A DNA stretch of 64,000 bases from Amoebophrya sp. A120 (taxonomy: Eukaryota; Protista; Dinoflagellata): assembly GCA_905178155.1 (NCBI GenBank), contig CAJINV010000010.1, positions 3,882,599-3,946,598 of the forward strand, written 5' to 3'. The notes under the pieces were generated by a model. It did not search any database and had not been told where the DNA came from. It saw nothing but the letters and a program-made list of their open reading frames with translations. Below, piece by piece: positions 1 through 64,000 of the stretch. How positions within the stretch are numbered: the stretch's first letter is position 1; every line of letters begins with the position of its first letter. A program made the translations under genes and the position numbers.

Positions 1-1
1 C

Positions 2-892
2 AACCCAACCTGGCTCTTCGCGAGGTACAAAAACGGCGGACACTTCTCCCCGCACACGGACGGCACGACCATGTTTGACTTCAATACCAGGACACTGTAC
101 ACTGTTTTGGTGTATTTGAATGACTTCGATATTAATACTAGTGCAGGGGTCGACGTGCAGGGAGATGAAGAAGAAGATGAACAACTACATGTAGACCAAC
201 AGGAAGGTCGTGATGAAGGATCTGCTACTCCGGAGACCCGTCCCAGCACGGACGGGGAGGAGAGTTGTGGTGACAGAAAATCTTCAGAAGACACTGAAAC
301 AAAGGCCAGAGGCGGAAGAAGCAGAAGAAGAAAATCTTCCTCTAGAAGTTCTAGGGAAAGAGGAGCATCGTCGCCAATTATCTACTGCCATCGTCCAAAA
401 ATGACCGCAGAGAGTGCTGGACCTCCTGCTCTGAATGACATCGTCGGAGGTTCAGCGACCACTAATATACAACGAGTATCCGAATCCAAAATCCTCGCAA
501 ACGACCACCTCTTGAACAATTCCGGCGGCACGAATATCTACCGCGACGAGCAAATTTGGGAAGCGTTGGAGAAAAACGAAGATGACAACCGGATTATCGG
601 GAACAGAAAACACGTCGCGGACACGGTCATTCCGAAGGCGGGGCGGGTTTTAATCTTTTACCACCGCTTGATGCACGAGGGGCTGCCGAGTCGGAGCAAG
701 TACATCATCCGGACTGATCTGGTGTTCAGGAGAAAAAATCCCCTGTTGACTGCGGAAGAGGACAAAGAGGCTTTTTCTTTGTATCAAGAAGCGGAAGTGC
801 TGGCGGAAGAAGGAAAAAACCGGGAGGCGATGGAAAAATTCCGCTGGGCTTTCGGAATGAGCAAGGAGTTGAGAAAAATTTACAAGCAATAA
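2..892 (+). CDS. 2OG-Fe(II) oxygenase (prolyl-4-hydroxylase-like), 5'-truncated
   Basis: Open from window start: ARYKNGGHFSPHTDG (HxD) ... YTVLVYLND ... GRVLIFYHRLMHEG ... KYIIRTDLVF (distal His and 2OG-binding Arg). Confidence 0.85.
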   Translation, partial: NPTWLFARYKNGGHFSPHTDGTTMFDFNTRTLYTVLVYLNDFDINTSAGVDVQGDEEEDEQLHVDQQEGRDEGSATPETRPSTDGEESCGDRKSSEDTETKARGGRSRRRKSSSRSSRERGASSPIIYCHRPKMTAESAGPPALNDIVGGSATTNIQRVSESKILANDHLLNNSGGTNIYRDEQIWEALEKNEDDNRIIGNRKHVADTVIPKAGRVLIFYHRLMHEGLPSRSKYIIRTDLVFRRKNPLLTAEEDKEAFSLYQEAEVLAEEGKNREAMEKFRWAFGMSKELRKIYKQ

Positions 893-1751
893 ACAAATAG
901 TTCTACAATAACCCATCTTGCTTTTGATGTTTGTTCCGAATTTGATACCAGCGTTTTCAGTATGAGAAATGGACTACTTACTAGCGACTACTTTTCTTGT
1001 GCACTGTGGTTTGTACGATCATGCGTTTCATCGCAACGGCGACGTAGTTTTTTCTTCAGCGACCGTATTAGGTACGAGTATAACACACGTACATTCACAA
1101 CATCCTGCCGTCGCATGGTTTTCGTTTTTCTTTCTTTCTTCTATGCGAAGCTGCTGTTCTCTCCTTGGCAATCAGAAAACCGCAGGCTGCAAAAATGACC
1201 AACGCATCCTCTTCGCTGCCAGTTCCAGCAAAGAAGATACAAGAGATTTTTTCAAATTGGCCCTATGAAATCAAAGGTAAACTCTACTCCTTGCACGCGA
1301 TCCAGAATCAGAAATAAGAAGTTGATAGCGAATCAATAGCCTGATCATCATGCAGATGCAGTTCGGGTTTCCCTGCTACTGACTCCCTTGCAAACTTTCG
1401 CTATAGGTGTAATTCAACACTTTCCAATGTTTATGTTATTTTGCAAACCACAACCAGGGAACATTGATGCGATGGCGGTTAAATTGGTATATGATTGTAT
1501 CGGCCAAGAACATCAATATGCTGCTTTATTCAGTAATGTGTCTGTGTGCAGTTGCAGGTGTACTGCTTGGTGGTTTGTGTTACATTGTAGTATCGAAGCA
1601 GTGTAGCAAGTGCAATTAGAGGAGTAGGTGCACATAATCACGACGAGATGAACTACATACAACAGTGATGTAGTCGCGAGAATTTCGTATGAAGATAAGG
1701 TACAACTACCACAACTATTGAAGCTGCTCATTCCGCATCAGAAACTACAAC

Positions 1752-3486
1752 ATGCTCGACCCGGCCGATGACGATCTTTCCCTTCCTTTCGAGGAACAGA
1801 TCGACATATTGCTTTCTATGTATCCCGACCGGAATCTGACGACAGTGGAAGACAATGCAATCTCTCAGCCGGGGAAGATTACGAAGGCAAGGATAGACGT
1901 TTCCCCCAACGTCGGGGGGGATACGAGATTGGAGTTCTTGCAATGCACGGTGGAGTATTGTTGTGAGATAAAGCCCGCGCCAGCTGCGGTACAACCTCCA
2001 AGGAACAAGGGGAAATCTTCCTCCTCATCTTCGTCCAAGAATCCCTCGCCATCGAATACGAATTCTGCAAAAGGACAACCTCAACCTTCGCATTGGAAAG
2101 TCGTAAAGTCCGTGAATATGGATGAGGAAGACGTGAAAGTGCTCCTCCACCGGCTGTCCACCGAGACGGACTCCTTTTTAGACGGCGTCCCTTTGGCGGT
2201 GGATTTACTAACCTCCATGAACGAAGAACTACGAGGGGATTGCCCGGTCTGTCTACTCCCCTTGCACGATGAGGAGGAAATGGCGGCGAGTGGTGGAAAA
2301 GGCGTGAATCTGCTCTTCCGGCCGAGTGTGTGCTTTCATGCGGTACTGATTAGAAGTGATAGTGACATAATTTTTACGCTTTGATGAATGATTGAATGCG
2401 CATGGGTTGTTGCTCGTAGGCACAACATGCGGTCCGACAAGTTGTATGATTTCCGATGCTTTGCTATGCGATACAAATGTGAAGAACTTCTCCTCGATAT
2501 ATCAAATAAGTACATTTCTTCCGATATTGAAAATACAGATGCACCGCGACTGCGTTTCCGAGTACTGGTCTTCTGTCCCGAACCCCGTCTGCCCCGTGTG
2601 CCGCGCGGAAGCCGCCGACGCAGATTTCTTGGAGCTCGGCATAAAACGGTTCGTCGAGCCAGAGCAGCCAAAGGAGTTTTCAAATAACCGAGATAGAAAC
2701 AACAGAAAGAACAACAACTTCGACAAGGACAATCCGCCCCCAATCAAGCTTGCAAACCACATGACAGAGGAGGAATTCCATCTACTCCCGGACGCGGCCT
2801 TGTCAAAAAGGGCGCGGAGGAGAAGAAACCGGTTGCATGAGCGGGGGTATAGGGAGTGGGATCCAAGTTGTGCTATGGAGGATGGAGGGGTGTATGACGA
2901 AACCAACGGCGCGGCTAACGCCGCCTCGCCACCCATTGTTCTGAAGCCAGCTGAAGGAGGGATACGGGATAACGACGGTTCTGCTACTATGCAAAAACAC
3001 CCCTCGACTTCCACCACAACGAGCAGCTCCGCAACCTCCTCGAACAAGGCCAGAACAGACAATAATCTTCTCCGTTCGCCAAGGATATCGGAACAACAAA
3101 CAGCTACCGGAGGTGGATCTACTTCTTCTTATACCCCTGCTTCTTCTTCAGCAGCGGCCACTAGTACAAGTGCAGGAGGTGTACCACCAAAGAAGAAGGA
3201 AGAAGTGAAGCAAACGGCGCTGCAGCTAGGTACGAAAAAGAACAAAGAATTCAAAGAATCCTTCCAAAAGCTGAAGGAGAAGAACAAGAAAGATATCCAG
3301 GACGCGCAGTATTACCGTACGACAAGTGCGAAGGCTGCGTACGCGATATTGCACTTCACGACGGCGGAAAAAGCGCTGAAATTAATGCTGGAGTTGAGGA
3401 ATAAACCGGTGCAGGAACAAGGAACAGGAGGGGAGAGTACTAACGATGAGGACAGCTGGAAGGTGAATTACTATTTCCCGGAATAG
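1752..3486 (+). CDS. RWD-like + RING-H2 E3 ubiquitin ligase-like protein (RNF25-like architecture)
   Basis: Exons 1752-2342 and 2539-3486 joined by a GT-AG intron (2343-2538) give CPVC...CFHA|MHRDCVSEYW...CPVCR, a RING-H2. The N-terminal EEQIDILLSMYP resembles an RWD start. Confidence 0.75.
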
Positions 3487-4614
3487 TATTAAAGTGCGGT
3501 GCTCGGTTGTAATCGGTTTCGAAGCCGAGCTTGAAGCTCAAAAGCTGGAGCTGCACACACGCACCACGTCCCACACCACATAATGCGTCGATATCTTGAA
3601 ATCACTAGCGACAATTGAAATGTTAAATCCCACGACCAACGCGACACACGGACATGAAAATGTTTTTCCGAAGATCATCCATGCGCTTTGTGCGGAAGTA
3701 AAGCGACAATATCTGAAGCAACGCGCCCTTGCTTTTGCTTTTCAGGAAGCGAACGTTGAGTCGTTGCAGACCGGAAACCGCAAGTGCCTCATGTTCCTGC
3801 TAGCACCCACGGTGCCTACGATTACTTGTTTGTAGCTGCAGCGGCCTGCATCACTTCATCGGTAATCTGTCTGTCGTTTTCATGGAAACAGAAATATTGA
3901 ATTCGGTGATGACTCTCGTGCATCAGAATCGTAAATTGCCTCGGTTTATTGCCACGCGCGTAAGAATCGCAATGGAAATGGATTTTAAACAAAGTATCGG
4001 TTCCCTGTTTGCGTATGATGGATAGGTCGCGCGACGTAAAAACCTCATCTGATCGGTCGTCCAAAATCGTACATCGTCTCGCGGGGACACAAGAAACGCA
4101 AGTCGTTCGTGATTTATTTTCTCTCGGTCAACACAGTCGCTCTTCGTGCAACGTAAGTAGTGCTAGTCGTCGTCTTTAGCCGCGCTCGAAATAACGAATA
4201 GAAACAATACTCGCTCTTTTCCTACTCAATCTTCAGGTGAAGTAGACGTTCTGTTTTTTTCACCTATATTTGATGTTGCCCCCAATAACACACTGTAATT
4301 GTTTCTAAAAGTAAGTATACACCATTCTTTTTTACCAAACTTCTGAACACTTCGCACTATGGTCCGGCCCGCCGAGGAGAACCGGCCGTTCAACGGCAGC
4401 AGCACAAACCGGTCAGGAATTTGGGATGACCTACTCGGGAAAGCAGGGGCGTTCGCTTTCTTAACGGTATAGTGAAGAAGTTTGTGGTCATGCATGAATA
4501 AACTGATTGGAAATGGAAAGTGCATCGCTGTACCTGTCTGTCTCTGTGCATCGCAAACAAAGCAATCTACAACATCTGACAATATTCAAATCGAAAACAA
4601 AAGCGAAACAACGA

Positions 4615-6742
4615 ATGAAATCTCAGGTTGTCTCCATCGCCGTGGGCACGCTTTTCAGCCTAATGTGGTACAGCTGTCATCCGGAGGGTGTCATGAACGC
4701 GGAAACGTTGAAGAAAAAGCTCGCGTCCGACCCCTTTCTCGCCGAATCCTCGATGGCCTCCACGTATGAACTGCAAAAGTATCGCACTCGTAGTAATTGC
4801 TATTGCAGTCCTGCATTACAAATCTCCTTCCTGAGACAAATCCGCATTACAAATTCCATTTCTCATGCTGGACAAATTTGTGATGCAATTTATAAAATAA
4901 CAATAGAGAATTTTTGGTCGGATTTTTCTGCCTTATAGATTATAGGGGCTCCCTTAGAAAATGATTAGTAGGGAGATCACTTTCTAGATGATTCCCTTAA
5001 ATGAGCTTTTAGACGAAGCTCCTAAGGGAAGCTTCTAAGGGAACACGGGTAACAAAAAAACTGGCACTGTGGGGAACAAAAATCCTGCATGCCGTGTGGG
5101 GACCAAAAATCCTGGCGTTGCAACTTGCAACGCCAGCCGCCCAGGCGTTGTTAACAGCCCTCGCGGCCTGCGCTGCAAGTTGCGGCCCGCGGTGGAGGCG
5201 TTGCAACGTCCGGAAGCTTGCATGCCAGAAAAAGGCTAAGGGGCGCGCGTCCCAGAATAAACAAAACCCAGCGGACTTTACCGCGGGCCAACTGGCTCAA
5301 GGAAATGAATCGAAAAAAAAACGCCGGGCCGGTTTTTAGCAGGCCTATTCTGGCCACCCCCAAACCCCGACCCCGCTTGGGGGGTAGGGGGGGGCGATGA
5401 CATCCGGCAAAACGAAAAGTAGGGGAGCGCCCCTTGCGAAGCTTAAGGCAAACACCACCCAAAGGGCACAAGCGCAACGCCCCGGGGATATATCTGGGGA
5501 TATATCTGGGGATATGTCTGGGGATATATCTGGGGATATATCTGGGGATATATCTGGGGATATATCTGGGGATATATCTGGGGATATATCTGGGGATATA
5601 TCTGGGGATATATCTGGGGATATGTCTGGGGATATATCTGGGGATATATCTGGGGATGTATCTGGGGGGATATCTGGGAAGGTATCTGGGGATATCTCTG
5701 GGGGGGTATCTGGGAAGGTGTCTGGGGATATGTCTGGGGAGATATCTGGGGAGATCTCGGGGGGGGGGGTCTGGGGATAGGTCTGGGGCAGCGCTGTGCT
5801 TTTTGGTCATGTTTATATTTCGGCCGCGTAGGTTACAGCAGGGCCGTCCGTGGAAAATGACTAGCAGGGGGCGCGCTTCTAGAAGTTGTCGCCAGGAGTC
5901 CCACCTAGAAAGCTGCAGCGAAGACGCGCTGAAGAAAAGGACTGGCATTGCGGGGGCCGTCCTCGCGGGCGGGAAATAGCACAACAGTGGAGCTCCTCTT
6001 GGCTCCGAATCCGATTTCTTTTCCTTATAGATTAGAGGGCGCTCCATAGGGGCTGAGTAGTACGTAGGGGAGGCCGTTCTAGGAGTTTTTTTGTGGTAGC
6101 GGCCCCACCGGGCGGGCTTCTTTAGAATGAAGGGGCCGGCGAAACGGCAGGGGGTGCGCTGCGGGTGGTCCTGTCTAGAAATGAGACACCGCACACGAGG
6201 GCAATCAGGCCAAGGCCCGCGGCCGGGTGGGGGCGAGCTAGCTAGGGGCTGAGCTCAGGGAACGAAAGCGAGCGCGCCCTCCAATGTGGGCCGCTACTAG
6301 GGAGGGGCGTTGCTAGCAACCGCGGGCCCGGTTTGCCATGCTAAAACCGCCCGCCGGGTTTCTAATACATAGTGGCCGCGTTTGCGCTAGGTAGCAGATC
6401 CTCAATGGCGAGACTCTTTCGACTAGCCTGCACCCCCATGCTCGCTAAGTTTTTTCCTGGGTGTTTACATTTAGACTTACTAGACGACCTATCGCCGGCG
6501 TCCTGGACGCCGGCGTAGTAGTCTAGTACTAGTACGATGCTTTTGCAAAGCATACCACGCAAGACCACATGGACGCAAAGAACGCCGGGGCGGGGCAGAA
6601 TGGCCTGGCCGCAAACAGTGTGTCCCCAACCAGCGCAGCGGCGTCCGCGGCCGCCGCACCAACAGCAGGAGGAAGTCCAGCGGCAGGTACTACGACGGGT
6701 GTAGCTGCAGGAGGCGCTCCGCCGGCCACGGGGCTGTCGTAA
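4615..6742 (+). CDS. small putative secreted/membrane protein with Ala/Gly-rich tail
   Basis: MKSQVVSIAVGTLFSLMW...SMAST|QDHMDAKNAGAG...ATGLS* is in frame after removing element 4765-6554 and one CCACG repeat. Confidence 0.6.
4893..6526 (+). mobile_element. non-autonomous Helitron-like insertion
   Basis: Inserted between A and T of the host introner without a TSD; 3' hairpin CGCCGGCGTCC-T-GGACGCCGGCG (6493-6515) then CTAG (6523-6526); 5' end is TA rather than TC. Confidence 0.55.
5484..5787. repeat. 12-bp tandem repeat (GGGGATATATCT)n, about 25 copies, degenerating 3'
   Basis: Directly visible; explains the GDIS/GIYL/PRYI repeat ORFs. Confidence 0.95.
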
Positions 6743-7618
6743 GACCAAGATTATGGGATTCCTGCGTTGTAGCTTCTTATCCTCGTAATATTCGAAATCT
6801 AATACTTGATGTGAGTAGGATAAAACGACCTGACGCATCAAAATTAACTTTGCTTACTTGTTGGTCTGTTTTATATTTCGAGGCCCACAATTACAGAAAG
6901 AGAAATTCAAATTTGCACTCCAAGTCAAGTGTATTGAAAGCAGGTAGAATGTTTTCTGTACCGACCTTCAACAGCAAAAGAACCCAATGTCGTGCAAGAA
7001 CTCTTTTGTACTGGAGCATTTTTTAAGCAGATTTGTTACAAGAGAAGTCTAGTATGCCACCGGCGAAGTGCACGCGGCACTGCCTACAACCGCATTGATA
7101 GAAGTGCACGAAGAAAAACACTTCTTGTACGGACAGACGCAGCAATCGCAACGCCACTACCTCGTTTCCCTCTTAACAAGGTTTGCTCAAATATTAAAGT
7201 GGTGCTTTTTTTGTGCCCGGCACGATTATGTGCCCCTCTGAAGATTTCGCTTCTGGTGTTGGCTTTTTTCACGACCTTCGTCATTCGTAGAGTTGCATTC
7301 GGCAGTCCAGTGCGACACAGAGCGACTGAGGGAAGCAGATGTGGGCTTTTTTGTGACGTCGAGAGAGAAGGATATGCACGCGCCCTGCCTGCGTCGTCGG
7401 TATCGAAAAGATGAGAGGATCATGTCGAAGCCATGTAACTACTATTCTTGCCGTAACTTGAAATGGTCGAGTTCCCGTTAGTCGCTGATAATGTAAGTGA
7501 AGCTCCAGATGAATCTTCTGGATTGCAGAGGTGGTCGAAACTGCAGCTGATCTTCCTTTGCGCACTGTTACTACTGTATGTAAGTACAGAAAGAGGGCAT
7601 AACTATTCGAAAAGAAAA

Positions 7619-8913
7619 ATGGACCTCCACGTGCTGCAGGGCCTGGAGCAGGCGTCCTCCTCCTCCCTTGACAAAACTCTGAAGGAAGAAAAAGCCCGAC
7701 GAAAAGACAAGGAATTCCGCGAATTTCTGGTGCATTCCGGTGCGGCGGACTCTCTCCTGAAACTCGTCATTTCCCTTCGCGAGCACGAGGCGTTCACAAG
7801 TGAGAAGTTTCCGCTGTCGACCGAGGAAAAGACCGGGATTTTGAAACTTTTGTTCGACTTCTACGGATCCCAGCCAGATCCGATATGGGACGAGATCGAT
7901 TTTTTGAGAAAATCGAACACCGCCATGGGACAGGATCTGGTGACGTTGGGGAAAAGTATAAAATGAGACATAAAAGTTTAGCTGGTTGTAGTGGTTTGGT
8001 AAAACAAAAACGACTTTTGTCTTTAATACTATGAGAGTCCTCGCAGGAATACACTTGAAGTACTTTATTAGATTCACGCGGTTCATCTGTGTTGCGCAAA
8101 CACACAACTAGGTATCACCAGTGTTGAGCAGGACATTGCAGTAGTGCAAAGACGAGCTTTCGCGGTCCGGGCATGGAAATTCATCTCCAACCTCGAGGGG
8201 ACGGATGAAAGGACATTAGATATCCTGAGTAAAAACATACCCACACCAGAGTCAGGATGGGGATTTTGCAACACAAACCTAGGAGTTTTGTGAGTCACGC
8301 ATGACAAGTTGCACTATGCAGTAGTGCAGGTTAGCAAGTGCAGCCGCATCACAGATTCATCTGCTCATCCTGTTCACAGCATCACAAATTCCAAAACACA
8401 ATTGGAAATGGCTCTCATGGGGATGCGCGTTACAAGTCTTCCTGTCTTTGCAAATCTGCATTACAACTCTGGCGTGGGTACGTTTTTGCTCAGGATATTA
8501 GAAGAGGGCCAGACGCTGCAGAAACGAGACGCGATAAGCGGTAATTACAATTAGGGCTACTTATACTTTGTCATGCAGATTTGAACATAATGATAGTCCT
8601 TACACACTGCAGTTCAGCATGACAAACCGAATCCGAATTCATCATATACCAAACCGAAGGTAAAGAGTTTCTCACCCGTCTCATCGGCGCCTACAAGAAG
8701 CTCCCACACCCGTCGCTGGTCGAGCTGCCGTCGATAGAGAAGAAGAAATTTGTCAACCGAGGGGATGTGGACGACCGAATGGCGCTGGTGTTCATCCCGG
8801 AGGCCTTGGGATTGACGGAGGACAACTCGGCTGGGCCGTTGTATCCGGAACCGGACGAGGAGTGTTTCGCGAAAATCGCGGAAGTGCTGGCTGCGCTGCA
8901 GGTGGAGGAGTGA
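7619..8913 (+). CDS. MYCBP/AMY-1-like domain protein (multi-exon)
   Basis: KDKEFREFLVHSGAADSLLKLVISLRE resembles the MYCBP helix motif; further exons near 8112-8220, 8503-8540 and about 8615-8913 (...IAEVLAALQVEE*). Confidence 0.5.
8221..8497. mobile_element. introner family E (TATCCTGAGTAAAAAC TIR)
   Basis: TIRs plus TTAGA direct repeat; near-identical copy at 53790-54068. Confidence 0.9.
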
Positions 8914-9684
8914 CAGTGAGGATTTGTGATAAAAGACGAATAAATTCTCATTCGCACGTCTGTTGCTGTTCCCAACATCGGTTTGTCTGAAAGGCAATGC
9001 TAGTACTAATTGCTTGCTTCAACAAGCAAGAATCCGAGTGGCGTTGTGTCGGCCATCGTCGGTTACTGGCACTCATGCTGTGCAGTTCTGTTCTTTTGTT
9101 ATTTAACGCATCCTCGTGACCTGGTTGCGGTTGCGCGAGATGGTCGAATTTGGATTACGCTTTTCTTCCCGTAGCTCCATTCGGTTTATGTCATTGATGA
9201 CACCATCGCCCTTCGTTCGGTCAGGTACAGGTTCTCAATCTGTCTGACTCATGATTCGCTATCGCTACTTTTCGGTGTGGTTGTTTTTGTGCAAGTCGAC
9301 GAGGTTTGGCAATAATGTCGGTGTATGTATGAAGTATAGTAAGTACTTCCAAGTAGATCGTCCGTCTCGGCGACGATAAGCAATCGGAATTGCCCTCATG
9401 TGTTGTTCGGTGTAGATCACAATCGACGCTAAAGCCAATAAAGCTCCAGAGCATGCAAATCGACACTATGGTGAATAAAAGCACGCGACACTAAAGCTAC
9501 ACCACTTCACACTACAGCCAGTCACTTCTGGTGTTTTTCTCCTCCTCTTTGTTCTCAGTCTTTATCTTTACGTGTCACAGCCGAAGTCACCCCCTACTTT
9601 CCTATACATATGTTTTTACTTTATTCCACCCTCTGATTGCGCTCCTGGTGTATATTACCTAATCGTATCACTCCAAAATCAAAA

Positions 9685-12591
9685 ATGTCCGACTGCAAAC
9701 CGGAACTGATCCGGCAACTCCAGCTTCTCGCGAACGACCACAAGACGCGCAACGACACCTTTCGCGTCCGGGCCTACAACAAGGTGTTACAGTCACTGAA
9801 AGATTCCAACGCGGTCGGGGCGATCAAGACGGAAAAGGATCTCGACAATGTTCCGGGGTTGAGCAAAACCGGGTCGATCCGGCAGCGGATGGTGACGATT
9901 ATCAAAAATTTCTCCGCCGCATCATCAAAGGCTACCAGTGCTTCTACCTCTTTATCCCCTGCTTCAACAAACAAACGAAAGCGCAGCGACAGTGTGGACA
10001 GCAATAGTATTAAACAAGCGAACAGCCAGCAAGGAAATAGTAGTAGCGCAGGAGCGGGAAGTAGTCAGAAGATAAACAGCCAGGATCTGGACCTTCCAGA
10101 AGTGAAAAAGATCAAAGAGTCCAAGGAGTCGCAGATTCTCCAACAGTATACATTGCAAAACTGTCTGGGTCTGGAAGGATGCAAAGTTTGTCATGCTTGT
10201 CTGACATAACTGAAGAGTTTGTGATGCATGTCCAAGAAGAGCAAGAGACCCTCTTGCTTGTAATGCAAAAACGCAGTTTTTTATGCGGAAACCGCAACAC
10301 TCAGGCGCGCAAATATTTTTCGTGCTTGGCTGTGCAGCAATGCAGCGCATTCACTATTCCCAGCGCAGCATTACAAGTTTCCAGACTCAGACAACATATT
10401 TGCATTTGATCAACAGCTGCAGAAGATCCATGGATTCGGCGGCGTCCGGGCGCAGCAGCTCGTGAACAGTTACAAGGTAAGAAGTCTGGCCGACTTGCTG
10501 AAATTGCCCGACAATGTTCTAACCCGGACGGAGAAAATTGGCGTGGAATACTACGACGATATCAACGCAGACATCCCGCGACAAGAGACCGAGCAGCACG
10601 TTGTGTTTCTGAAAAAACAAGTGGAGAAATTGAGTGCCGTGTTGAAGAAGGATAGTACCAGCACTAACAGTAAAAGTAGCCAAATTATATTAAATGATCT
10701 CCAATTTTCCTGCGAAGTGACCGGCTCCTTCCGGCGGGGGGAAAAGAAAAACGGCGATATCGATCTAGTTTTGACTATGAAAAACCACAAAACCACTCTC
10801 GAACCGAAGAAGGTTTTCCAGGGATTTTTAGCCTTGTTGGCAGAAACCGGGTATTTGACGGAAACTTTGTATGAAAGCGTCAGAATCGAAATCACCAAAA
10901 TCGAAATAGTTTGTGATGCATAAAATCGATGCCACTTGGGGCCTCAGTTTCCAAGTGGAGCATGACAAATTTCGGGAGCGCCAAAATCCAGTCTGTCATG
11001 CTGTTTGGGCAAATAAGACCGCTCCTGTCATGCTACTCTGGCAATTCATTTTTAGGGCTAAACAGGCTTGCAATCGGTCATATTTGCCTCCTCTCCAACA
11101 CTGGCCTTCTGTGCCCTACATTTTACGCATTACAAATATTTTGATTTTGTCGATTTCGATCCTGACACTCCCATACTTTGGCTTCGTCGGTGGAATTGGA
11201 GAATTACGGAAATAGTTCGTATTCACCGGCTATCAAATGCAAAAATGTCTGGGTCTGGAAGATTGCCAGGTTTGTGATGCATATTTTGCATAACCCATGA
11301 TGCCTGTAATGCATGAACTAACATCACAGGTTCTTAAGGGTCCTTCTGATGCGTATTCCGCATGAGACATGCCCACTCCGCGCAGCACAAACTGAACCCC
11401 TCTTGCTGGTCATGCAATACAGATTTTCTTTACCTTCCAAAGACAGCATCACAAGTTGCAACCTTCCAGACCCAGACATTTTTGCATTTGATACCGGCGG
11501 GGAAAAACAATAACAAGGGTAGTATAAAAATAAAAGCCGGTCGCTCGTCAACTTCATCCTCGTCCTCTTTGAATAATAAACCCTCGTCGACGTCGTCGAC
11601 CCCGAGCCTAACTTTTTCCCCTTCCAGCAGACTACACGGAGCTGCAATACAAAAGGTTAATTCTGATTCCTCTACAAGTTCCAACAACTGGTCGTTGAAA
11701 TGGACTATCAAATGCAAATATGTCTGGGTCTGGAAGAATGCAAGTTTGTCATGCTTGTCTGGCGTGACTCATAAATCTGTAATGCATGAGCAGGAAAATG
11801 GCCTCTTTCCTGTCACACAAAAACGCAGTTTGCCATGCGGAAAACGAAACACAGTAGTAGCTTAAAAATTTGTCATGCTTGGCTGCGTATTGCAGTCCGC
11901 CCACCAGTCACATTTTAGCATCACAACTTTCCAGACCCAGGCACTTTTGCATTTGATATGGATGGGTCTGGCGAAACTTTTTCTCCACGACAACGACAAG
12001 CTCAACAAGCACCGGAGATTGGACATTCTGTTCGTCCCTTCGGAAATTTACCCCTTCACGCTGGTCTATGAGAGTTGATAACTCTCCCTTCCCCTCATTT
12101 GTATTGCATGAACAGCAATACAACCGTTGGCAAGAGTGCGGGTTTTCCATGACAAATTCACCCAGGACTCTAGTGCTGGTTGATCTTTCTGCCAGAACCT
12201 GTCATGCAAAAGGTGCCAAGAGGCAAATAGTGGATTTGGTATTTTGCATGACAAATGAGAGGGAGGGGTTGTGCACTGTCATATGGTCCATTTCACGGGC
12301 AATGCGCTGTTCAACATCGATCTGAGGAACCACGCGCTAAACTGCGGCTACAGTTTGTCCGAGCACGGTTTCCGGTACGTAAAGAAGGAAAGCAGTGCGA
12401 GTCAAGCTGCGCTGAACAAGAAAACACCCTCGAATCAGTACTCGAACCAATTTGTTTCCGAGCTGGACATTTCGAAAAAACTGAACAAGAAGAAATTCGA
12501 GACCGAGGCGGACGTGTTTCGCTTTTTGGGCTTGAAATACATCAACCCGGGGGACAGGAAACATGGAGTGTTAGGGAAGCATCGACTCTAG
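9685..12591 (+). CDS. DNA polymerase family X (pol beta-like), 6 exons
   Basis: After removing 5 introners: FRVRAYNK (lyase domain), LQKIHGFGGVRAQQL (HhH), GSFRRGEKKNGDIDLV, KWMG, HRRLDI, LVHFTGNALFNIDLRNHAL, EADVFRFLGLKYINPGDR. Confidence 0.92.
10147..10410. mobile_element. introner family A (TATCAAATGCAAAAATGTCTGGGTCTGGAA-type TIR)
   Basis: TIRs; CAACAG direct repeat; removal restores the polX frame. Confidence 0.88.
10870..11175. mobile_element. introner family B (TATGGAAGCGTCAGGATCGAAATCGAC-type TIR)
   Basis: About 55-bp TIRs; CTTTG direct repeat. Confidence 0.9.
11231..11493. mobile_element. introner family A
   Basis: Perfect about 31-bp TIR; CCGGC direct repeat. Confidence 0.92.
11706..11958. 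mobile_element. introner family A
   Basis: TIRs; TGGAC/TGGAT flanks; restores KWMG. Confidence 0.9.
12067..12283. mobile_element. introner family C (TATGACAGTGCACAAC TIR)
   Basis: TIRs; TGGTC direct repeat. Confidence 0.9.
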
Positions 12592-13450
12592 ATTGATAGA
12601 TGAGGAGGTTCTTCATGCATGATAGCAAATTTTTGCTCCTGCTGTTTTCGAAGATTATACTGACGAGGAGGTAATAAATATGGTTTTGTGTAGCAGGTAG
12701 GGGTACCTCTACCTGCTGTTCGAGGACAACAGGTCGGTCTGTGGATCTCCTGTAGGATCTTGTCAGAACAAAAAGACCGCCAAAAAGTAGTCCTCTCAAG
12801 AACTCGAAGCAGAAGTACACAAGAGAGTACATTGCTGTTGCTGCGGTTGCCGTAGTACGATGATTTCGTGTGTAACGATAATGTTCCCCACTACTTTATT
12901 ATTGCCTGGTAAGTCTTCCTCCCCGCGGATGGATTTATGTGTTTAGTTTCAGGACTCGGCGTTTCAGAATGTATTGGTGTAGTGTCGTCCTCGTCCACAG
13001 TCGTTCTTATATCGTGCCTCTCGTTGGTTTCGTCCCTCTGTCGGTTTCGTCCACGTCCGTTTCCCCTTCCTTCACCTATTTTTAATTTTATCGCGGCGAA
13101 CTACAGGAAGCCACACTCGTTCTCGTTCTTGGTTTCGTCCCTCTGTCGGTTTCGTCCATGTGCATTTCGTTCACCACCAAGTCTTATCGTGCCGAACTAC
13201 GTCGGACCACCAGTAATTTCGTGTCGTGTATTTTTGCTGCACCTCCTAGATTGCATTGAGTTTGGGTTCGTTTAGTAAAGTACTTACAATTTCCTTCTCC
13301 CTGTCGCAGTCCAGTGAAGAACGAGCAGACCACGCACCTGTGCCCTTGTTTTCTAGGAGCAGAAGGCAATCAGAACCAAGACAGAGACTGACACAAGTTC
13401 TTTAGCAGAGACTGTTTTATAAAAACAGTTAGGAAACTTAAACTACGAAG

Positions 13451-16400
13451 ATGAGCATGAGGCTGAAATCCACCACGAGCTCTTCAGCAGCTCATCCGCG
13501 CACGAAGACCTCCGCTGTCACGGCGCTGCTCTGCTATCTTTGCGAGCATGACTTGTTCCTCGGAACGGACGCGGTGGAGGTGCTGGTGACCAAGAAAAAT
13601 CACAAGAAAGCGACCGTCGTGAAGAAAATGCCTGCTGATGATGAATGTTGATGGCGATGTCGTGAAAACGCCCTCGTCCTCCGCGCTCGAACGCAAGGAG
13701 GAAAATGTTAAAGCAGGGAAGAATGAACAAGATCTTAAAAACAACAACGCTCCTCTCATCTTCGACACGGCGGGCCGGTACAATGCCACTGCTTCAACTA
13801 CACCTGGAGATGAGAATCATGGCTCTGGGCATCCGCATCAAGAGCATGAAGATGACCTCGGAAGCTCCGGGTCGTTTGTCCAGCAAGGCTATTTTGTCCC
13901 GCTGGGCTCGGAACGCTTTGCGGCAATATGAAAGTGCACGAGTCGACGACGTCCCTCTCTCTCGTTTCTTGTCATGCAGAATTCCGAATCCTAATCCATT
14001 CCTACCTGGGCACTAGCTTTGGCTGTGTTTGCATGACACTTACTGTAATAAGCCCAAACTGTATGCAAGAAAAAAACTGTGTAAGTGTAAGTCTGTGATG
14101 CAGAAAATGCAAAACAGTTACGCTTGTCATGCTCTACATGCATGATAGGCTCGCTTCCTACGTGTTTTCCCGTCCTATCTGCGCATGACAAGTTTTTCCT
14201 GTCATGGCAGACGAACTTGTGATGCTGTTTTCCCAAAAGACCTACACTAACACAGTTTTTTTCTTGGATAAACTGCACTGCTTTCCTGGACTACTAGGTT
14301 TGTCGCACAAAAGCCTCACTTTGCATATGGCCCCCTCAAAACGTAAGTTCTCAACTCGTAAGTGCGCTACCCATATTTTTTGCAAACCCGCTGCCCCATT
14401 TTTTTTATTTGTGAGGAGCAGTAGGGCCCGACGCACGTTGACCCGAGCGCGGCAAGCTTACGAAGAACATGCGCTGGACCGCAGCGGCGGGAAGCTTGCA
14501 CTGCCATGCTTCGCCGCAACATCTAAAGACGGCCACTGGGCCGGGCATAACGTCACGCGCGAGGGTATGGAGCACATGGGAAATCATCAAAAAGCTGCGG
14601 GCGCTTGATGCCTTCGCACATCCTCCCGGCCGGTCGCAGGGCGCGCGCCACAGCCTTCAGACATGACTTATTTTGCGCCCGTCATCTCTGACACCATCAG
14701 GCAGGTTTCGCCGCGATTCTCTTGCGCCGCCCCGCCCTCCGTCAGCCTATCCTCTTGCGCCGTCCTCCGCCCACCCCAGGGGGGGGTCGGTCCGTCAGCC
14801 TGGGGCGCCCCTCTCCCATTCTTCAGTGCCCCGGTCCGCCCGGCGTCTTTTTTCTTGCATCGGCACCCCGGCCCACCCCCGCTCGTTGCTTCCTCTCGAA
14901 AATACCGGCACAGGCTGGGCCGCCCGCATGCGCATCGCGGCCCGGGCGCAACCGGCCCGGCGAAAATGCGCGTGAGGCTTGCCGCCACCCAGTCGGGACG
15001 ATGGCCGCCCCAATGCTGCCCGGGCCTTTCCTGGACTACTAGGTTTGTCGCACAAAAGCCTCACTTTGCAGGCTGTTTGTGATGCTTCTAGACATGCCAT
15101 ACAAACGAGGGCGGGAGGCGGAGGGACTTGTGCACTCGCATATTAGAACGGTAACAGCTGCGGCGGTGGTGCCGGATGTGGGGATCAAAAGGACTCGGAA
15201 CAAGGTATGGCGTTCTCAAATGTTACATTCTCAGCTGTTGCATGTATTTGTCATGCAAAATGAGCACCAACGTCCACACAGTGAAGCTGCCTCGCATGAC
15301 AAATTTTGGAAGGGCTAAACAGCACTGGAATCCGTGCCGAATTTGTAATGTAAGAGTTGCAAGATCCGGTCTTTCCCTGTTGCCATTCTTGCATCACCAA
15401 TTCATGTAACAATAGAGAATGTAACACTTGAGAACGCCATGCAAGGAGCCGCACCTGCCCCTGCGGGCGGAGAAGGCGGGGCCGGAGGTTCCTTTGCCCC
15501 CCTGGCAGTGTCGAGCGAAGGTGTGGCATATCCCGCGGAAAAACGTACTCACCCTAGAGTTATCATGGAAATCTAGTGCATGTTGCGCAGGTGCAAATGG
15601 GTACTACATGTTTATACAATATAAGTAAATGTCTCTTCATGCGGAGGCCTATGAGGAGTATGATTCGCTATGATAAGTATAAAGGAATTTGTCCTGCTCG
15701 AGTCTTCAGCGCACGAGAGTGACGCGGCTGCACTAGACTGAATTGGGACTACAGTTATCAGACGCTGAGTTGTCATGCGGGACCACCTAAGCTTCTGTGT
15801 TTGTCTAGCAGATTTCTATTTTGGCCGTGGGGTGAACGCATTTTCACTCAGGATACGCGGGCAGAAAGAATCATGCGCGTTTATGATGGCGATTGCCATG
15901 CCGTCGACGGCCGTTACTACGCCAAACCGAACGGATAAGATACGATAGTAAAGCGGGGAAGGATGAACAAGATCTTAAAAACAACAACGCTCCTCTCATC
16001 TTCGACACGGCGGGCCGGTACAATGCCACTGCTTCAACTACACCTGGAGATCATGAAGATCATGATTCTGGGCAGCAGCAGCAGGAAGATGAAATCGGCT
16101 CCGGTTCGTTTGTCCAGCAACGCTATTTTGTCCCGCTGGGTTCGGAACGCTTTGCGTCAATATGAAAGTGCACGAGTCGACGACGCCCGTCTCTCTCGTT
16201 TCTTGTTATGCAGAATTCCGAATCCTATTCCTAATCCATTCCTACCTGGGCACTAACACTAAGTAGCTTCGGCCGTGTTTTCATGACGCTTACGGTATTA
16301 AGCTCAAACTGCACTGCTGTCCTGGCCTACTAGGTTTGTCGCACAAAGAAAAGCCTCACAACTCTGCAGGCTGTTTGTGATGCTAGACATGCAATACAAA

Positions 16401-19400
16401 CGAGGGCGGGGAGGGACTTGTGCACTCGCATATTAGAACGGTAACAGCTGCGGCGGTGGTGCCGGATGTGGGGATCAAAACGACCAGGAACAAGGAGCCG
16501 CGCCTGCCCCTGCGGGCGGAGAAGGTGGGGCCGGAGGTTCCTTTGCCCCCCTGGCAGTGTCGAGCGAAGGTGTGGCATATCCCGCGGAAAAACGTACTCA
16601 CCCTAGAATTATCATGGAAATCTAGTGCATGCTGCCGCTGCGCAGGTGCAAATGGCTACTACATGTGTCTCTTCATGCGGAGGCCGCTGAGGAGTATGAT
16701 CCGCTATGATAAGTATGAAGGAATAATTTCTTCTGCTCGAATCTTCAGCGCACGAGAGTGACGCGGCTGCACTAGACTTAATTTTAAGGGTTGAAAAAAT
16801 TAAGGTTTACATCAGGGTTTTGGTTCGTGGTTTCATAGATTTCGCAGCCCCCGCCTTTGTCCCTCTTCGCACCGCCCGGCAGTTGTCCAGGTGGTGCCTT
16901 GGTTCGTATTTCGTCTGGCTGGCAAAACCAAAGCCGCCGGGCCTTCAGAGCTGAAGGCCCTTCTACCTTGATGCCGATCCAGATTTTGTGCGAGGTGTCG
17001 CCACAATTCTGACGAGCGCACGCTGGCTGATTTGGGGGTCAGCATTTCCCTCGAGATCTAGGCTGGCATCTACGCCAGGCAAGCCGCCTCGCCTCGCGCG
17101 TTACTTGGTACGCGGAGCAGGCTGCCCGGCTTTTCTGCCTCCGGATCTCGTTCCGCAATCTTGCGGGACAACGTTCGGAGGCAGAGGTAGATCACCATCC
17201 TGGCCAGCCAAAGAGATGCTTGCCCCTGTGATGGCTGCCGCCAAAGCGGCAGGGTTTTGGTCAGGGTTTTGCTCCGAAAAGGCTCACCGCAATCGAAGCA
17301 AAAACTTATTTTTTTCGGGAGCTTCCCCCGAGCTAATAAAATAAGTTTTTGCTTTCGCTTTGCCCTCCTTTTTGTGGCTGAAAGTGTGGAGCTGTTCTGG
17401 GCCGGTATGTTCGCCCACATCGTGCCCAGACAACCTACCTGGCCCTGCAAGTTACTTGGGGCAAGTGACAGGGCGCCCGGTTGCTCTGCCTCAGGATCTC
17501 GCTCCGCAATCTTGCGGGACAATGTTCGGAGGCAGAGGTAGACCACCCTCCTGGCCAACCAAAGGGACGCCCGTTTCTGAGGCGTCCGCCGCCGACCTCA
17601 TCTGCAAACCAAAACCTTACTTTATTAGGTGGCGTTTCGGAGAAAAAATAATTAAGGTTTTGGTTTGGAGATGAGGTCGGAAGCCCGGTTTTCCCGGGGC
17701 TTCCCCCGAGCTAGTACGGTATGTCTTTGTCGTCAAATCGGCCACCCGGGTGTGCGGGTCTAGGCATGGCCAACATCCGCCGCCGGAGATTGACTGGGCA
17801 AAATCCCGGCCACAACAAGAGGGCTGCTTTCCGGGGCTGCTTTCGGAGCTCGTGTTGAAAGCAAAAACTTATTTTATTAGCTCGTGTTTCGGAAGAAAAA
17901 AAACTAAGTTTTTGATTTGAAATGAGCTCGTTATACCCAGCCGACAAAAGTCGGCCTCTCTTTTTGAGGTCAAGTTCCTACGGGCCGGCCATGGCCAGCC
18001 TCCAGCCACTGCGAGTGGCCCAGCAGGAAGTGGACCGCAAAAAGAGAGGGCGATCTTTGAGGTTGGGTTGTCGACCTCATCTCCAAACCTAAACCTTAGT
18101 TTTTTTTTGTCCGAAACGCGACCTAATAAAATAAGGCTTTGGCTTGAAGATGAGGTCGACGGCGGACACCTCAGAGCCAAGCATCTCTGTGGCTGGCCAG
18201 GAAGGTGATCTACCTCTGCCTCCGCACGTCGCCGCGCAAGATTGCGGAGCGAGATCCGGAGGCAGAAAAGACGGGCGCCCTGCCATATGCTCCAAGTAAC
18301 TTGCAGGGCCAGGTAGGTTGTCTGGGCACGATGTGGGCGAACATACCGGCCCAGAACAGCTCCACACTTTCAGCCACAAAAAGGAGGGCAAAGCGAAAGC
18401 AAAAACTTATTTTATTAGCTCGGGGGAAGCTCCCGAAAAAAATAAGTTTTTGCTTCGATTGCGGTGAGCCTTTTCGGAGCAAAACCCTGACCAAAACCCT
18501 GCCGCTTTGGCGGCAGCCATCACAGGGACAGGCATATCCGTCGTTGGCCGTTAAGGTGCTCTGCCTCTGCCTCCTCCCGTTGTCCCGCAAGATTGTGGAA
18601 CGAGATCCGGGGGCAGAGAAGCCGGGCGCCCTGCCAGTTGCTCCAGGTGGCTTGCACGACGAAGCAGGCCGCCTCGACACGATATGGGCGAGCATATCGG
18701 CGCAGCTCGGCTCCGCACTTTCGGCCACAAGATGAAGCACAAAGCGAAAGCAAAAGCTTACTTTTCTAGATCGGGGGAAGCTCCCGGGAAAAGTAAGTCT
18801 TTGCGTCCATGTCCGTGAGCCTCTTCTGAGCAAAACCCTGGCCAAAACCTTGCCGCTTTGGCGGCAGCCACTACAGGGACAAGCATCTCTGTGGCTGGCC
18901 AGGAAGGTGCTCTACCTTTGCCTCCGGACGGCGTCCCGCAAGATTGCGGAACGAGATGCGGGGGCAGAGAAGCCGGGCGCCCTGCCATTTGCTCCAGGGA
19001 ACTCGCAGGAAAAGGCAGGCCGCCAGGCCAAGATATGGGCGCCCGTGTCGGCCCAGTTTAGGCCACCAAGTTCGGCCGAAAGGGGGGGGCCAGGGCAAGG
19101 GCAAAGGCGCAAGCGTTAGTCTGGGGAAAGCTCCCGGAAAAAGTCAGAACCTGCTTCCATTTTGGTGCGCTTTTGTCATGAAAAGGCCTAGCCGAGAACT
19201 TGCCGCCTTGGCGGCAACCGGGACCCGGCCAAACCTCCAGCCGGGCAAGCCCGCAGCTGCTCAGCCTCTTCCCCCGGACCCCGCTACGCGCCACCGCAGG
19301 ATGAGATCTGGGGGCGGAGAAGCCAGGCCAGCAGCCCGGCGCCCCAAATACCTCGCGGCGGATGGCATGCGTCTGGGGTTCTTCTGGGGAGGTGCCGAGG

Positions 19401-20819
19401 CTAATATCTTGGCCAGCAGTCCAGGTCAGCAGAAGCCGAGAAAAATGCCGCCGCGGCTTCATCGTATTCACCCGGGGGAGAGGTTGGAAGCAGCAAGCGC
19501 GCGGCCTCCATTTTGCCCGGCTTCTGCTGGTCTGGATACCGGCCGAGATGTTGACATCGGCGCAGCGAGCTTTTTCGGCTGGATGGTCTGCGCTTTCCTT
19601 TTCCATTCAGAGCGAAGAGAAAAAAAATGAAAAATCGCAAATCAAAACCTTGACCAAAACCTTAATTCTTTCAACCCCTAATAATTGGGACTATAGTACT
19701 CAGCAGACACTGAGTTGTCACGCGGGACCACCTAAGCTTCGTTCTGTGTTTGTCTAGCAGATTTCTATCTTGGCCGTGGGGTGAACGCATTTTCACTCAG
19801 GATACGCGGGCAGAAAAAATCATGCGCGTCTATGATGGCGATTGCGCTGCCGTCGACGGACGTTACTACGCCAAGCCGAACGGATATGGATGTGTCAGGA
19901 TCGAAATCGACAAAATCGAAAAATTTGTAATGCATAAAACGTAGGGCACTCGATGCCTGTAATGGGGAGCAGGCGAATGAGATCGATTGCAAGCCTGTCT
20001 AGGAATATGCAATGCGCTGCCAGAGTAGCATGGCAGGAGCAGTCTTCTTTGCCCAAACAGCATGACAGACCGGATTTGGGTGCTCCCGAAATTTGTCATG
20101 CGTCACTTACAAACTGAGGCGCCTGGTATCGATGTTATGCATCACAAATTTTTCGACTTTGTAAATTTCGACTCTGACACTTCCATAACGGAGACGAGCC
20201 ATGCACGGGCTGGAACGGGTACGCGAAAGGGTTTGCCATGCCGGCGAGGAATGTCGACGAGGAGAAAAATGATGCCGAAAGTCCCTTTGCGTCGTGTAAA
20301 AAAATCGATGAACATGCGATCAGTGAAGACATTAGATCCTTTATAGGTCGGTGCAGAGGCAACACGATGAAATTTCGCTACAAGAACTTCGATGACTTTG
20401 ACGTCGGCAGCCCAAGGTGGAGATTCCAAGGTCGCCATTGGACGAATGCCAACGTTATGTTCCTAAAGAAATTAATCAGGGAAGAAGAAGAATCTGTTTT
20501 TTTCTGGAAAAAAGACCTCTTTGACTGGGACAGCGCGCGCGACATGTTCTTAGTTTCCGCGAAAGCGAAAGAGGTCTCATTTGAGATGAGTTGCGACGAA
20601 TACGATAATGCAGGGAAAAAGGAAGGAAGTGAAGACGACTACTCTGTGACCGAGTGGCCGTCTTCTAAGGGGTTTTTCTCTGGCAACGACTGCGACCTGA
20701 TACGAATCCGATGGGACAAGAAGACGAAGGGATTCCTCGGTGTAGCCACTGGTGGTGAGGTGCAGGTAGAGTCGTGGACATGCCCGGACCTGAAGGATTG
20801 TGGAATTCCCCCGTATTAA
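13451..20819 (+). CDS. putative secreted hypothetical protein; internally tandem-duplicated and frameshifted (possible pseudogene/partial duplicate)
   Basis: Signal-like N-terminus (AVEV); frameshift near 13645; segment about 13710-15935 repeated from about 15950; second copy splices in frame into ORF 20238-20819. Confidence 0.5.
14062..14270. mobile_element. introner family D (TATGCAAGAAAAAAACTGTGT TIR), nested
   Basis: AACTG TSD; empty site at 16307-16311 in the duplicate. Confidence 0.9.
14281..15070. mobile_element. GC-rich insertion flanked by 45-bp direct repeats
   Basis: CTTTCCTGGACTACTAGG...CACTTTGCA at 14281-14325 and 15026-15070; single copy in the paralogous segment. Confidence 0.6.
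15206..15441. mobile_element. introner family H (TATGGCGTTCTCAAATGTTACATTCTC TIR)
   Basis: CAAGG TSD; empty site at 16491-16495. Confidence 0.9.
16578..19804. mobile_element. introner family E carrying a nested 2.9-kb element
   Basis: TATCCCGCGGAAAAACG...TTTTCACTCAGGATA; short paralog at 15529-15855. Confidence 0.75.
16784..19681. mobile_element. non-autonomous TIR/foldback DNA transposon
   Basis: TIR TTAAGGGTTGAAAAAATTAAGGTT / AACCTTAATTCTTTCAACCCCTAA; TAATT TSD; internal about 500-bp inverted duplication; absent from the paralogous site near 15738. Confidence 0.85.
19885..20187. mobile_element. introner family B
   Basis: TIRs; ACGGA direct repeat; removal joins AKPNG|DEPCTG in frame. Confidence 0.9.
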
Positions 20820-21794
20820 TATAACAAAACGGAGCAACAATAACAAATGGGCAAGACGGAGTCAAGATCAAGAGTTTTCACCTAGCCGGGACACTCGGTT
20901 GACGGACGAGCGGTTCTACTCTACTACAACCTTGTTTTCAGCCGGGAAAGAAAGATGAAAAACACAGCCACACACACAGTAAGTTTTCTTTTCAATTGAG
21001 TATATTTTTTTTTTCCCTTCATCGCGATACAACTATAACAATTACAAACAGAAATTTATGTCACTTCAGCATCTCATTTTCATCAATCATGGCTTTAGCA
21101 TGCCTGTTTTACACGTGGCGTCGCAAATGTTTTGCCAAACTCGATGTGGAAAATCTTATCCCTCAGCACCAGCTTTTTCTTTCCGTCCCCAAAAAATAGC
21201 ATATCCTTTTTTTCCTTATTTACCGGAGATCTGAAGCACGCTTGAAAGAAGAAGAACAAGAAGAAGTTGCAGTATTTCGCTGCTGTTTTATAGGCACGGT
21301 CTTCTTTACTTACTTATTTTATTCGCTCTGATAGCCTCGGGCGAGATCCCCTTTGACGAAAAGGCATCATTTAGTCGGCTCTAGTGGTAAGAAATATAGT
21401 ACTACCCCATTTTTCAGTGTCTCCATCATGTTGATGTTTCACGAACAAATTTTAGCAGCTCACCAAAAAGTAAAAGCGCCCCATTCTGATTCGCTTTCGC
21501 AAACGGTGCTGGAGGAACAGGAATCGAGAATCGTCCGCGCGCCATTTTTGCATCGTGTTCTTGCTGAAGGTGTTGGTGTTTGATTGTCCTCTATGGGCTC
21601 TCGGTTTCGTGCTCGTGGCGCTGCAGACGAAAATCGAAAATTTCTGTTCGCATCACTTCTGTCTCGATGTTCCAAGATTCGCCCTGGTTTATTGACAAGG
21701 AAATCCAATGATCGCTTCGTTCTCATAGATAATTTTAACATACTAGATCATAAACACTCGACTAAAAAGTAATCATCAAAGAAAAAGAAAAACC

Positions 21795-23085
21795 ATGTTA
21801 GTCTATTCCTTCTATGTGTTTTACCGTGGGCAGAAGTGTGTGTACCGCCAAGACTTCCTACAAACCGACTCCGAAACGAAGTTGATTTACGGGTTGCTCG
21901 CGACCATGAAGTCGTTATCGCAGCAAATCACGGAGAAGATACAGATTCAAGACCCGAATCGGTCTGCACTTTCCAAAACGACAACCGGTTCCGGTGCGGC
22001 ACATCATCAACACAATAAGCCAGGACTAGTACCACTAGCGGTGCAACCGTCGGCGACGAGCAGTCGAAACATCCAGCAATTCAATTCCTACACAACCCCG
22101 ATATCCAAGAAAGAAACTGTGTGTGTGTAGGTGTCTTGGAGTGACAGCATGACAAATTTATTTTTGCACTGCATGACTACAGAGAAAACTTGTCATGCGC
22201 AGCCCGTACGTGAAAAGGAAAACACATAGTACGAAATAAACAGAAGTTGATGGCTGGCCAGCATGACAGGTGTAACTGTGTTGTGTCTTTATTTGCATCA
22301 CAGATTTACACTTCTAATTACATAGTTTTTTTCTTGCATACCCGAAGTACAAGCTGCACTGTCTGGAGATTCCCAGCGGGTATTATTTCGTGTGCACGAC
22401 GGAGCTATCAAATGCAAAAGTCCCTGGATGTCTGGAAACTTGTGATGCTGGGTGGCGTCTCATGATGAGGCATTACAAGTGCTGGCTCAGCATGACAAGT
22501 TTCTGAGCTTCTAGGTGTATGCCTATTCTGCATGACAAACTGCGTTTCTGCATCACAGAAAAATGGAGTTCTTGGGTAACGTGCATGACAGATTTAAGAG
22601 CCATGCCAGACAAGCGTGACAAATCTCGCAATCTTCCAGACCCAGACATTTTTACAGTTGATAGGAGCCGAACGCGTTACTTGACATGCGGGACTACATG
22701 CGACAACTGTATCAGCAGTTTTTCGTTCCGTTAGTGTTACAGTCCCCGGACTACACAGAGTATCCCACGAAAAAACTGTTTCACTGTGATGATTTTGCAA
22801 GAACCGCATCACAAGTTTGTTACACATGACGCAGAAAATTTGCCATGCGCGTTTCCCAAGGGAAAACACGCTCGAAAATCGAATGTCTTGCAGGTGTAGC
22901 AAGACAAATAGTTCTCCACTCTATTTTCTGCATCACAAGTTCACAGTGAAACAGTTTTCTCTTGCGATACAGAGCTGGGGGGGACGATAAGCGAAGACTC
23001 CCGGTTCGGCCGGGAGGTTACGCAGATTTTTCACCGCCTCAACGCAGCCAGATCTTCTTCCTCTTCAAGTGTGGGTCGGAGCTGA
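21795..23085 (+). CDS. TRAPPC1: TRAPP complex subunit 1 (Bet5/sybindin-like)
   Basis: MLVYSFYVFYR...KLIYGLLATMKSL...FNSYTTP|KYKLHCLEIPSGYYFVCTTE|PN...MRQLYQQFFVPLVLQSP after removing 3 introners. Confidence 0.85.
22102..22340. mobile_element. introner family D
   Basis: TIRs; CCCGA direct repeat. Confidence 0.9.
22406..22663. mobile_element. introner family A
   Basis: TIRs; GGAGC direct repeat; reverse complement of 52948-53199. Confidence 0.9.
22761..22969. mobile_element. introner family D-like
   Basis: TIRs; CAGAG direct repeat. Confidence 0.88.
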
Positions 23086-23105
23086 TGAAATTTTGTTCAC
23101 TCGCT

Positions 23106-23367
23106 TATCAAATGTAAAAATGTCTGGGTCTGGAAAGTTGGAACTTGTGATGCTAACTTTGGACTCTAAAAAAATGTGTATTGCATGACCAGCAAGAGGA
23201 CCCACATTTGTGCTACGCGAGGAGGGCATTTGTCATGCGGAAATGGCATCAGGAAGCTTTCCAAAAATCTGTGATGCTGGGTCATGCGTTACAAGCATCA
23301 TGGGTCATGCCAGACAAGCATGACAAGCCTTCCATTCTTCCAGACCCAGACATTTTTATATTTGATA
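23106..23367. mobile_element. introner family A in 3' UTR
   Basis: TIRs; CTCGCT flanking repeat, 20 bp after the TRAPPC1 stop. Confidence 0.85.
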
Positions 23368-24024
23368 CTCGCTTGTCACGATGCAATCGTTTCGCCTTGT
23401 TGCATCTGTTGCATCGCTCGCAATGAAAGTCTGGCAATGGCCTTGGCTTGTTTGCCTATGAATTCATCATGGGTCCTCGCTCGGGTGTGCTCCACCGCGA
23501 CAGAAGTAATTCGGAGTAGATGACGTTGTTCGCACGAGAGGATCAAGGTACATCTCTTCGCTGATTTCCATAGCGGGAGACGTTACTAGGACTAGCTTTT
23601 TGATTTTGTGTGAGAGCTTGGACATTTTTACCAGGCCTGATGTCGTCATTTTGGTCGCACCTTCTTCGTTGTCGTGACGTTCATTGTCGTGAGAGATGAA
23701 TCGAAAGAGGATAAGTACAAAGACGCATGAGTACGTACGCAAGGAACCACTTGTAGTTGTAGGAGGAGGTCGCATGGTCGTGCTGGTACAAAATGTACTG
23801 CTTTTTGTTTCAAGTATTTCTTCTTGTGTATGCAGGCCGGAATCTTGATCCAAGGACATCATACATCATGGAATTTTTGATCTCGCTACTGATAGATAGA
23901 GCTCGTCGTTTCTCCGACCTTGCTTCTGATATACAACCGCAGCACAACGGCTTGATCGGTCAGAAAAAGCAAGAAGTAGTCTGTCGGAAAAAAAATCATC
24001 CACCGGCACAGTCGAGTCAAAAAT

Positions 24025-25935
24025 ATGTCGCTCCGGACTCTCTTTTCTGCCTTTGAGGAGCAACTTGCGCTGTTCAACGCCACCGCAACGCCTTCCGCCT
24101 CATCAACAACTAGAGCGCAAGTAGCGACTGCAAGAACAAGTATTACGCGGCCCACCGAGCAAGTCTTAGGAGGCGACACGGGCACGGGAAGTCTGAAACT
24201 ACTACCTGGAGAAGCACACCATGGGAATCTGCTCTTGCCCAGTCAAGGCTCGATGCAGAGTACCAGACGAAAAAACTTTGCTACGTCGCACCTAGAAACT
24301 CGTCCCGTACGAGAAGCTGGCACTCCTTCAGCCGGTACTGGGTTCTTGTTCAGGTTGCAGCATCATGCTGGAGCAGTTGAGCCTCCCGCTCCTGCAACCC
24401 GGGGAATAAGAAGTAGCATCCTTGCTGCTTCTGATGTGGAAGCAGCAGCAAATTCGAAATTTCGAGCATTGAAAACCAAAACTACAACCAAGAAAGCTGC
24501 AGGACGAGGACCGACTTCCTTCTACCTGGACTGTTCTGCGGAATCGGGCGCCATGGAGGTGATGCCGCGGTCGGTGAAGAACATGTGCCAGAAACTGCTG
24601 GACAAGTTTTACAAGAAGCGGTGGACCTACGGGTACTGGATGCCGCTGAAGCTCATTTACGACGACTGGACGGACCTGATGAAGTTTCAATTTAAGTGGC
24701 TGACGAAGAAGAACTACAACCCAATCATGCCGGAAGAGTTTCACTGGTTTTACAACACAAAAAGCCAGCAGTGGTCCCGGTGTACCGAGTGGCACATGAA
24801 CCAGTGCGGAAAATTCACGGCCAAGTCGAGCTGGATTCCGGAAAAGTTCCGAAAGAGGTTATCCTGTGCAAAAGTATCGTATTCGTATTGCAGTCAGGCA
24901 CTAAGTACAAATCTTTTTCTTGAGGTAACTCCGGATTGCATCTCATGCTGAGGAAATGATGCACTTATACGAGTGCGATACTTTTGCAATTCATAGAGGT
25001 TCTGTACCGACGATTGGTACGAATGCCAAACGCTGGAAGAGCCCTGGACCTACTTCGGCTTCCCGTCGATGCAGCAGTGGAACAGCAGTTGTGGGGTCGG
25101 GTATTAACGTGAAAAAAGCCCCAACCCCATACTCAAAATGCAATTTGTGTTGCTGGATTTGTGTACAGAAATGAACTTTGTATTGCAGCAAGAGCTTGTC
25201 GGCATCCTCTAAGCCCATTTGGGTACGCATCCGGCTAGCAGCTGAGCATAAGAAACAAATCTGGCATAGGCGAAAACGCATGGCAGACTCGCTGTACATT
25301 GCGCCACATGGATGCCGTTTGCCTTGTACGCAAGACAAGGCTGATTTGTGGCCACAAATCAGCATCACAGGTTTCCTTTTCGATATGGGGAGGGGAGATT
25401 TTTCCTCACAATACCGGGCCAAGTTTGCTGACACCGCTGCTATCCGGGACCCCGCTGACGCAGTTGGGTAGCTGCAGTCGGGCAAGTGAGGTAAGGTCAA
25501 ACTTTATGTTTTCTTGATAGAATGGCATGAAAAACGCGCGCTGTAATGCGGCGAAAATTTGTATGCCTATGGAGCAGTAGCAAGGACGCGGTGGCATGAC
25601 GATGGTCCTCCACCTCGTTTCGGAACCGGTTCTAATTCTTGTGACTCCTGCGATATATTCACAAAAAAGAAATAAATCTATCAAAACAGGTCTGCCTCGT
25701 GCCCACCTTTTCCGGGACCGGCGCCTACCAACACTACTTCCGCGCGGCCGCGAAGGCCGTTGGGCTGACGCAAGAGCAATTGCAGTCCTGGACGAATTTG
25801 CAGGATTACCGTTGCAAGGACCTGGGAACGAATTTGAACAAAGAAATTTTGCAGATGCTGGAACGCAGCCCGGACACGAGGTTGAATACTTCCAAATTGA
25901 ACTGGCTCTGGGGGGACAAAACTGTGTTTTTCTGA
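24025..25935 (+). CDS. hypothetical Trp/Cys-rich protein (start uncertain)
   Basis: Continuous frame after removing introners 24860-24995 (GAGGT) and 25102-25413 (TCGGG/CCGGG) and GT-AG intron 25491-25689. Confidence 0.65.
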
Positions 25936-26983
25936 TTTATTTTACGTGGCGATTGCTTTGTTTCAATTTTGGAGACGGTTTTTGTCGGACTTGTCGGAAG
26001 AGTTCTGTGTGTATGTACGATTGTATGTACGATCTATCCAACAAGAACGCGGTGCGTATTCTAGTATCAGTTTCTTTTTGAACTTTTTTTGCGGCACAGC
26101 AACATGCACAGACAGGCCTCCACAATGTTGCCCGGCCCTTGCCCAGGTCTATGTAGTATGACACTCGGCTCGGGAAACCTCGAGCTGCGCGATTTTGATT
26201 GCGCGACCAATTTCGTCCGGTCATTTCGGTTCCGCACCTCCCACTACAGATATATTGAATTTTTGAACCACAGCAGGCCAGTGTTGTGATTTTCTGTGAA
26301 GATGTTCTTGCCGTGTTCGACGTTTTGCTTCTGAAGAAAATGTAGTGCCTTTATTAGTACTGTGCCACCTAGAGCTGCTTTCAAGAAGCTTACTCGTTAT
26401 TTTACTTAAGAAGCCTGCAGCAGCTCCATGCACTTGATAGATTTTACGTCGTTCTTTTCTTCGGCGGAATCTTTCTATAAATTCTTTTCGTCAGTTTTCG
26501 TGCGAAATCGGAGTCGTTTTTGCTGCTCTCTAAAAATCGTCCGTGCTTAGTTTCATCGTGCAAAAACAAGCATTTGCAGCTCTGTCTACTATCGTTGTCA
26601 CAACTACTCACGCCTCTTGCAACTACTTCATTCCTCGCACGTTCCACCAGCTTGGTGTGGTGTAAGTGAGTGTACGCGAAGGAATACAGTACTTTAAAGA
26701 CACAAATCAGGACCAGCACGGTAATTTGGTACTAAAATCCTTTCCTGTCGCGGAGGACAAGGGGCAATAACATCTTGTATTGCAGCTAAAAAGTCCTCGT
26801 GTAGTAAACCAACATAAACAAGAAGAGAAACTACAGGTGGCTTTCGGTTTCGTCGTTTCGCTTTTATTTCCTACCTACTTGTTTTTACACTCAATCTCAA
26901 AGTGTTAAGAAAGTACAAGTAAGTACCTACTAGATACAACTTCAGCCATACTACTTATTCCATTCGTCCCTTCGCGCCGGATC

Positions 26984-28436
26984 ATGAAGAAGAAGACCAA
27001 CGCCTTCGTCCTCACGGCAGTATCCACAGCCTCTTGGTGGCTTGAGCAGCAGCAACAGAACAGGAGCAACCTGCTGAATATTAGCCTTGTCCCTGGGTGC
27101 GTTGCGGTGGAAGTGTTGGCTTTGATGAAAAACAAGATGCAGGAAAACATGCAGGAGAGGATGAACAAAAAAACCGAGAGCAAGAGGAACCCGCATGGAG
27201 ACTGTGAACCCCTCCAAGAAGAATTTTACGAAACGCTGAACTGTTGCGATGACAAGGGAAAAAATACGCCCACTGCCGTAGTTGGAGCGGCCGACCCATG
27301 TGACGCTGCAAAGCAGGAGTTGCTGACCCTCAACGAGTACTGTCTCACTGGGCCCGGGAGAACAGACGCCTGCTGGTTGCGTCGGGGGACGAAAAGTGTC
27401 GCCGATTACGATCAAGTGGAATTGGTCGACGCGGCAATGTGCGACACCATTGACAACGAGAAACAAGACCGGTGGTGGAAGCATCGGTGTGGGCAGGACG
27501 GGCTTGTCACCACGTGTGCAGCCACCTACAAGGACGTATGCATTGCAAAAATGTTTGTGTCTGGAAGAATGCAAGATTTGTGATGCAGGTTTTCCATGTC
27601 CCACGAGGTCTGGAATGCGAGACCCAGCATGACAGATTCTTTGAGGTCTCTAGCATGCCTTTCCTGCATGAGAAACTCCCTCTCAACTTGGTCAAAAGGG
27701 GACAGCTTTTGGCACTCATGCAACACAGATTTCTGCATGATTCGGATTTAGCATGACAAGTTGGAATCTTCCAGACCCAGACATTTTTGCAATCCATAGG
27801 ACGCCGACACCTGCAACGACGCGGCCAGGACCGACTTATGTCATAGGAAAAAAGTGAATAGATGCAGCTACACATTTGAAGTGGCAAGTATACTTGCGGG
27901 ATAGTGCTGCAGAGATCATCTCTGAGATGATAAGTAGGGAAAATACACGATATGTATGAAACTGAGCTCCCAAGCTGCATTGATTGCATTGTCCGGCATG
28001 ATATTAGACAACAAGTCTGTCTTGCTTGGCAGTCAGCTACTCAACGAATGTGTAACTGTTATGAAACGCTTAGTTTTTCTTTGTTCCATACGAGACTGGG
28101 AAATGCCACTGGAATGGTACAACTTGTGCGTTTCGGGACTTCGGCACGGAAGACAACAAAGGCTTTTTCTTTTGCGATGCGCTAGCGGACGAGAAGACCT
28201 GTGAACTGGCATCCACGCCGGGACAGGCGCCCTACGGAGGGAATTGTAGATGGTATGTGGGGTTGAAGTACTGCGACTACGTGGCTAGCTATGTAAGGAA
28301 AAAAGTGCTGCACACGTAAAACGTTCTTACGGTTACGACCTAGTAGCGAGAAGTGGGCCACGCATCCTCGCGTTCTTGGTTTTGCAGGACCGAGGACCGC
28401 GCAGACAACCGTCTGTGGTGCCGCCCGACGACATAA
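26984..28436 (+). CDS. secreted Cys-rich protein, paralog of the N-terminal part of the 35739 gene
   Basis: Introner 27537-27798 (GGACG); exon about 28095-28252 TGKCHWNGTTCAFRDFGTEDNKGF...ADEKTC...PYGGNCRW matches TGKCQW...KFRDFVAENNQGF...ADEAAC...PFGGSCFW. Confidence 0.65.
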
Positions 28437-28536
28437 GTAAGTACTTCCGAGCCCCCTGTAGTCATGATGCGTGTTATAATCGACGACGTCGTGTACCTGT
28501 AGGGTTAAACTTAATCTTAATATGTAAAGATCTCCG

Positions 28537-30262
28537 GTTTTTTGCAAGAGCAAGGTTTCGTCGTCATGCGCATGCAGAGAGAGCAAGTCTTCTGTTGAAC
28601 GTCGGCCACCCCAAGCCAGGGGGGCGCACCCGCCTGGGCGAGCACTGGCTGCAGCCACCCGGCCCCAAAGAACAGGCACGCCACCTTTGTTCATCTTCCC
28701 CTCCTGCTCCCGATGTTCCGAGGGGAATGAAATATCCTGCGCCCGCCCAACTACAATTATATCGCACCGTGGCGCGCTCTTTGCCGCGTGCAAAATTTCA
28801 AATCGGCAACAGAAAAAAGCCCGCCGAATGCGTAAAAGCCAGGGGCCGCGATGGCTCTTCAGGCGGTCGCGAGCGGGCCCCACGGCAGCAGCGGCGCTGC
28901 GAATATGCGCAGCGCCGAGCAAAAATCCCGCGAAACCTCACGCCCGACTCAAGGTCCCGAAAGATGGCCGGCCCAAGAATCTTGGTTTTTTCCCGGTTTT
29001 TTTTTCCGCATCTGGCCAATTCTTGGCCAAAAAGGGCCTTTTTGGCCAAGAAATCCACTTTTTGGCCAAGAATTGGCCAAAAGGGAGAAAAAAATCCGGG
29101 AAAAAGCCAAGATTCTTGGTTCGGCCATTTGTTTGCGAGGAAGGATTTGGCTCATTGCTTGGCAATTTGCGAAGGAAAACGCCGCGCGGTGGGCCGCTTC
29201 CGAAGGGCTTCGTGGCCGCCACACCCATAGACGAAACGCGCCCGCGGGGGTCAGCAATCATCGCAGAGGTTGGGGCGCGCGGGAGCCCCCAGGACAAAGC
29301 CGCGCAGGCAATAACACACGCCCACACGACCGCAAAACGGCTGCGCCTGCTGCGACGTGAATGCCAGCGCCCAGGCCTTGAAGGGTGCAAAATAAGGCGC
29401 ACCCGCAGGCATCGGCGCCGCCATTCTTTCTACAGTCAGGGCCCGGGACGGCGTGCGCTGTGTTGGCTGCTATGGCCCCGCGCTTTTTCCTGTTTTCGGT
29501 TTGCTTCTTTGGCAGCCAAGGGAGACTTCCCCCCGGATGTCAGTCAAACAGCAAGGCGAGCATATTTGAAAGCAGCCACCCAGGCTGCGGGGTTTTGGTT
29601 TGTTTTTCCGAAGCCAATTTTCCCGAGGGGCAACGGCCGGGCCTATGCAAGGCCATTCGCAGCCCGCAGGAGCGCCGCCGCTTATTAAGTTCTCCGTGTC
29701 CCGCCTCCTGGCGTTTTCCATGTATGCCAAGAAGTTCGCAGCAAAATTTGCTGCCAAACTACTAGCGGCGCCTCGTTGATTGTGTGCGCCAGCAGGCGCA
29801 GGGCGCAACCTTGGCTCTTCCTGGCGTCCCTTGCCCCCCCCCCCTTTGCGTGACTCTTTGTGATTCTGCTTTAGGCCACAGGCCTCGGCGAAGGAAATTT
29901 CGCTCGGTGTGCGGGGTGGCAGAGCTCGTAGGCGGGGTCTGTTGCCCATTTCGCCTGAAGTCATTGCGGCTTTATTTCGGTTATTGGTGTGCGGCCAAAG
30001 AGCAGGCCGACCGCTAACAGTGCTCGAGCAAAAGCATCGCCAAAGCATCCGCGTCAGGCCTTCCCTGCTTTCGGTTCTTGGCGGTGGTGGCCAGCCGGGC
30101 GTTGTCGTTTCGTCGGCACAGACATTGGCTGCGGACAGCCGAAACGGTGCGGACCACGAAAATTCTTGGTTTTTTTCGTGTCCCGTTTTGCATTTTGTCC
30201 GTTCATAGTTTTTTGCAAGAGCAAGGTTTCGTCGTCATGCGCATGCAGAGAGAGCAAGTCTT
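28537..30262. mobile_element. 1.6-kb GC-rich insertion flanked by 55-bp direct repeats
   Basis: GTTTTTTGCAAGAGCAAGG...GAGCAAGTCTT at 28537-28591 and 30208-30262; internal hairpin near 28965-29127. Confidence 0.6.
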
Positions 30263-30327
30263 TCTTGTCCAAGTAGTTCTTTGTACTCTGCTCTAAAAAA
30301 ACAGTTACTGGAATAAGTGGTGTAAAA

Positions 30328-30711
30328 ATGAAGGCACTTTTTTCCTTTGATACCATTGCGGGAGCTGGAACCATGGCTCGTCCGGCTAGCGTGGCGGGGA
30401 CTGCTGGAGACGCCAGCGGAAGTGGAGGTGAGAGCGCGGGAGGCGTCGAAGGCGTGGGAGTCGAAGGCACAGCAGGCGCCGTGGGAGGCGAAGGCACAGT
30501 AAGCGCAGGCGCAGCCGCAGGCGCAGGCGCAGGCGCAGGCGCAGGCGCAGGCGCAGGCGCAGGCGCAGGCGCAGGCGCAGGCGCAGGCGCAGGCGCAGGC
30601 GCAGGCGCAGGCGCAGGCGCAGGCGCAGGCGCAGGCGCAGGCGCAGGCGCAGGCGCAGGCGCGGGAAAAGAAGAAGTTGTGACGGACACTGCCGAGACCA
30701 CCTGCTGCTAG
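30328..30711 (+). CDS. Ala-Gly repeat ORF; probable 3' remnant or short paralog of the 31395 gene
   Basis: Ends EEVVTDTAETTCC* versus EEGVTETTEGCC*; shared downstream motif ACAAAAAATTTC-CA-AGCAGCCCACTTC (about 30842 and 34263). Confidence 0.4.
   Translation: MKALFSFDTIAGAGTMARPASVAGTAGDASGSGGESAGGVEGVGVEGTAGAVGGEGTVSAGAAAGAGAGAGAGAGAGAGAGAGAGAGAGAGAGAGAGAGAGAGAGAGAGAGAGKEEVVTDTAETTCC
30505..30660. repeat. (GCAGGC)n microsatellite, about 26 copies
   Basis: Directly visible. Confidence 0.97.
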
Positions 30712-31394
30712 AAGAGCGCCGCCAATAGCTTCTACAATGGCAAGCTTCTCCGGTTATTCAACTAGTACCTTCACAATAATAATTAGAAACTCAAATTTGT
30801 TCTTCAAAGAGTCGGAGTTAATATCGAGGAATTTACCGCGCACAAAAAATTTCGCAGAGCAGCCCACTTCTTCAAACACCTGGACATCTTGTTCGACGTT
30901 TCTGCTTTAGTACATTGTGTCGCTCCTTTTGGTTTTTTTCTGTCGTATCGTTCATCTTTGCGTCATTTTTCGTGCGAAAATCGGCGTCTTCTTCGTTTCC
31001 CTGCAAAAATCGTCCGCGCTCTACTCATTCTCGTGCAAAAATCTTCTGCAGCACTAGGTGCTCGCAGCATTAGGTACTCTGTCGTGGTCACAAGTCAGGC
31101 ATATTGCAATGGTTTCCTCGTATGTTGCTGCTGTAGTTTCGTCCACGTATTAATTGCACATGCTCTTCTTTGAAGACACAATTGGTTTAGGACGTCAATA
31201 ATTTGATAAAACCTCCCAGGTAAAAGTTCCCTCTGGAAATAAAGATAAAGAACGGTAGAAGAAGTAGGAGAAGTAACGCAGCAACAGGTTCTTGTGGTCG
31301 CTTAAGTGTTTAGTACTTTGGTTTTCCCAGTTGTACACGACTTGAATAGAAGCGAGGGATCCATTTTTTCTCGCGTAAAGAACGAAAACATACG

Positions 31395-34032
31395 ATGTCG
31401 CTGAACAGCAAGTCCTGCTCACTAAAAACGGCCGTTGCGGCCGTTTCGGGAGTGACCACGGTCTATTTCCCAGCGCCGACGTATGGAAGCGTCAGGATTG
31501 AAATCGACAAAGTTGCAATAGTTTCCCATGCATAAATTGCAAAGCATGAAGTGCCTTCCTTGCAGGGATTGCAAGACTGTCAGCCTATTTGGGGTGAAGA
31601 GCCCGACTGTCAGCCTTTTTGGGGTCTGCGATAGAGCTGCTAAAGTGGCATGACAAAAAACGCCTTCTGTCCCTCAACAGCATAACAAACTGGATTCAGA
31701 CGGTGCCAAAATTTGTCATGCACCGCTTGGGAATTGGGCTTGCAAGAACTGATATCGATTTTATGCATAACAAACTATTTCAACTTTGACGACTTCAATC
31801 CTGGCACTCCCATGCGACGTCGGCCGTGGAAATGCTGACTTTGGACAAAAGCCGGCGGGACAAGCTGCAGCGGCGAAAATCGCAGAAGGTAAGTACAACA
31901 AGAGCAAACTGATCTCAAAAAACATGGTTGATAGGCGATCGATTTCTCTATCTCTTCACCGGCTGACCGACTTCTTGTTCTTTTCAATTATGGTTTCTTC
32001 TTGACATGTAGGTGAAGATATTTTATCAAACTAAAAAAAAGGCGCAGCACCAAATTCGCGCGGATGTTGATCCTATTGTCGAGGGAGACGCGAAGCTTTG
32101 GCTTCCGGAGGAGAGCCCGGTAACCGAAGACACTGCATTCTCGGGTATCACTTCGACGCCGATCCGTGTCGCGGATTTGGTGAAAGACCAAACGAAAATC
32201 TTCAGCGACCGCTCCTACGTCCTGAACGGCATTCCGAACTACCAGGACGACTGCATGTTCGTTCCCGTCACCACCGCTGACGGCGAGAACCAAGGAGCGT
32301 GGCTCGCGGAGAACCGCCCGACGGATTCGGCGGTTACCTTCACCGTGACCCGCGCTGCCACCGTTTTTTTGGACATGTGGCGGTGCGACAAGATATCAAG
32401 GTGGAAAATCCCCCCTCCCCGTATTTTTGAAAAGGTGTGTTTCCGAAAATTTGTGTTGCTGATTTGTGGCCACAAATCAGGTTTGTCTTGCAAGAAGACA
32501 AGCGCAGAGGCTTCCCTCCCATTATGGAAGCGATTTGGCATGCTGTTGGGCCTAGAGGGTAGCCGTTTGCCATGCTAACCAACTAGACCCGGACGCCCCT
32601 ATGATCTTGGCGAGGATCTGGCCGCAATGCCTTGCAGCAAGACAGGGCGCATTTGTGTACGCAAGTTCAGCATCAGAAGCTTCGTTTTGATATGGGGAGG
32701 GGGGGTTTTTCTTCTTGATACAAGATGACCACGGAGGAGTGGAAAACCGCGGCGGAAAGTGACGGCTGGAGCTATCAGAATGAAAAATACTCCCACCCCC
32801 GAACTTGAAAGCATTTGTGTTGCAAACCTTTCCAAATGAAACATTCGCCCTCTTGCATGTACCAGCAAGAGCGGCGCTTGTCTTGCAAGCGATGCGATAC
32901 ACGCCTAGACTCTGCATCAGAAAGATTCGCACTCCTTTCACGCATGACAAAAAGTTTTCATTTGGAAACTTAGCATCACAAATTTTTACAATTTCAGGGG
33001 TGGGGGGCACTTTTCACTGTAATAGGAGCAGGTCCGCAGACTTGAACATGAACCCGATCGGCCTTTATGGAATGCAAATAGGTCTGGGTCTGGAACAAGA
33101 TTCCGAGAGTTGTTCTCATGCTAGTTTCTTGGCACGACTCTGAACTCTGTATTGCGTGGCCACGAAGACCTCCTCTTGTAGTCTTATTTCATGCGAAAAA
33201 TAAAACGGTGCTTCTCATGCGGAATACGCAACACAGAGCCACGAGAAAGTCTGTCCTGTTTGGCGGTAGTACATTGCAGTGCGCTTTCTGTTCACTGACA
33301 TGCGTCACAAGTTTCCAGACCCAGACATATTTACACTTGATAGCCTTGTGCTCCACACCACGGGCGCCCACCATGGATCCCCACTCGAGGACGGCGGGAT
33401 CTACGGGCCCGGGCAAGTGTACAGGAAGGACGTTCCGGCAGGCGAGGTCTCCGTTCCGGGCCTGGGGACGAAGACGTCTTTATCAAGAGGAAAAATCCCC
33501 CCTCCCCATATCGAAAAGGAAATCTGTGATGCTGGAGTTGCGTACACAGATCAGATTTGTCTTGCAGTAGAGGACTGCACGCAGATCGCCAGCCTACTTA
33601 GGGGCCTTTTGGTGTAGGCGCCTAGCATGGTAGACGGCTTCCCTGTAGTCCTTACAGCATTACAAATCGCCTGTATAGAGTGGCAGAGGGCCTAACTGGA
33701 TTTGCCTTCTCGCAACACGGACAGGATTTGTGGTCACAAATCTGCGCCGCAAATTTTCGGAGGCATACCTTTTCGATATGGAGAGGGTGGATTTTTCCTC
33801 TCAATAGTCTTTCTACGGGGTTTGGGTCTGTCCAGACGAGAGCGAAACACCGATTGTCGCCGATGCTGGGGTTTACTGGCGCCCCGGAGCGGAGCCGGAA
33901 GCTTGCGCCCAGGAAGCGGGCGAAGCTGGGGTGTGCGGAAACTCGGGTGACACGCCGTGTGCGATCGTCAAGGGAGACGAGGAGGTGGACGAAGAGGAAG
34001 GCGTGACGGAAACTACCGAGGGGTGCTGCTGA
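31395..34032 (+). CDS. putative secreted protein with C-terminal CC, 5 introners
   Basis: In frame after removing 31482-31814 (CGACG), a GT intron from 31889, 32394-32720 (CAAGA), 32773-33024 (GGAGC), 33066-33342 (GCCTT) and 33481-33806 (GTCTT). Confidence 0.75.
32394..32720. mobile_element. introner family G (TATCAAG..GAAAATCCCCCCTCCCC TIR)
   Basis: TIRs; CAAGA direct repeat; relatives at 25102, 32773, 33481, 37563, 57993 and 61709. Confidence 0.9.
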
Positions 34033-35738
34033 TGCTGAAATGACAGCACGTGGTCATCTTCTTCCCGAAGCAAATCTTTCAGGAGAAACGCGCTCCTAAT
34101 CGGACTTGCAAACCCCTTTACTATCGGCCTCCAGTATGTTCATCTTGATTTTCTGCAATCTCCTCGCGTTTTGTGCCTCTCGTCGCTCAGTACGATCACA
34201 ATTTCAAAAGAATAAGAAGGTACGCAAAGTTTCAAAAAAGTTAGCACGCCCTTGTCTTGAGTACAAAAAATTTCACAAAGCAGCCCACTTCAACTTAACC
34301 TCATTTTTCATGCATGTATTTTGGTAATTTTCATTTCATCTTCCAAGTATCTTCGCAGTATCACTAGCAATTTTTGCATCCAATATCTTTGCAGTCTTCA
34401 CAATAAAAGTAAGTACTATTATACACACAACCACCAGTTCGTATGATTTAGATTTTCCGAATCGATTTTTTTATACAAATTTGCTTCAGATGGTGGTCCC
34501 CCAATAGAAAAAATAGGCTTTCGAAATTTGTCTTCTAAATTATCCGTCACACTTCAATTTCACCCCTTCTCGCACCCCGAAAAACATCAAGTATCCACCC
34601 TAGGAAATATGTATAAAGTCGTTCTTCTTCTTTTCCCCGATTTCTACTCACCGCCCAGACGGAGACGAGGTAGGGCACTAGGTTCTTTTGCGAATCCCGC
34701 CCACCAGGGGCAAAGTAGGAGCGAAGGGGATAAAGGAGAGCGGAGGAACAAGAAGAAGAATGACAACAAATAAGCTAGGCAGTCACTCTCATCTATGTTC
34801 TTGTCGTGTTTCACCCAAAATTTCTATCTTCCAGTGGTTAATCCCAAGAACCGCCCAGTCTTTGTCCACCGCATGAGGCGATAGCAATTGCGTTTTTCAC
34901 GTTAGACACGTCCTGTTGTTCCACATGCATCGCCGCCGCGTACGTCCACCACCACTCCACTGGAAAGGATCTTCGTTCAGTCTGTGTCACATATTACATG
35001 CTCGTGAAAATTATAAGTCGTGGTGAGGTCGCTCTCGCTACTACACGACAGCATTATAGCAGATGATTTTGTAGTAACCAGCCACTGAAATGCAAAGGGT
35101 CGGCTTCGTACCAGGTGACGCTGCTTGTATGTGTTATTTTCCATCGACTCGTGCAACAATCCTTTTCCTTATCCCAGTAAACTCGTTCTTGTGGTTATCG
35201 TTCGTCGTCCAACAAATAAATCTGACGCTCGTCGTTGGGTGCCGTTTCGGTATTTCCACTTGGAGAAGGAATTTCGATTTCCTTCGTTCGGTTGAGGACA
35301 AGATAGAAGAACTCGTTCAGGAACAACTGACTTAGTTTGTAAAAAAGTTTTCCAGGACGAGGACAAGGATTTCATCGTGTCGTCGTTCTCGTTGCTGCGT
35401 CCGCGGCGTGCGTCTTTTTTTTCTCGTCACTCCACCTCGAGAAGTACTTGCTTGTACTACTTCCCGGCTGTGACGAAATAGATATCTGATTTTTTCCTTT
35501 ATATACCATTGCTGAGATGATATTACCGAAACACGACGAACAGCAGGATTTGTAAATTGGGCCTCCTAGTATCCCCAGGACGGCACAATTCCATTTCCAA
35601 GTACAACCACCCGCCTTTTTCTCAACCACTTTTCTTGTTTGTGAAGAACGACAGTATTATTTACACTTATTCACGCCAAAAATTCAGAAACGCAACACTG
35701 TAACTACTTTCTCTCAACAACAACATCGCACTAAAGCT

Positions 35739-38700
35739 ATGACGAAAACTTCCCTGAAGAAAACAACCCTGGCCTTGGCGGCCACCGGCGCCACGGCGGT
35801 GGAGGTGATGATCCTCAAGCACTTGAAAAAATCCAAGGCGGGCCGTCGTGCACAGGTTGGAAAAAGCGAGCAGCGGCTGCTGAAGACCGGCGCGGGTGAA
35901 CTGCACAAGGCGGGACGACAGGAAGAATCTGCTGCGACCCGTCTCGCAACGGATCCTTTTGAGCGCTATGCGCTGGTCGATTATGACGATGACTGTTTGG
36001 ACTCCGGCACGATTAAGGCTGACGCCCAGTTCCACTGTAAGAAGGTGGGCACTGCTGGTGCAGACTCCGGGCCTGTCGAAGTCTGCAGCGGCTTGATGGA
36101 GAACGGAGATTCTCCTTGCAACGGCGCTGACCAAACGGACACGGGCAAGTGCCAGTGGGACGCCGACAACGGAAAATGCAAGTTCCGCGACTTCGTCGCG
36201 GAGAACAACCAAGGGTTTCAACACTGCCGGACGCACGCCGACGAAGCCGCCTGCAACGGCGCCGCGGCTGAAACCATCCCCTTCGGAGGGTCGTGCTTCT
36301 GGCGGTCCGAAGTGAGCGCTTGTGTTTTCACGCCGGAATGCCTCGACGATCCGGCTCCCGCGGCTGGCGGCAGCTGCATCAACCCTGCGTCACCGAGGAA
36401 TCGGGCTGCGTTCGGGGACTGGGGCATCGGGCTGGTGTCCGCAGACGGGAAAACGGGCTGCGGCGCGATCGAAACCGAAGGAGCCTGCAACGCGTACCCG
36501 AACTGTCTGTGGGACGACGATGCCGCAGCGACGCCGCAATGCACAGTGAAACGGGCCGCAAACGACATCACACCGACGGCGGGCAATGTCACGGTGTCGA
36601 GCACGTACTCATCCACGACTTCCAAGCAAAACCTGGTGGACGGAAACCTGCTGGGGAACCCCTTCAACTCCGCTGACGGCGAAGACGGCGAAGACGCGCC
36701 TGCCCAGAAGTGTCCGTGGGTCCAGCTGGAACTGCCAAATGAAAGCACGCAGGTGGGCCACGTGGAGCTGACCACGCTTCTGCATTCCGACTACGCTCTT
36801 AACCGCCTCCGCCGGCTGTTTTTTCGCAAGAAGATCCTCAACTTTGCTGGTGACAAAACGTGGAACGCAACGGACGGAAACCTCCCGGAGGGAAGCCTTG
36901 ACACAGAGCAGAACAGCGGCATCCGAGTTCTGGTCACGAACAACAAGCGCGATGTTCCGGCTGCCGGGCGTGGTGACGCGTGCGCGGAGCCCGCCAAGGT
37001 CTGCAACTCCCGCAATGGCGCGTGCTACGACTTCGAGGTCTGCGAGCACATCATCTGCAAGGAAGGCGAAGGAGCGACCTGCAAGAACCGGTTCGTTGTG
37101 CCGGAGGGCATGCTATGAATTGCAATTTACATATAATCTGGGAGGTCTGGAACATTGCCTCAAAGAACCCATGAAGATGCTAAAAACTGGCCCGCTTCTT
37201 ACTGTACGCAATAAATAAGGGCGAACTCCTCGTTCTCACGCGGGTTAAGCATGTTGGAGAAGCTGCCTCCTGCGCAAAACCTGTAGATGAAATCATGCTC
37301 GCTGTAGTTCGACGTGCATTTGTTCAGGATCGATGGTGTCGTCTGACATGTGGACTTCGACTTCTCCAGAGGACCCAGACATTTAATTAAATAATTTGCA
37401 GTTGATAGATGCCCCCGGACGCCGGCACCGCTACCGTCGACTGTAGAGGGAAGATGGGGAAGTACTTGACCATTGAGCTGCCCGGCATCGAGGAAAACCC
37501 GGGAGCCGGCGATCCGGAGTTCCGCATTCTGAACCTGAACGAAGTGAAGGTGTTTCGGCCTTTATCAAAAGGAAGAATCCCCCCTCCCCATTATATCAAA
37601 ACGAAGTTTCTGATGCTGGATTAATTTACGTACACAAATCAGATTTGTATTGCTGGAGAGGACCACTGCAGGCCTACAGTAATCCTGAGTAGGGAGGTTT
37701 TGGGCTAGGCCTAGGCACTGAGCATGGCAAACGTCTACTCTGTAGGGCCAAGAGCATCACAAACCGCCTGCAGAATGCGGCGGAGCCTGTGGAGTTGCGT
37801 TCTTGCAAGACAGAGACGATTTGTGGCCACAAGTCAGCATCACAAAAAATTTTCTGAGACGTACCTTTTCGATTTCTGGGAGGGGGGATTTTTCATTTTG
37901 ATAGCCTTCGGCGCCACCGGAACCGAAAGATATCACACCGTCCGCGGATGCGATCACAGCGTCCAGCGAATTCAACGAAGATCACGATGTGGACTTTCTG
38001 GTGGACGGTGACCTGCTATCGAGCAAAACAGCTGCGTTAGTGGGGTTCTTACTCACTTTGTAAAAATGCAGATGAAGAACACGTTAAAAATGTGCCGGTC
38101 AAGTCATCATGCCCATGCGTTGCAAGGTGCTCTCAACCTCCGCGTTTTCGCGTACTGTAGTAAGTATGTATGATCTTCGTGTGATAACATTTTGCTGTCA
38201 TGTTATTACCCGCTTCTCCAAAACCAAAATATTTGTAATGCTGCTTCTCCAAAAAGACCAAAATTAATAAATACAAAAGCTGGACTAACGCGGTTTTTCT
38301 CCTGGATACCTGTCTGGCCTTGTTTTCAACACCGCGGACAACAATTACGGCAGCCCTGGCCACTATGGTAGCGTCAGGTTGGAAATCGAAATTGACAAAA
38401 TGGAAATTATAGATTATTTGTGAGGCATAAAATGATAATGAATCGATACCCGCCTGCTTCGGAGCCCCAGCCCCCATTTGGTCTAAGCGGAAATAGGTGC
38501 ATCTTCAATGGCAAAAGAAACAGCGGGCTTTGTCATGCTCTTCAGCATGATGATCCCCATGATCCAGGAGCCTGGTCAGGAGATTTAGGTCTGGCACATA
38601 TTTTACGCAGCATCCAGTGCAAGAACACAGGCACTTTATTTTGTCGTGTTGCATTGAATTATACCTCATCCCATCGTAGAATTACTTAGATGCATGTTGA

Positions 38701-40725
38701 AGTAGATTTACTTTTACATTTAGAGTTAGCAGCTTTTCCATTTTTCCGATGTCCAACCTCTGACGCTTTGATAGCCAACATTGCCCGTGGGTGCAGCTCG
38801 AGCTGTCCGGCGTCAGCACCGGAGCCAAGGTGGGCGCAGTGGAGCTGACGAGCTACATCTCCGGCGACGGGCTGTTTCGGCTGCGCCGCCTCTTTTTCGA
38901 CAAGAAATACGATGGAAACACTTGGAACGCCACCGACCCGGCGAAGATCGAGTCGAACGTGACCGACCAGCAGAACGCCGGGTTTCGGGTCCTCCTCCAG
39001 AGCGAACCCCGCGACCGCTCCGCTACCTCGAGATGGTTTCACCAGTACGTGACACACAAAGAGACCGGGGTGACGCGCATCCGGGAATGGTGGCAAGGTA
39101 CTGGAAAAGGGGAGACCTGCGACGCCCTGTCGACCAGCAGCGCGGCCCAGGTGTGTGAACACGTGGTTTGCGAAATTGGGGAAACGTGCAAGGACCAATT
39201 CGTGCCAGACGCTACCATTGATGGGGTCGGTACCGCCACGGTGGACTGCGGAGGCAAGGAAGGAAAGTACTTGATCATCGAGTTGCCGGGGGTTGTGCCG
39301 GGAGATTCTCCAGACACCCGCATCTTGAACCTGAACGAAGTGAAAGTGTTTGCGTTTGCGCGCCGCGCATGCGACACCTTCGATCAACAAGCCAACTGCC
39401 CCTCCGATCGCTGCGCGTGGGCCGACGGAAATTGCGGCGACAAGACTGCCGACCCAGCTGCGTGCGACACCTACGATCAGGCCACCTGTCCCTCCGATCG
39501 ATGCGCGTGGGCCGACGAGAAGTGCGGCGACAAGACTACCGAACCAGCCGCATGCGACACCTACGAAGAGGCCACCTGTCCCTCCGATCGATGCGCCTGG
39601 GCCGACGACAAGTGCGGTGACAAGACTCCAGGTACTTGTTGTCGCAATTTTCTTTTGTTCTAATAAGCAGCTCGCTCGTTGACGTGAACATTCTTTTTTG
39701 CGAGAATGATTGCACGAAGTCTGCAAATCATGTTGGCGAAAAACAAAAACATACTTCTAGCTTTTACTTACTCCTGGCTTGAACTTGTTCCACGTCATTT
39801 TTGTAACATCAACAGAAGCCTGCAGCACACTGGCCGAGGATGAGTGTGCTGCCCGGTCCGCCGATTGCACTTGGGATGCCGACGCAACCACTTGTGGGGA
39901 CAAGTCCGCGTCCGGACAGCAAGCTATCGTATGTAAAAACGTACCCACCCCATAGTCAAGATGGGGAATCGGCTAGACAAATCCGCGAGCTTTGCCTGTT
40001 TCGCATGACAAATTTGGACGCGTAGTGTAGTGCTGTTTGAGCTAGTTCAGCAGCATTACAAATCTAGTCTCTCATGCTGATTGGAGCATGACAAATTTCA
40101 AAACACCATTAGCAAATGCTTCTCATGGGGCTCCGCATGAGAAACATTTTAAGCATGCAGATTTGCATGACAACTATGGTGTGGGAACGTTTTTACACAG
40201 GATACAAGCCTGCAGCACCTTTACCGCAGCTGAGGACTGCGACGAGAGTCGTTGCACCTGGGACGCTATGCAGTGCAAAAGTATCGTACTCGTATAAATG
40301 CATTACAGATTTCCTCAGCATGAGCGATAAAGTTTGTAATGCGGATTTACCTTAAAAAAGAGATTTGTAATGCAAGACTTGCATTAGCATTCATACGAGT
40401 GCGATACTTTTGCACAGGATAGACGCAAACGCCGACGAGGGGGAATATGACAGTGCACAACTCGTCCCCCTCCCCTTCATTTGTGCGGCAAGAACAGCAA
40501 CACAAGCAACGACAGCGATGCCACTTCCGCATGACAAATTTGCACGCTTGTAGTGCGGTTTGGGGTTCCAAAATTTGGCATGCAGACACTGCCTAGGGCC
40601 AGGGTCGTGTGGACTTGGTATTTTGCATCATTTATAGAAATGTATAAAGGGGAGGTGGGGTTGAGGTTGTGCACTCTCATAGGAAAAAGTGCTCCGACGT
40701 TGAAAAATATCCAGTGCAAAAGTGA
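35739..40725 (+). CDS. large secreted Cys-rich protein with two F-type lectin/discoidin-like domains and Cys repeats
   Basis: Twice CPWVQLEL...TVDC.GK.GKYL.IELPG...RILNLNEVKVF; C-terminal CxxxxxxxC...CxW repeats; introners 37114-37407, 37563-37903, 38364-38773, 39925-40204, 40267-40421, 40446-40681. Confidence 0.75.
39366..39628 (+). repeat. three about 90-bp coding repeats (ACDTYDQATCPSDRCAWADEKCGDKT)
   Basis: Directly visible in DNA and translation. Confidence 0.9.
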
Positions 40726-42619
40726 TGTCTCCGCCTCATGATTTTTTTTATGCGACGTCTTGGTGTTCGCTGTGACAATGAAAAAGGAACACGATGCCCT
40801 CTTTGATGTTTCTTCATGCAAAATAAAGAACCCGCCTCAGCCTCAGTGGGAAGTTTCTTTTTGGTCGTGGTACAGTGTCAGTGAGAAGTACTTTTTACTT
40901 ACTTACACAACCGCGACCTTATCTCGAGGCCAGTTATTTGTCATGCGAATATACGCGGCTCGGGCTCGCTCCAACTGAATTTTCAGACTAACTAGGACTG
41001 CAAGATGAACCTTTCGCGTTCTTGATCTTCTATTGAAATAAAGCCTGCCGCTCCCATGCCTGGAACTTACAGCGAAAATAATTATGTCGCAATGATCACC
41101 TTCACCAGTTGGAGACAGTTTTTTGCACTGTGATACTCAGGACGAAGAGGCGGAGGAGGATTGCTGCGGCTACTGAGCAACCGCTTCTCACAATTTGTGG
41201 ATGCGCATCGCTCGTCCGGAATCACCGGCAGCAAAAAATGGCGAACTACCTTTAATACCGTCGTGTAAGTCAATGGCTCACCAGTTTCACCCCCAGCTCA
41301 ATTTCTATTTCACAGAAAAGTCACCGCATGATTGGGAAGGGATACTAGTCATCGGAATTCTTTCGAAAATATTTCCAGAACAAGTGGCCTAGAATTTTTT
41401 TTTTATGGGCAGAGTATTACAGTCAGAAAACATGATCGCCACTCCTTCATTTCATATCATCTTCTAGATCTAGCACAGCAGGCACGACCACCATCGCATA
41501 TACAAACAAGAACAACAGAAAGACCCAATTACAATTTTTTATTTGAACCCTTAGTCCTGAGCAGGCAAAGATTTTGTTCGTATCCCGAATTTTATCTTCG
41601 ATCTTCACTTCTTCTGCAATTTTACACACATGGATCATGAGCTTTATTTCTTTTTGCAGTGAAAAAACTAAAACCTCAACAAACTCCGCGTGTGCGAGAG
41701 GAGTTCTTGTACAAGATCGCGCAGGGAACCAGCTGGAGGCACTGCTGCGTCTATAATCGACGTATGCTTTCCTTGTCCTGCCACCTTGTCTAGGTTCCTT
41801 CTCGTCACGCGTCCGTTTTGCTTCGTATCCCGAAACAAAATTTAGTTTGGAACCGTTGCCGCAAGTAGAGGACCTCCGTGGTTCTTCTTCTTCGGGTTGT
41901 AGCACGGGGCATAGGTGGTACTCATCTTGAAGTTAGCACATTACTTGTCATCATCGCGAGAAGTAGTAGGCTACACATGATTGTGATGCAAACAAGAGCT
42001 GCAGGCTCCATGACACGACCAGAAGGAGGACCACTACATGCGAAGTAGAAGTTAGTACTTGATCGAGGTTACAGAATAAAAAAGTCGTCAGACCACTACT
42101 TTTGTCGTCGTGGTCGAGGAACAGGTACTGCTATGGAAGTAGTGCAGCTTCTGTTCATGATCTTCAACTTTGATTAATAGCAGCCGGTCGTGTAGTTGAG
42201 CGTGACGTCGTGGGTGCTGTCTTCTTGCCCATATAACAGAGAGAACTTGAACTAGAAGTACTCCGCTCGTTGAAGTCTTTGCGCACTGCTTCGTCTACAG
42301 TAGTACATGAGAGACAGTAGAAACCAGCTTTACGTGGAACAACTGTGATGAGGGTTTCTCATTTGATTATCTCCTTTTGTCGTCGTCGTCTTTGCACTTT
42401 CGCCTTTCTGCTCGGTGACAGGAAGATTTGAAGAGTTATGTCAGCAAAGCAAAGGTATAACAAGAGTCAGACTTGAAGAAACCCGAGCGTCTGTTTCCAC
42501 ATGTTGAAGCGAGTCCGACTTGTTCCATTCAGATCTCGATAAAAGTATACCACAGTCAACCGATCTTGCTCTTGGCAAGCAAGGTAATAGCAAATCGAAA
42601 GGCAGAGAAAACTCCAACT

Positions 42620-45600
42620 ATGCCCTCCTCTCCTGCCGGCGGCCCGGAGGCGAAGCTGCGCCCCGGGGAATCGCCGGACGCAGCCGTATCCAATGCAAAA
42701 GTATCGTAGTCGTAGCAATCGCAGTCATGCATTGCAAATCTTTTTCGTAAGGCAATTCCCCATTACAAATTTCGTTTCTCATGCTGAGGAATGCAATTAT
42801 ACGAGTACGATACTTTTGCAATGCATAAGCCGAGGAGCGTGGCAATGAGGCGATGACCGTATCAAACGCAAATATGTTTGGGTGTGGGAGATGAATGCAA
42901 GACTTGTCATGCTTGGCAGAATGGAGAGAAACAAAAGCAAAACCTGGCATGCCTGAAACGATGCATCAAGCCCCTTCGTCTTTGTCATGACACAAACGCA
43001 GTTTCTCATGCGGATTGCGGATGACATACACATAACAGCTCAGTCAAGAACTTGTGTTGTGTGGGGGCTCCAACGAGAAGGCTCAAGGCTGCGCACCATG
43101 CATCACAAATTTCCAGACCTAGAACCGCATTTGCGATCCATAGATCGAAGCGTTTAACAAGTTGGTACATGCGATCGACTATGCATCGCAAAAGTATCGT
43201 ATTTAGTAGTAATTGCATTACAAATTAGCTCAGCATGACAAATGGAATCTGTCACGCGGATTTACCTAATAAAGAACTAGATTTGTAATGCATAATTGCG
43301 ATAATTTCTACGACTTTTGCAATGCATATCGACGGGGAGCGATCCAAGATCAAGCAGTCTTGGACCAGCGTAAACGAGCAGTACCAGAAGACCCAGCAAT
43401 TCTGCAACGAATTGAAGCAAGAGACAGAGCAGTGGATCCAGGGCGAAAAAGCAAAAATCGAGGCGGCGTGGCAGGAGATCGAGGCGACAAGGAACATATG
43501 CATTGCAAAAGTATCGCACTCGTATAAACGCATGACAAATTTCCTCAGCATTACAAATGTAAATTTGTAATGCGGATTCGCCTTGATTGCTAGATTTGTA
43601 ATGCATGCCTGCGATTACTACGAGTACGATACTTTTGCACAGGATAGAACAGTCTGAAAGTGCTGGACTCGAGCGATGACACCTTGCTCAAACTCAGCTG
43701 CTCCGGAGTGAATTTCCAATTGAGAAAAGGTATTATATTATTTCAAGCACAGGCGCTTGAAGGATTATAGTTGTCGTTTTCGTGCATAATTCTTAACATA
43801 CACGGGAGACCGTCGAGACGCACGATTTGTAGTGAAGATGCACAGGCACAAGAATTGGTATTGGAATATAATCTGCACAACGTCAACATCAACGTCAAAA
43901 ATTTCTAAAACCCTAGGTGCCCTCGCTTTCGTCCCGGATTCCCATCTGAATGCGCTGTTTGCGGCAGAAAGCTCGCTGAAGAAGGACGCAGACGGCCGAT
44001 ACGTGCTGGATTTCAATCCCGAATGCTTCGCTCTCATTCTGGATTACGTGAAAAACAAAGCGCTAGCACCGGACAAAAGTACAACTGATGTTGACATTGA
44101 GATTGCCATGCCGATCGTGAATTTTTGTTTGCGCATCATCATGCGCATGACATACCACATTTCTGCGACTGCGTGTTTCACTGCATCAGGAACTGTTTGA
44201 AATCAAAGGTACCGTCGTCCCCATACCACCGATACCCGCAGAGCAAAGAACAAATATGATAGTCGTGCACAGCCCCCCGCCTCTGCTTCCCATTCGAGTG
44301 GCATGAGCAGTATATCGAAACACCAGTAAACATGGAGCCTGTGGTGCATGACATGAACAATGCCCTAGACCGAATGTAGTACAACTACGTGGAGGGCTTG
44401 CGGAATCATTTGTCGTGCAGACTGTGCCATCAAAGGGCGTGAACTGGATCTGGCTTTTTGCGCGACAACTGAGGGGGAAAGGGGGTTGTGCACTCTCATA
44501 ACGAACATGGACTTGCTGTGCGAAGCCTTGAAATAAGAACTGCAAATAGAAAGTCGTTTCTACTTGGGTCTGAAATGAATAAGCCTGTTATGCTGAGTTG
44601 TGCTGAGAGAGTTATCGATGAAATAAAGCCGCATACGCACACCACGAGCTGCATTTGGGCATGATAATTAAAGTAAGACGTAAAAAGAAATACAAGTCGC
44701 ACCAGTTTTTAAGTACTCTATTTTCCAGACCCAGTTCCACTCGATGAATATTTGCAATGCACAGGGAATTTACGTACTTCCTCCCCCCAAACGAGATGGT
44801 GAAGAATCACGGGACTAGTTTGATTGTCACATCAAACATATCCTACGTAAAAACGTCCTAATACCATAGTCAAGGTGGGAGATCTGCAACACAAATCTCC
44901 AAGTTTTGGGAGTTCTGCATGACAGGTTTCCATCTGCAGCGTACTGCTGGTTAGAAAGGAAAGCCGCATGTGAAAGCCATGCGCTGACGCTGTTTACAGC
45001 AATAAGTACAAATTCCAGAACACGACTGGAAATGCCTCTCAGTCTCAAGGAGATGCGCATTACAAATTTTCCTGTCACTGAACATTTGCATGACAACTCT
45101 GGGGTGCGGACGCTTTTACACAGGATAAAACACCGCGGAAAGCACGCACGACGGCTGGCAGTTGATCTCGGCGGCACACCCCTTGCGAAACAGCAGAAGA
45201 GGCTACTTCGAGGCGAAGGTATATGAATGTGAAGTCTGTGCATGATGACAAGATCTTCTTGTGATGCCCGTCTGTGCATAGACAAATAGAAAGTTAAAGC
45301 TCAGCACTGTGACTGTCAGTCAGCTTCTCTATCGGCAAAAATGAACCAGATCGAATCCAATTCGGACCCCCGTGGTGGCCTGGCGATCGGCGTGACCGCT
45401 GTGCAGCCGAGTGGTGATACGATCCACCAGCTGAAGCAGAAATTTGGTGTACTTTACAACAGCAACAACGGGGTGATCGACGCGGATTGCACGGGAACGA
45501 CGGACGTTACGAAGCAGGTCATGTTTAAGGAGGGCTCGGTCATCGGGTGCGAGTACAACCCGGATACCTTCCTGGTCCGGTGGTTTTTCTATGACAGTGC

Positions 45601-45961
45601 ACAACTCCCCCTCCCCCACATTGGTATAGCATCAACGGCAATACAAGCATCATCAAAAGTGCCGGCTTTGCATGACAAAGTTGCACTGGAGTGTAGTGCT
45701 ATTTGGGGTACCAGAACTTGTCATGCAAACAGTGCCAAGGAAGAGGCAAGTGGTGGATTCGGTATTTTGCGTGACAAATGAGGGGGAGGGGGAGTTGTGC
45801 ACTCTCATACTTTCAACTCCCAGCTTATCGGCAGCTGCTCCGTGAAAGCGGAAAAAACGGACAAGTTTGCGGTGGTCTACCCAGTGTTCGGGCTCTACGC
45901 GAAGGGACAGAAGATAAAAATCGACTTCCAGGCCCTGCTGCCGCCGAGTGCGTCCAGTTGA
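42620..45961 (+). CDS. coiled-coil + BTB/POZ (KCTD-type) + SPRY-like protein
   Basis: LKLSCSGVNFQLRK|GALAFVPDSHLNALF...DGRYVLDFNPECFALILDYV (BTB); GYFEAK...LAIGV...GSVIGCEY...VYPVFGLY (SPRY); introners 42687-42827, 42860-43142, 43180-43328, 43497-43646, 44255-44500, 44839-45127, 45590-45809. Confidence 0.8.
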
Positions 45962-47625
45962 GGTGCGACACGGGGCGGGGACAGCTACTTACTTTGATGT
46001 GTCGGAATAGATGAAGGTGAAATTAAGAAATGCCCTGGTATTCATACAAATTTCTACACTCTCCTCCTTTAGGTTCATTGTACAAACTGACACCCAATCT
46101 CAATCTATCTGTAAAAAAGCTCCAGCAACAAGAGCTTCTATTCCTTGCTACACTATTGGTAGTACCCGATAATTTCTGTATGATGCTAGTTTGCAAAAGA
46201 GAATGAGGAAATTTTCCTAGAATCATCCTGGATACTTAAATCAAATGTAGTTTTCCTGTCCGATGAAGGTTTATTGAACTGGATGCTGAATCTGAAACCC
46301 AGAACCCACGACAAGATTGATTCTTGGGGTGGCGTGTAAGAATGTAAATGAAGATTCCAAATGTACCTTGCAAGTATTACTTCCGAACTACAAGCGGGCA
46401 CGCAATGCCCGCAAGTACAAAGTCATCTTTGTTGGCTCTTCTGAGCAACTTAGTGACATCGGTTTTATCGGGAGCACGACCAGTCTCTGTTGCATCTTGC
46501 AGATCACGCGTGCTGCTCCTGACCCGAGTGTTCTTTTTTCCCAGTTGTGATCATAAAAACAGGCTCCGCTTCTCAGGTTGTAGCACTTATTTTCGTGTTG
46601 GTGCACGCCGGTCGGTCCAGGAGAGGCATTTGCTCGTTTTCTCATCGATCCAGTGCTGATCTTCGGTTTGTGATGTCGTGCCAGAAGAATTCTTGATAAA
46701 AATAAGGATTTGGAAGTTCATGATGGACGCGTTCACGTTTTGATTGTGGCAAAAACGTGCCTGAAATCTTGCCAACGTTTGCTTCCACTGTCGTAGTGCG
46801 TCTGCGTTTCCTGACTACGACAGGGATTTGCCGCCCTTTCGAGCGCCTACAAGACGATAAAAGCAGCCGTCAGTGGAGGTCTGTTCGTATCTAGACACGG
46901 CGGGACGCTGACTTGAGCCAGCGAAAACCCCTCTTCGGCGGAGGATAATTCCAGTTTTAGGTCGTATCTGGAGACGAACACGCGTCCGAAGCCGCGGCCC
47001 CGCACCCACCTACACGGAGGCTTGATTGGCGCCGCGCAGATCAACTTCGCCAAAGTTTATTGAGATTGACCCCCGAAAAGATCCCAAAAAGAAAAAAAGA
47101 CGGCAAGGGACAAAAAAGAAACAGCCGCGCCCCATTTCTGTGCACGATCCCAAAAGAAAAAAAGACGGCAGGGACATTCATTTTTTTTGCCGCAGGGGCC
47201 GGGGGTCAACATACATGTTCCACATCTCGGGCCTCCCGTTTCCCTGACCGAAATCTCGCGCTGCACGAATTTCGCGTCTTTGCCGGGGACAGTAAACGTC
47301 GACCGGGGAGCGGTTTCCGAGCGGGACAGAACTGTTTGACGCCTTGGCAAGGGCTGTTCCTGATCCCAGACGAGCACGACGTCGTGTCTGAAGACGAACG
47401 TGCGAACGAGCGACGCGGCCCGCGCAACAGAACCAGGACGCCAGTTTACGCCTGGCATCCATCGATTCTGCTCCAGCCAAACCACTGGAAAGCGCAGAAA
47501 AACGGGAAAAACCGGGAGAAAGCAACAAGGCAACAGATAGAGATCAGCAGTTTTTAGGTGTAAACGGCAAGCAGCAGCATAGCGAAACAAACGCGCGAGG
47601 GCGAGGGGTATAGAGCTGGAAGTGA

Positions 47626-48924
47626 ATGGTCACGCTGTTGCCTCCGCTTGAAGAAGACGAACACCTCCACACACAGGACTCCGTATCAAGCAGACGCCTC
47701 GACACTGCGATATGCGCGTCACGGCCCGTTGCCATGTCTCCGGCTTCGGGCGACGTTGCAATGAACATTAGCGACGACACGAAGAACAGGAGATCAACGC
47801 TAACCGCGCGCTTCGGACCATCGAGCAGCTGGGCGGGCCAGCAGGACGATCGCCCGGAGTCGTCGATACCGCTGTTCCAGGCTAAAGGCACCTGTGCCAG
47901 CGCTAGTCCGTGGCTTCGCGACGAAACTGTTTTCCCGCAAGCAGCTGTACGGCGGAACGTAGACTCTACGTTGTTGGACCTGAACAACAGATTTGTAGCT
48001 GGTCCGTCGTCATCCTCCTACGCCCTAGCAACAACAGGGTCGTCGCGGGCAGCCCAGCGATCGCAGCCTGTGTCCGTAATAGACATCTCCACCCCCTCCC
48101 CGAAAAGACAAGCTTCAGTGCAGAACACAGAGTTCTGCGGACCTGCCCCCAACCCTGATACGAGCATGGGGGGCGGACGATACAAGAACGACTGGAGCAG
48201 AGCCGCAGGGAGCGGGAACGCGGGGCGAGGCTACGGCAGACAGGGGCGCGACTGGTACGACGGGAACGACCGCTACAACGAAGCCAGAGGTGGCCGTGGC
48301 CGCGACCACTCGAACGACCGCGATTGGCGACACCATGAACGTGGGGAGGGTGACCGTGGAACCAGATACCACGGTGACCGTGACCAGCAGGAAGGTGGAT
48401 TTGACAGCAACAGAGACAACTACCACAGCCCAACCCGCCGAGGGCATCCGCACTACCAGGTGCAGGGGAGCAGCAGCAACAACAGCAACAACGCCTCGCA
48501 CCGACCTCCATCTGCCCGTCGAGATGAGGAGATTGAGCGCCCGGGGAGAGGAAGAGGAAGGCGAGGGGGGAAAGGGAACGGCAAGCGGGGTGGCAAGCCG
48601 GAGCGGCGTGAGATCCGCACTGACATTCCGGCCCCAGACTGGCGAGTTTGCTCCAGCGGGGAGTCTGAGGGATGGGTAAGCCACGTCGTGGAGCGGGACA
48701 ACTACGGCTTCATCGTACCACGCAAGCGGCTCGAGTATAACGAGTGGAAAGCAGGACTTGACGCCGACATCAAAGCCACCGAGGTGGAGCTGCAGGACGT
48801 TTACCACGCTACGATTATGTTCCACTACAACCAGGTCCTGCAAGGCACCCCGGCCCGCCCGCGCATTTCTCATCGATCCCGTGCTGATCTTCGGTTTGTG
48901 ATGTCGTGCCAGATGAAGTTGTAG
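47626..48924 (+). pseudogene. RG-rich ORF with a truncated cold-shock/OB-like domain (captured gene fragment?)
   Basis: RGG-rich tract then EGWVSHVVERDNYGFIVP...IMFHYNQV; the frame runs into the direct repeat and stops there; no introners. Confidence 0.45.
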
Positions 48925-49647
48925 TTAACGCTGGACCGCCCGGTGTAAAAATAAATTCAAAATGATTTCAAACTGAATTCAAAATGTAAGGGTTTTCGAA
49001 AATCCGTTTATTTTTGCGGAATTTGCATAGCAGTCGGACACGAAGATTCCGCACAACATGACTGGGTTATTAGGGCGCTGCTTGAGGAGGATTTTGTTCA
49101 CACGATTAGGAGGAAACCGTATCCGGGGCTGCGTGTGGCTTCTATGCACAGAAGCTTCAACATCCTGACCAGAGTTGCGATCACCTGCAGCTGAACCAGC
49201 ATAGATACAGGGTGAGGCAAATCGGGGCGCCATCGCGAAGAAGCTTCTAGAACCGACGCCAACCTTTAGGCGGGGCGGCCTGCGATCGCAATTTCTTTCT
49301 CCTCGTCCACCAACACCACCCTCGACCATCACGCTTTTATGTCTACCTAGCATCAGAAATTATCCACTTATAAATAAAAGTATTTATCTATGTGTCGACA
49401 GCACAGCAGTAATTTTGCAGCCACTTGAATCGATTGCATACCCCGCGCGAAGCCAGTCAAGCTGGTATCGAGTGCCTTCCAACCGAATCCAAGGAGCGCA
49501 TCACGGAGGACGAAGTACGAGCAGCGGTTTGGACTGGAAGTGGACGAGCACCGGCGGCACGGGAGGGGCGTCAGCATTTTGCTCAACCCGCAGTATGCGA
49601 AGAGGGGCGGTCTTGAGCATGCAGAACAAGCTTCATGATGCGACTGT

Positions 49648-50571
49648 TTGGAGTTGGACCCGACCGAAGCAGACGTGAAACAAACAGGGCGATGCCAGCG
49701 CTCTTCTTCGCATGGATTCATTGCAGCTACAGCACTAGGCAGTGGCGCAACATTTTTCGAAAATGCAGGCGGGCGTCCTTGCGATTGGACCGGACTGCTA
49801 CTTCTGGCAGATATGGTTCTGACCCACATCTCAACAAGCCTACTCGCGGCCGGTCGCGGAAAGTTAACAGCACCGTCGGGAAATAATAACGCCGCAAGCA
49901 CAGGCCCGAAAACTAGCGAGGCACTTACCGTCGACTTCTCCCGGGGGACCAGCAAGCCTGGCCCCGGTTGCCACGTAGTCCCCCTTCCTTCCCATTGCGA
50001 GCAGCATGGAGTCGGAACATCGTTGGAGGAGGGAGCCTATCTGTATTTATTGAAGGTGGGGGCGGATCCGGTCGCATGGGAGAAGCAGGTGAACGCTGTG
50101 GGGCGACTGGTTGGCAACCATCAGCTTTCGGTGCAGGCCAAGATCATGCAGGAGTTGCCCTCCCGTCTGCACGTGCCGGTCGGCCCAGATCGACAGCTTT
50201 TGCTGCTGCCACCTGAAGCAAACAACGGCCTCATGAATAAGTACACCAAGGCATTCAAGCAGTACCTCGTCGGGACTCCGTATGGCCTGCGCAGATCCTC
50301 GGAAACGGGAACAGAGAAGGAGCGGGAGGTCGCCTCCGCGTTGCAGAGGCTCAGCATTGATGTCGATGCTCGGGGGCAGAAGCAGTTGACATTCGTCTTC
50401 ACAGATGACGAGCTGCACCAACATGGCGGCGCAGACAAGGCGAAACTGGCAATGTTGGGCGTCATGCAATCAGTTACGAGGGGGATACGGCCTATCAGTT
50501 TTTCCCGGTGGATCCGGAGTGGCGATGACTTGAGCCGCATCGTGATCGTTTTCTCATCGATCCCGTGCTGA
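49648..50571 (+). pseudogene. uncharacterised ORF fragment in the second cassette
   Basis: 307-aa ORF terminating inside the third direct repeat; no introners. Confidence 0.3.
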
Positions 50572-51261
50572 TCTTCGGTTTGTGATGTCGTGCCAGATGA
50601 AGTTGTAGATGGTAGACCAAGAACTACGCTGATCAAGCTCGTTCTGGTGTACAGAAGAACGATCCATGTCGTGCAGTTGTGATTCAGATCAAGCAGTTTG
50701 CAGTTCTACTTGATGCCATACCTACACGGCGAAGATCTGACACAACGTGAGGATGATCTTTCTGGAAGTGAGAAGGTCAGCCCAGCACAAGTGGTTCTGC
50801 GTCAACTACGAACGTGTGGCTGTATCCTGCTTGTTGCTTATTTGTCATTACCATCTTCAAGGCGAACTTCGTGCGCAAATCCGGACTGTGAAACACTTTT
50901 AACTGTAATGAAAGAGCCTTCTCGGCTTGTCAATTGGTAGCTTGCTTCTCTTCAAAGAGGCAATGTTATAGACAACATTTCTAATTTACAACTCACAGCG
51001 ACAAACACTGACACTGAGTAGAAATTTACTACGACGTTTTTGGCGACATGATTTACTTATTTACATTCAACAAAAATCACGAACTTTGAGTTTCTCTTCT
51101 GGCTTACGTAACAAAAATCAAAACTATTATTTCGTATACGAGCCGTTTCCAATTCCATCCCCCTACACGTTACCTCCCCACTCGTCCCCTCCCCGAAAAA
51201 AAAAATAACTACACACACGACTACGTGTTATGTTTGACACAAGAAGAAGAGCAACTTGAAA

Positions 51262-54200
51262 ATGCCAGCGGCAGACGACAACTTTTTGCACTTTGCGAAA
51301 TTGGCCGGCGGCGGCGAGGTACAACTAGTGCAGGTAGAGGAGACGCTGCTGCCGCCGGAAGAGGACGCTGCACTGCCTCTCAAGGATGTATCGTATCCGA
51401 AATTCAAGTATCCTGTGCAAAAGTATCGTACTCGTACTAATTGCAAATGTGCACGACAAATATTTTTCCCAAGGTAAAACAGCATTACAAATTCCACTTT
51501 TCTTCTTGCCAAAATTTGTGATGCAATTTATACTTTGTGCGATACTTTTGCAATGCATATCAAGGAGCTGCTGCAGGAGATCTGCACCACCCCGGACGAC
51601 CACATCACGCTCCCGAAAGCGACGCTGGAGATCGAACTTCCGCGCGTTCCGGCAGAGTTTGTGTTGTGCGTGCCGAAAGGGCCCACATTGCAGCGATGCG
51701 CACCATACATGGTCGAAAACGCCACCTACATGGCTTTAACCTGCGCCAGAGGATACGACGAGCGCAACAACTACAAGCCGGGGAAAATAAACGGGGAGAA
51801 TGTGAAAGGTAGCTTGAAACATTTGTTCTAGAAGTCCTGTGTGCGTGCATGCCGTCGTCTTCTCTGGCGGGTGATGTTTTCAGTTGAGTGCTTTTCATAA
51901 AGAGAACGAGCACAAAGCCCAACAGTGTTTTTACTTGTCGTGGCAATCACAAAATTGATAAATGAAAACTACAGCCTCTTCTCCGCAGTCCTACCTTTTG
52001 CTAGACGAGGATACGCTGGACAGAACGAAGCAGCTTGCATTGCTGTTCCTGCATTGCTGCAACAGTGGGCGAGCCGACCGCCACCTCCTGTTCGTCCACA
52101 AAGCGAATTCCATCGAGAAGGCGAAAAAGGATCTGAATTTTCTAAGTGGGCATGATGATCCGAAGCCCGATGAAGATGAATTCAAAAACGGGGGCGAAGA
52201 CGTTATTATGGCTGACGCTGAGGAGGAACAACAACAAGACGACGGGGAGAACATCAAGAACAATTCGGACGACCTGCTCGGCAGGTCCACGTCGCGCCTG
52301 AATGTCGCAACCTTCGAGCAGGCGATTTTGTTGGAGGAAAAGCGGAGAGAACGGCGGAGGAGGGAAAGCAAATCGAAGAAGAGGACCGACTCCAAAAAGA
52401 GCACGAAAAGCACGGCCGCCACTGGTGGCGTCGAGACAGAAAACGAGACTCAGGACGTAGGAGATACAACGCAACTGGTATTTATTCAAGTTTCAGTATC
52501 TTCTTCAAGCTGTTTTATCCCATGAAACTGATGTATGGTTTTGTGTCTTTCGTAGATAGAGCAAGAGGTAGTGGTACTTTATTATGTAGTGATATTAACA
52601 GTCGACGCTTCATCGGCTCCCAGCACCAAAGCGCAGGGAACTATTTTGATACGCGTAGATTGATAGCTTTACCTTTCCTTGACATGATGGCTTTGTGAAT
52701 AGAATTTTGAAAATCGCTCTAATCATCAGGATCCTGTCGCAGCGGAAGATGAGCACGAAAAACCGGACCAGAAAAGTTCCGATGCACTAGTGCAAGTAGA
52801 ACAGGACAAGAACCAGAAAGAGGAGGAACAGCAGTTTTTCGACCTGCAGGACCAAGTCGAAAAAGCTAATGTGCTCATCGTTGAGTACGGTCAACTTGGC
52901 GCGAATTCCGCCGAATCCAGTGTCTTGCTGCTCCGGAAGTGGTTGAATATCAATTGTAAAAATGTCTGGGTCTGGAAGAATTCATGGCTGTCATGCTTGT
53001 CTGGCATGACTCTTAAATCTGTCATGCACGTTACCCAAGAGCTCCGTTTTTCTGTGATGCAGAAGCGCAGTTTGTCATGCAGAATAGGCAACACCTAGGA
53101 GCTCAGAAACTTGTCACGCTGAGCCAGCATTTGTAGCCTCATCATGAGACGCCGCCCAGCGTCACAAGTTTCCAGACCCAGACATTTTTACTTTTGATAT
53201 TGAAGGGTGGTAATACTAGGAGTTCCGGCACGGGCATCGTTTGTTTCGACGACGCGCACTGCATTCGGAACTGCAACTTCCTAAGAATTGCAAACACGTC
53301 TGGGTCTGGAACCTTGCAACTTTAGCTTGTAATGCTAGAAGAAGGTGGTCTAGCTGGCCACAGAAGAATTTGTGCTGCATGAAGTAGAACAGCATATAGC
53401 ATCTGTGAAAATTTTTGTAACGTTAATGTATGAGAATGATTATCTCGTGCGGGACGGGCATGGCGAAGCATGATTTTCAAAACCTGTAGTAATGCTTTGT
53501 CTTCCATCCCATAAAGCGCAAGCGGCATGAAGCAAATGGACTTCTGCATTTTTCCGAACCCCGACATTATGTTTGCACTGGATACTTCGTCAACGGCGAC
53601 CACATGTTCGACGATCTGGAAGAGGATCAAAACAGCACCCAGAATGCAGAACAAGACGATAATGGAGGCGTAGGTGAAAACGAAAATGAAAATCCGGACC
53701 AACCCGGCCTTCTCGGGCAACAAGGACAGCAGGAGCAGGAGGTGGAAGACGCGCAGGAGAGGAATGAAGCCATTCTGCGGAGTCGCCCGTATCCTGAGTA
53801 AAAACGTACCCACACCAGAGTCAGGATGGGGATTTTGCAACACAAACCTAGGAGTTTTGTGAGTCACGCATGACAAGTTGCGCTCTGTAGTGTAGTGCAG
53901 GTTAGCAAGTGCAGCCGCATCACAGATTCATCTGCTCATCCTGTTCACAGCATCACAAATTCCAAAACACGATTGGAAATGGCTCTCATGCGGATGCGCA
54001 TTACAAGTCTTCCTGTCTTTGCAAATCTGCATTACAACTCTGGTGTGGGTACGTTTTTACTCAGGATATTTTTTTCTACTTGTTGTCTGCGTTCTAGTGA
54101 TGTACTTTTCTGAATGTGTATCCACGGAAAAAACTGTGTTAGTGTAACTTTCCTTGGCTGACAGCATCACAAATTTGCTCTACACAACAGAGACAACCTG

Positions 54201-54848
54201 TCATGCGTGGCTTGCAAGGGAAAACACTCGTGAAAAGAGGACTTCGTGGTTGTGCGGCATGACAGGTGTACCTCTGTTGCATGTTCTGCATTACAGAGTT
54301 ACACTTACACAGTTTTTTTCTTGCATAGTGTGTGGATATGATGACGGCGTCCCAGTCTTGGGATATCAACAAAAGCTTTTTTGCTGGCCTTGCGGTTTTG
54401 TCAAAAGGTGGAGCCCTGGGGTTGCCGGGACGGAGTGTTCGTGGCCAAGAACGCGTTTCAAGCGCTCGCCGACCGCGAGGAGTTTCTGGCGAAGAATTTC
54501 AAAACCGTGAGAAAAAACGTCAACGCAGAGGGCGATGATCAGGAAGAGGGCGAGGATGCTGACAACGAGGAAGATGCTGATGGCGCCAACAACAACAACA
54601 TGGAGCGCGTGAAAGTGAGTCGACTCCCCGGGTTCCGTCTGCGGGATAAGCTTGTAAAAAAAAGAATAGAAGATCCGAAGGGGTACTATGAGTTGGTTAA
54701 GCAATTCACCAACCAGTCCGTCCAAAAGGAGAAGGAAAGAATGCGAAAGGAGGAACAAGCCCCGGCGGGGGCCGAAGAAGAAGTACTAGATGGTAACGAG
54801 AATCGAATAGCTTCGCCCGCTGGGTGTGAAATCGCAAACTTGCGCTAG
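51262..54848 (+). CDS. hypothetical acidic multi-exon protein (3' structure uncertain)
   Basis: Coding-like exons joined across introners 51409-51559 (TCAAG), 52948-53199 (TTGAA) and 53282-53584; further introners at 53790-54068 and 54119-54327 plus GT-AG introns; frame not resolved near 54070-54350. Confidence 0.55.
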
Positions 54849-56636
54849 AAGGTTCAGTTTTGTGGAAAATTCTTCTCCGCCCGCGGTTCGCTCTAGCCCG
54901 ACGGTGCACGCTGCCGGTACTTCGTTTTCCCCTCGTGGCGACGTCGAGGTGCTGAGTCGTGCTCGACGAAGGACTACTTCGTGTAGCGTACGACACCTGC
55001 TTGAAGACTGACTGACGGACATCATGCCAACCTGTGCGTCTCTCCTCACCGCTTGCTTGCAGACTGGTGGAAGCTACTGCTACGGCAGCTGACGAAACGA
55101 TCACGATCGAAAGAGAATGCGTTCGACGTCTGTCTTCGATGTGGCACACAACAGGTATGAAGAAATTTATAAGACAATAAGCATTTTTGCACTACAGTGT
55201 AGTACGTTCGGCGTAGGTTGCAGCGAATTTTGAATTGACCACGTAGCACCACGTCGTCGCGAAGGAAAAATCGATATTCTAATACTAAAAAACAGAAATC
55301 ATCACGGGATCGGTGCGTTGTGCGAACAGGGAAACGGGGTCGATCAAGAGACGGGAATCAGCCGGCAAACGTGGTGAACAAAAAAAACGTCTTTTGGGTC
55401 TTGCAGTGTCCACGGATGGTTGTAATGATATACTCATTATGTTTCTGAAGCGGAAAAGATGAAGTTTCTGGTTCGACATGTCGCCGAACTGGACTACAGC
55501 TGTCCAGTATGTGAATAAAAAATTTTGTAGTAATGTCCACACGGTGCAAAAAATGTACGACGAAAATTTGCAATTAGAACGGATGATATGAGACGCGCAC
55601 GACTTACACGGAAAGATTTGTTCGCCGCGTATGTGACGTCCTCGAGGAATCAAGGACGCGAACAGCACGAATTACAGGATACTGATGATCTCGAGCAGGT
55701 CGAGATGGGTGAAGTGCTGATCAATCGCTGATGTTGTAAATGTATAGATCCGGAAATTGTTGCTCACGCATCAAAATTGGAGCCACTCACCAATATATGA
55801 AAAAATGTAGGATCTACAGTGATCGCATATGATCGTCGTGCACGACAAACGTCAGGTCGTGGGGAGACTGTCGTACGACAGAAGAAATTTTGATCGTGAT
55901 GGGGTTGTCGTACAATAGACGGAATTAAGATCGGGGTGGGATTGTCGTGCAACGTCATAGTATCCGAATGCAGTTAGTGATCGTCATAGAAATTATGTTC
56001 AAATAGTGAGTTCATGATGCAAAAATGAAAAAATGAATCTGGATTTTTCTACGCCACAGTTTTTCACTCGGGTCGATTGTACTGAAAGTTTTTTCACCTG
56101 CGGTCCACCCAGTGACGTCTTCGAGTCCATCGTAGTTTAAAAAATTATGACTTTTTTTATAGGGAGTTCTGGAACTTTATCAACGTTTATCAATCGATCG
56201 CGGCTACGTAAAATATTTGCGGAATAGATAGTCACAACTCTGTACAATCGGACAATCGTAAACAAATGCAAGCATACTTTTAGGCTTTCAATTTTTTTAG
56301 CACGGGGATTTTTCAGGTGACTCTATTTGATTAGACCGCAAGTGTAATATTTACAGTTTATTCTATACGCGGAGAGCGACTGAGTAACCCGGGCGGCACG
56401 GAATGGTGCGGCGATGCAAATTATCGTTGAGAAAAATAGGTCGTCGTGGAGTATACCACTTGATGCATGCATGAATGGCGACAAAGAAAAGTTGCATGTA
56501 GTTGGTGGGATCTGTACATGGGCCGGATTTTGGTGTGAAGTGAATGGACGGAGAATATCGCCAGTCGCCGAGCGTGGTCACGTACCAAGATCAAAATGAT
56601 ATTGCTCCACGATGACGACTTTTGCACTTAATAAAA

Positions 56637-59600
56637 ATGCGCGGTCGAACTCGACCCCCCAATTTCTTGTACACGGGACGCCACGGCTATGGAAGCGTCA
56701 GGTTTGAAATCGTCAGAGTTGAAATAGTTTGTCATGCACAAAGTGCAGCCCTCAAGGTGCCTGCCTTGCAGAGTATGCAAGTGAGGTATATTGTAAGCCG
56801 GTTGTGGGGTAGAAACTGAGCTGCTGAAATAGCATGACAGAACGCGTCTTTCTTACCCAAACAGCATGACAGACTGGATTGCGGCTCTGCCCAAATTGGT
56901 CATGCGCCACTTGGAAACTGGGTCACAACTTTCATCCATTTTATGCATGACAAAGTACTTCAATTTTGTCGATTTCAACTCTGAGACATCCATAACGGCT
57001 CGGCCGAAGACTCGCGAATGCAATCGTATAATTTTGCGGCGCAAGGATGCGGACGGGAAATTAGAGCCGCCTTCGATTATGATGATGAAGTTGTTACGCT
57101 CTTCAGGATGTTTAATGATCGCCGCCCCGCCGGCAGAGGAAACATGTTGAGGGGCTCAATCCGAGGAACACTCTCCAACAACCATGAAAATAGGTTGTGT
57201 CCGGAGTGTAGGTTGAACTTGTTTTACCTGAAGAGCTCAATCACGTCTGGACATGAGTTTGAAGCTGTCCGCCATGGACAGTCGTAACGTATTTCTTCTT
57301 GCGGTAGCACTACTGACTGTACAGGCACGGAGGGCGTAACAATACGACACTGCATACACGAATTCTGCCGACTCCACCGCGGACTTCCGATCGAATGTTT
57401 TGAATGCGCAAAACACTTACCCAATTCAAGTTTTCGGGAAGCCGTGCAGAAGGAGGTTGGATTTCGGCTGTTATCATCCTCTATGGTGTTGCTTTCGTCA
57501 CGCGGATAGAAATTTGTAATGCATAAATCAGAAACATCGACCACATGCTGTACTACAGTTTGTATTTTTCGGGCAACCTTTGACATATTCTCGGCTGATG
57601 TCTTCCGTGCACAGTCTCGCAGTTCGATGTAGCTCATGGAATGCTTCAACTTGTCGCGGGTAGGCTTTGATCAGTGCGAGCCATCGCTTCGCACAGAGAA
57701 AAAGTCCCTCTATTGAGCAGACCGCTGGAACGAAACTCACTGCATAAACACGATGCGACGCATGCCTGTTTGCATCGCGAAAAGATGTGAAACTCCCGGG
57801 AAACACGTTGGAGGGGAAGTACAAAATGCGTATCGCTACGGAAGGAGAAGTGGAAGAGGAGGTGGAGTACTGCCAAGAAGTGCCGACTCCGACTGGCACG
57901 CGGCCGCTTTTTACCCCATGTCCTGAAGGTTGCGGATTCGGTCTGCTGGAGGGTGAGACCTCCGGCATGTGTTGCAGTGGACGGGGGATATTTATCGAGG
58001 GAAAAAATCTTCCTTCTCCTTATCGAAACGAAGTTTCTGGGGTACGATTTTCGCACACGAATCGGATTCGTCCGGCTGAAGAGGATGACAGGTGTATACG
58101 ACGCCTGACTTGAGGAGTTTTAGGCTGGACTTTTTTGGATATGCACATCAATGTCATGAGTCGCGACTTTGGCGATATACAGAGGTGGGATTTTTTCCTA
58201 ACGATAATTTCGGTAAAGCGGTGGCACCGATGGTACACGGAGAGTGGATCACTTCATCGTGCCCGACAGGCGCGATGGTATGAGCTTTAGCAAATGTAAA
58301 AATGTTTCCGTTTAGAAAACCGCCGCAACAGATTTTATGCTCGGAGGTCATCTTCACACCGCAATACGTTGCGTGAACGGGAAAAAGGGTAAGTACTAAT
58401 GATGTACCGAAGAGGGGCGGTAGACATGCAGGATCGGCATCTTGTAGGTCTTACAGAATGTCGTAGGGCAGGACACTCATAACATACAGCATGAGACATG
58501 GAAAATTGGCATTGCAAGTTTCCGAATCTTTCTGAAGCGGACACTTTTACAGTCCAGAAGCTTCTTCGACGCGCAGAGGACCACGAAGTAACGTACAAAT
58601 TTCCGATCATGCGGAAACTGAATCGAGACAGTCGACTGACAGTACGGCTGGGAAACATGAAGAAGGTGCACTGGGACGAATCAAATGTAACCCTCAAAGG
58701 ACGATATGCGGATGTAATCCGCTACTGGGACGAATTAACGATAGAAAATGTTGTCACCTCGACACGAAGAACGACTTTGCCTGCAGCGGACATAGGACAC
58801 GGAGGACTATGCAGAGTAAAAAAGTATGCAGTTAGGAGTTGTGGCGACCCATAAGTCACCTCCGAGGTGCTGCGGTGCATTTTCTGGTGATGGGCATTTT
58901 ATATGATTTGCATCGACAATGGTAAAAAAAGCGTGTATGTGATCCGTGTTTGATTGGGGTGACTATTTCGGTTTATAGGCGCGTCACCCTTTATACTGCC
59001 ACTGGATCCAGACAGAGGCGGAGGAGGATGTCGTAATGCAGGACAATCAAGAAAGGGAGAGTCGAGCTGCTGCACAACGTCGCGACTACGCGGCAATCAA
59101 AAAAAGCTTCATCGAATTTTTGGTGGAAGCGTCGCCCGTGTATAAGGCTATTTACGACGCACTCACTAACTCCGGGTTCGCGCCGGGCGAAGTACAGTGC
59201 GTAACCGTGAAGACCGAGAGAAACACACCGAGTGTGACTGCAGTCCTAGTAAACCGAGGCGATCTCGTGGACTCCGGAATTTATATTCGGAGTCGTCCGC
59301 CCCGCGCAGCAGCTGAGGAAGCCAGCGATGACAGCGATTCCGAGTCAGAAGAGGTGTCACCTCCGGAACCACAGGCGGAAGACGATTACTTACCGATGGA
59401 CGTCGAAGGCGAACAGGAATACTCGAGTTCTTTTTTCGACGCGTTTCGGAGTGAGGATTCGGACACCCTGGAAGATCCGAGTGACTTCGACGCGGAGGAC
59501 GAATCGTCAACAGAAGAACTGTCTGATGCAGGTGAAGAGGGACACGATCTTCCCCCCCAAATGGACTGGAAACATCAGCACAACGCGCTCCAATATTCTT

Positions 59601-62600
59601 CTGTGGTATGTCAGTGTAATTGTTAAACTTGTTGCTGGAAGGTAGAAAAGGAAAGAAAAAACATTTTGCGTAGTACTGAATGGAGGCGGAAGATGAGCGT
59701 AGGTTTGCGTGATCGAGGTTTTTTCGATTTGCACCGCATGAGTATCTCCTTCTAGTTTCAGCATCGAATTTTTCGCATAAATGCATTACTTGTTGATTTG
59801 CCTGCCATACCCGTATGATGCAATCAGCTATCCACTACTTTTCCCCTTCGGCGTATGGGAGTGTCCAGAACGAAATCGTCAAAATCGAAAGTAAAATTTG
59901 GCTGTTTTTGGCGGAGGCAGTCCGGGGCACGCTTATCGTGGCCTCTTTGCGATTCGGACACACGTCAGCATACCGTCGCGGCTTTGTCAAAAAGGTCTCA
60001 GTGTGTCAGAATCGAAATGCAGATCTCGGCACCTTGCCATGGGGCCCTTGGATTTTCTTTTGATGGAGCGAATTTCGATCTTGACATCTGCATACGGAGG
60101 TGGATATGCCTTGCATGGTCGATAAGGAAGTGGTTACATCGGGATAGACCAAGACGGGGACTCGACCACTACGATAAGCCCTCTAGTTTGCTTGGAGTCC
60201 GGAATTGGGGGCGCTAGGATTGACAAATTTTGAGAACATCAGAATTCGCGTCCACATCCTCCCACTCGGGTGCGCTATTGTTAGTACAACAAATTTGGTG
60301 CTTCACCTTTACCGGTCGACATTCAGTTTTACTTGTATAGTCCATAAAATCGGCGTGTCGGGTCTTACGTTATCGACTTGGTCGATTTCGAATTTGGAAC
60401 TTCCATAATCGACGAATCGATGAGTCGCCGCAGGTATCAAATGTAAAAATATCTGGCTCTGGAAAAATGCAGCGCGTCACGCTAAAGTTGGAGGAGACGA
60501 AAACGTGTGTTGCGTGATTACCAAAAGTCGTACTGTTTTGACTAAGGTGGGAGTGAGTTTCTCTTGTATGATGGGCGTCGGAATGATCGTGCCGAATCTG
60601 CCAAGCTCGGTCTTGCCCTCGAGACCGTAGGGGTCATGGAAAAGCTGCATGACAAATCGAGCATTCTTCTCGTCTAAGACACTTTTACATTCGATCGCGG
60701 GAGGAAATCGATGACGCCGCCGCTGCTGGTAGTGCTCGGGTGAAAAGTGCACAAATTACACGATCTAGCTTCGTTGTGCAGTCGGCGGAACTTCCGCACT
60801 GGCGAGAGGTCGAAGCTCTATGCGAAGAGTATTACATTGCGCAGTATCTGGCAATATCAAACGTAAAACTGTCAGGGTCTGGAAAGTTGGAACTTGTAAT
60901 GCTGGTCTTGCATTCCTGTGGAAACTGTATTGCATGACCAAGAACAGTTGTAGCCTCTTCTGTCATACAAAAACGCAGTTTGTCATGCGGAGTTCGTATG
61001 AGAAAGCGTGCTGCAACCTTGTAATGCTTTCCTGCATAAGCAAGAGGCTTCCTCTTGCACATTTTAGCATCACAAATTCCCAGACCCAGACATTTTTTGC
61101 AATGCACAGGCAAGGGAAAACGACGGCGCGGCGTTCATGAGTCGGAACGGGATTTCGGATCCGGACAAACCTCGAATGTTGCCGAGAGACCACCTGGGGT
61201 CCGCAGCTTACGTCCGAGAAATGCGGTCGCTATGGATTGCAAAAAGGTCTGGGTCCGGAAAAATGAAACTGGTGCCGCTTTTGGTGAAGTCTAAAAAATC
61301 TGTATTGCATGAGTCGGAGGATGTTTCCAGTTTTTGCCGTTCGGAGGAGGTATCTGTCATTCGTGATAGACATCAAGATATCCGCAAAAAATATGCCAAG
61401 CGAAGTCATGGATTACAGGAATGTTAGACTCTACGAAATATGCATGACAAACCTGGAAATCTACAGACGCAGACCTTTTTACACTCGGTAGTCCCGGGCT
61501 CGGAACTATCTCCGCAACTAAAGTGTCCGTGTCATGGCCAGCACACAGGAACCGACGCGCTTGCATCTTTTTTGGCTGTGCCTTGTTCGGACGCAAAGCA
61601 TTCGAATGCGACGCTTCAGACTGCGCCGCGAGAATATGATCATGATACGGGGACACTTTTGGGAAGGAGATAATTTTACAGCGTTCGAAGGGGCCGGCGA
61701 CGGACTTCTATCGTCAAGAAAAATCCCTCCCCTGATATCAGAACGGAATACCTTGCGCATGATATATCGTACACGAATCAGCTTCGTTCGGCCGAGCGAC
61801 CGCGGGGCGAGATCCCTCGGGCCCTTGTTTAGACTGAACTGCATGCGAAACTAAAATCACGACGGGGGGGCTTTTTCTACTCTAATCGGCCTGGAAGACG
61901 AATGCGATCTGCTGTCTCCAATCAAAAATGCAAAATTTGGAAAACATACCTCTTCGATATGGGTAGGAGGGGATTTTTCCATATGATAGACTCATCACGA
62001 TGACTACCAATCTGCGGTTTATCATTTAAAAAAACTTTCCTGCTCCGTCTATTTGGTGGCGTCCTTGTCACAAATTCTGTGCCATGCATGACACTACAAA
62101 GTAGACGCGGAAGAGTCATTTTCCGAGAATATCGGGGCGGGAGATCCGGCAGATGGGAGGGCGCGGGTATTCGTCGGATTCAACGAATACTCGCGCCTTT
62201 CGTTGGCGATAGGGGGGGAGAAAGCAACGGCTGAAATCGTCGACCTTGGAAACTTCTGCATTGCAAAAGAAAAAAACAGCATATAGCAGCCGGACGAAAT
62301 ATATCCTACTTCGTGGCATTGGCATTGGAATAAAACTAATGAAGGTTCAACTTGGACTCGTTTTGTCGGTTTCGGAGGCTCGGTCTAACCGGGACACAAT
62401 TTTTGTATGATTTAATTTTTCGACCGGCACGATTTCGACGTTGACATGACCATAGAACGCTGCGGCAATTCCTAGCCGACCTAAAAAAAGGAGTTTACGG
62501 AATATGAAGGTCTCAGGTGTTTCGCTTCTCGACGGTCTGGTGCAGGTGTCACGTAAAAGTCTTACGTTTATCCCAACTCAGTTTACACATCTATCTTGCA

Positions 62601-64000
62601 AGGCTACCACGCTCTAGTGAAGGACTGGACTGGTTCGTAGGACTGACGTATTTACTGTAGTCACTTTCTGCATTTTCCTGGATTTTATCGGGATGTTCTT
62701 ACACCTTGGAGTCATAAGTTCGCTCTATCCTAGTTGTCCAAGATCGTGCAGCACGCGAGAGCGAACACTTGAAATTACCATAGAGGCGGTGCGTCTGGTA
62801 CGCGTTGGCGGTTTATCACATGTGAAAACGTCAGGACCTGGAAGAAACCAATCTTGTGATGCGCATGTCGGAATTCGGAAAATTCACTCATGCATAGGCA
62901 GTAAGTGTTTCCCTGTTATGTCACCTAAGTCACGAATTTGTCATGCTGAGTCGACACTCCCGACGTTTTTCGAAACCTGTAATGCTGGAGTTTTCATGCC
63001 AGACCTTCGGCTTCGTGCAGAAATAGCCCGACTCTTCCAGGCTCCGAAATTTTTACACTGGAGACTGTCGAGTGGCAGTTTCGGGGGCTGCCGCCTATGG
63101 ATGCGTCAGAGTTGAAATCGTTGAAGTTGAGACAATGTTTTACGCATACAATGCATGTTCGTCGAAACATCGGTTTGAAGTCGACCATTACAAACTTAGA
63201 TAGTCTCTAAATCCGGTCGGTCACGTTGTTTAGGCAGGGAGAAGTGCTGTTTCTCTCTTAGTTTAGCAACTCGAGCTGTAGCTCCAAACAGGCCTACAGT
63301 CGACTTCACTTTTTTATTCTGCGACGCACATAAACTAAGTAGTGCATTTTATGTATTAGAAACGATCTCAATTTTGACGATGTCAACTCAGACCCTCTCA
63401 TACCGTACGTGCACATCGTATGTCGGCGAACGCCGCTCTGGGAGACGCCGACCGACATGGATAAATTTTTGACGACGCAAAACTACTCCACGTCAATGAC
63501 AAATCTCCACATGAAACAGTATGCAGGTGGTAGGATCGAATTGCTTAAAATTGAAAAGAGTTGAAAAATAAAAGCTTGATTTTGTCGATGGGTGCTGGGT
63601 GCTGCATGTATGTCCGACACCGCGGACGAAGCGGCAGGGAGGGCGATTTGGACCGAGTTTCTTTTTTCAAAATCCGCAAACTCGATCTACCACGTACCAT
63701 ACGCGCGTCTGTCGACGGAACATTTGTGGGCGAGATGAGGGCGATCCGGCGGGGAGGCGCTGTAAGAAGAATATGAACGTCTCCGATCGGAAATCTTCAG
63801 GGTACGAAATAGTTTGTAATGCAAAACAGCGAACTCACCTACGACACTCCTTCTAGTCGGCGCACGATGAACTTCCCCGGTACGGAAAACGTTTTGGTCA
63901 TGCTAGTTAGGCGTGGGAGCGGCATTTTGCCATCGGCTCAGCCGTCTAACTCGTAATCCGTAGAAGGATAGTAATCGGCTTTCATGGTGTTGTCTGCAGT
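56637..64000 (+). CDS. Helitron Rep(/helicase) protein, HUH endonuclease region (Helitron_like_N), 3'-truncated by window end
   Basis: Spliced: CPEGCGFGLLEGETSGMCCSGRG; YDAISYPLLFPFG; EEYYIAQYLARE; MLPRDHLGSAAYVREM; DFITMTTNLRWREI; RAFRWRLRQFLADLKKGVYG; AVEWQFRGLPHVHIV; TPTDMDKFL. Exons before 57787 are less certain. Confidence 0.85.
56688..56994. mobile_element. introner family B
   Basis: TIRs; ACGGC direct repeat. Confidence 0.88.
57993..63722. mobile_element. series of about 18 mostly diverged introners inside the Helitron gene
   Basis: 57993-58206, 58288-58558, 58705-58853, 58902-58995, 59607-59809, 59854-60094, 60123-60407, 60435-60696, 60855-61108, 61231-61490, 61507-61672, 61709-61988, 62020-62131, 62210-62454, 62503-62782, 62814-63064, 63096-63402, 63484-63722. 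Confidence 0.75.

What the first reader, a model, noticed from the sequence alone, without database searches (positions are those of the whole stretch)
4765..63722. Massive multi-family TAT...ATA introner system: transposon-like elements acting as non-GT-AG introns
Seen: about 55-60 elements of at least 8 unrelated TIR families. Nearly all begin TAT and end ATA and carry 5-bp flanking direct repeats of arbitrary sequence. Removing the element plus one repeat restores conserved ORFs (polX, TRAPPC1, BTB-SPRY), while normal GT-AG introns coexist in several of the genes. Known: inverted-repeat introners are described in Amoebophrya, but to my knowledge their excision mechanism is unresolved. Inference: a second, structure-guided splicing (or DNA-excision) pathway.
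Basis: partly seen in the sequence, partly recalled or inferred. Interest (0 to 1): 0.8.

Follow-up and report, generated by a model that had tools for sequence, protein, structure and literature searches.

The report
Amoebophrya hairpin introners with fixed cut
About 60 small transposon-like inserts split genes of a likely Amoebophrya parasite, stay in the DNA and are missing from transcripts without using GT-AG sites; this class was described in 2021, and what is added here is a likely fixed cut position that erases each insertion exactly.

Summary
The window has 61 TAT...ATA inverted-repeat elements plus one TTA...TAA element. 30 of 61 have a perfect 5-bp flanking repeat and 46 have at most one mismatch. 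The groups share one end consensus and an internal motif, so they are not unrelated. The ends (TAT, 7 nt, AAA) match the Amoebophrya A120 introner elements of Farhat et al. 2021, so the system is already known.

Transcript-like contigs skip element length + 5 nt at 11 of 11 listed element joints, none placeable as GT-AG. DNA-like contigs keep the elements, which argues against bulk DNA excision.

The addition is the cut position. Mismatched flanks put the cut after repeat base 3 or 4 in RNA. Three orthologue comparisons in a related assembly favour base 4, giving an intron N-TAT...ATA-NNNN. Removal is exact even where the repeat has decayed (AAAAA/CTCAG), so the position is set from the element ends. 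The 2021 paper called these sites variable.

The machinery is untested: a modified U2-type spliceosome is slightly favoured over a Euglena-like separate system. No transposase was found.

The parts
4765..6554 (.). TAT element group B, 1790 bp with internal 12-bp tandem repeat; perfect 5-bp repeat
   Evidence: no Pfam hit for two internal ORFs
8221..8497 (.). group D; perfect repeat; 96% identical to 53790
9685..12591 (+). host gene polX, 525 aa after removing 5 elements
10147..10411 (.). group A, ends TAT/ATC; perfect repeat; in polX
10870..11175 (.). group C; perfect repeat; in polX
11231..11493 (.). group A; perfect repeat; in polX
11706..11958 (.). group A; repeat mismatch at base 5; in polX
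12067..12283 (.). group E; perfect repeat; in polX
13927..15142 (.). group H, repeat decayed, holds nested element 14062 and a 45-bp-repeat-flanked insert
14062..14270 (.). group F, nested; paralogous empty site has one copy of the 5-mer
15206..15441 (.). singleton, ends TAT/ATG; paralogous empty site
15529..15855 (.). group I, repeat decayed
16161..16432 (.). group H, repeat decayed
16578..19804 (.). group I, interrupted by the TTA element
16784..19681 (.). TTA...TAA element, 2.9 kb, long internal foldback, perfect 5-bp repeat; paralogous empty site
19885..20187 (.). group C; perfect repeat; paralogous empty site
21795..23085 (+). host gene TRAPPC1/Sybindin-like, 189 aa after removing 3 elements
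22102..22340 (.). group F; perfect repeat
22406..22663 (.). group A; perfect repeat
22761..22969 (.). group F; perfect repeat
23106..23367 (.). group A with a 6-bp repeat, downstream of the TRAPPC1-like stop codon
24860..24995 (.). group B; perfect repeat; in 418-aa ORF
25102..25413 (.). group G; mismatch base 1; in 418-aa ORF
27537..27798 (.). group A; perfect repeat
31395..34032 (+). host gene, 324 aa, 5 elements and 1 GT-AG intron
31482..31814 (.). group C, ends TAT/ATG; perfect repeat
32394..32720 (.). group G; removed in transcript contigs (217-nt exon bookkeeping)
32773..33024 (.). singleton; removed in transcript contigs (bookkeeping)
33066..33342 (.). group A; removed in transcript contigs (bookkeeping)
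33481..33806 (.). group G; removed in transcript contigs (bookkeeping)
35739..41173 (+). host gene, 925 aa, 8 elements and 1 GT-AG intron
37114..37407 (.). singleton; mismatch base 1; RNA pieces end at 37109 (left base used)
37563..37903 (.). group G; perfect repeat
38017..38308 (.). singleton; mismatch base 5; one low-depth RNA-run contig retains it
38364..38773 (.). singleton; RNA joint 38358>38774 (415 = L+5); base 5 from right copy
39925..40204 (.). group D; RNA joint 39919>40205 (285)
40267..40421 (.). group B; removed (100-nt bookkeeping)
40446..40681 (.). group E; removed (bookkeeping); base 3 from left copy
40708..41135 (.). singleton; flanks AAAAA/CTCAG; RNA joint 40705>41139 (433 = L+5); cut after base 3 or 4
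42620..45962 (+). host gene BTB(-SPRY), 381 aa, 8 elements and 3 GT-AG introns, all 11 joints in one contig per RNA-like run
42687..42827 (.). group B; RNA joint 146
42860..43142 (.). group A; RNA joint 288; base 3 from left; an in-frame GT..AG option is not used
43180..43328 (.). group B; RNA joint 154
43497..43646 (.). group B; RNA joint 155
44255..44500 (.). group E; RNA joint 251; base 3 from left
44534..44763 (.). singleton, ends TAA/ACA, flanks TGAAA/GGGAA; RNA joint 235 = L+5
44839..45127 (.). group D; RNA joint 294
45590..45809 (.). group E; RNA joint 225; base 1 from left
51409..51559 (.). group B; perfect repeat
52948..53199 (.). group A; perfect repeat
53282..53584 (.). group A, ends TAA/ATA; mismatch base 5
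53790..54068 (.). group D, 24/24 TIR, no repeat; preceding G plus TAT is a predicted GT donor of intron 53789-54355
   Evidence: not covered by RNA
54119..54327 (.). group F; mismatch base 1; inside that predicted intron
56688..56994 (.). group C; perfect repeat
57993..58206 (.). decayed singleton
58287..58557 (.). decayed singleton, ends uncertain
59854..60094 (.). group C, decayed
60123..60407 (.). decayed singleton
60435..60696 (.). group A, decayed
60855..61108 (.). group A, ends TAT/ACA; perfect repeat
61231..61490 (.). group A, decayed
61507..61672 (.). decayed singleton, no repeat
61709..61988 (.). decayed singleton
62503..62782 (.). decayed singleton
62814..63064 (.). decayed singleton
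63096..63402 (.). group C, decayed
63520..63701 (.). decayed singleton

Best explanation
These are Amoebophrya A120-type introner elements: likely non-autonomous DNA transposons that duplicated 5 bp on insertion, stay in the DNA and are missing from transcripts as element + 5 nt, likely cut 1 nt before TAT and 4 nt after ATA by what is probably a modified U2-type spliceosome positioned by a predicted terminal hairpin. Shown: 5-bp duplication (4 empty/filled pairs), retention in DNA-like contigs, exact L+5 removal in RNA-like contigs, cut after repeat base 3 or 4, no need for an intact repeat or for GT-AG. Inferred: the cut after base 4 (orthologue residues), mobilisation by one transposase lineage in trans (shared ends and subterminal motif; enzyme not found), hairpin guidance, and the spliceosome as catalyst. 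With this cut the intron begins N-U-A-U-(C/G), keeping U+2 and A+3 of the local GUA donors. Because the ends are symmetric and exactly one duplication length leaves, an insertion in either orientation would be silent at protein level.
For: Empty/filled pairs at 14062, 15206, 16784 and 19885. 11 of 11 listed element joints equal L+5, and 6 more fit by exon bookkeeping. None of the 11 can be placed as GT..AG; 2 can be read AT..AC; at 42860 an in-frame GT..AG option is passed over. DNA-like runs X1 and X8 have depth 0 on these joints and contigs through the elements. Mismatch mapping: bases 1-3 come from the left copy at 37114, 40446, 40708, 42860, 44255, 44534 and 45590; base 5 from the right copy at 38364 and 40708. 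Base 4: in 3 of 3 non-synonymous base-4 mismatches tested (L056, L062, L073) the A120-named protein has the left-copy residue; for the Rab GTPase L056 that column is A in 85 and D in 1 of 99 homologues matched by the pattern, out of 120. No AG or G bias in 52 oriented flanks. Terminal pairing predicted in 16 of 18, against end-to-end pairing <=0.11 in 5 of 6 canonical introns. For the spliceosome: the 7 correctly placed canonical introns begin GTA; a predicted hybrid G|TATCC...AG intron gives a 619-aa ORF; PMC7789003 reports U2, U4, U5, U6 and nearly all spliceosomal proteins, no U1 snRNA, and IR/DR in 15% of A120 canonical introns; Fritillaria precedent.
Against: No lariat, circle or protein evidence. 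G+1 and the 3' AG, which the canonical spliceosome reads (established knowledge), are absent. The test for a sequence-fixed 5' end was inconclusive: of 11 end variants in related loci, 5 altered the 5' TAT, with uncertain strand calls and unknown splicing. 2 of 18 removed elements (42860, 44534) have weak predicted terminal pairing. Base 4 rests on 3 evolutionary comparisons in another assembly without RNA; 5 of 9 base-4 mismatches look synonymous and 1 is of unclear frame, which would also fit a cut that wobbles between bases 3|4 and 4|5. All RNA support is contigs from two samples of one study, labelled RNA only by guess; the one raw-read run gave 1 read. Both joint tables were cut (885 and 3 rows not shown). 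No transposase hit in 31 ORFs or exons.
Confidence: 0.55

Rival explanations
1. Same RNA-level fixed cut, but by a separate non-spliceosomal or strongly remodelled cut-and-join machine that measures from the hairpin, as proposed for euglenid nonconventional introns (N3-CAG...CTG-N5).
For: Same geometry: a short conserved paired triplet with fixed unequal spacers, free junction bases. Euglena spacers and triplet tested genetically (PMC12501133 passages); excised euglenid introns are circles without lariats (review passage). U1 snRNA not found in Amoebophrya.
Against: The intron start keeps U+2/A+3 of local donors; one predicted hybrid element-donor/AG intron; most spliceosome parts are present. 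No candidate enzyme was looked for or found.
Confidence: 0.33
2. Programmed precise DNA excision in a somatic or stage-specific nucleus, like ciliate internal eliminated sequences, so transcripts come from element-free DNA.
For: Transposon-like ends and exact loss of element plus one duplication; only contigs were seen, which drop rare variants, and life stages are unknown.
Against: X1 contigs 37803-39959, 40447-42819 and 43623-44909 run through elements with 0 differences at depth 22-30, like unique DNA; X1 and X8 have depth 0 on all listed element joints; low-depth contigs of the RNA-like runs retain element sequence. The joint takes bases from both flank copies in a fixed pattern even with no repeat left.
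Confidence: 0.06
3. The joints are reverse-transcriptase jumps across strong hairpins at short repeats, and the genes are broken or spliced elsewhere.
For: Stable predicted hairpins with flanking repeats are the usual substrate for such artefacts (recalled); no direct-RNA data here.
Against: Exact L+5 at 40708 and 44534 where the repeat is gone and at 2 weak hairpins; ORFs need the removal (29 of 31); the Rab residues across the L056 junction are continuous in other species; one contig per run carries all 11 joints of the BTB gene at higher depth than retained pieces.
Confidence: 0.04

Closest known systems
Amoebophrya sp. A120 introner elements (Farhat et al. 2021, PMC7789003)
   Same: IR starts TAT, 7 variable nt, then AAA; 3-5-nt direct repeats over the boundary (5 bp in the Fig. 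S19 legend); about 240-nt mean length; many families; RNA-seq-supported non-canonical introns mixed with GT-AG introns; hairpin proposed; no transposase in A120. Genes in the related loci match A120-named proteins at 94-100% over exons.
   Different: That paper calls the splice sites variable relative to the hairpin and the border unknown (Fig. 3 legend) and reports no family relationship; here the removal is always L+5 with one likely cut, and the groups share a subterminal motif. Its figures were not visible, so Figs S19-S25 may already show part of this.
A120 introner families in Gozashti et al. 2025 (PMC12130899)
   Same: 58 A120 families; the rows seen are mostly TIR DNA elements with mixed, mostly non-canonical annotated splice sites; family 38 has TIRs and ORFs like Copia/Gypsy, a possible mobiliser.
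   Different: Automated TSD calls of 2-5 bp and annotation-derived splice sites; no fixed cut rule in the passages and the one supplement part read.
Euglenid nonconventional introns (PMC12501133; review PMC11282704)
   Same: Works like them: paired terminal triplet, fixed unequal spacers, free junction bases, MITE-like origin proposed, coexistence with GT-AG introns.
   Different: Different triplet (CAG/CTG versus TAT/ATA) and spacers (3+5 versus a likely 1+4); unrelated lineage; circles shown there, untested here.
Fritillaria borealis non-canonical introns (abstract PMC13326754; review PMC11282704)
   Same: TIR/TSD transposon-derived introns outside the GT-AG rule, handled by a modified U2 spliceosome.
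   Different: They keep preferred dinucleotides (AG-AC, AG-AT) and U1; here the junction bases appear free and U1 snRNA was not found in the genus.
Micromonas and Aureococcus introners
   Same: MITE-like TIR elements with TSDs acting as introns.
   Different: They carry or co-opt canonical GT/GC and AG sites; these do not.

Membership tests
Amoebophrya A120 introner elements | IR begins TAT + 7 variable nt + AAA | tested here: met
   122 ends: T 0.96, A 0.96, T 0.95 at 1-3; A 0.66-0.84 at 11-15 versus text
Amoebophrya A120 introner elements | 3-5-nt direct repeat over the exon/intron boundary | tested here: met
   30 of 61 perfect 5-bp, 46 with <=1 mismatch
Amoebophrya A120 introner elements | removed from transcripts at non-GT-AG sites | tested here: met
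   11 of 11 listed joints
Amoebophrya A120 introner elements | repeated, in families | tested here: met
   9 multi-copy groups in the window; 40 of 62 have 70-95% matches in related loci; depth in X1 up to 90,000 against about 30 (not a copy number)
Amoebophrya A120 introner elements | host is Amoebophrya A120 or a close relative | tested here: inconclusive
   indirect only: related loci with the same elements encode proteins near-identical to A120-named ones; no window gene was searched for named orthologues
Non-autonomous TIR DNA transposon (MITE-like) | fixed-length target-site duplication shown by empty sites | tested here: met
   4 of 4 paralogous pairs; 100 of 136 repeat-blind calls
Non-autonomous TIR DNA transposon (MITE-like) | cognate autonomous element with transposase | tested here: inconclusive
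   no Pfam transposase hit in 31 window ORFs/exons; only one TAT element over 600 bp in the loci; no whole genome held
Canonical U2 (GT-AG) intron | GT/GC donor and AG acceptor | tested here: not met
   0 of 11 joints placeable as GT..AG or GC..AG; AG at bases 3-4 in 3 of 52
Spliceosomal intron of a modified spliceosome (Fritillaria-like) | lariat intermediate and snRNP dependence | not testable with these tools
   contigs only
Euglenid nonconventional intron | N3-CAG...CTG-N5 code | tested here: not met
   ends are TAT/ATA with spacers summing to 5
Euglenid nonconventional intron | terminal stem joining the ends | tested here: met
   predicted only, 16 of 18
Euglenid nonconventional intron | excised as lariat-free circle | not testable with these tools
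   none
Ciliate-type internal eliminated sequence | joined form present in somatic DNA | tested here: not met
   depth 0 on joints in X1 and X8; rare forms and other stages not excluded

The most novel reading that the evidence does not exclude
Amoebophrya A120 has a second splicing code, N-UAU(C/G)...(C/G)AUA-NNNN, read by a U1-free or non-spliceosomal ruler that cuts 1 nt before and 4 nt after a terminal hairpin and so removes exactly a transposon plus its 5-bp duplication in either orientation. One transposon lineage, marked by the shared TGT(C/G/A)ATGC subterminal motif, thereby became invisible to the proteome and spread into tens of thousands of exons, converging on the euglenid N3-CAG...CTG-N5 design.
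Probability: 0.35. Interest if true: 0.8.

Novelty: already known. Interest (0 to 1): 0.4.

Why it matters
How Amoebophrya removes more than 60% of its introns without GT-AG is an open question in the papers seen (PMC7789003 section 16; review PMC11282704). A fixed cut turns 'variable splice sites' into an exact rule. That allows correct re-annotation of tens of thousands of junctions, design of lariat and circle primers, minigene tests as done in Euglena, and a focused search for the machinery. It would also explain why these transposons are tolerated in exons in both orientations. The system itself is not new.

Tried and rejected
No whole genome is held, so genome-wide clustering and a transposase search were impossible. 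Pfam on 31 ORFs and exons, including those inside the long elements, gave no transposase. Rfam gave 0 hits in the window. The gene at 51262 and the region beyond 55 kb had little or no exon cover in the RNA-like runs, so the hybrid intron 53789-54355 and the base-4 mismatches at 59854 and 61231 could not be tested; lack of cover is not proof of silence. The idea that base 4 must match in both copies, suggested by the intact window genes, was dropped because base 4 was mismatched in 9 of 25 related elements. GT or AG enrichment in the repeat: none. 5'/3' asymmetry of end variants: inconclusive. The base-4 mismatches at 13927 and 16161 would be synonymous by hand reading, so uninformative. Of 128 loci from the metagenome scan, 75 gave no element call; L047 and L052 (other contigs, no repeat) were left out and fall outside the counts. 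Earlier findings: two look-ups, nothing returned.


Full report
What is in the window. A scan with no prior on the end sequence showed TAT as the one end triplet tied to a 5-bp flanking repeat outside tandem arrays. A strict scan found 26 TAT...ATA elements with a perfect repeat and TIR score of 15 or more; five order-3 Markov simulations gave none above 10. Relaxed scans, self-BLAST and hand reading raised the list to 61 TAT-type elements and one TTA-type element. Of the 61, 50 have both ends exact; 30 have a perfect repeat, 16 one mismatch and 15 more; the region beyond 56 kb is mostly decayed, 2 of 14 perfect. They form 9 multi-copy groups and 16 singletons at bit score 45, but 42 join at score 35. 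All share TAT-(C/G)-N6-AAAAA and an inward motif TGT(C/G/A)ATGC, 123 copies inside against 9 outside. One lineage is more likely than eight unrelated ones (inference).

They are insertions with a 5-bp target duplication. A local gene duplication gives four filled/empty pairs (14062, 15206, 16784, 19885), each empty site with one copy of the 5-mer; 14062 is nested in an older element. A metagenome scan with one group's end pattern returned 128 loci. A caller that ignores the repeat found 136 elements in 53 of them, 134 from one assembly, and 100 had a perfect 5-bp repeat against a 0.12% chance rate. Three genes in those loci match proteins named Amoebophrya sp. A120 by their source, at 94-100% over exons. 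The window's host is therefore likely A120 or a close relative; I did not test a window gene directly.

They behave as introns. Removing length+5 gives open frames of 525, 381, 925, 324, 189 and 418 aa; keeping any one element shortens the frame in 29 of 31 cases. Exon pieces hit polX domains, Sybindin (weak), BTB_2 and SPRY (weak). Contigs of runs X3, X4 and X6 are RNA by the tool's guess, and they skip GT-AG introns; they come from two samples of one study. They list 11 element joints, all exactly length+5: 415, 285, 433 and 146, 288, 154, 155, 251, 235, 294, 225. Six more fit by exon arithmetic, gaps of 217 and 100 nt. None of the 11 can be slid to GT..AG or GC..AG, two can be read AT..AC, and at 42860 an in-frame GT..AG option is ignored. 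The tables were cut, so minor alternative joints may be hidden.

Removal is not at DNA level in bulk. Runs X1 and X8 keep GT-AG introns and so look like DNA. They have depth 0 on every listed element joint and carry contigs through the elements; in X1 these have 0 differences and depth 22-30, like unique DNA. Contigs drop rare variants and the life stages are unknown.

The cut position. Where the two flank copies differ, the transcript shows which was kept. Bases 1-3 come from the left copy (37114, 40446, 40708, 42860, 44255, 44534, 45590) and base 5 from the right (38364, 40708), so the cut is after base 3 or 4. At 40708 (AAAAA/CTCAG) and 44534 (TGAAA/GGGAA, ends TAA/ACA) the repeat has decayed yet removal is still length+5, so the position is set from the element ends and not by homology. 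No covered window element differs at base 4. In the related loci 9 elements do: 5 look synonymous, 1 is of unclear frame and 3 change a residue. In all three the A120-named protein has the left-copy residue. For L056, a Rab5-like GTPase, the choice is A versus D at a column that is A in 85 and D in 1 of 99 pattern-matched homologues out of 120. The likely intron is N-TAT...ATA-NNNN. This step is evolutionary inference from another assembly without RNA, and the high synonymous share leaves room for wobble. Flank bases show no GT or AG bias in 52 oriented cases.

Mechanism. Folding predicts end-to-end pairing in 16 of 18 RNA-supported elements and little in 5 of 6 canonical introns; two removed elements pair poorly at the very end. 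With the likely cut the intron starts N-U-A, and the seven correctly placed canonical introns start GUA (the eighth start there was mistyped by 3 nt). At 53790 an element without a repeat supplies a predicted G|TAT donor for an AG-ended intron, giving a 619-aa frame against a stop at 464 otherwise; the model also needed a donor at 51802 chosen for frame and has no RNA cover. Together with the reported presence of U2, U4, U5 and U6 and absence of U1 snRNA and the Fritillaria precedent, this slightly favours a modified U2-type spliceosome held in place by the hairpin. The geometry is equally that of euglenid N3-CAG...CTG-N5 introns, which leave as circles, so a separate machine is a close rival. 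A test for a sequence-fixed 5' end was inconclusive. No transposase was found.

What is known. PMC7789003 (outline, passages, sections 11, 12 and 16, and part 2 of 5 of the supplement text; figures not visible) describes A120 introners with the same TAT+7+AAA ends, 3-5-nt repeats, 29,850 copies, 1,954 families, RNA-seq support, a hairpin model, and TTA ends for strain A25. [quoted passage not shown] PMC12130899 (passages, supplement search with files 13-14 not searched, part 15 of 33 of file 8) lists 58 A120 families and one with integrase-like ORFs. PMC12501133, PMC11282704 and PMC12787238 were seen as passages, PMC13326754 as abstract and outline; Henriet 2019, Roy 2023 and Guminska 2021 only as cited there. 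Four searches on Amoebophrya introns and one on euglenid introns showed no paper stating a fixed cut for Amoebophrya in what I read. Subscription papers, theses and the unseen figures S19-S25 may hold it.

Verdict. The likely fixed 1+4 cut, its independence from the repeat and the shared internal motif are modest additions that make the open splicing question directly testable. Interest 0.4.

Noticed in passing
window 14281-15070, 28537-30262, 48866-50608: Three 0.7-1.7 kb stretches flanked by perfect 45-, 55- and 59-bp direct repeats. The first is absent from the paralogous copy, so it is an insertion with a long duplication, a different element class. A partial third copy of the 59-mer lies at 46638-46689. 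No Pfam hit in their ORFs.
   Followed up: partly
window 16784-19681: A 2.9-kb TTAAGGG...CCCTAA element with 5-bp duplication and 570-bp internal foldback arms. Its ends fit the TTA-purine-purine motif reported for strain A25 introners, here nested inside a TAT element.
   Followed up: partly
window 23106-23367: The only element with a clean 6-bp repeat lies just past a stop codon, as expected if L+5 removal makes 6-bp insertions frameshifting in exons (n = 1).
   Followed up: no
window 53789-54355: A young element (96% identical to 8221) lacks its right repeat; G plus its TAT forms a predicted GT donor for an AG-ended intron that also holds element 54119. A possible route from introner to canonical intron.
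   Followed up: partly
window 5487-5780: A 12-bp tandem array inside the 1790-bp element at 4765.
   Followed up: no
window 56000-64000: A dense cluster of decayed elements with broken repeats and no exon cover in the RNA-like runs; probably a decayed, untranscribed region.
   Followed up: partly
window 13451-20819, 26984-28500, 31395-34032, 35739-41173: Co-oriented genes with similar hydrophobic N-termini and Cys-rich tails ending in GCC or CCGY; no Pfam hits for the ORFs scanned. The first has an early stop and is locally duplicated.
   Followed up: no
element interiors, e.g. 10147, 11706, 14062, 52948: The TGT(C/G/A)ATGC motif often recurs 31-33 bp apart, starting 33-45 nt from each end, like spaced protein-binding sites.
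   Followed up: partly
L024 347-1450: A 1.1-kb TAT...ATA element with perfect 5-bp repeat in the related assembly; not examined for ORFs.
   Followed up: no

Follow-up and report, generated by a model that had tools for sequence, protein, structure and literature searches.

Introner elements of the dinoflagellate Amoebophrya sp. A120 have been described as sequences of 120-310 nt with inverted repeats that start from TAT with an A-run, direct repeats of 3-5 nt at their boundaries and no fixed splice dinucleotides (PMC7789003; PMC12130899). Putative transposases were found in strain A25 only, and their absence from strain A120 was used to exclude a general transposase-driven spread of introners (PMC7789003). 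The word Helitron occurs neither in the text of that paper nor in its supplement text. Helitron-like elements of the HLE1 and HLE2 types encode a RepHel transposase (Pfam PF14214 and PF05970; HELIANO, PMC11417382). The domain DUF6570 has been reported almost solely in HLE2.

The window analysed here comprises 64,000 nt of an A120 contig. Its introners share the described features, but in this case they are packed into a transposase gene. Judged from its sequence, the region from 57787 to 63770 on the forward strand codes for Rep, the HUH nuclease of a divergent Helitron-like element, and is interrupted by 18 introners. It consists of 18 exons (5-600 nt, 1,858 nt in sum), 17 complete TAT...ATA inverted-repeat introners (117-312 nt) and the 5' part of an eighteenth, which was read from the sequence (63771..64000) and continues past the window end. 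Joining the exons resulted in a frame of 619 aa with 0 stops, which confirmed the number of introners, the open frame and the positions of exons, introners and motifs given in a preliminary description of the locus. Its remark that no open reading frame resembles a transposase also held: a Pfam scan of the 21 unspliced ORFs of the region revealed no match to a Helitron family and weak unrelated matches in four of them. An Rfam search of 54000-64000 gave no match. Only the description of the gene as intact has to be narrowed, as it applies to the N-terminal two-thirds of Rep; the remainder would lie past the window end, which falls 67 residues after the Glu of the HUH motif. A contig from a sequencing run extends 2,583 nt beyond position 64000.

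Junctions were set by a splice rule, removal of the element plus 5 nt, which we derived from the RNA joints of the neighbouring upstream gene. Exon 1 (57787..57991, 205 nt as modelled) encodes a Cys-rich knuckle; its frame is already open at 57748 and the first ATG is at 57826. Introner 1 (57992..58210, 219 nt), which obeys the rule, is followed by exon 2 (58211..58277, 67 nt), introner 2 (58278..58571, 294 nt), whose degenerate 3' end was set via the direct-repeat match, exon 3 (58572..58806, 235 nt) and introner 3 (58807..59005, 199 nt). Exon 4 (59006..59605, 600 nt) contains an acidic insert and is separated by the rule-conforming introner 4 (59606..59813, 208 nt) from exon 5 (59814..59852, 39 nt) with the YPLLFP motif. 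After introner 5 (59853..60098, 246 nt, direct repeat 4/5) comes a micro-exon of 5 nt, exon 6 (60099..60103), whose omission causes 7 stops. Introner 6 (60104..60411, 308 nt) has a weak 5' arm, and introner 7 (60434..60700, 267 nt), located between exon 7 (60412..60433, 22 nt) and exon 8 (60701..60853, 153 nt), belongs to a large family. Introner 8 (60854..61112, 259 nt), the sole one of the 17 with a perfect 5-nt direct repeat, precedes exon 9 (61113..61229, 117 nt) with the LP-x-GS motif.

Further downstream, introner 9 (61230..61494, 265 nt), exon 10 (61495..61505, 11 nt), introner 10 (61506..61674, 169 nt), exon 11 (61675..61707, 33 nt) and introner 11 (61708..61992, 285 nt) lead to Rep motif 1, the core of which is in exon 12 (61993..62018, 26 nt) and the end in exon 13 (62136..62208, 73 nt), on both sides of introner 12 (62019..62135, 117 nt). 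Introner 13 (62209..62458, 250 nt) has a degenerate 5' arm; it is followed by exon 14 (62459..62501, 43 nt), introner 14 (62502..62786, 285 nt), exon 15 (62787..62812, 26 nt) and introner 15 (62813..63068, 256 nt). The HUH motif (motif 2) starts in exon 16 (63069..63094, 26 nt), is interrupted by introner 16 (63095..63406, 312 nt) and continues in exon 17 (63407..63518, 112 nt), which encodes both His residues. Introner 17 (63519..63705, 187 nt) separates it from exon 18 (63706..63770, 65 nt), whose frame was taken from the rule and from a Cys/His likeness seen by eye, a second frame being open too. Upstream of exon 1, a tentative candidate for an additional introner (57481..57750) shows a weak inverted repeat, and its rule-based removal would extend the frame to 57340 (678 aa, 0 stops). 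A young introner with a perfect direct repeat (56687..56998) follows an ATG at 56637. A chain from this ATG into the Rep frame was rejected, as it requires an off-rule junction or runs into a stop at 57285.

The proposed preservation of the frame was borne out at 15 of the 17 junctions by the rule itself, whereas junctions 3 and 10 are in frame only after an adjustment of 1-2 nt: the rule end is 59006 for introner 3 and the frame requires -1 nt, and it is 61676 for introner 10, where frame and colinearity with the relative P0121 (see below) require -2 nt. If the rule is applied blindly, the frame is lost at residue 178. Of the 17 element ends, seven are degenerate and had to be positioned by eye, and two were adjusted for frame. 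Where TAT and ATA are exact at both ends, the rule gave the correct frame for 9 of 10 introners (P=3.6e-4 at 1/3 each), and it did so for 5 of the 6 recovered by a blind scan (P=0.018). When a single junction among 1-16 was moved by 1 or 2 nt, 3-24 stops appeared in the frame. When the rule was applied to host genes, groups A, D, E, F and G were open on the forward strand, but B, C and H were not. These three groups probably contain undetected introns, and the comparison thus gives no measure of how strict the rule is. In the RNA, a host introner that lacks a direct repeat nevertheless has the usual splice offsets, so the rule may be strict.

The relationship to Helitrons was analysed with two profiles, both built in-house from PF14214-positive proteins. 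The spliced product reached 89.5 bits against the first profile of 31 Helitron proteins (best of 300 shuffles: 4.5), 48.2 bits with the motif used for retrieving relatives masked, and 75.4 bits on the second, built from 70 proteins. Along the joined frame, the Cys-rich knuckle is followed by YPLLFP, LP-x-GS, motif 1 and the HUH motif, in the order that had been claimed for a RepHel protein. The patterns for Rep motif 1 and HUH motif 2, which are matched by 87 and 115 of 120 relatives, respectively, are both present, with motif 1 and both His of the HUH motif retained. About 20 residues are missing ahead of LP-x-GS. In 112 of the 120 relatives, the catalytic Tyr motif is located at a median of 142 residues (137-162) past the HUH-motif Glu. 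A tree, whose rows are of the HLE1 type only, placed the reconstructed Rep on a branch of 7.0 changes per site compared to a median of 0.49; a motif-based scan detected no HLE2 protein. No credible helicase match was detected elsewhere within the window, motif scans of viral contigs gave no match, and the HUH-containing ORF had 0 sequence matches in the PDB. Word-based searches among longer proteins yielded no homolog for exon 1 (0 of 14 candidates) or for the first 100 aa of exon 4 (0 of 328), so no annotated copy of the Rep gene was found in the database searched, and an Atlas search with exon 1 produced no usable match.

Further support comes from a single uninterrupted relative. P0121, an unnamed Logan/ENA protein of 433 aa that comes from a contig of 10.7 kb and forms a singleton cluster, aligns to the region of exons 4-14 without any introner (31 % identity over 392 aa, pairwise E 3e-32) and is the only relative found among 1.84 billion representatives. 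The colinearity extends over about ten junctions and takes in the 5-nt exon, and the exon lengths flanking junction 10 are matched without a gap. Both proteins share the acidic insert and the deletion ahead of LP-x-GS. In contrast, motif 1 of P0121 is degenerate with an insertion, and its sequence departs just ahead of the HUH motif. On its own, P0121 scores below zero on both in-house profiles and has no Pfam match (hhalign probability 67 %, E 5e-5); its Atlas neighbours carry DUF6570 (60 % of the top cluster), and no relatives were found in viral and prokaryotic contigs. Taken together, profile scores, motif order and this alignment support the assignment as a Helitron Rep. The idea that 17 adjustable junctions could keep any frame open and stitch motifs together has the hand-set ends on its side, but it is largely refuted and has next to no probability left, given a rule from another gene that fits nine of the ten exact-ended elements, the Helitron order and spacing of the motifs and an independent protein that matches across junctions.

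Concerning the introners themselves, 16 of the 17 start with TAT and 10 also end with ATA, with arm scores of 12-36 of 60. Their boundary direct repeats match at 42 of 85 positions (about 21 by chance). Introners 7, 8, 9, 15 and 16 showed very deep coverage from other copies in the genome, and introners 2, 3 and 4 almost none. The two arms of the inverted repeats are 0.50 apart, compared to 0.19 in host introners; this comparison, which has a detection bias, agrees with the reported greater divergence and supports the view that the introners of the Rep gene are of greater age than the host-gene introners that were detected. In a simulation of neutral substitution, the frame stayed free of stops in 31 of 2000 runs at 0.05 changes per site and in 0 of 2000 at 0.1 or more. 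Because neutral decay over the age of the introners would produce stops and the frame has none, it was likely kept by selection, as had been proposed; this is based on the survival of stop-free frames, and selection at the level of the transposon would have the same outcome. With 17 introners in 1.86 kb of coding sequence, the density is about 9 per kb, about six times the mean of 1.42 introns per kb reported for the A120 genome. The Rep enzyme as mobiliser of the introners was rejected, since Helitrons generate no target-site duplication (PMC11417382).

To learn about copy number and expression, sequencing runs were searched. Depth was compared in two DNA-like runs from the same sample: contigs of the locus lie at 1.75 and 1.80 times the median for 13 other contigs (depth is not equal to copy number), and a few sites of the locus differ between the runs. 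With these 13 contigs as the sole reference for depth, excess and differing sites are a hint of a near-identical, collapsed second copy. No exon-matching contig of 82-99 % identity, as expected for diverged sister copies, was found in the DNA runs. Four shallow RNA contig sets from one sample contained no piece of the Rep exons, although contigs indicate presence rather than absence; the same sets include the spliced upstream gene with two of its introners removed. Two raw-read RNA runs (X7, X8) matched repeats only, and X7 missed host genes as well; both runs are therefore uninformative. Among the matches listed in the run search, no RNA run contained Rep sequence.

The explanation we tentatively favour, at somewhat less than even chances, is a long-lived, low-copy Helitron whose transposase would be made only if non-canonical splicing by the host removes every introner, a dependence that we infer. 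Introners would have struck the element one by one over a long time, each insertion duplicating about 5 nt, so that excision of the element plus 5 nt would restore the frame. Copies with stops in exons could not have propagated, and the exons would stay open while the introners decayed. As a rolling-circle element copies DNA, introns would be inherited and rarely lost, which would explain their density. We would expect the catalytic Tyr motif about 60-75 codons beyond the window end, followed by a Pif1 helicase, and low or stage-limited expression. Helitron-like elements are bounded by 5' TC and a 3' hairpin-CTRR or by short inverted repeats and insert at A-T or T-T sites; the 3' end of this one would likewise lie outside the window. 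Several observations stand against a long-lived Helitron: no relics of earlier transposition were seen, two junctions are off the rule, no RNA was seen on the exons in sets that show the spliced upstream gene, the branch is very long, and residues are missing before LP-x-GS.

Domestication likewise predicts a lone copy that is fixed and under selection, and an immobile HUH nuclease derived from a Helitron, maintained by selection at host level and weakly expressed and hence rich in old introners, is a possibility that we rate somewhat lower. Decay is expected of a transposon fixed as a single copy, but the frame is open; the negative search for diverged sisters in the DNA runs, the very long branch and the sole relative with its degenerate motif 1 fit this idea as well, as does the orientation, because the readable neighbouring host genes lie on the same strand. 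Against it, the depth excess and the variant sites hint at a second copy, the shallow contig sets contained no transcript, and our literature search gave no title on a domesticated RepHel gene, which makes the prior low.

Less probable still, and in our view unlikely, is a copy that was selected for long and died recently, when junction 3 or 10 went out of frame or the part downstream was damaged. The break at residue 178 under the pure rule, the possible strictness of this rule and the lack of exon matches in the RNA contig sets are consistent with recent death, and the DNA runs have no gap at either junction, so the departures are not assembly errors. However, both departures are located at junctions, the gap-free match to P0121 surrounds one of them, the inverted repeat in A120 is described as 1-5 nt away from the splice site (supplement legend, PMC7789003), and 0 stops in 619 codons limit the neutral time to less than about 0.05 changes per site.

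A long-lived Helitron or not, a well-kept gene of a transposase family that is invisible to an ORF search demonstrates how such enzymes could escape notice and suggests that similar genomes may hide transposase genes from annotation; with the element-plus-5-nt rule, a genome-wide search for shredded transposases is straightforward. More speculatively, and rather improbable in our estimation, the element could be an autonomous Helitron that still moves and belongs to a clade not yet described, with at least 30 non-canonical introns, an obligate client of the hairpin-guided, U1-less splicing of its host, and the transposases reported missing, including the one spreading introners, would be present but likewise shredded. 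With 17 introners that are graded in age, a 5-nt exon and two off-rule junctions, all within a conserved protein, the gene represents a natural test of splice-site choice without GT-AG signals. If immobile and conserved, it would be a candidate for a domesticated Helitron nuclease, of which no report was listed in our literature search.

Compared to the RepHel proteins of HLE1 and HLE2, order and spacing of the motifs are alike and top local alignments reach 23-39 % identity, but the A120 Rep, known here from the Rep region only, is far more diverged and carries at least 18 non-canonical introns and an acidic insert of 150 aa. The Helitrons of Paramecium aurelia (PMC13085455) are likewise alveolate elements under purifying selection whose ORFs contain transposon-derived inserts that the host has to remove before expression. 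A Helitron ORF broken by host-removed transposon relics is thus already known, and this precedent makes the A120 case less surprising. In Paramecium, however, up to 4 IESs per ORF of 9-10 kb are cut from the DNA by PiggyMac, at a frequency like that of cellular genes and in multi-copy active families, whereas in A120 the inserts far exceed the genome mean, their removal is predicted to take place at the RNA level and the element is present in one or two copies.

Elements of 140-340 nt with terminal inverted repeats (TAT...ATA) and flanking 5-nt direct repeats are abundant across the window, in agreement with the A120 introners as described in the available text of PMC7789003. In the host gene upstream of the Rep gene, RNA-like contigs of one sample joined 53788 to 54073 and 54114 to 54329. 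Both joints fit a rule in which the intron begins 1 nt before TAT and finishes 4 nt after ATA, removing the element plus 5 nt. The first joint retains no direct repeat and therefore fixes the offsets; the splice position of the second is ambiguous inside its direct repeat. The rule is based on these two RNA joints together with open frames in five host groups, while three other groups were not open on the + strand. Introners 8221-8499 and 53790-54070 share 96% identity over 281 nt; the direct repeat is perfect (5 nt) in the former and matches at 0/5 positions in the latter, which is nevertheless spliced with the usual offsets in RNA contigs. Site choice therefore does not require the repeat. 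In 10570-12580, rule-based removal of four introners left an open frame of 318 aa whose motifs resemble those in the C-terminal portion of family X DNA polymerases.

The preliminary description had proposed a stop-free Helitron Rep frame from 57787 to about 63770. Within 57993-63701, 17 elements were delimited, and an 18th begins at 63772. Exact TAT and ATA ends were present in 10/17, and the other seven were positioned, in part by eye, by aligning their arms and matching the direct repeats. Under the rule, 15/17 junctions kept the frame required by homology; because some elements were placed by eye, the fair counts are 9/10 for exact-ended elements (P 3.6e-4) and 5/6 for elements from a blind scan (P 0.018). 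The unadjusted rule did not sustain the proposed frame, leaving 8 stops, the earliest at residue 178. With junction 3 shifted by -1 (joining 58806 to 59006) and junction 10 by -2 (joining 61505 to 61675), the joined 1,858 nt gave 619 codons with zero stops, and the remaining two frames held 25 and 18. Skipping the 5-nt micro-exon caused 7 stops and lowered the score against P0121, an unnamed, uninterrupted relative of 433 aa, from 404 to 201. A displacement of 1-2 nt at any one of junctions 1-16 resulted in 3-24 stops; at junction 17 a second frame is also open. Two DNA-like runs of one sample, perhaps the source of the assembly, both span this stretch in long contigs without gaps, so assembly error does not account for the off-rule junctions. 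A candidate off-rule junction in host sequence is introner 23106-23367, with near-perfect arms and a direct repeat offset by one base. Upstream, 56637-57287 has an ATG, then a young introner with a perfect repeat (56688-56994), and stays open as far as 57287, without a Pfam match; it is either an independent small gene or the 5' portion of Rep.

Scanning metagenome contigs for a motif retrieved 115 loci; PF14214 was found in 8/8 long ORFs tested, and PIF1 in six of these. The Rep model scored 89.5 bits against a profile of 31 retrieved proteins with long upstream parts (best of 300 shuffles: 4.5), 48.2 bits with the retrieval motif masked and 75.4 bits against a second profile (70 of 73 suitable proteins from a further set of matches), bearing out its identification as a Helitron Rep. 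Exon 4 alone recovered from the whole library, 1.84 billion proteins, only P0121, a singleton encoded on a 10.7-kb contig. It aligns with residues 187-544 of the model (31% identity, 392 columns), lacks introners, and is colinear over both the 5-nt exon and junction 10. Relative to P0121, the introners of the Rep gene are a gain. A 41-row tree gives the model a branch of 7.0 changes per site with no placed sister and thus assigns it to no clade. The Atlas placed P0121 nearest to Helitron_like_N clusters (0.92), with DUF6570 in 60% of the top cluster's members; with recognition below threshold and 169 shared features, these neighbours are a weak lead towards HLE2, one of the Helitron-like groups HLE1 and HLE2 defined in the accessible part of PMC11417382. 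Among the model's best pairwise matches is a marine metagenome Helitron RepHel (L062:3-4304; 33% over 176 aa), which carries an acidic insert in a comparable position and does not group with the model in the tree.

The Rep introners had been described as more diverged than those of host genes, and arm-to-arm distances of 0.50 against 0.19 outside (about 0.15 more for each arm) uphold this, with a bias in detection. Median arm scores (of 60) were 27 in Rep introners and 45 in the 35 of 45 outside elements retained as credible, and median normalised similarities to the best host element were 0.13 and 0.46. Perfect 5-nt direct repeats flanked 26/45 scan-detected elements outside the gene versus 1/17 inside, a comparison biased both ways, as the scan misses old host introners and some of the 45 are false calls (30 kb of shuffled DNA gave 6); for scan-detected elements only (45 versus 6), the difference was modest (P 0.035-0.04). 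With random substitution as the only simulated change, 2000 trials per rate left the frame open 401 times at 0.02 changes per site, 31 times at 0.05 and never at 0.1, 0.2 or 0.4. Selection therefore very likely acted on the exons during the time in which most introners aged. Relatives in the DNA runs were many for introners 7, 8, 9, 15 and 16 and almost none for 2, 3 and 4; these mixed ages point to serial insertion.

Other repeats in the window include three directly repeated copies of a 59-nt sequence (46631-46689, 48866-48924, 50550-50608; 95-100%), possibly mobile-element remnants. Two of them sit at ORF ends (47626-48921, 432 aa; 49639-50568, 310 aa); both ORFs are intron-free and have no Pfam match. 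A 563-nt inverted duplication (17117-17679 and 18072-18634; 90% identity) has an element-like centre (17875-18128), and a long six-base microsatellite at about 30430-30690, noticed solely via tblastn matches, reads as Gln-Ala repeats.

The evidence probably describes an old, selected Rep gene that requires non-canonical splicing, a core common to the three readings of its fate given below; its exons would depend on the host's splicing. The upstream gene was spliced in four contig sets of one sample, presumably RNA (depth 4-33); in these shallow sets, whose contigs show presence and not absence, Rep exons gave only introner-repeat matches. We tentatively favour a long-lived Helitron: an intact Rep more often belongs, a priori, to a transposon, there is a precedent in Paramecium, and the sequencing depth gives a hint of a second copy of recent origin. 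What speaks against this reading is that relics of earlier transposition were not seen. The locus contigs had mean depths of 49.7 and 82.2 versus medians of 28.4 and 45.8 for 13 other single contigs (ratios 1.75 and 1.80), although the comparator is not flanking sequence and depth itself is no copy number. At 58536-58544 the contig of one DNA run is broken and the other run has two changed letters, and a few non-A changes are specific to one run; such a pattern would be expected of a near-identical second copy that had been collapsed. The depth over exons 3-4 equals that of the one contig covering them, so the two runs show no copy of 82-99% identity. Most other letter differences turn A into another base, as also happens in an RNA contig upstream, and resemble contig noise; the six checked in exons create no stop. 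Domestication of the Rep gene, which shares the selected frame, is a somewhat less probable reading. Recent death of this copy seems unlikely.

The portions of PMC12130899 consulted derive A120 introners from LTR, non-LTR and TIR sources, name no Helitron in Amoebophrya among them and give one Helitron-derived introner, which is fungal. In the text and supplement text of PMC7789003 'Helitron' occurs 0 times; its repeat figure S4, an image, may bear on this point. Among the titles listed by literature searches, none concerned a transposase filled with introners or a RepHel that had been domesticated. Plant Helitron RepHel genes have ordinary introns. In Paramecium, according to the available parts of PMC13085455 and a preprint, 9/29 Helitron elements have ORFs with IESs, up to 4.

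Follow-up and report, generated by a model that had tools for sequence, protein, structure and literature searches.

Introduction

Among described systems, the closest to the elements analyzed here are the introners of Amoebophrya sp. A120, defined by a TAT, seven variable bases, an A-run and repeats of 3-5 nt (Farhat 2021, PMC7789003). According to that report, non-canonical introns account for more than 60% of introns in strains A25 and A120, the manner of their removal being left open in 2021; for A120 it reports the snRNAs U2, U4, U5 and U6, whereas U1 snRNA was not found (PMC7789003). In the legend of its Fig. 3, the position of the splice sites with respect to the hairpin is called variable and the border unknown, and the legend of Fig. 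S23 gives 1-5 nt (PMC7789003).

Related solutions have been described in other lineages. Some TSD/TIR introners co-opt splice sites from the duplication (Gozashti et al. 2022, PMC9860276); in these, as in the elements studied here, the target duplication contains the two intron borders, and splicing thereby restores the exact coding sequence. In Fritillaria borealis, a modified U2 spliceosome is reported to remove MITE-derived, non-GT/AG introns that stem from TIRs (Soo et al., 10.1101/2025.08.15.670264), and the non-conventional introns of Euglena, as described by Nomura et al. 2025 (PMC12501133), share with our elements TIR-like paired ends and fixed spacers between the triplet and the cut.

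Here, we analyzed 64,000 nt of the marine parasite Amoebophrya sp. A120 (CAJINV010000010.1:3882599-3946598), a stretch referred to in its entirety as the window. We asked which letters of the direct repeats remain in the message once an element is removed. Below, "4+1" means that the spliced exons keep four letters of the left 5-mer and one letter of the right, and "net 5" that the element is removed together with 5 nt.

Results

Introner elements of the window

The window is eukaryotic, and its plus-strand genes are interrupted by short TAT...ATA elements with inverted repeats, 65 of which were curated, with a 5-nt direct repeat directly outside the element ends. TAT is present at the 5' end of 62 of the 65, A occupies positions 12-13 in 51-53, and at least four of the five border letters match in 47 of 64. 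The elements are repeated across the genome: word depth over them in a DNA run (X1) is in the thousands, and one TIR pattern recurs at 136 loci of a related assembly. One protein encoded in that assembly, which comes from a related strain and carries this element family, shows 87% identity to a protein of A120, and the nearest relative of the polX gene of the window is an Amoebophrya transcript. The elements thus fit the A120 introners already published by Farhat et al. (PMC7789003), with which they share the TAT, about 7 nt and A-run of the inverted repeats, 5-bp direct repeats, lengths mostly of 110-430 nt, repeated families and removal from mRNA. A previous sequence-only reading of this DNA had described the elements without remarking on their published status. 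Paralogous empty sites carry a single copy of the 5-mer, showing a 5-bp target duplication. No Rfam family was found in the window at the gathering score.

Several loci record the dynamics of these insertions. Three tandem paralogues of an unknown gene (13600-20800) have decayed elements in common and differ in others, with empty sites near 16306 and 16490. A related-strain locus (L058) and window positions 32012-34030, with exons about 95% identical, have one element in common and differ at five or six sites; at the 32394 site of the window, L058 is longer by about 4 bases, which may be the footprint of an excision. Three introners (4765-6554, 13927-15142 and 16578-19804) have grown to 1.2-3.2 kb by nested DNA, and in the latter two the frame is still restored by net 5. 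A sybindin-like gene is followed, immediately past its stop, by a young element (23106-23367) with a 6-nt direct repeat; were the cut fixed at 4+1, one base too many would stay behind. The element at 53790-54068 has perfect 30-nt inverted repeats, no direct repeat and a G in front, and may begin a longer GT-AG intron that also contains 54119-54327. Tandem arrays of a 12-nt unit and of a short GC-rich unit occupy 5450-5860 and 30400-30750.

Reading frame of a Helitron Rep gene

A set of decayed repeats lies in a plus-strand coding region at 57748..63770, split by 17 TIR introners and open throughout in its spliced frame. It contains the HUH and upstream Rep motifs and matches an HMM of 28 Reps with E=8.9e-29; from its motifs, we take it to be a Helitron Rep gene. 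The gene probably runs past the window, where the downstream Y2 motif and Pif1 helicase of a Helitron would lie. Searches for homologues of the exon at 58979 among proteins of 365-2000 aa, for the Rep motif in viral contigs and for PDB matches to the HUH exon found none.

A perfect direct repeat is retained by 2 of the 16 Helitron elements then counted, versus 29 of 48 elements elsewhere in the window. Nevertheless, net 5 restores the frame at 16 of the 17 Helitron elements (57993-63701), which by arithmetic would have a chance of about 3e-7 at one in three per element, a figure that overstates the case, since some of the decayed ends, several in number, were positioned manually by someone who could see the frame. 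The sequence-only reading had proposed that the cut falls 1 nt before TAT and 4 nt after ATA even when the repeat has decayed. All the flanks that it cited are present where it placed them, and net 5 does restore the frame at GGCGA/GAACG, CGGAA/GAGGC and GGCAA/TTAGA, as well as at TGGCA/CGCGG, the flanks of the element at 16578.

The same reading had allowed for one odd element, needing another offset, and placed it at 61507-61672. Such an exception exists, but it is more probably the neighboring element at 61231-61490 (89.1 versus 87.9 bits), the 3' end of which has decayed to GTA. A net-3 removal there, within 61229..61492 on the plus strand, would correspond to a GC..AG intron at 61229-61491 or to 61230-61492; it yields P-G-L-G-I where homologues have D-A-M-A-(V/I), and scores only 1.2 bits above the earlier placement. 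If this upstream element is the exception, the predicted plus-strand intron at 61506..61676 gives Ile by 4+1, weakly the best register at that site.

Junction residues single out one register

Using 28 Rep homologues from public contigs (22 non-redundant), we scored every register at 14 junctions with the HMM. Only 4+1 is compatible with all 14, and, summed over the seven informative junctions, it is ahead of 3+2 by 16 bits and of 5+0 by 21 bits. Three predicted introns, all on the plus strand, each yield the expected residue by 4+1 alone. For the intron at 62019..62135 (element 62020-62131, flanks CGGTT/TCGGG), this residue is a conserved Trp, present in 16 of the 17 non-redundant homologues that cover it; no end-to-end stem is predicted for this element. 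For 63095..63406 (element 63096-63402, CCGCC/CCGTA), it is the first His of the HUH motif, and the assignment rests on that established motif, the count of 22 out of 22 homologues being circular because they were retrieved through the motif itself. Both residues had been predicted by the sequence-only reading. The third, which it did not use, is the His in M-K-H-V-C at 63519..63705. The HMM score stopped short of this site, and MAFFT with masked junction residues put the His two columns off, so it was checked by motif instead: [MN]-x-H-x(1-3)-C occurs in 18 of 18 covering homologues.

Four further plus-strand junctions (elements at 59607, 61709, 62210 and 62503) each eliminate other registers. 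At 59606..59813, a Tyr found in 6 of 12 covering homologues needs the fifth letter of the right copy, excluding 5+0; at 61708..61992, at least three left letters are required for Phe (16 of 17 homologues); at 62209..62458, which starts with TAG instead of TAT, at least four for Arg (K/R in 17 of 19); and at 62502..62786, at least two for Gly (21 of 22). The intron predicted at 62813..63068 (+), with its 3' triplet decayed to AGA, fits net 5 and is uninformative as to register.

One could suppose that the Helitron gene is a dead copy in which residues match by chance and no rule operates: no Helitron junction is covered by the RNA joints listed, one frame anomaly is present, and the gene is very diverged, its single exons giving no match in Pfam. 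Against this stand the 16 frames out of 17, the three residues obtained by one register alone and the fact that the rule also passes in four non-Helitron genes, and we regard such a coincidence as highly improbable.

Two features of the assembly concern the same region. The depth of X1 contigs is 44-60 at 54800-64000 versus 19-31 at 44000-53000, suggesting about two copies of the Helitron region. Between 55201 and 62772, at least 16 single-contig differences between X1 and the window are listed, each an A in the window, including 60125, where the X1 letter restores the TAT end of an element; they are probably an assembly or ambiguity-code artefact, and no informative 5-mer is affected.

The register in other genes and in a related strain

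In polX, the intron at 11705..11962 (+; TGGAC/TGGAT) gives Met with no more than four left letters, ruling out 5+0, and both Met236 of pol beta and a transcript-derived Amoebophrya homologue (KWMG) agree with this claim of the earlier reading. The junction Gln of the intron at 38363..38777 (+) matches an element-free internal repeat of the same gene, again ruling out 5+0, and stops at 16161 rule out two or fewer left letters. The plus-strand element at 15205..15445, with the target duplication CAAGG, has its empty site in a tandem paralogue and becomes a GT-AG intron at 4+1.

Two junctions of the related strain were chosen before their homologues were seen. At the first (L064), the A120 orthologue has Gln, which requires at least four left letters and excludes 3+2. 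At the second (L047, AGCAG/CCTTC), all five letters differ and the registers give QQK, QHK, QLK, QFK, HFK and PFK; an element-free paralogue (P0006), uninterrupted at the site, reads QHK, the product of 4+1 alone. Elsewhere in that strain, two sites of L058 are consistent with 4+1, and one site of L034 matches neither copy.

Alternatively, the cut may slide within the repeat, with 4+1 as the main product and other registers used as well, invisibly where repeats are perfect. This would accord with the variable sites of the Fig. 3 legend in Farhat et al. (PMC7789003) and with the net-3 element, and two comparisons, taken at face value, speak for it: at L033 (AAGGT/TGGAT), a paralogue whose alignment has gaps directly upstream of the site agrees at positions 1, 2 and 4 with the right copy, whereas 4+1 would retain the left one there, and at 38017 a diverged internal repeat agrees with the fifth left letter. 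For 28 of the 49 cases in the related strain, the repeat mismatch also occupies a third codon position, where a free intronic copy should give 42-49% (P 0.03-0.15); this hints at some sliding; with the window added, the excess is not significant (34 of 67), some automatic phases being wrong. For the majority of these 49 mismatched repeats, either the difference is synonymous or the protein has no homologue of use. A codon-likelihood test (3+2, 26.4; 4+1, 32.9; 5+0, 33.9) separates 3+2 from 4+1 but not 4+1 from 5+0, and a GC-drift test for which repeat copy had mutated was null. Since fully decayed repeats yield the invariant or paralogue residue solely at 4+1, we consider sliding improbable.

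On these comparisons of coding sequence, the register is very probably fixed at 4+1. The proposal that N-TAT...ATA-NNNN holds independently of repeat homology is supported by the Helitron junctions together with L064 and L047, and we infer that repeat identity would be unnecessary for removal at 4+1. A search of the openly accessible literature, text and legends, found no paper that fixes the introner register.

Removal from RNA

A set of spliced contigs without other letters (X7), the RNA status of which is guessed, yet which also skip two GT-AG introns, skips the element plus 5 nt at 3 of 3 introner joints among those listed, all on the plus strand: 8220..8501 (282 nt), 24859..24999 (141 nt) and 25101..25417 (317 nt). 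These joints sit in perfect or near-perfect repeats and do not pin the register; at 25101..25417, the first left letter is retained, which excludes only 0+5. Among the joints listed, none lies within 62015..63407 and no Helitron junction is covered. Raw reads of runs X4-X6 gave no exon coverage of window positions 44001-64000, nor did X4 and X6 of 8001-28000, and run X3 behaves as gappy long-read DNA. Excision at the DNA level was rejected, for DNA contigs contain the elements without gaps and the RNA contigs are without them. At 52948 and 53790, the RNA runs X4 and X6 each contribute many reads of a single introner copy that is unspliced and comes from a different locus.

Conservation and pairing of the intron ends

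If removal were measured from the base of a stem, both strands of the terminal pairs should be equally conserved, and the observed conservation is unequal. In the window set of 65, which was partly ascertained through TAT, every element retains both T+2 and A+3, the partners of which are retained in 61 and 62. In the related strain, ends were located blind to the four outermost letters, and the coding signal gave the orientation; 375 candidates were reduced to 328 with at most one mismatch per triplet, a filter that drops ends with two or more changes on both sides, and to 230 with a clear coding strand. Here, all 230 elements keep T+2 and 229 keep A+3, with partners intact in 223 and 227, and the outer TA is broken once at the 5' end versus ten times at the 3' end (p=0.012). 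With both sets pooled, T+2 is intact in 295 of 295 elements, A+3 in 294 and A-5, the partner of T+2, in 284, being broken in 11.

The canonical U2-type signals do not characterize these introns: G occupies +1 in 18 of 64 window elements, AG ends 8 of 64, and the last two letters are free, with 13 dinucleotides among the 64. In the related strain, G at +1 is not enriched (74 versus 62 at the mirror position, of 230) and AG is little enriched (19 versus 12). The two canonical donors supported by RNA both carry T+2 and A+3. The top non-canonical pairs in Table S4 of Farhat et al. (PMC7789003), nine from A120 that are all NT-NN and nine from A25 that are all TT-NN (T at +2 in 18 of 18), are compatible but weak evidence, since aligners are forced to break ties inside repeats and the table may mirror how they do so.

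A removal system could share the 4+1 register and still be non-spliceosomal, an endonuclease and ligase measuring from the hairpin base in a Euglena- or tRNA-like manner, as the sequence-only reading had suggested. The free +1 and last four letters suit such a system, as do the U1 snRNA not found in A120 and the fixed 3- and 5-nt spacers around the paired motif of Euglena, and end-to-end folding is predicted for most elements, the terminal pair probability exceeding 0.5 in 35 of 45 non-Helitron and 8 of 17 Helitron elements. However, conservation within the pairs is asymmetric; predicted pairing is 0.00 at 62020 (the Trp junction), 62210, 58808, 58288 and 60855, each of them consistent with net 5; and the probable exception at 61231 has a well-paired end (0.91). 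These values are folding predictions, and proteins could stabilise weak stems. Thus, an endonuclease of this kind seems unlikely, though it is the strongest of the competing explanations, and we favour a relaxed spliceosome.

The claim that both ends are measured from the stem accordingly has to be divided. It is not supported for the 5' end, where T+2 is invariant, its partner A-5 can be broken and predicted pairing can be 0.00; an invariant T+2 with a broken partner, together with a Trp junction for which no stem is predicted, makes it likely that the donor is recognized by its sequence (N-U-A, like GUA) with any base at +1. At the 3' end, the last two intron letters being free, placement by distance is plausible, and it is likely that the acceptor alone is set in this way.

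Discussion

What appears new here is the fixed 4+1 register combined with the invariant U+2. As an overall explanation we lean, with some reservation, toward MITE-like introners that make a 5-bp target duplication and are removed constantly at 4+1 by a relaxed U2-type spliceosome. Every intron would begin 1 base ahead of TAT and end 4 bases beyond ATA. The spliceosome would read U+2 and A+3 as the donor and place the acceptor by distance; as conjectures, this distance would be counted from the 3' triplet, and the hairpin might join the intron ends in place of the U1 snRNA that Farhat et al. did not find. We also conjecture that the register arose as ordinary GT-AG splicing at NNAGG targets. 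A-7 is a candidate, likewise conjectural, for the branch base: it is kept in 64 of 65 window elements, being lost in the probable exception, and in 227 of 230 in the related strain, the 3 exceptions weakening it as an obligatory branch base. For Stentor, a branch A has been reported 6 nt from the intron end.

The non-canonical introns of Fritillaria borealis (Soo et al.; Henriet 2019, as cited there) resemble those studied here in their derivation from MITEs and in U2-type removal, which we propose for A120. The two differ in that U1 is conserved and terminal dinucleotides are specific in Fritillaria, whereas in A120 neither +1 nor the final dinucleotide is constrained and no U1 was found. Compared with what Farhat et al. 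describe for A120 introners, where sites are variable, we find one register and an invariant U+2. Gozashti et al. describe introners that need GY and AG, whereas here any 5-mer target appears usable (PMC9860276). Euglena belongs to an unrelated lineage, and its introns, as described, likewise have a strict donor and a looser acceptor, but follow N3-CDG...CHG-N5-6 and then a purine (PMC12501133). The elements of A120 do not obey this code: their form is N1-TAT...ATA-N4, with spacers of 1 and 4, and the first exon base may be any, a purine in 36 of 64.

A broader reading, on balance somewhat doubtful, is that a second splicing code, N-UA(U)...(A)UA-NNNN, operates throughout the genome of A120-type Amoebophrya: a spliceosome lacking U1 would have abandoned G+1 as well as the AG acceptor and would count from an adenosine in the transposon inverted repeat. 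Under such a code, a MITE landing at any 5-mer would become a perfect intron, and the code would be an independent counterpart of that of Euglena.

A fixed register shows where the lariat should be sought and which bases should be mutated, and it corrects the junction residues of gene models. That U+2 is invariant next to an unconstrained +1, with the acceptor unconstrained as well, has a bearing on the question of which splice-site letters catalysis truly requires. Finally, a register of this kind would account for how insertions into arbitrary sequence came to be tolerated in the tens of thousands.
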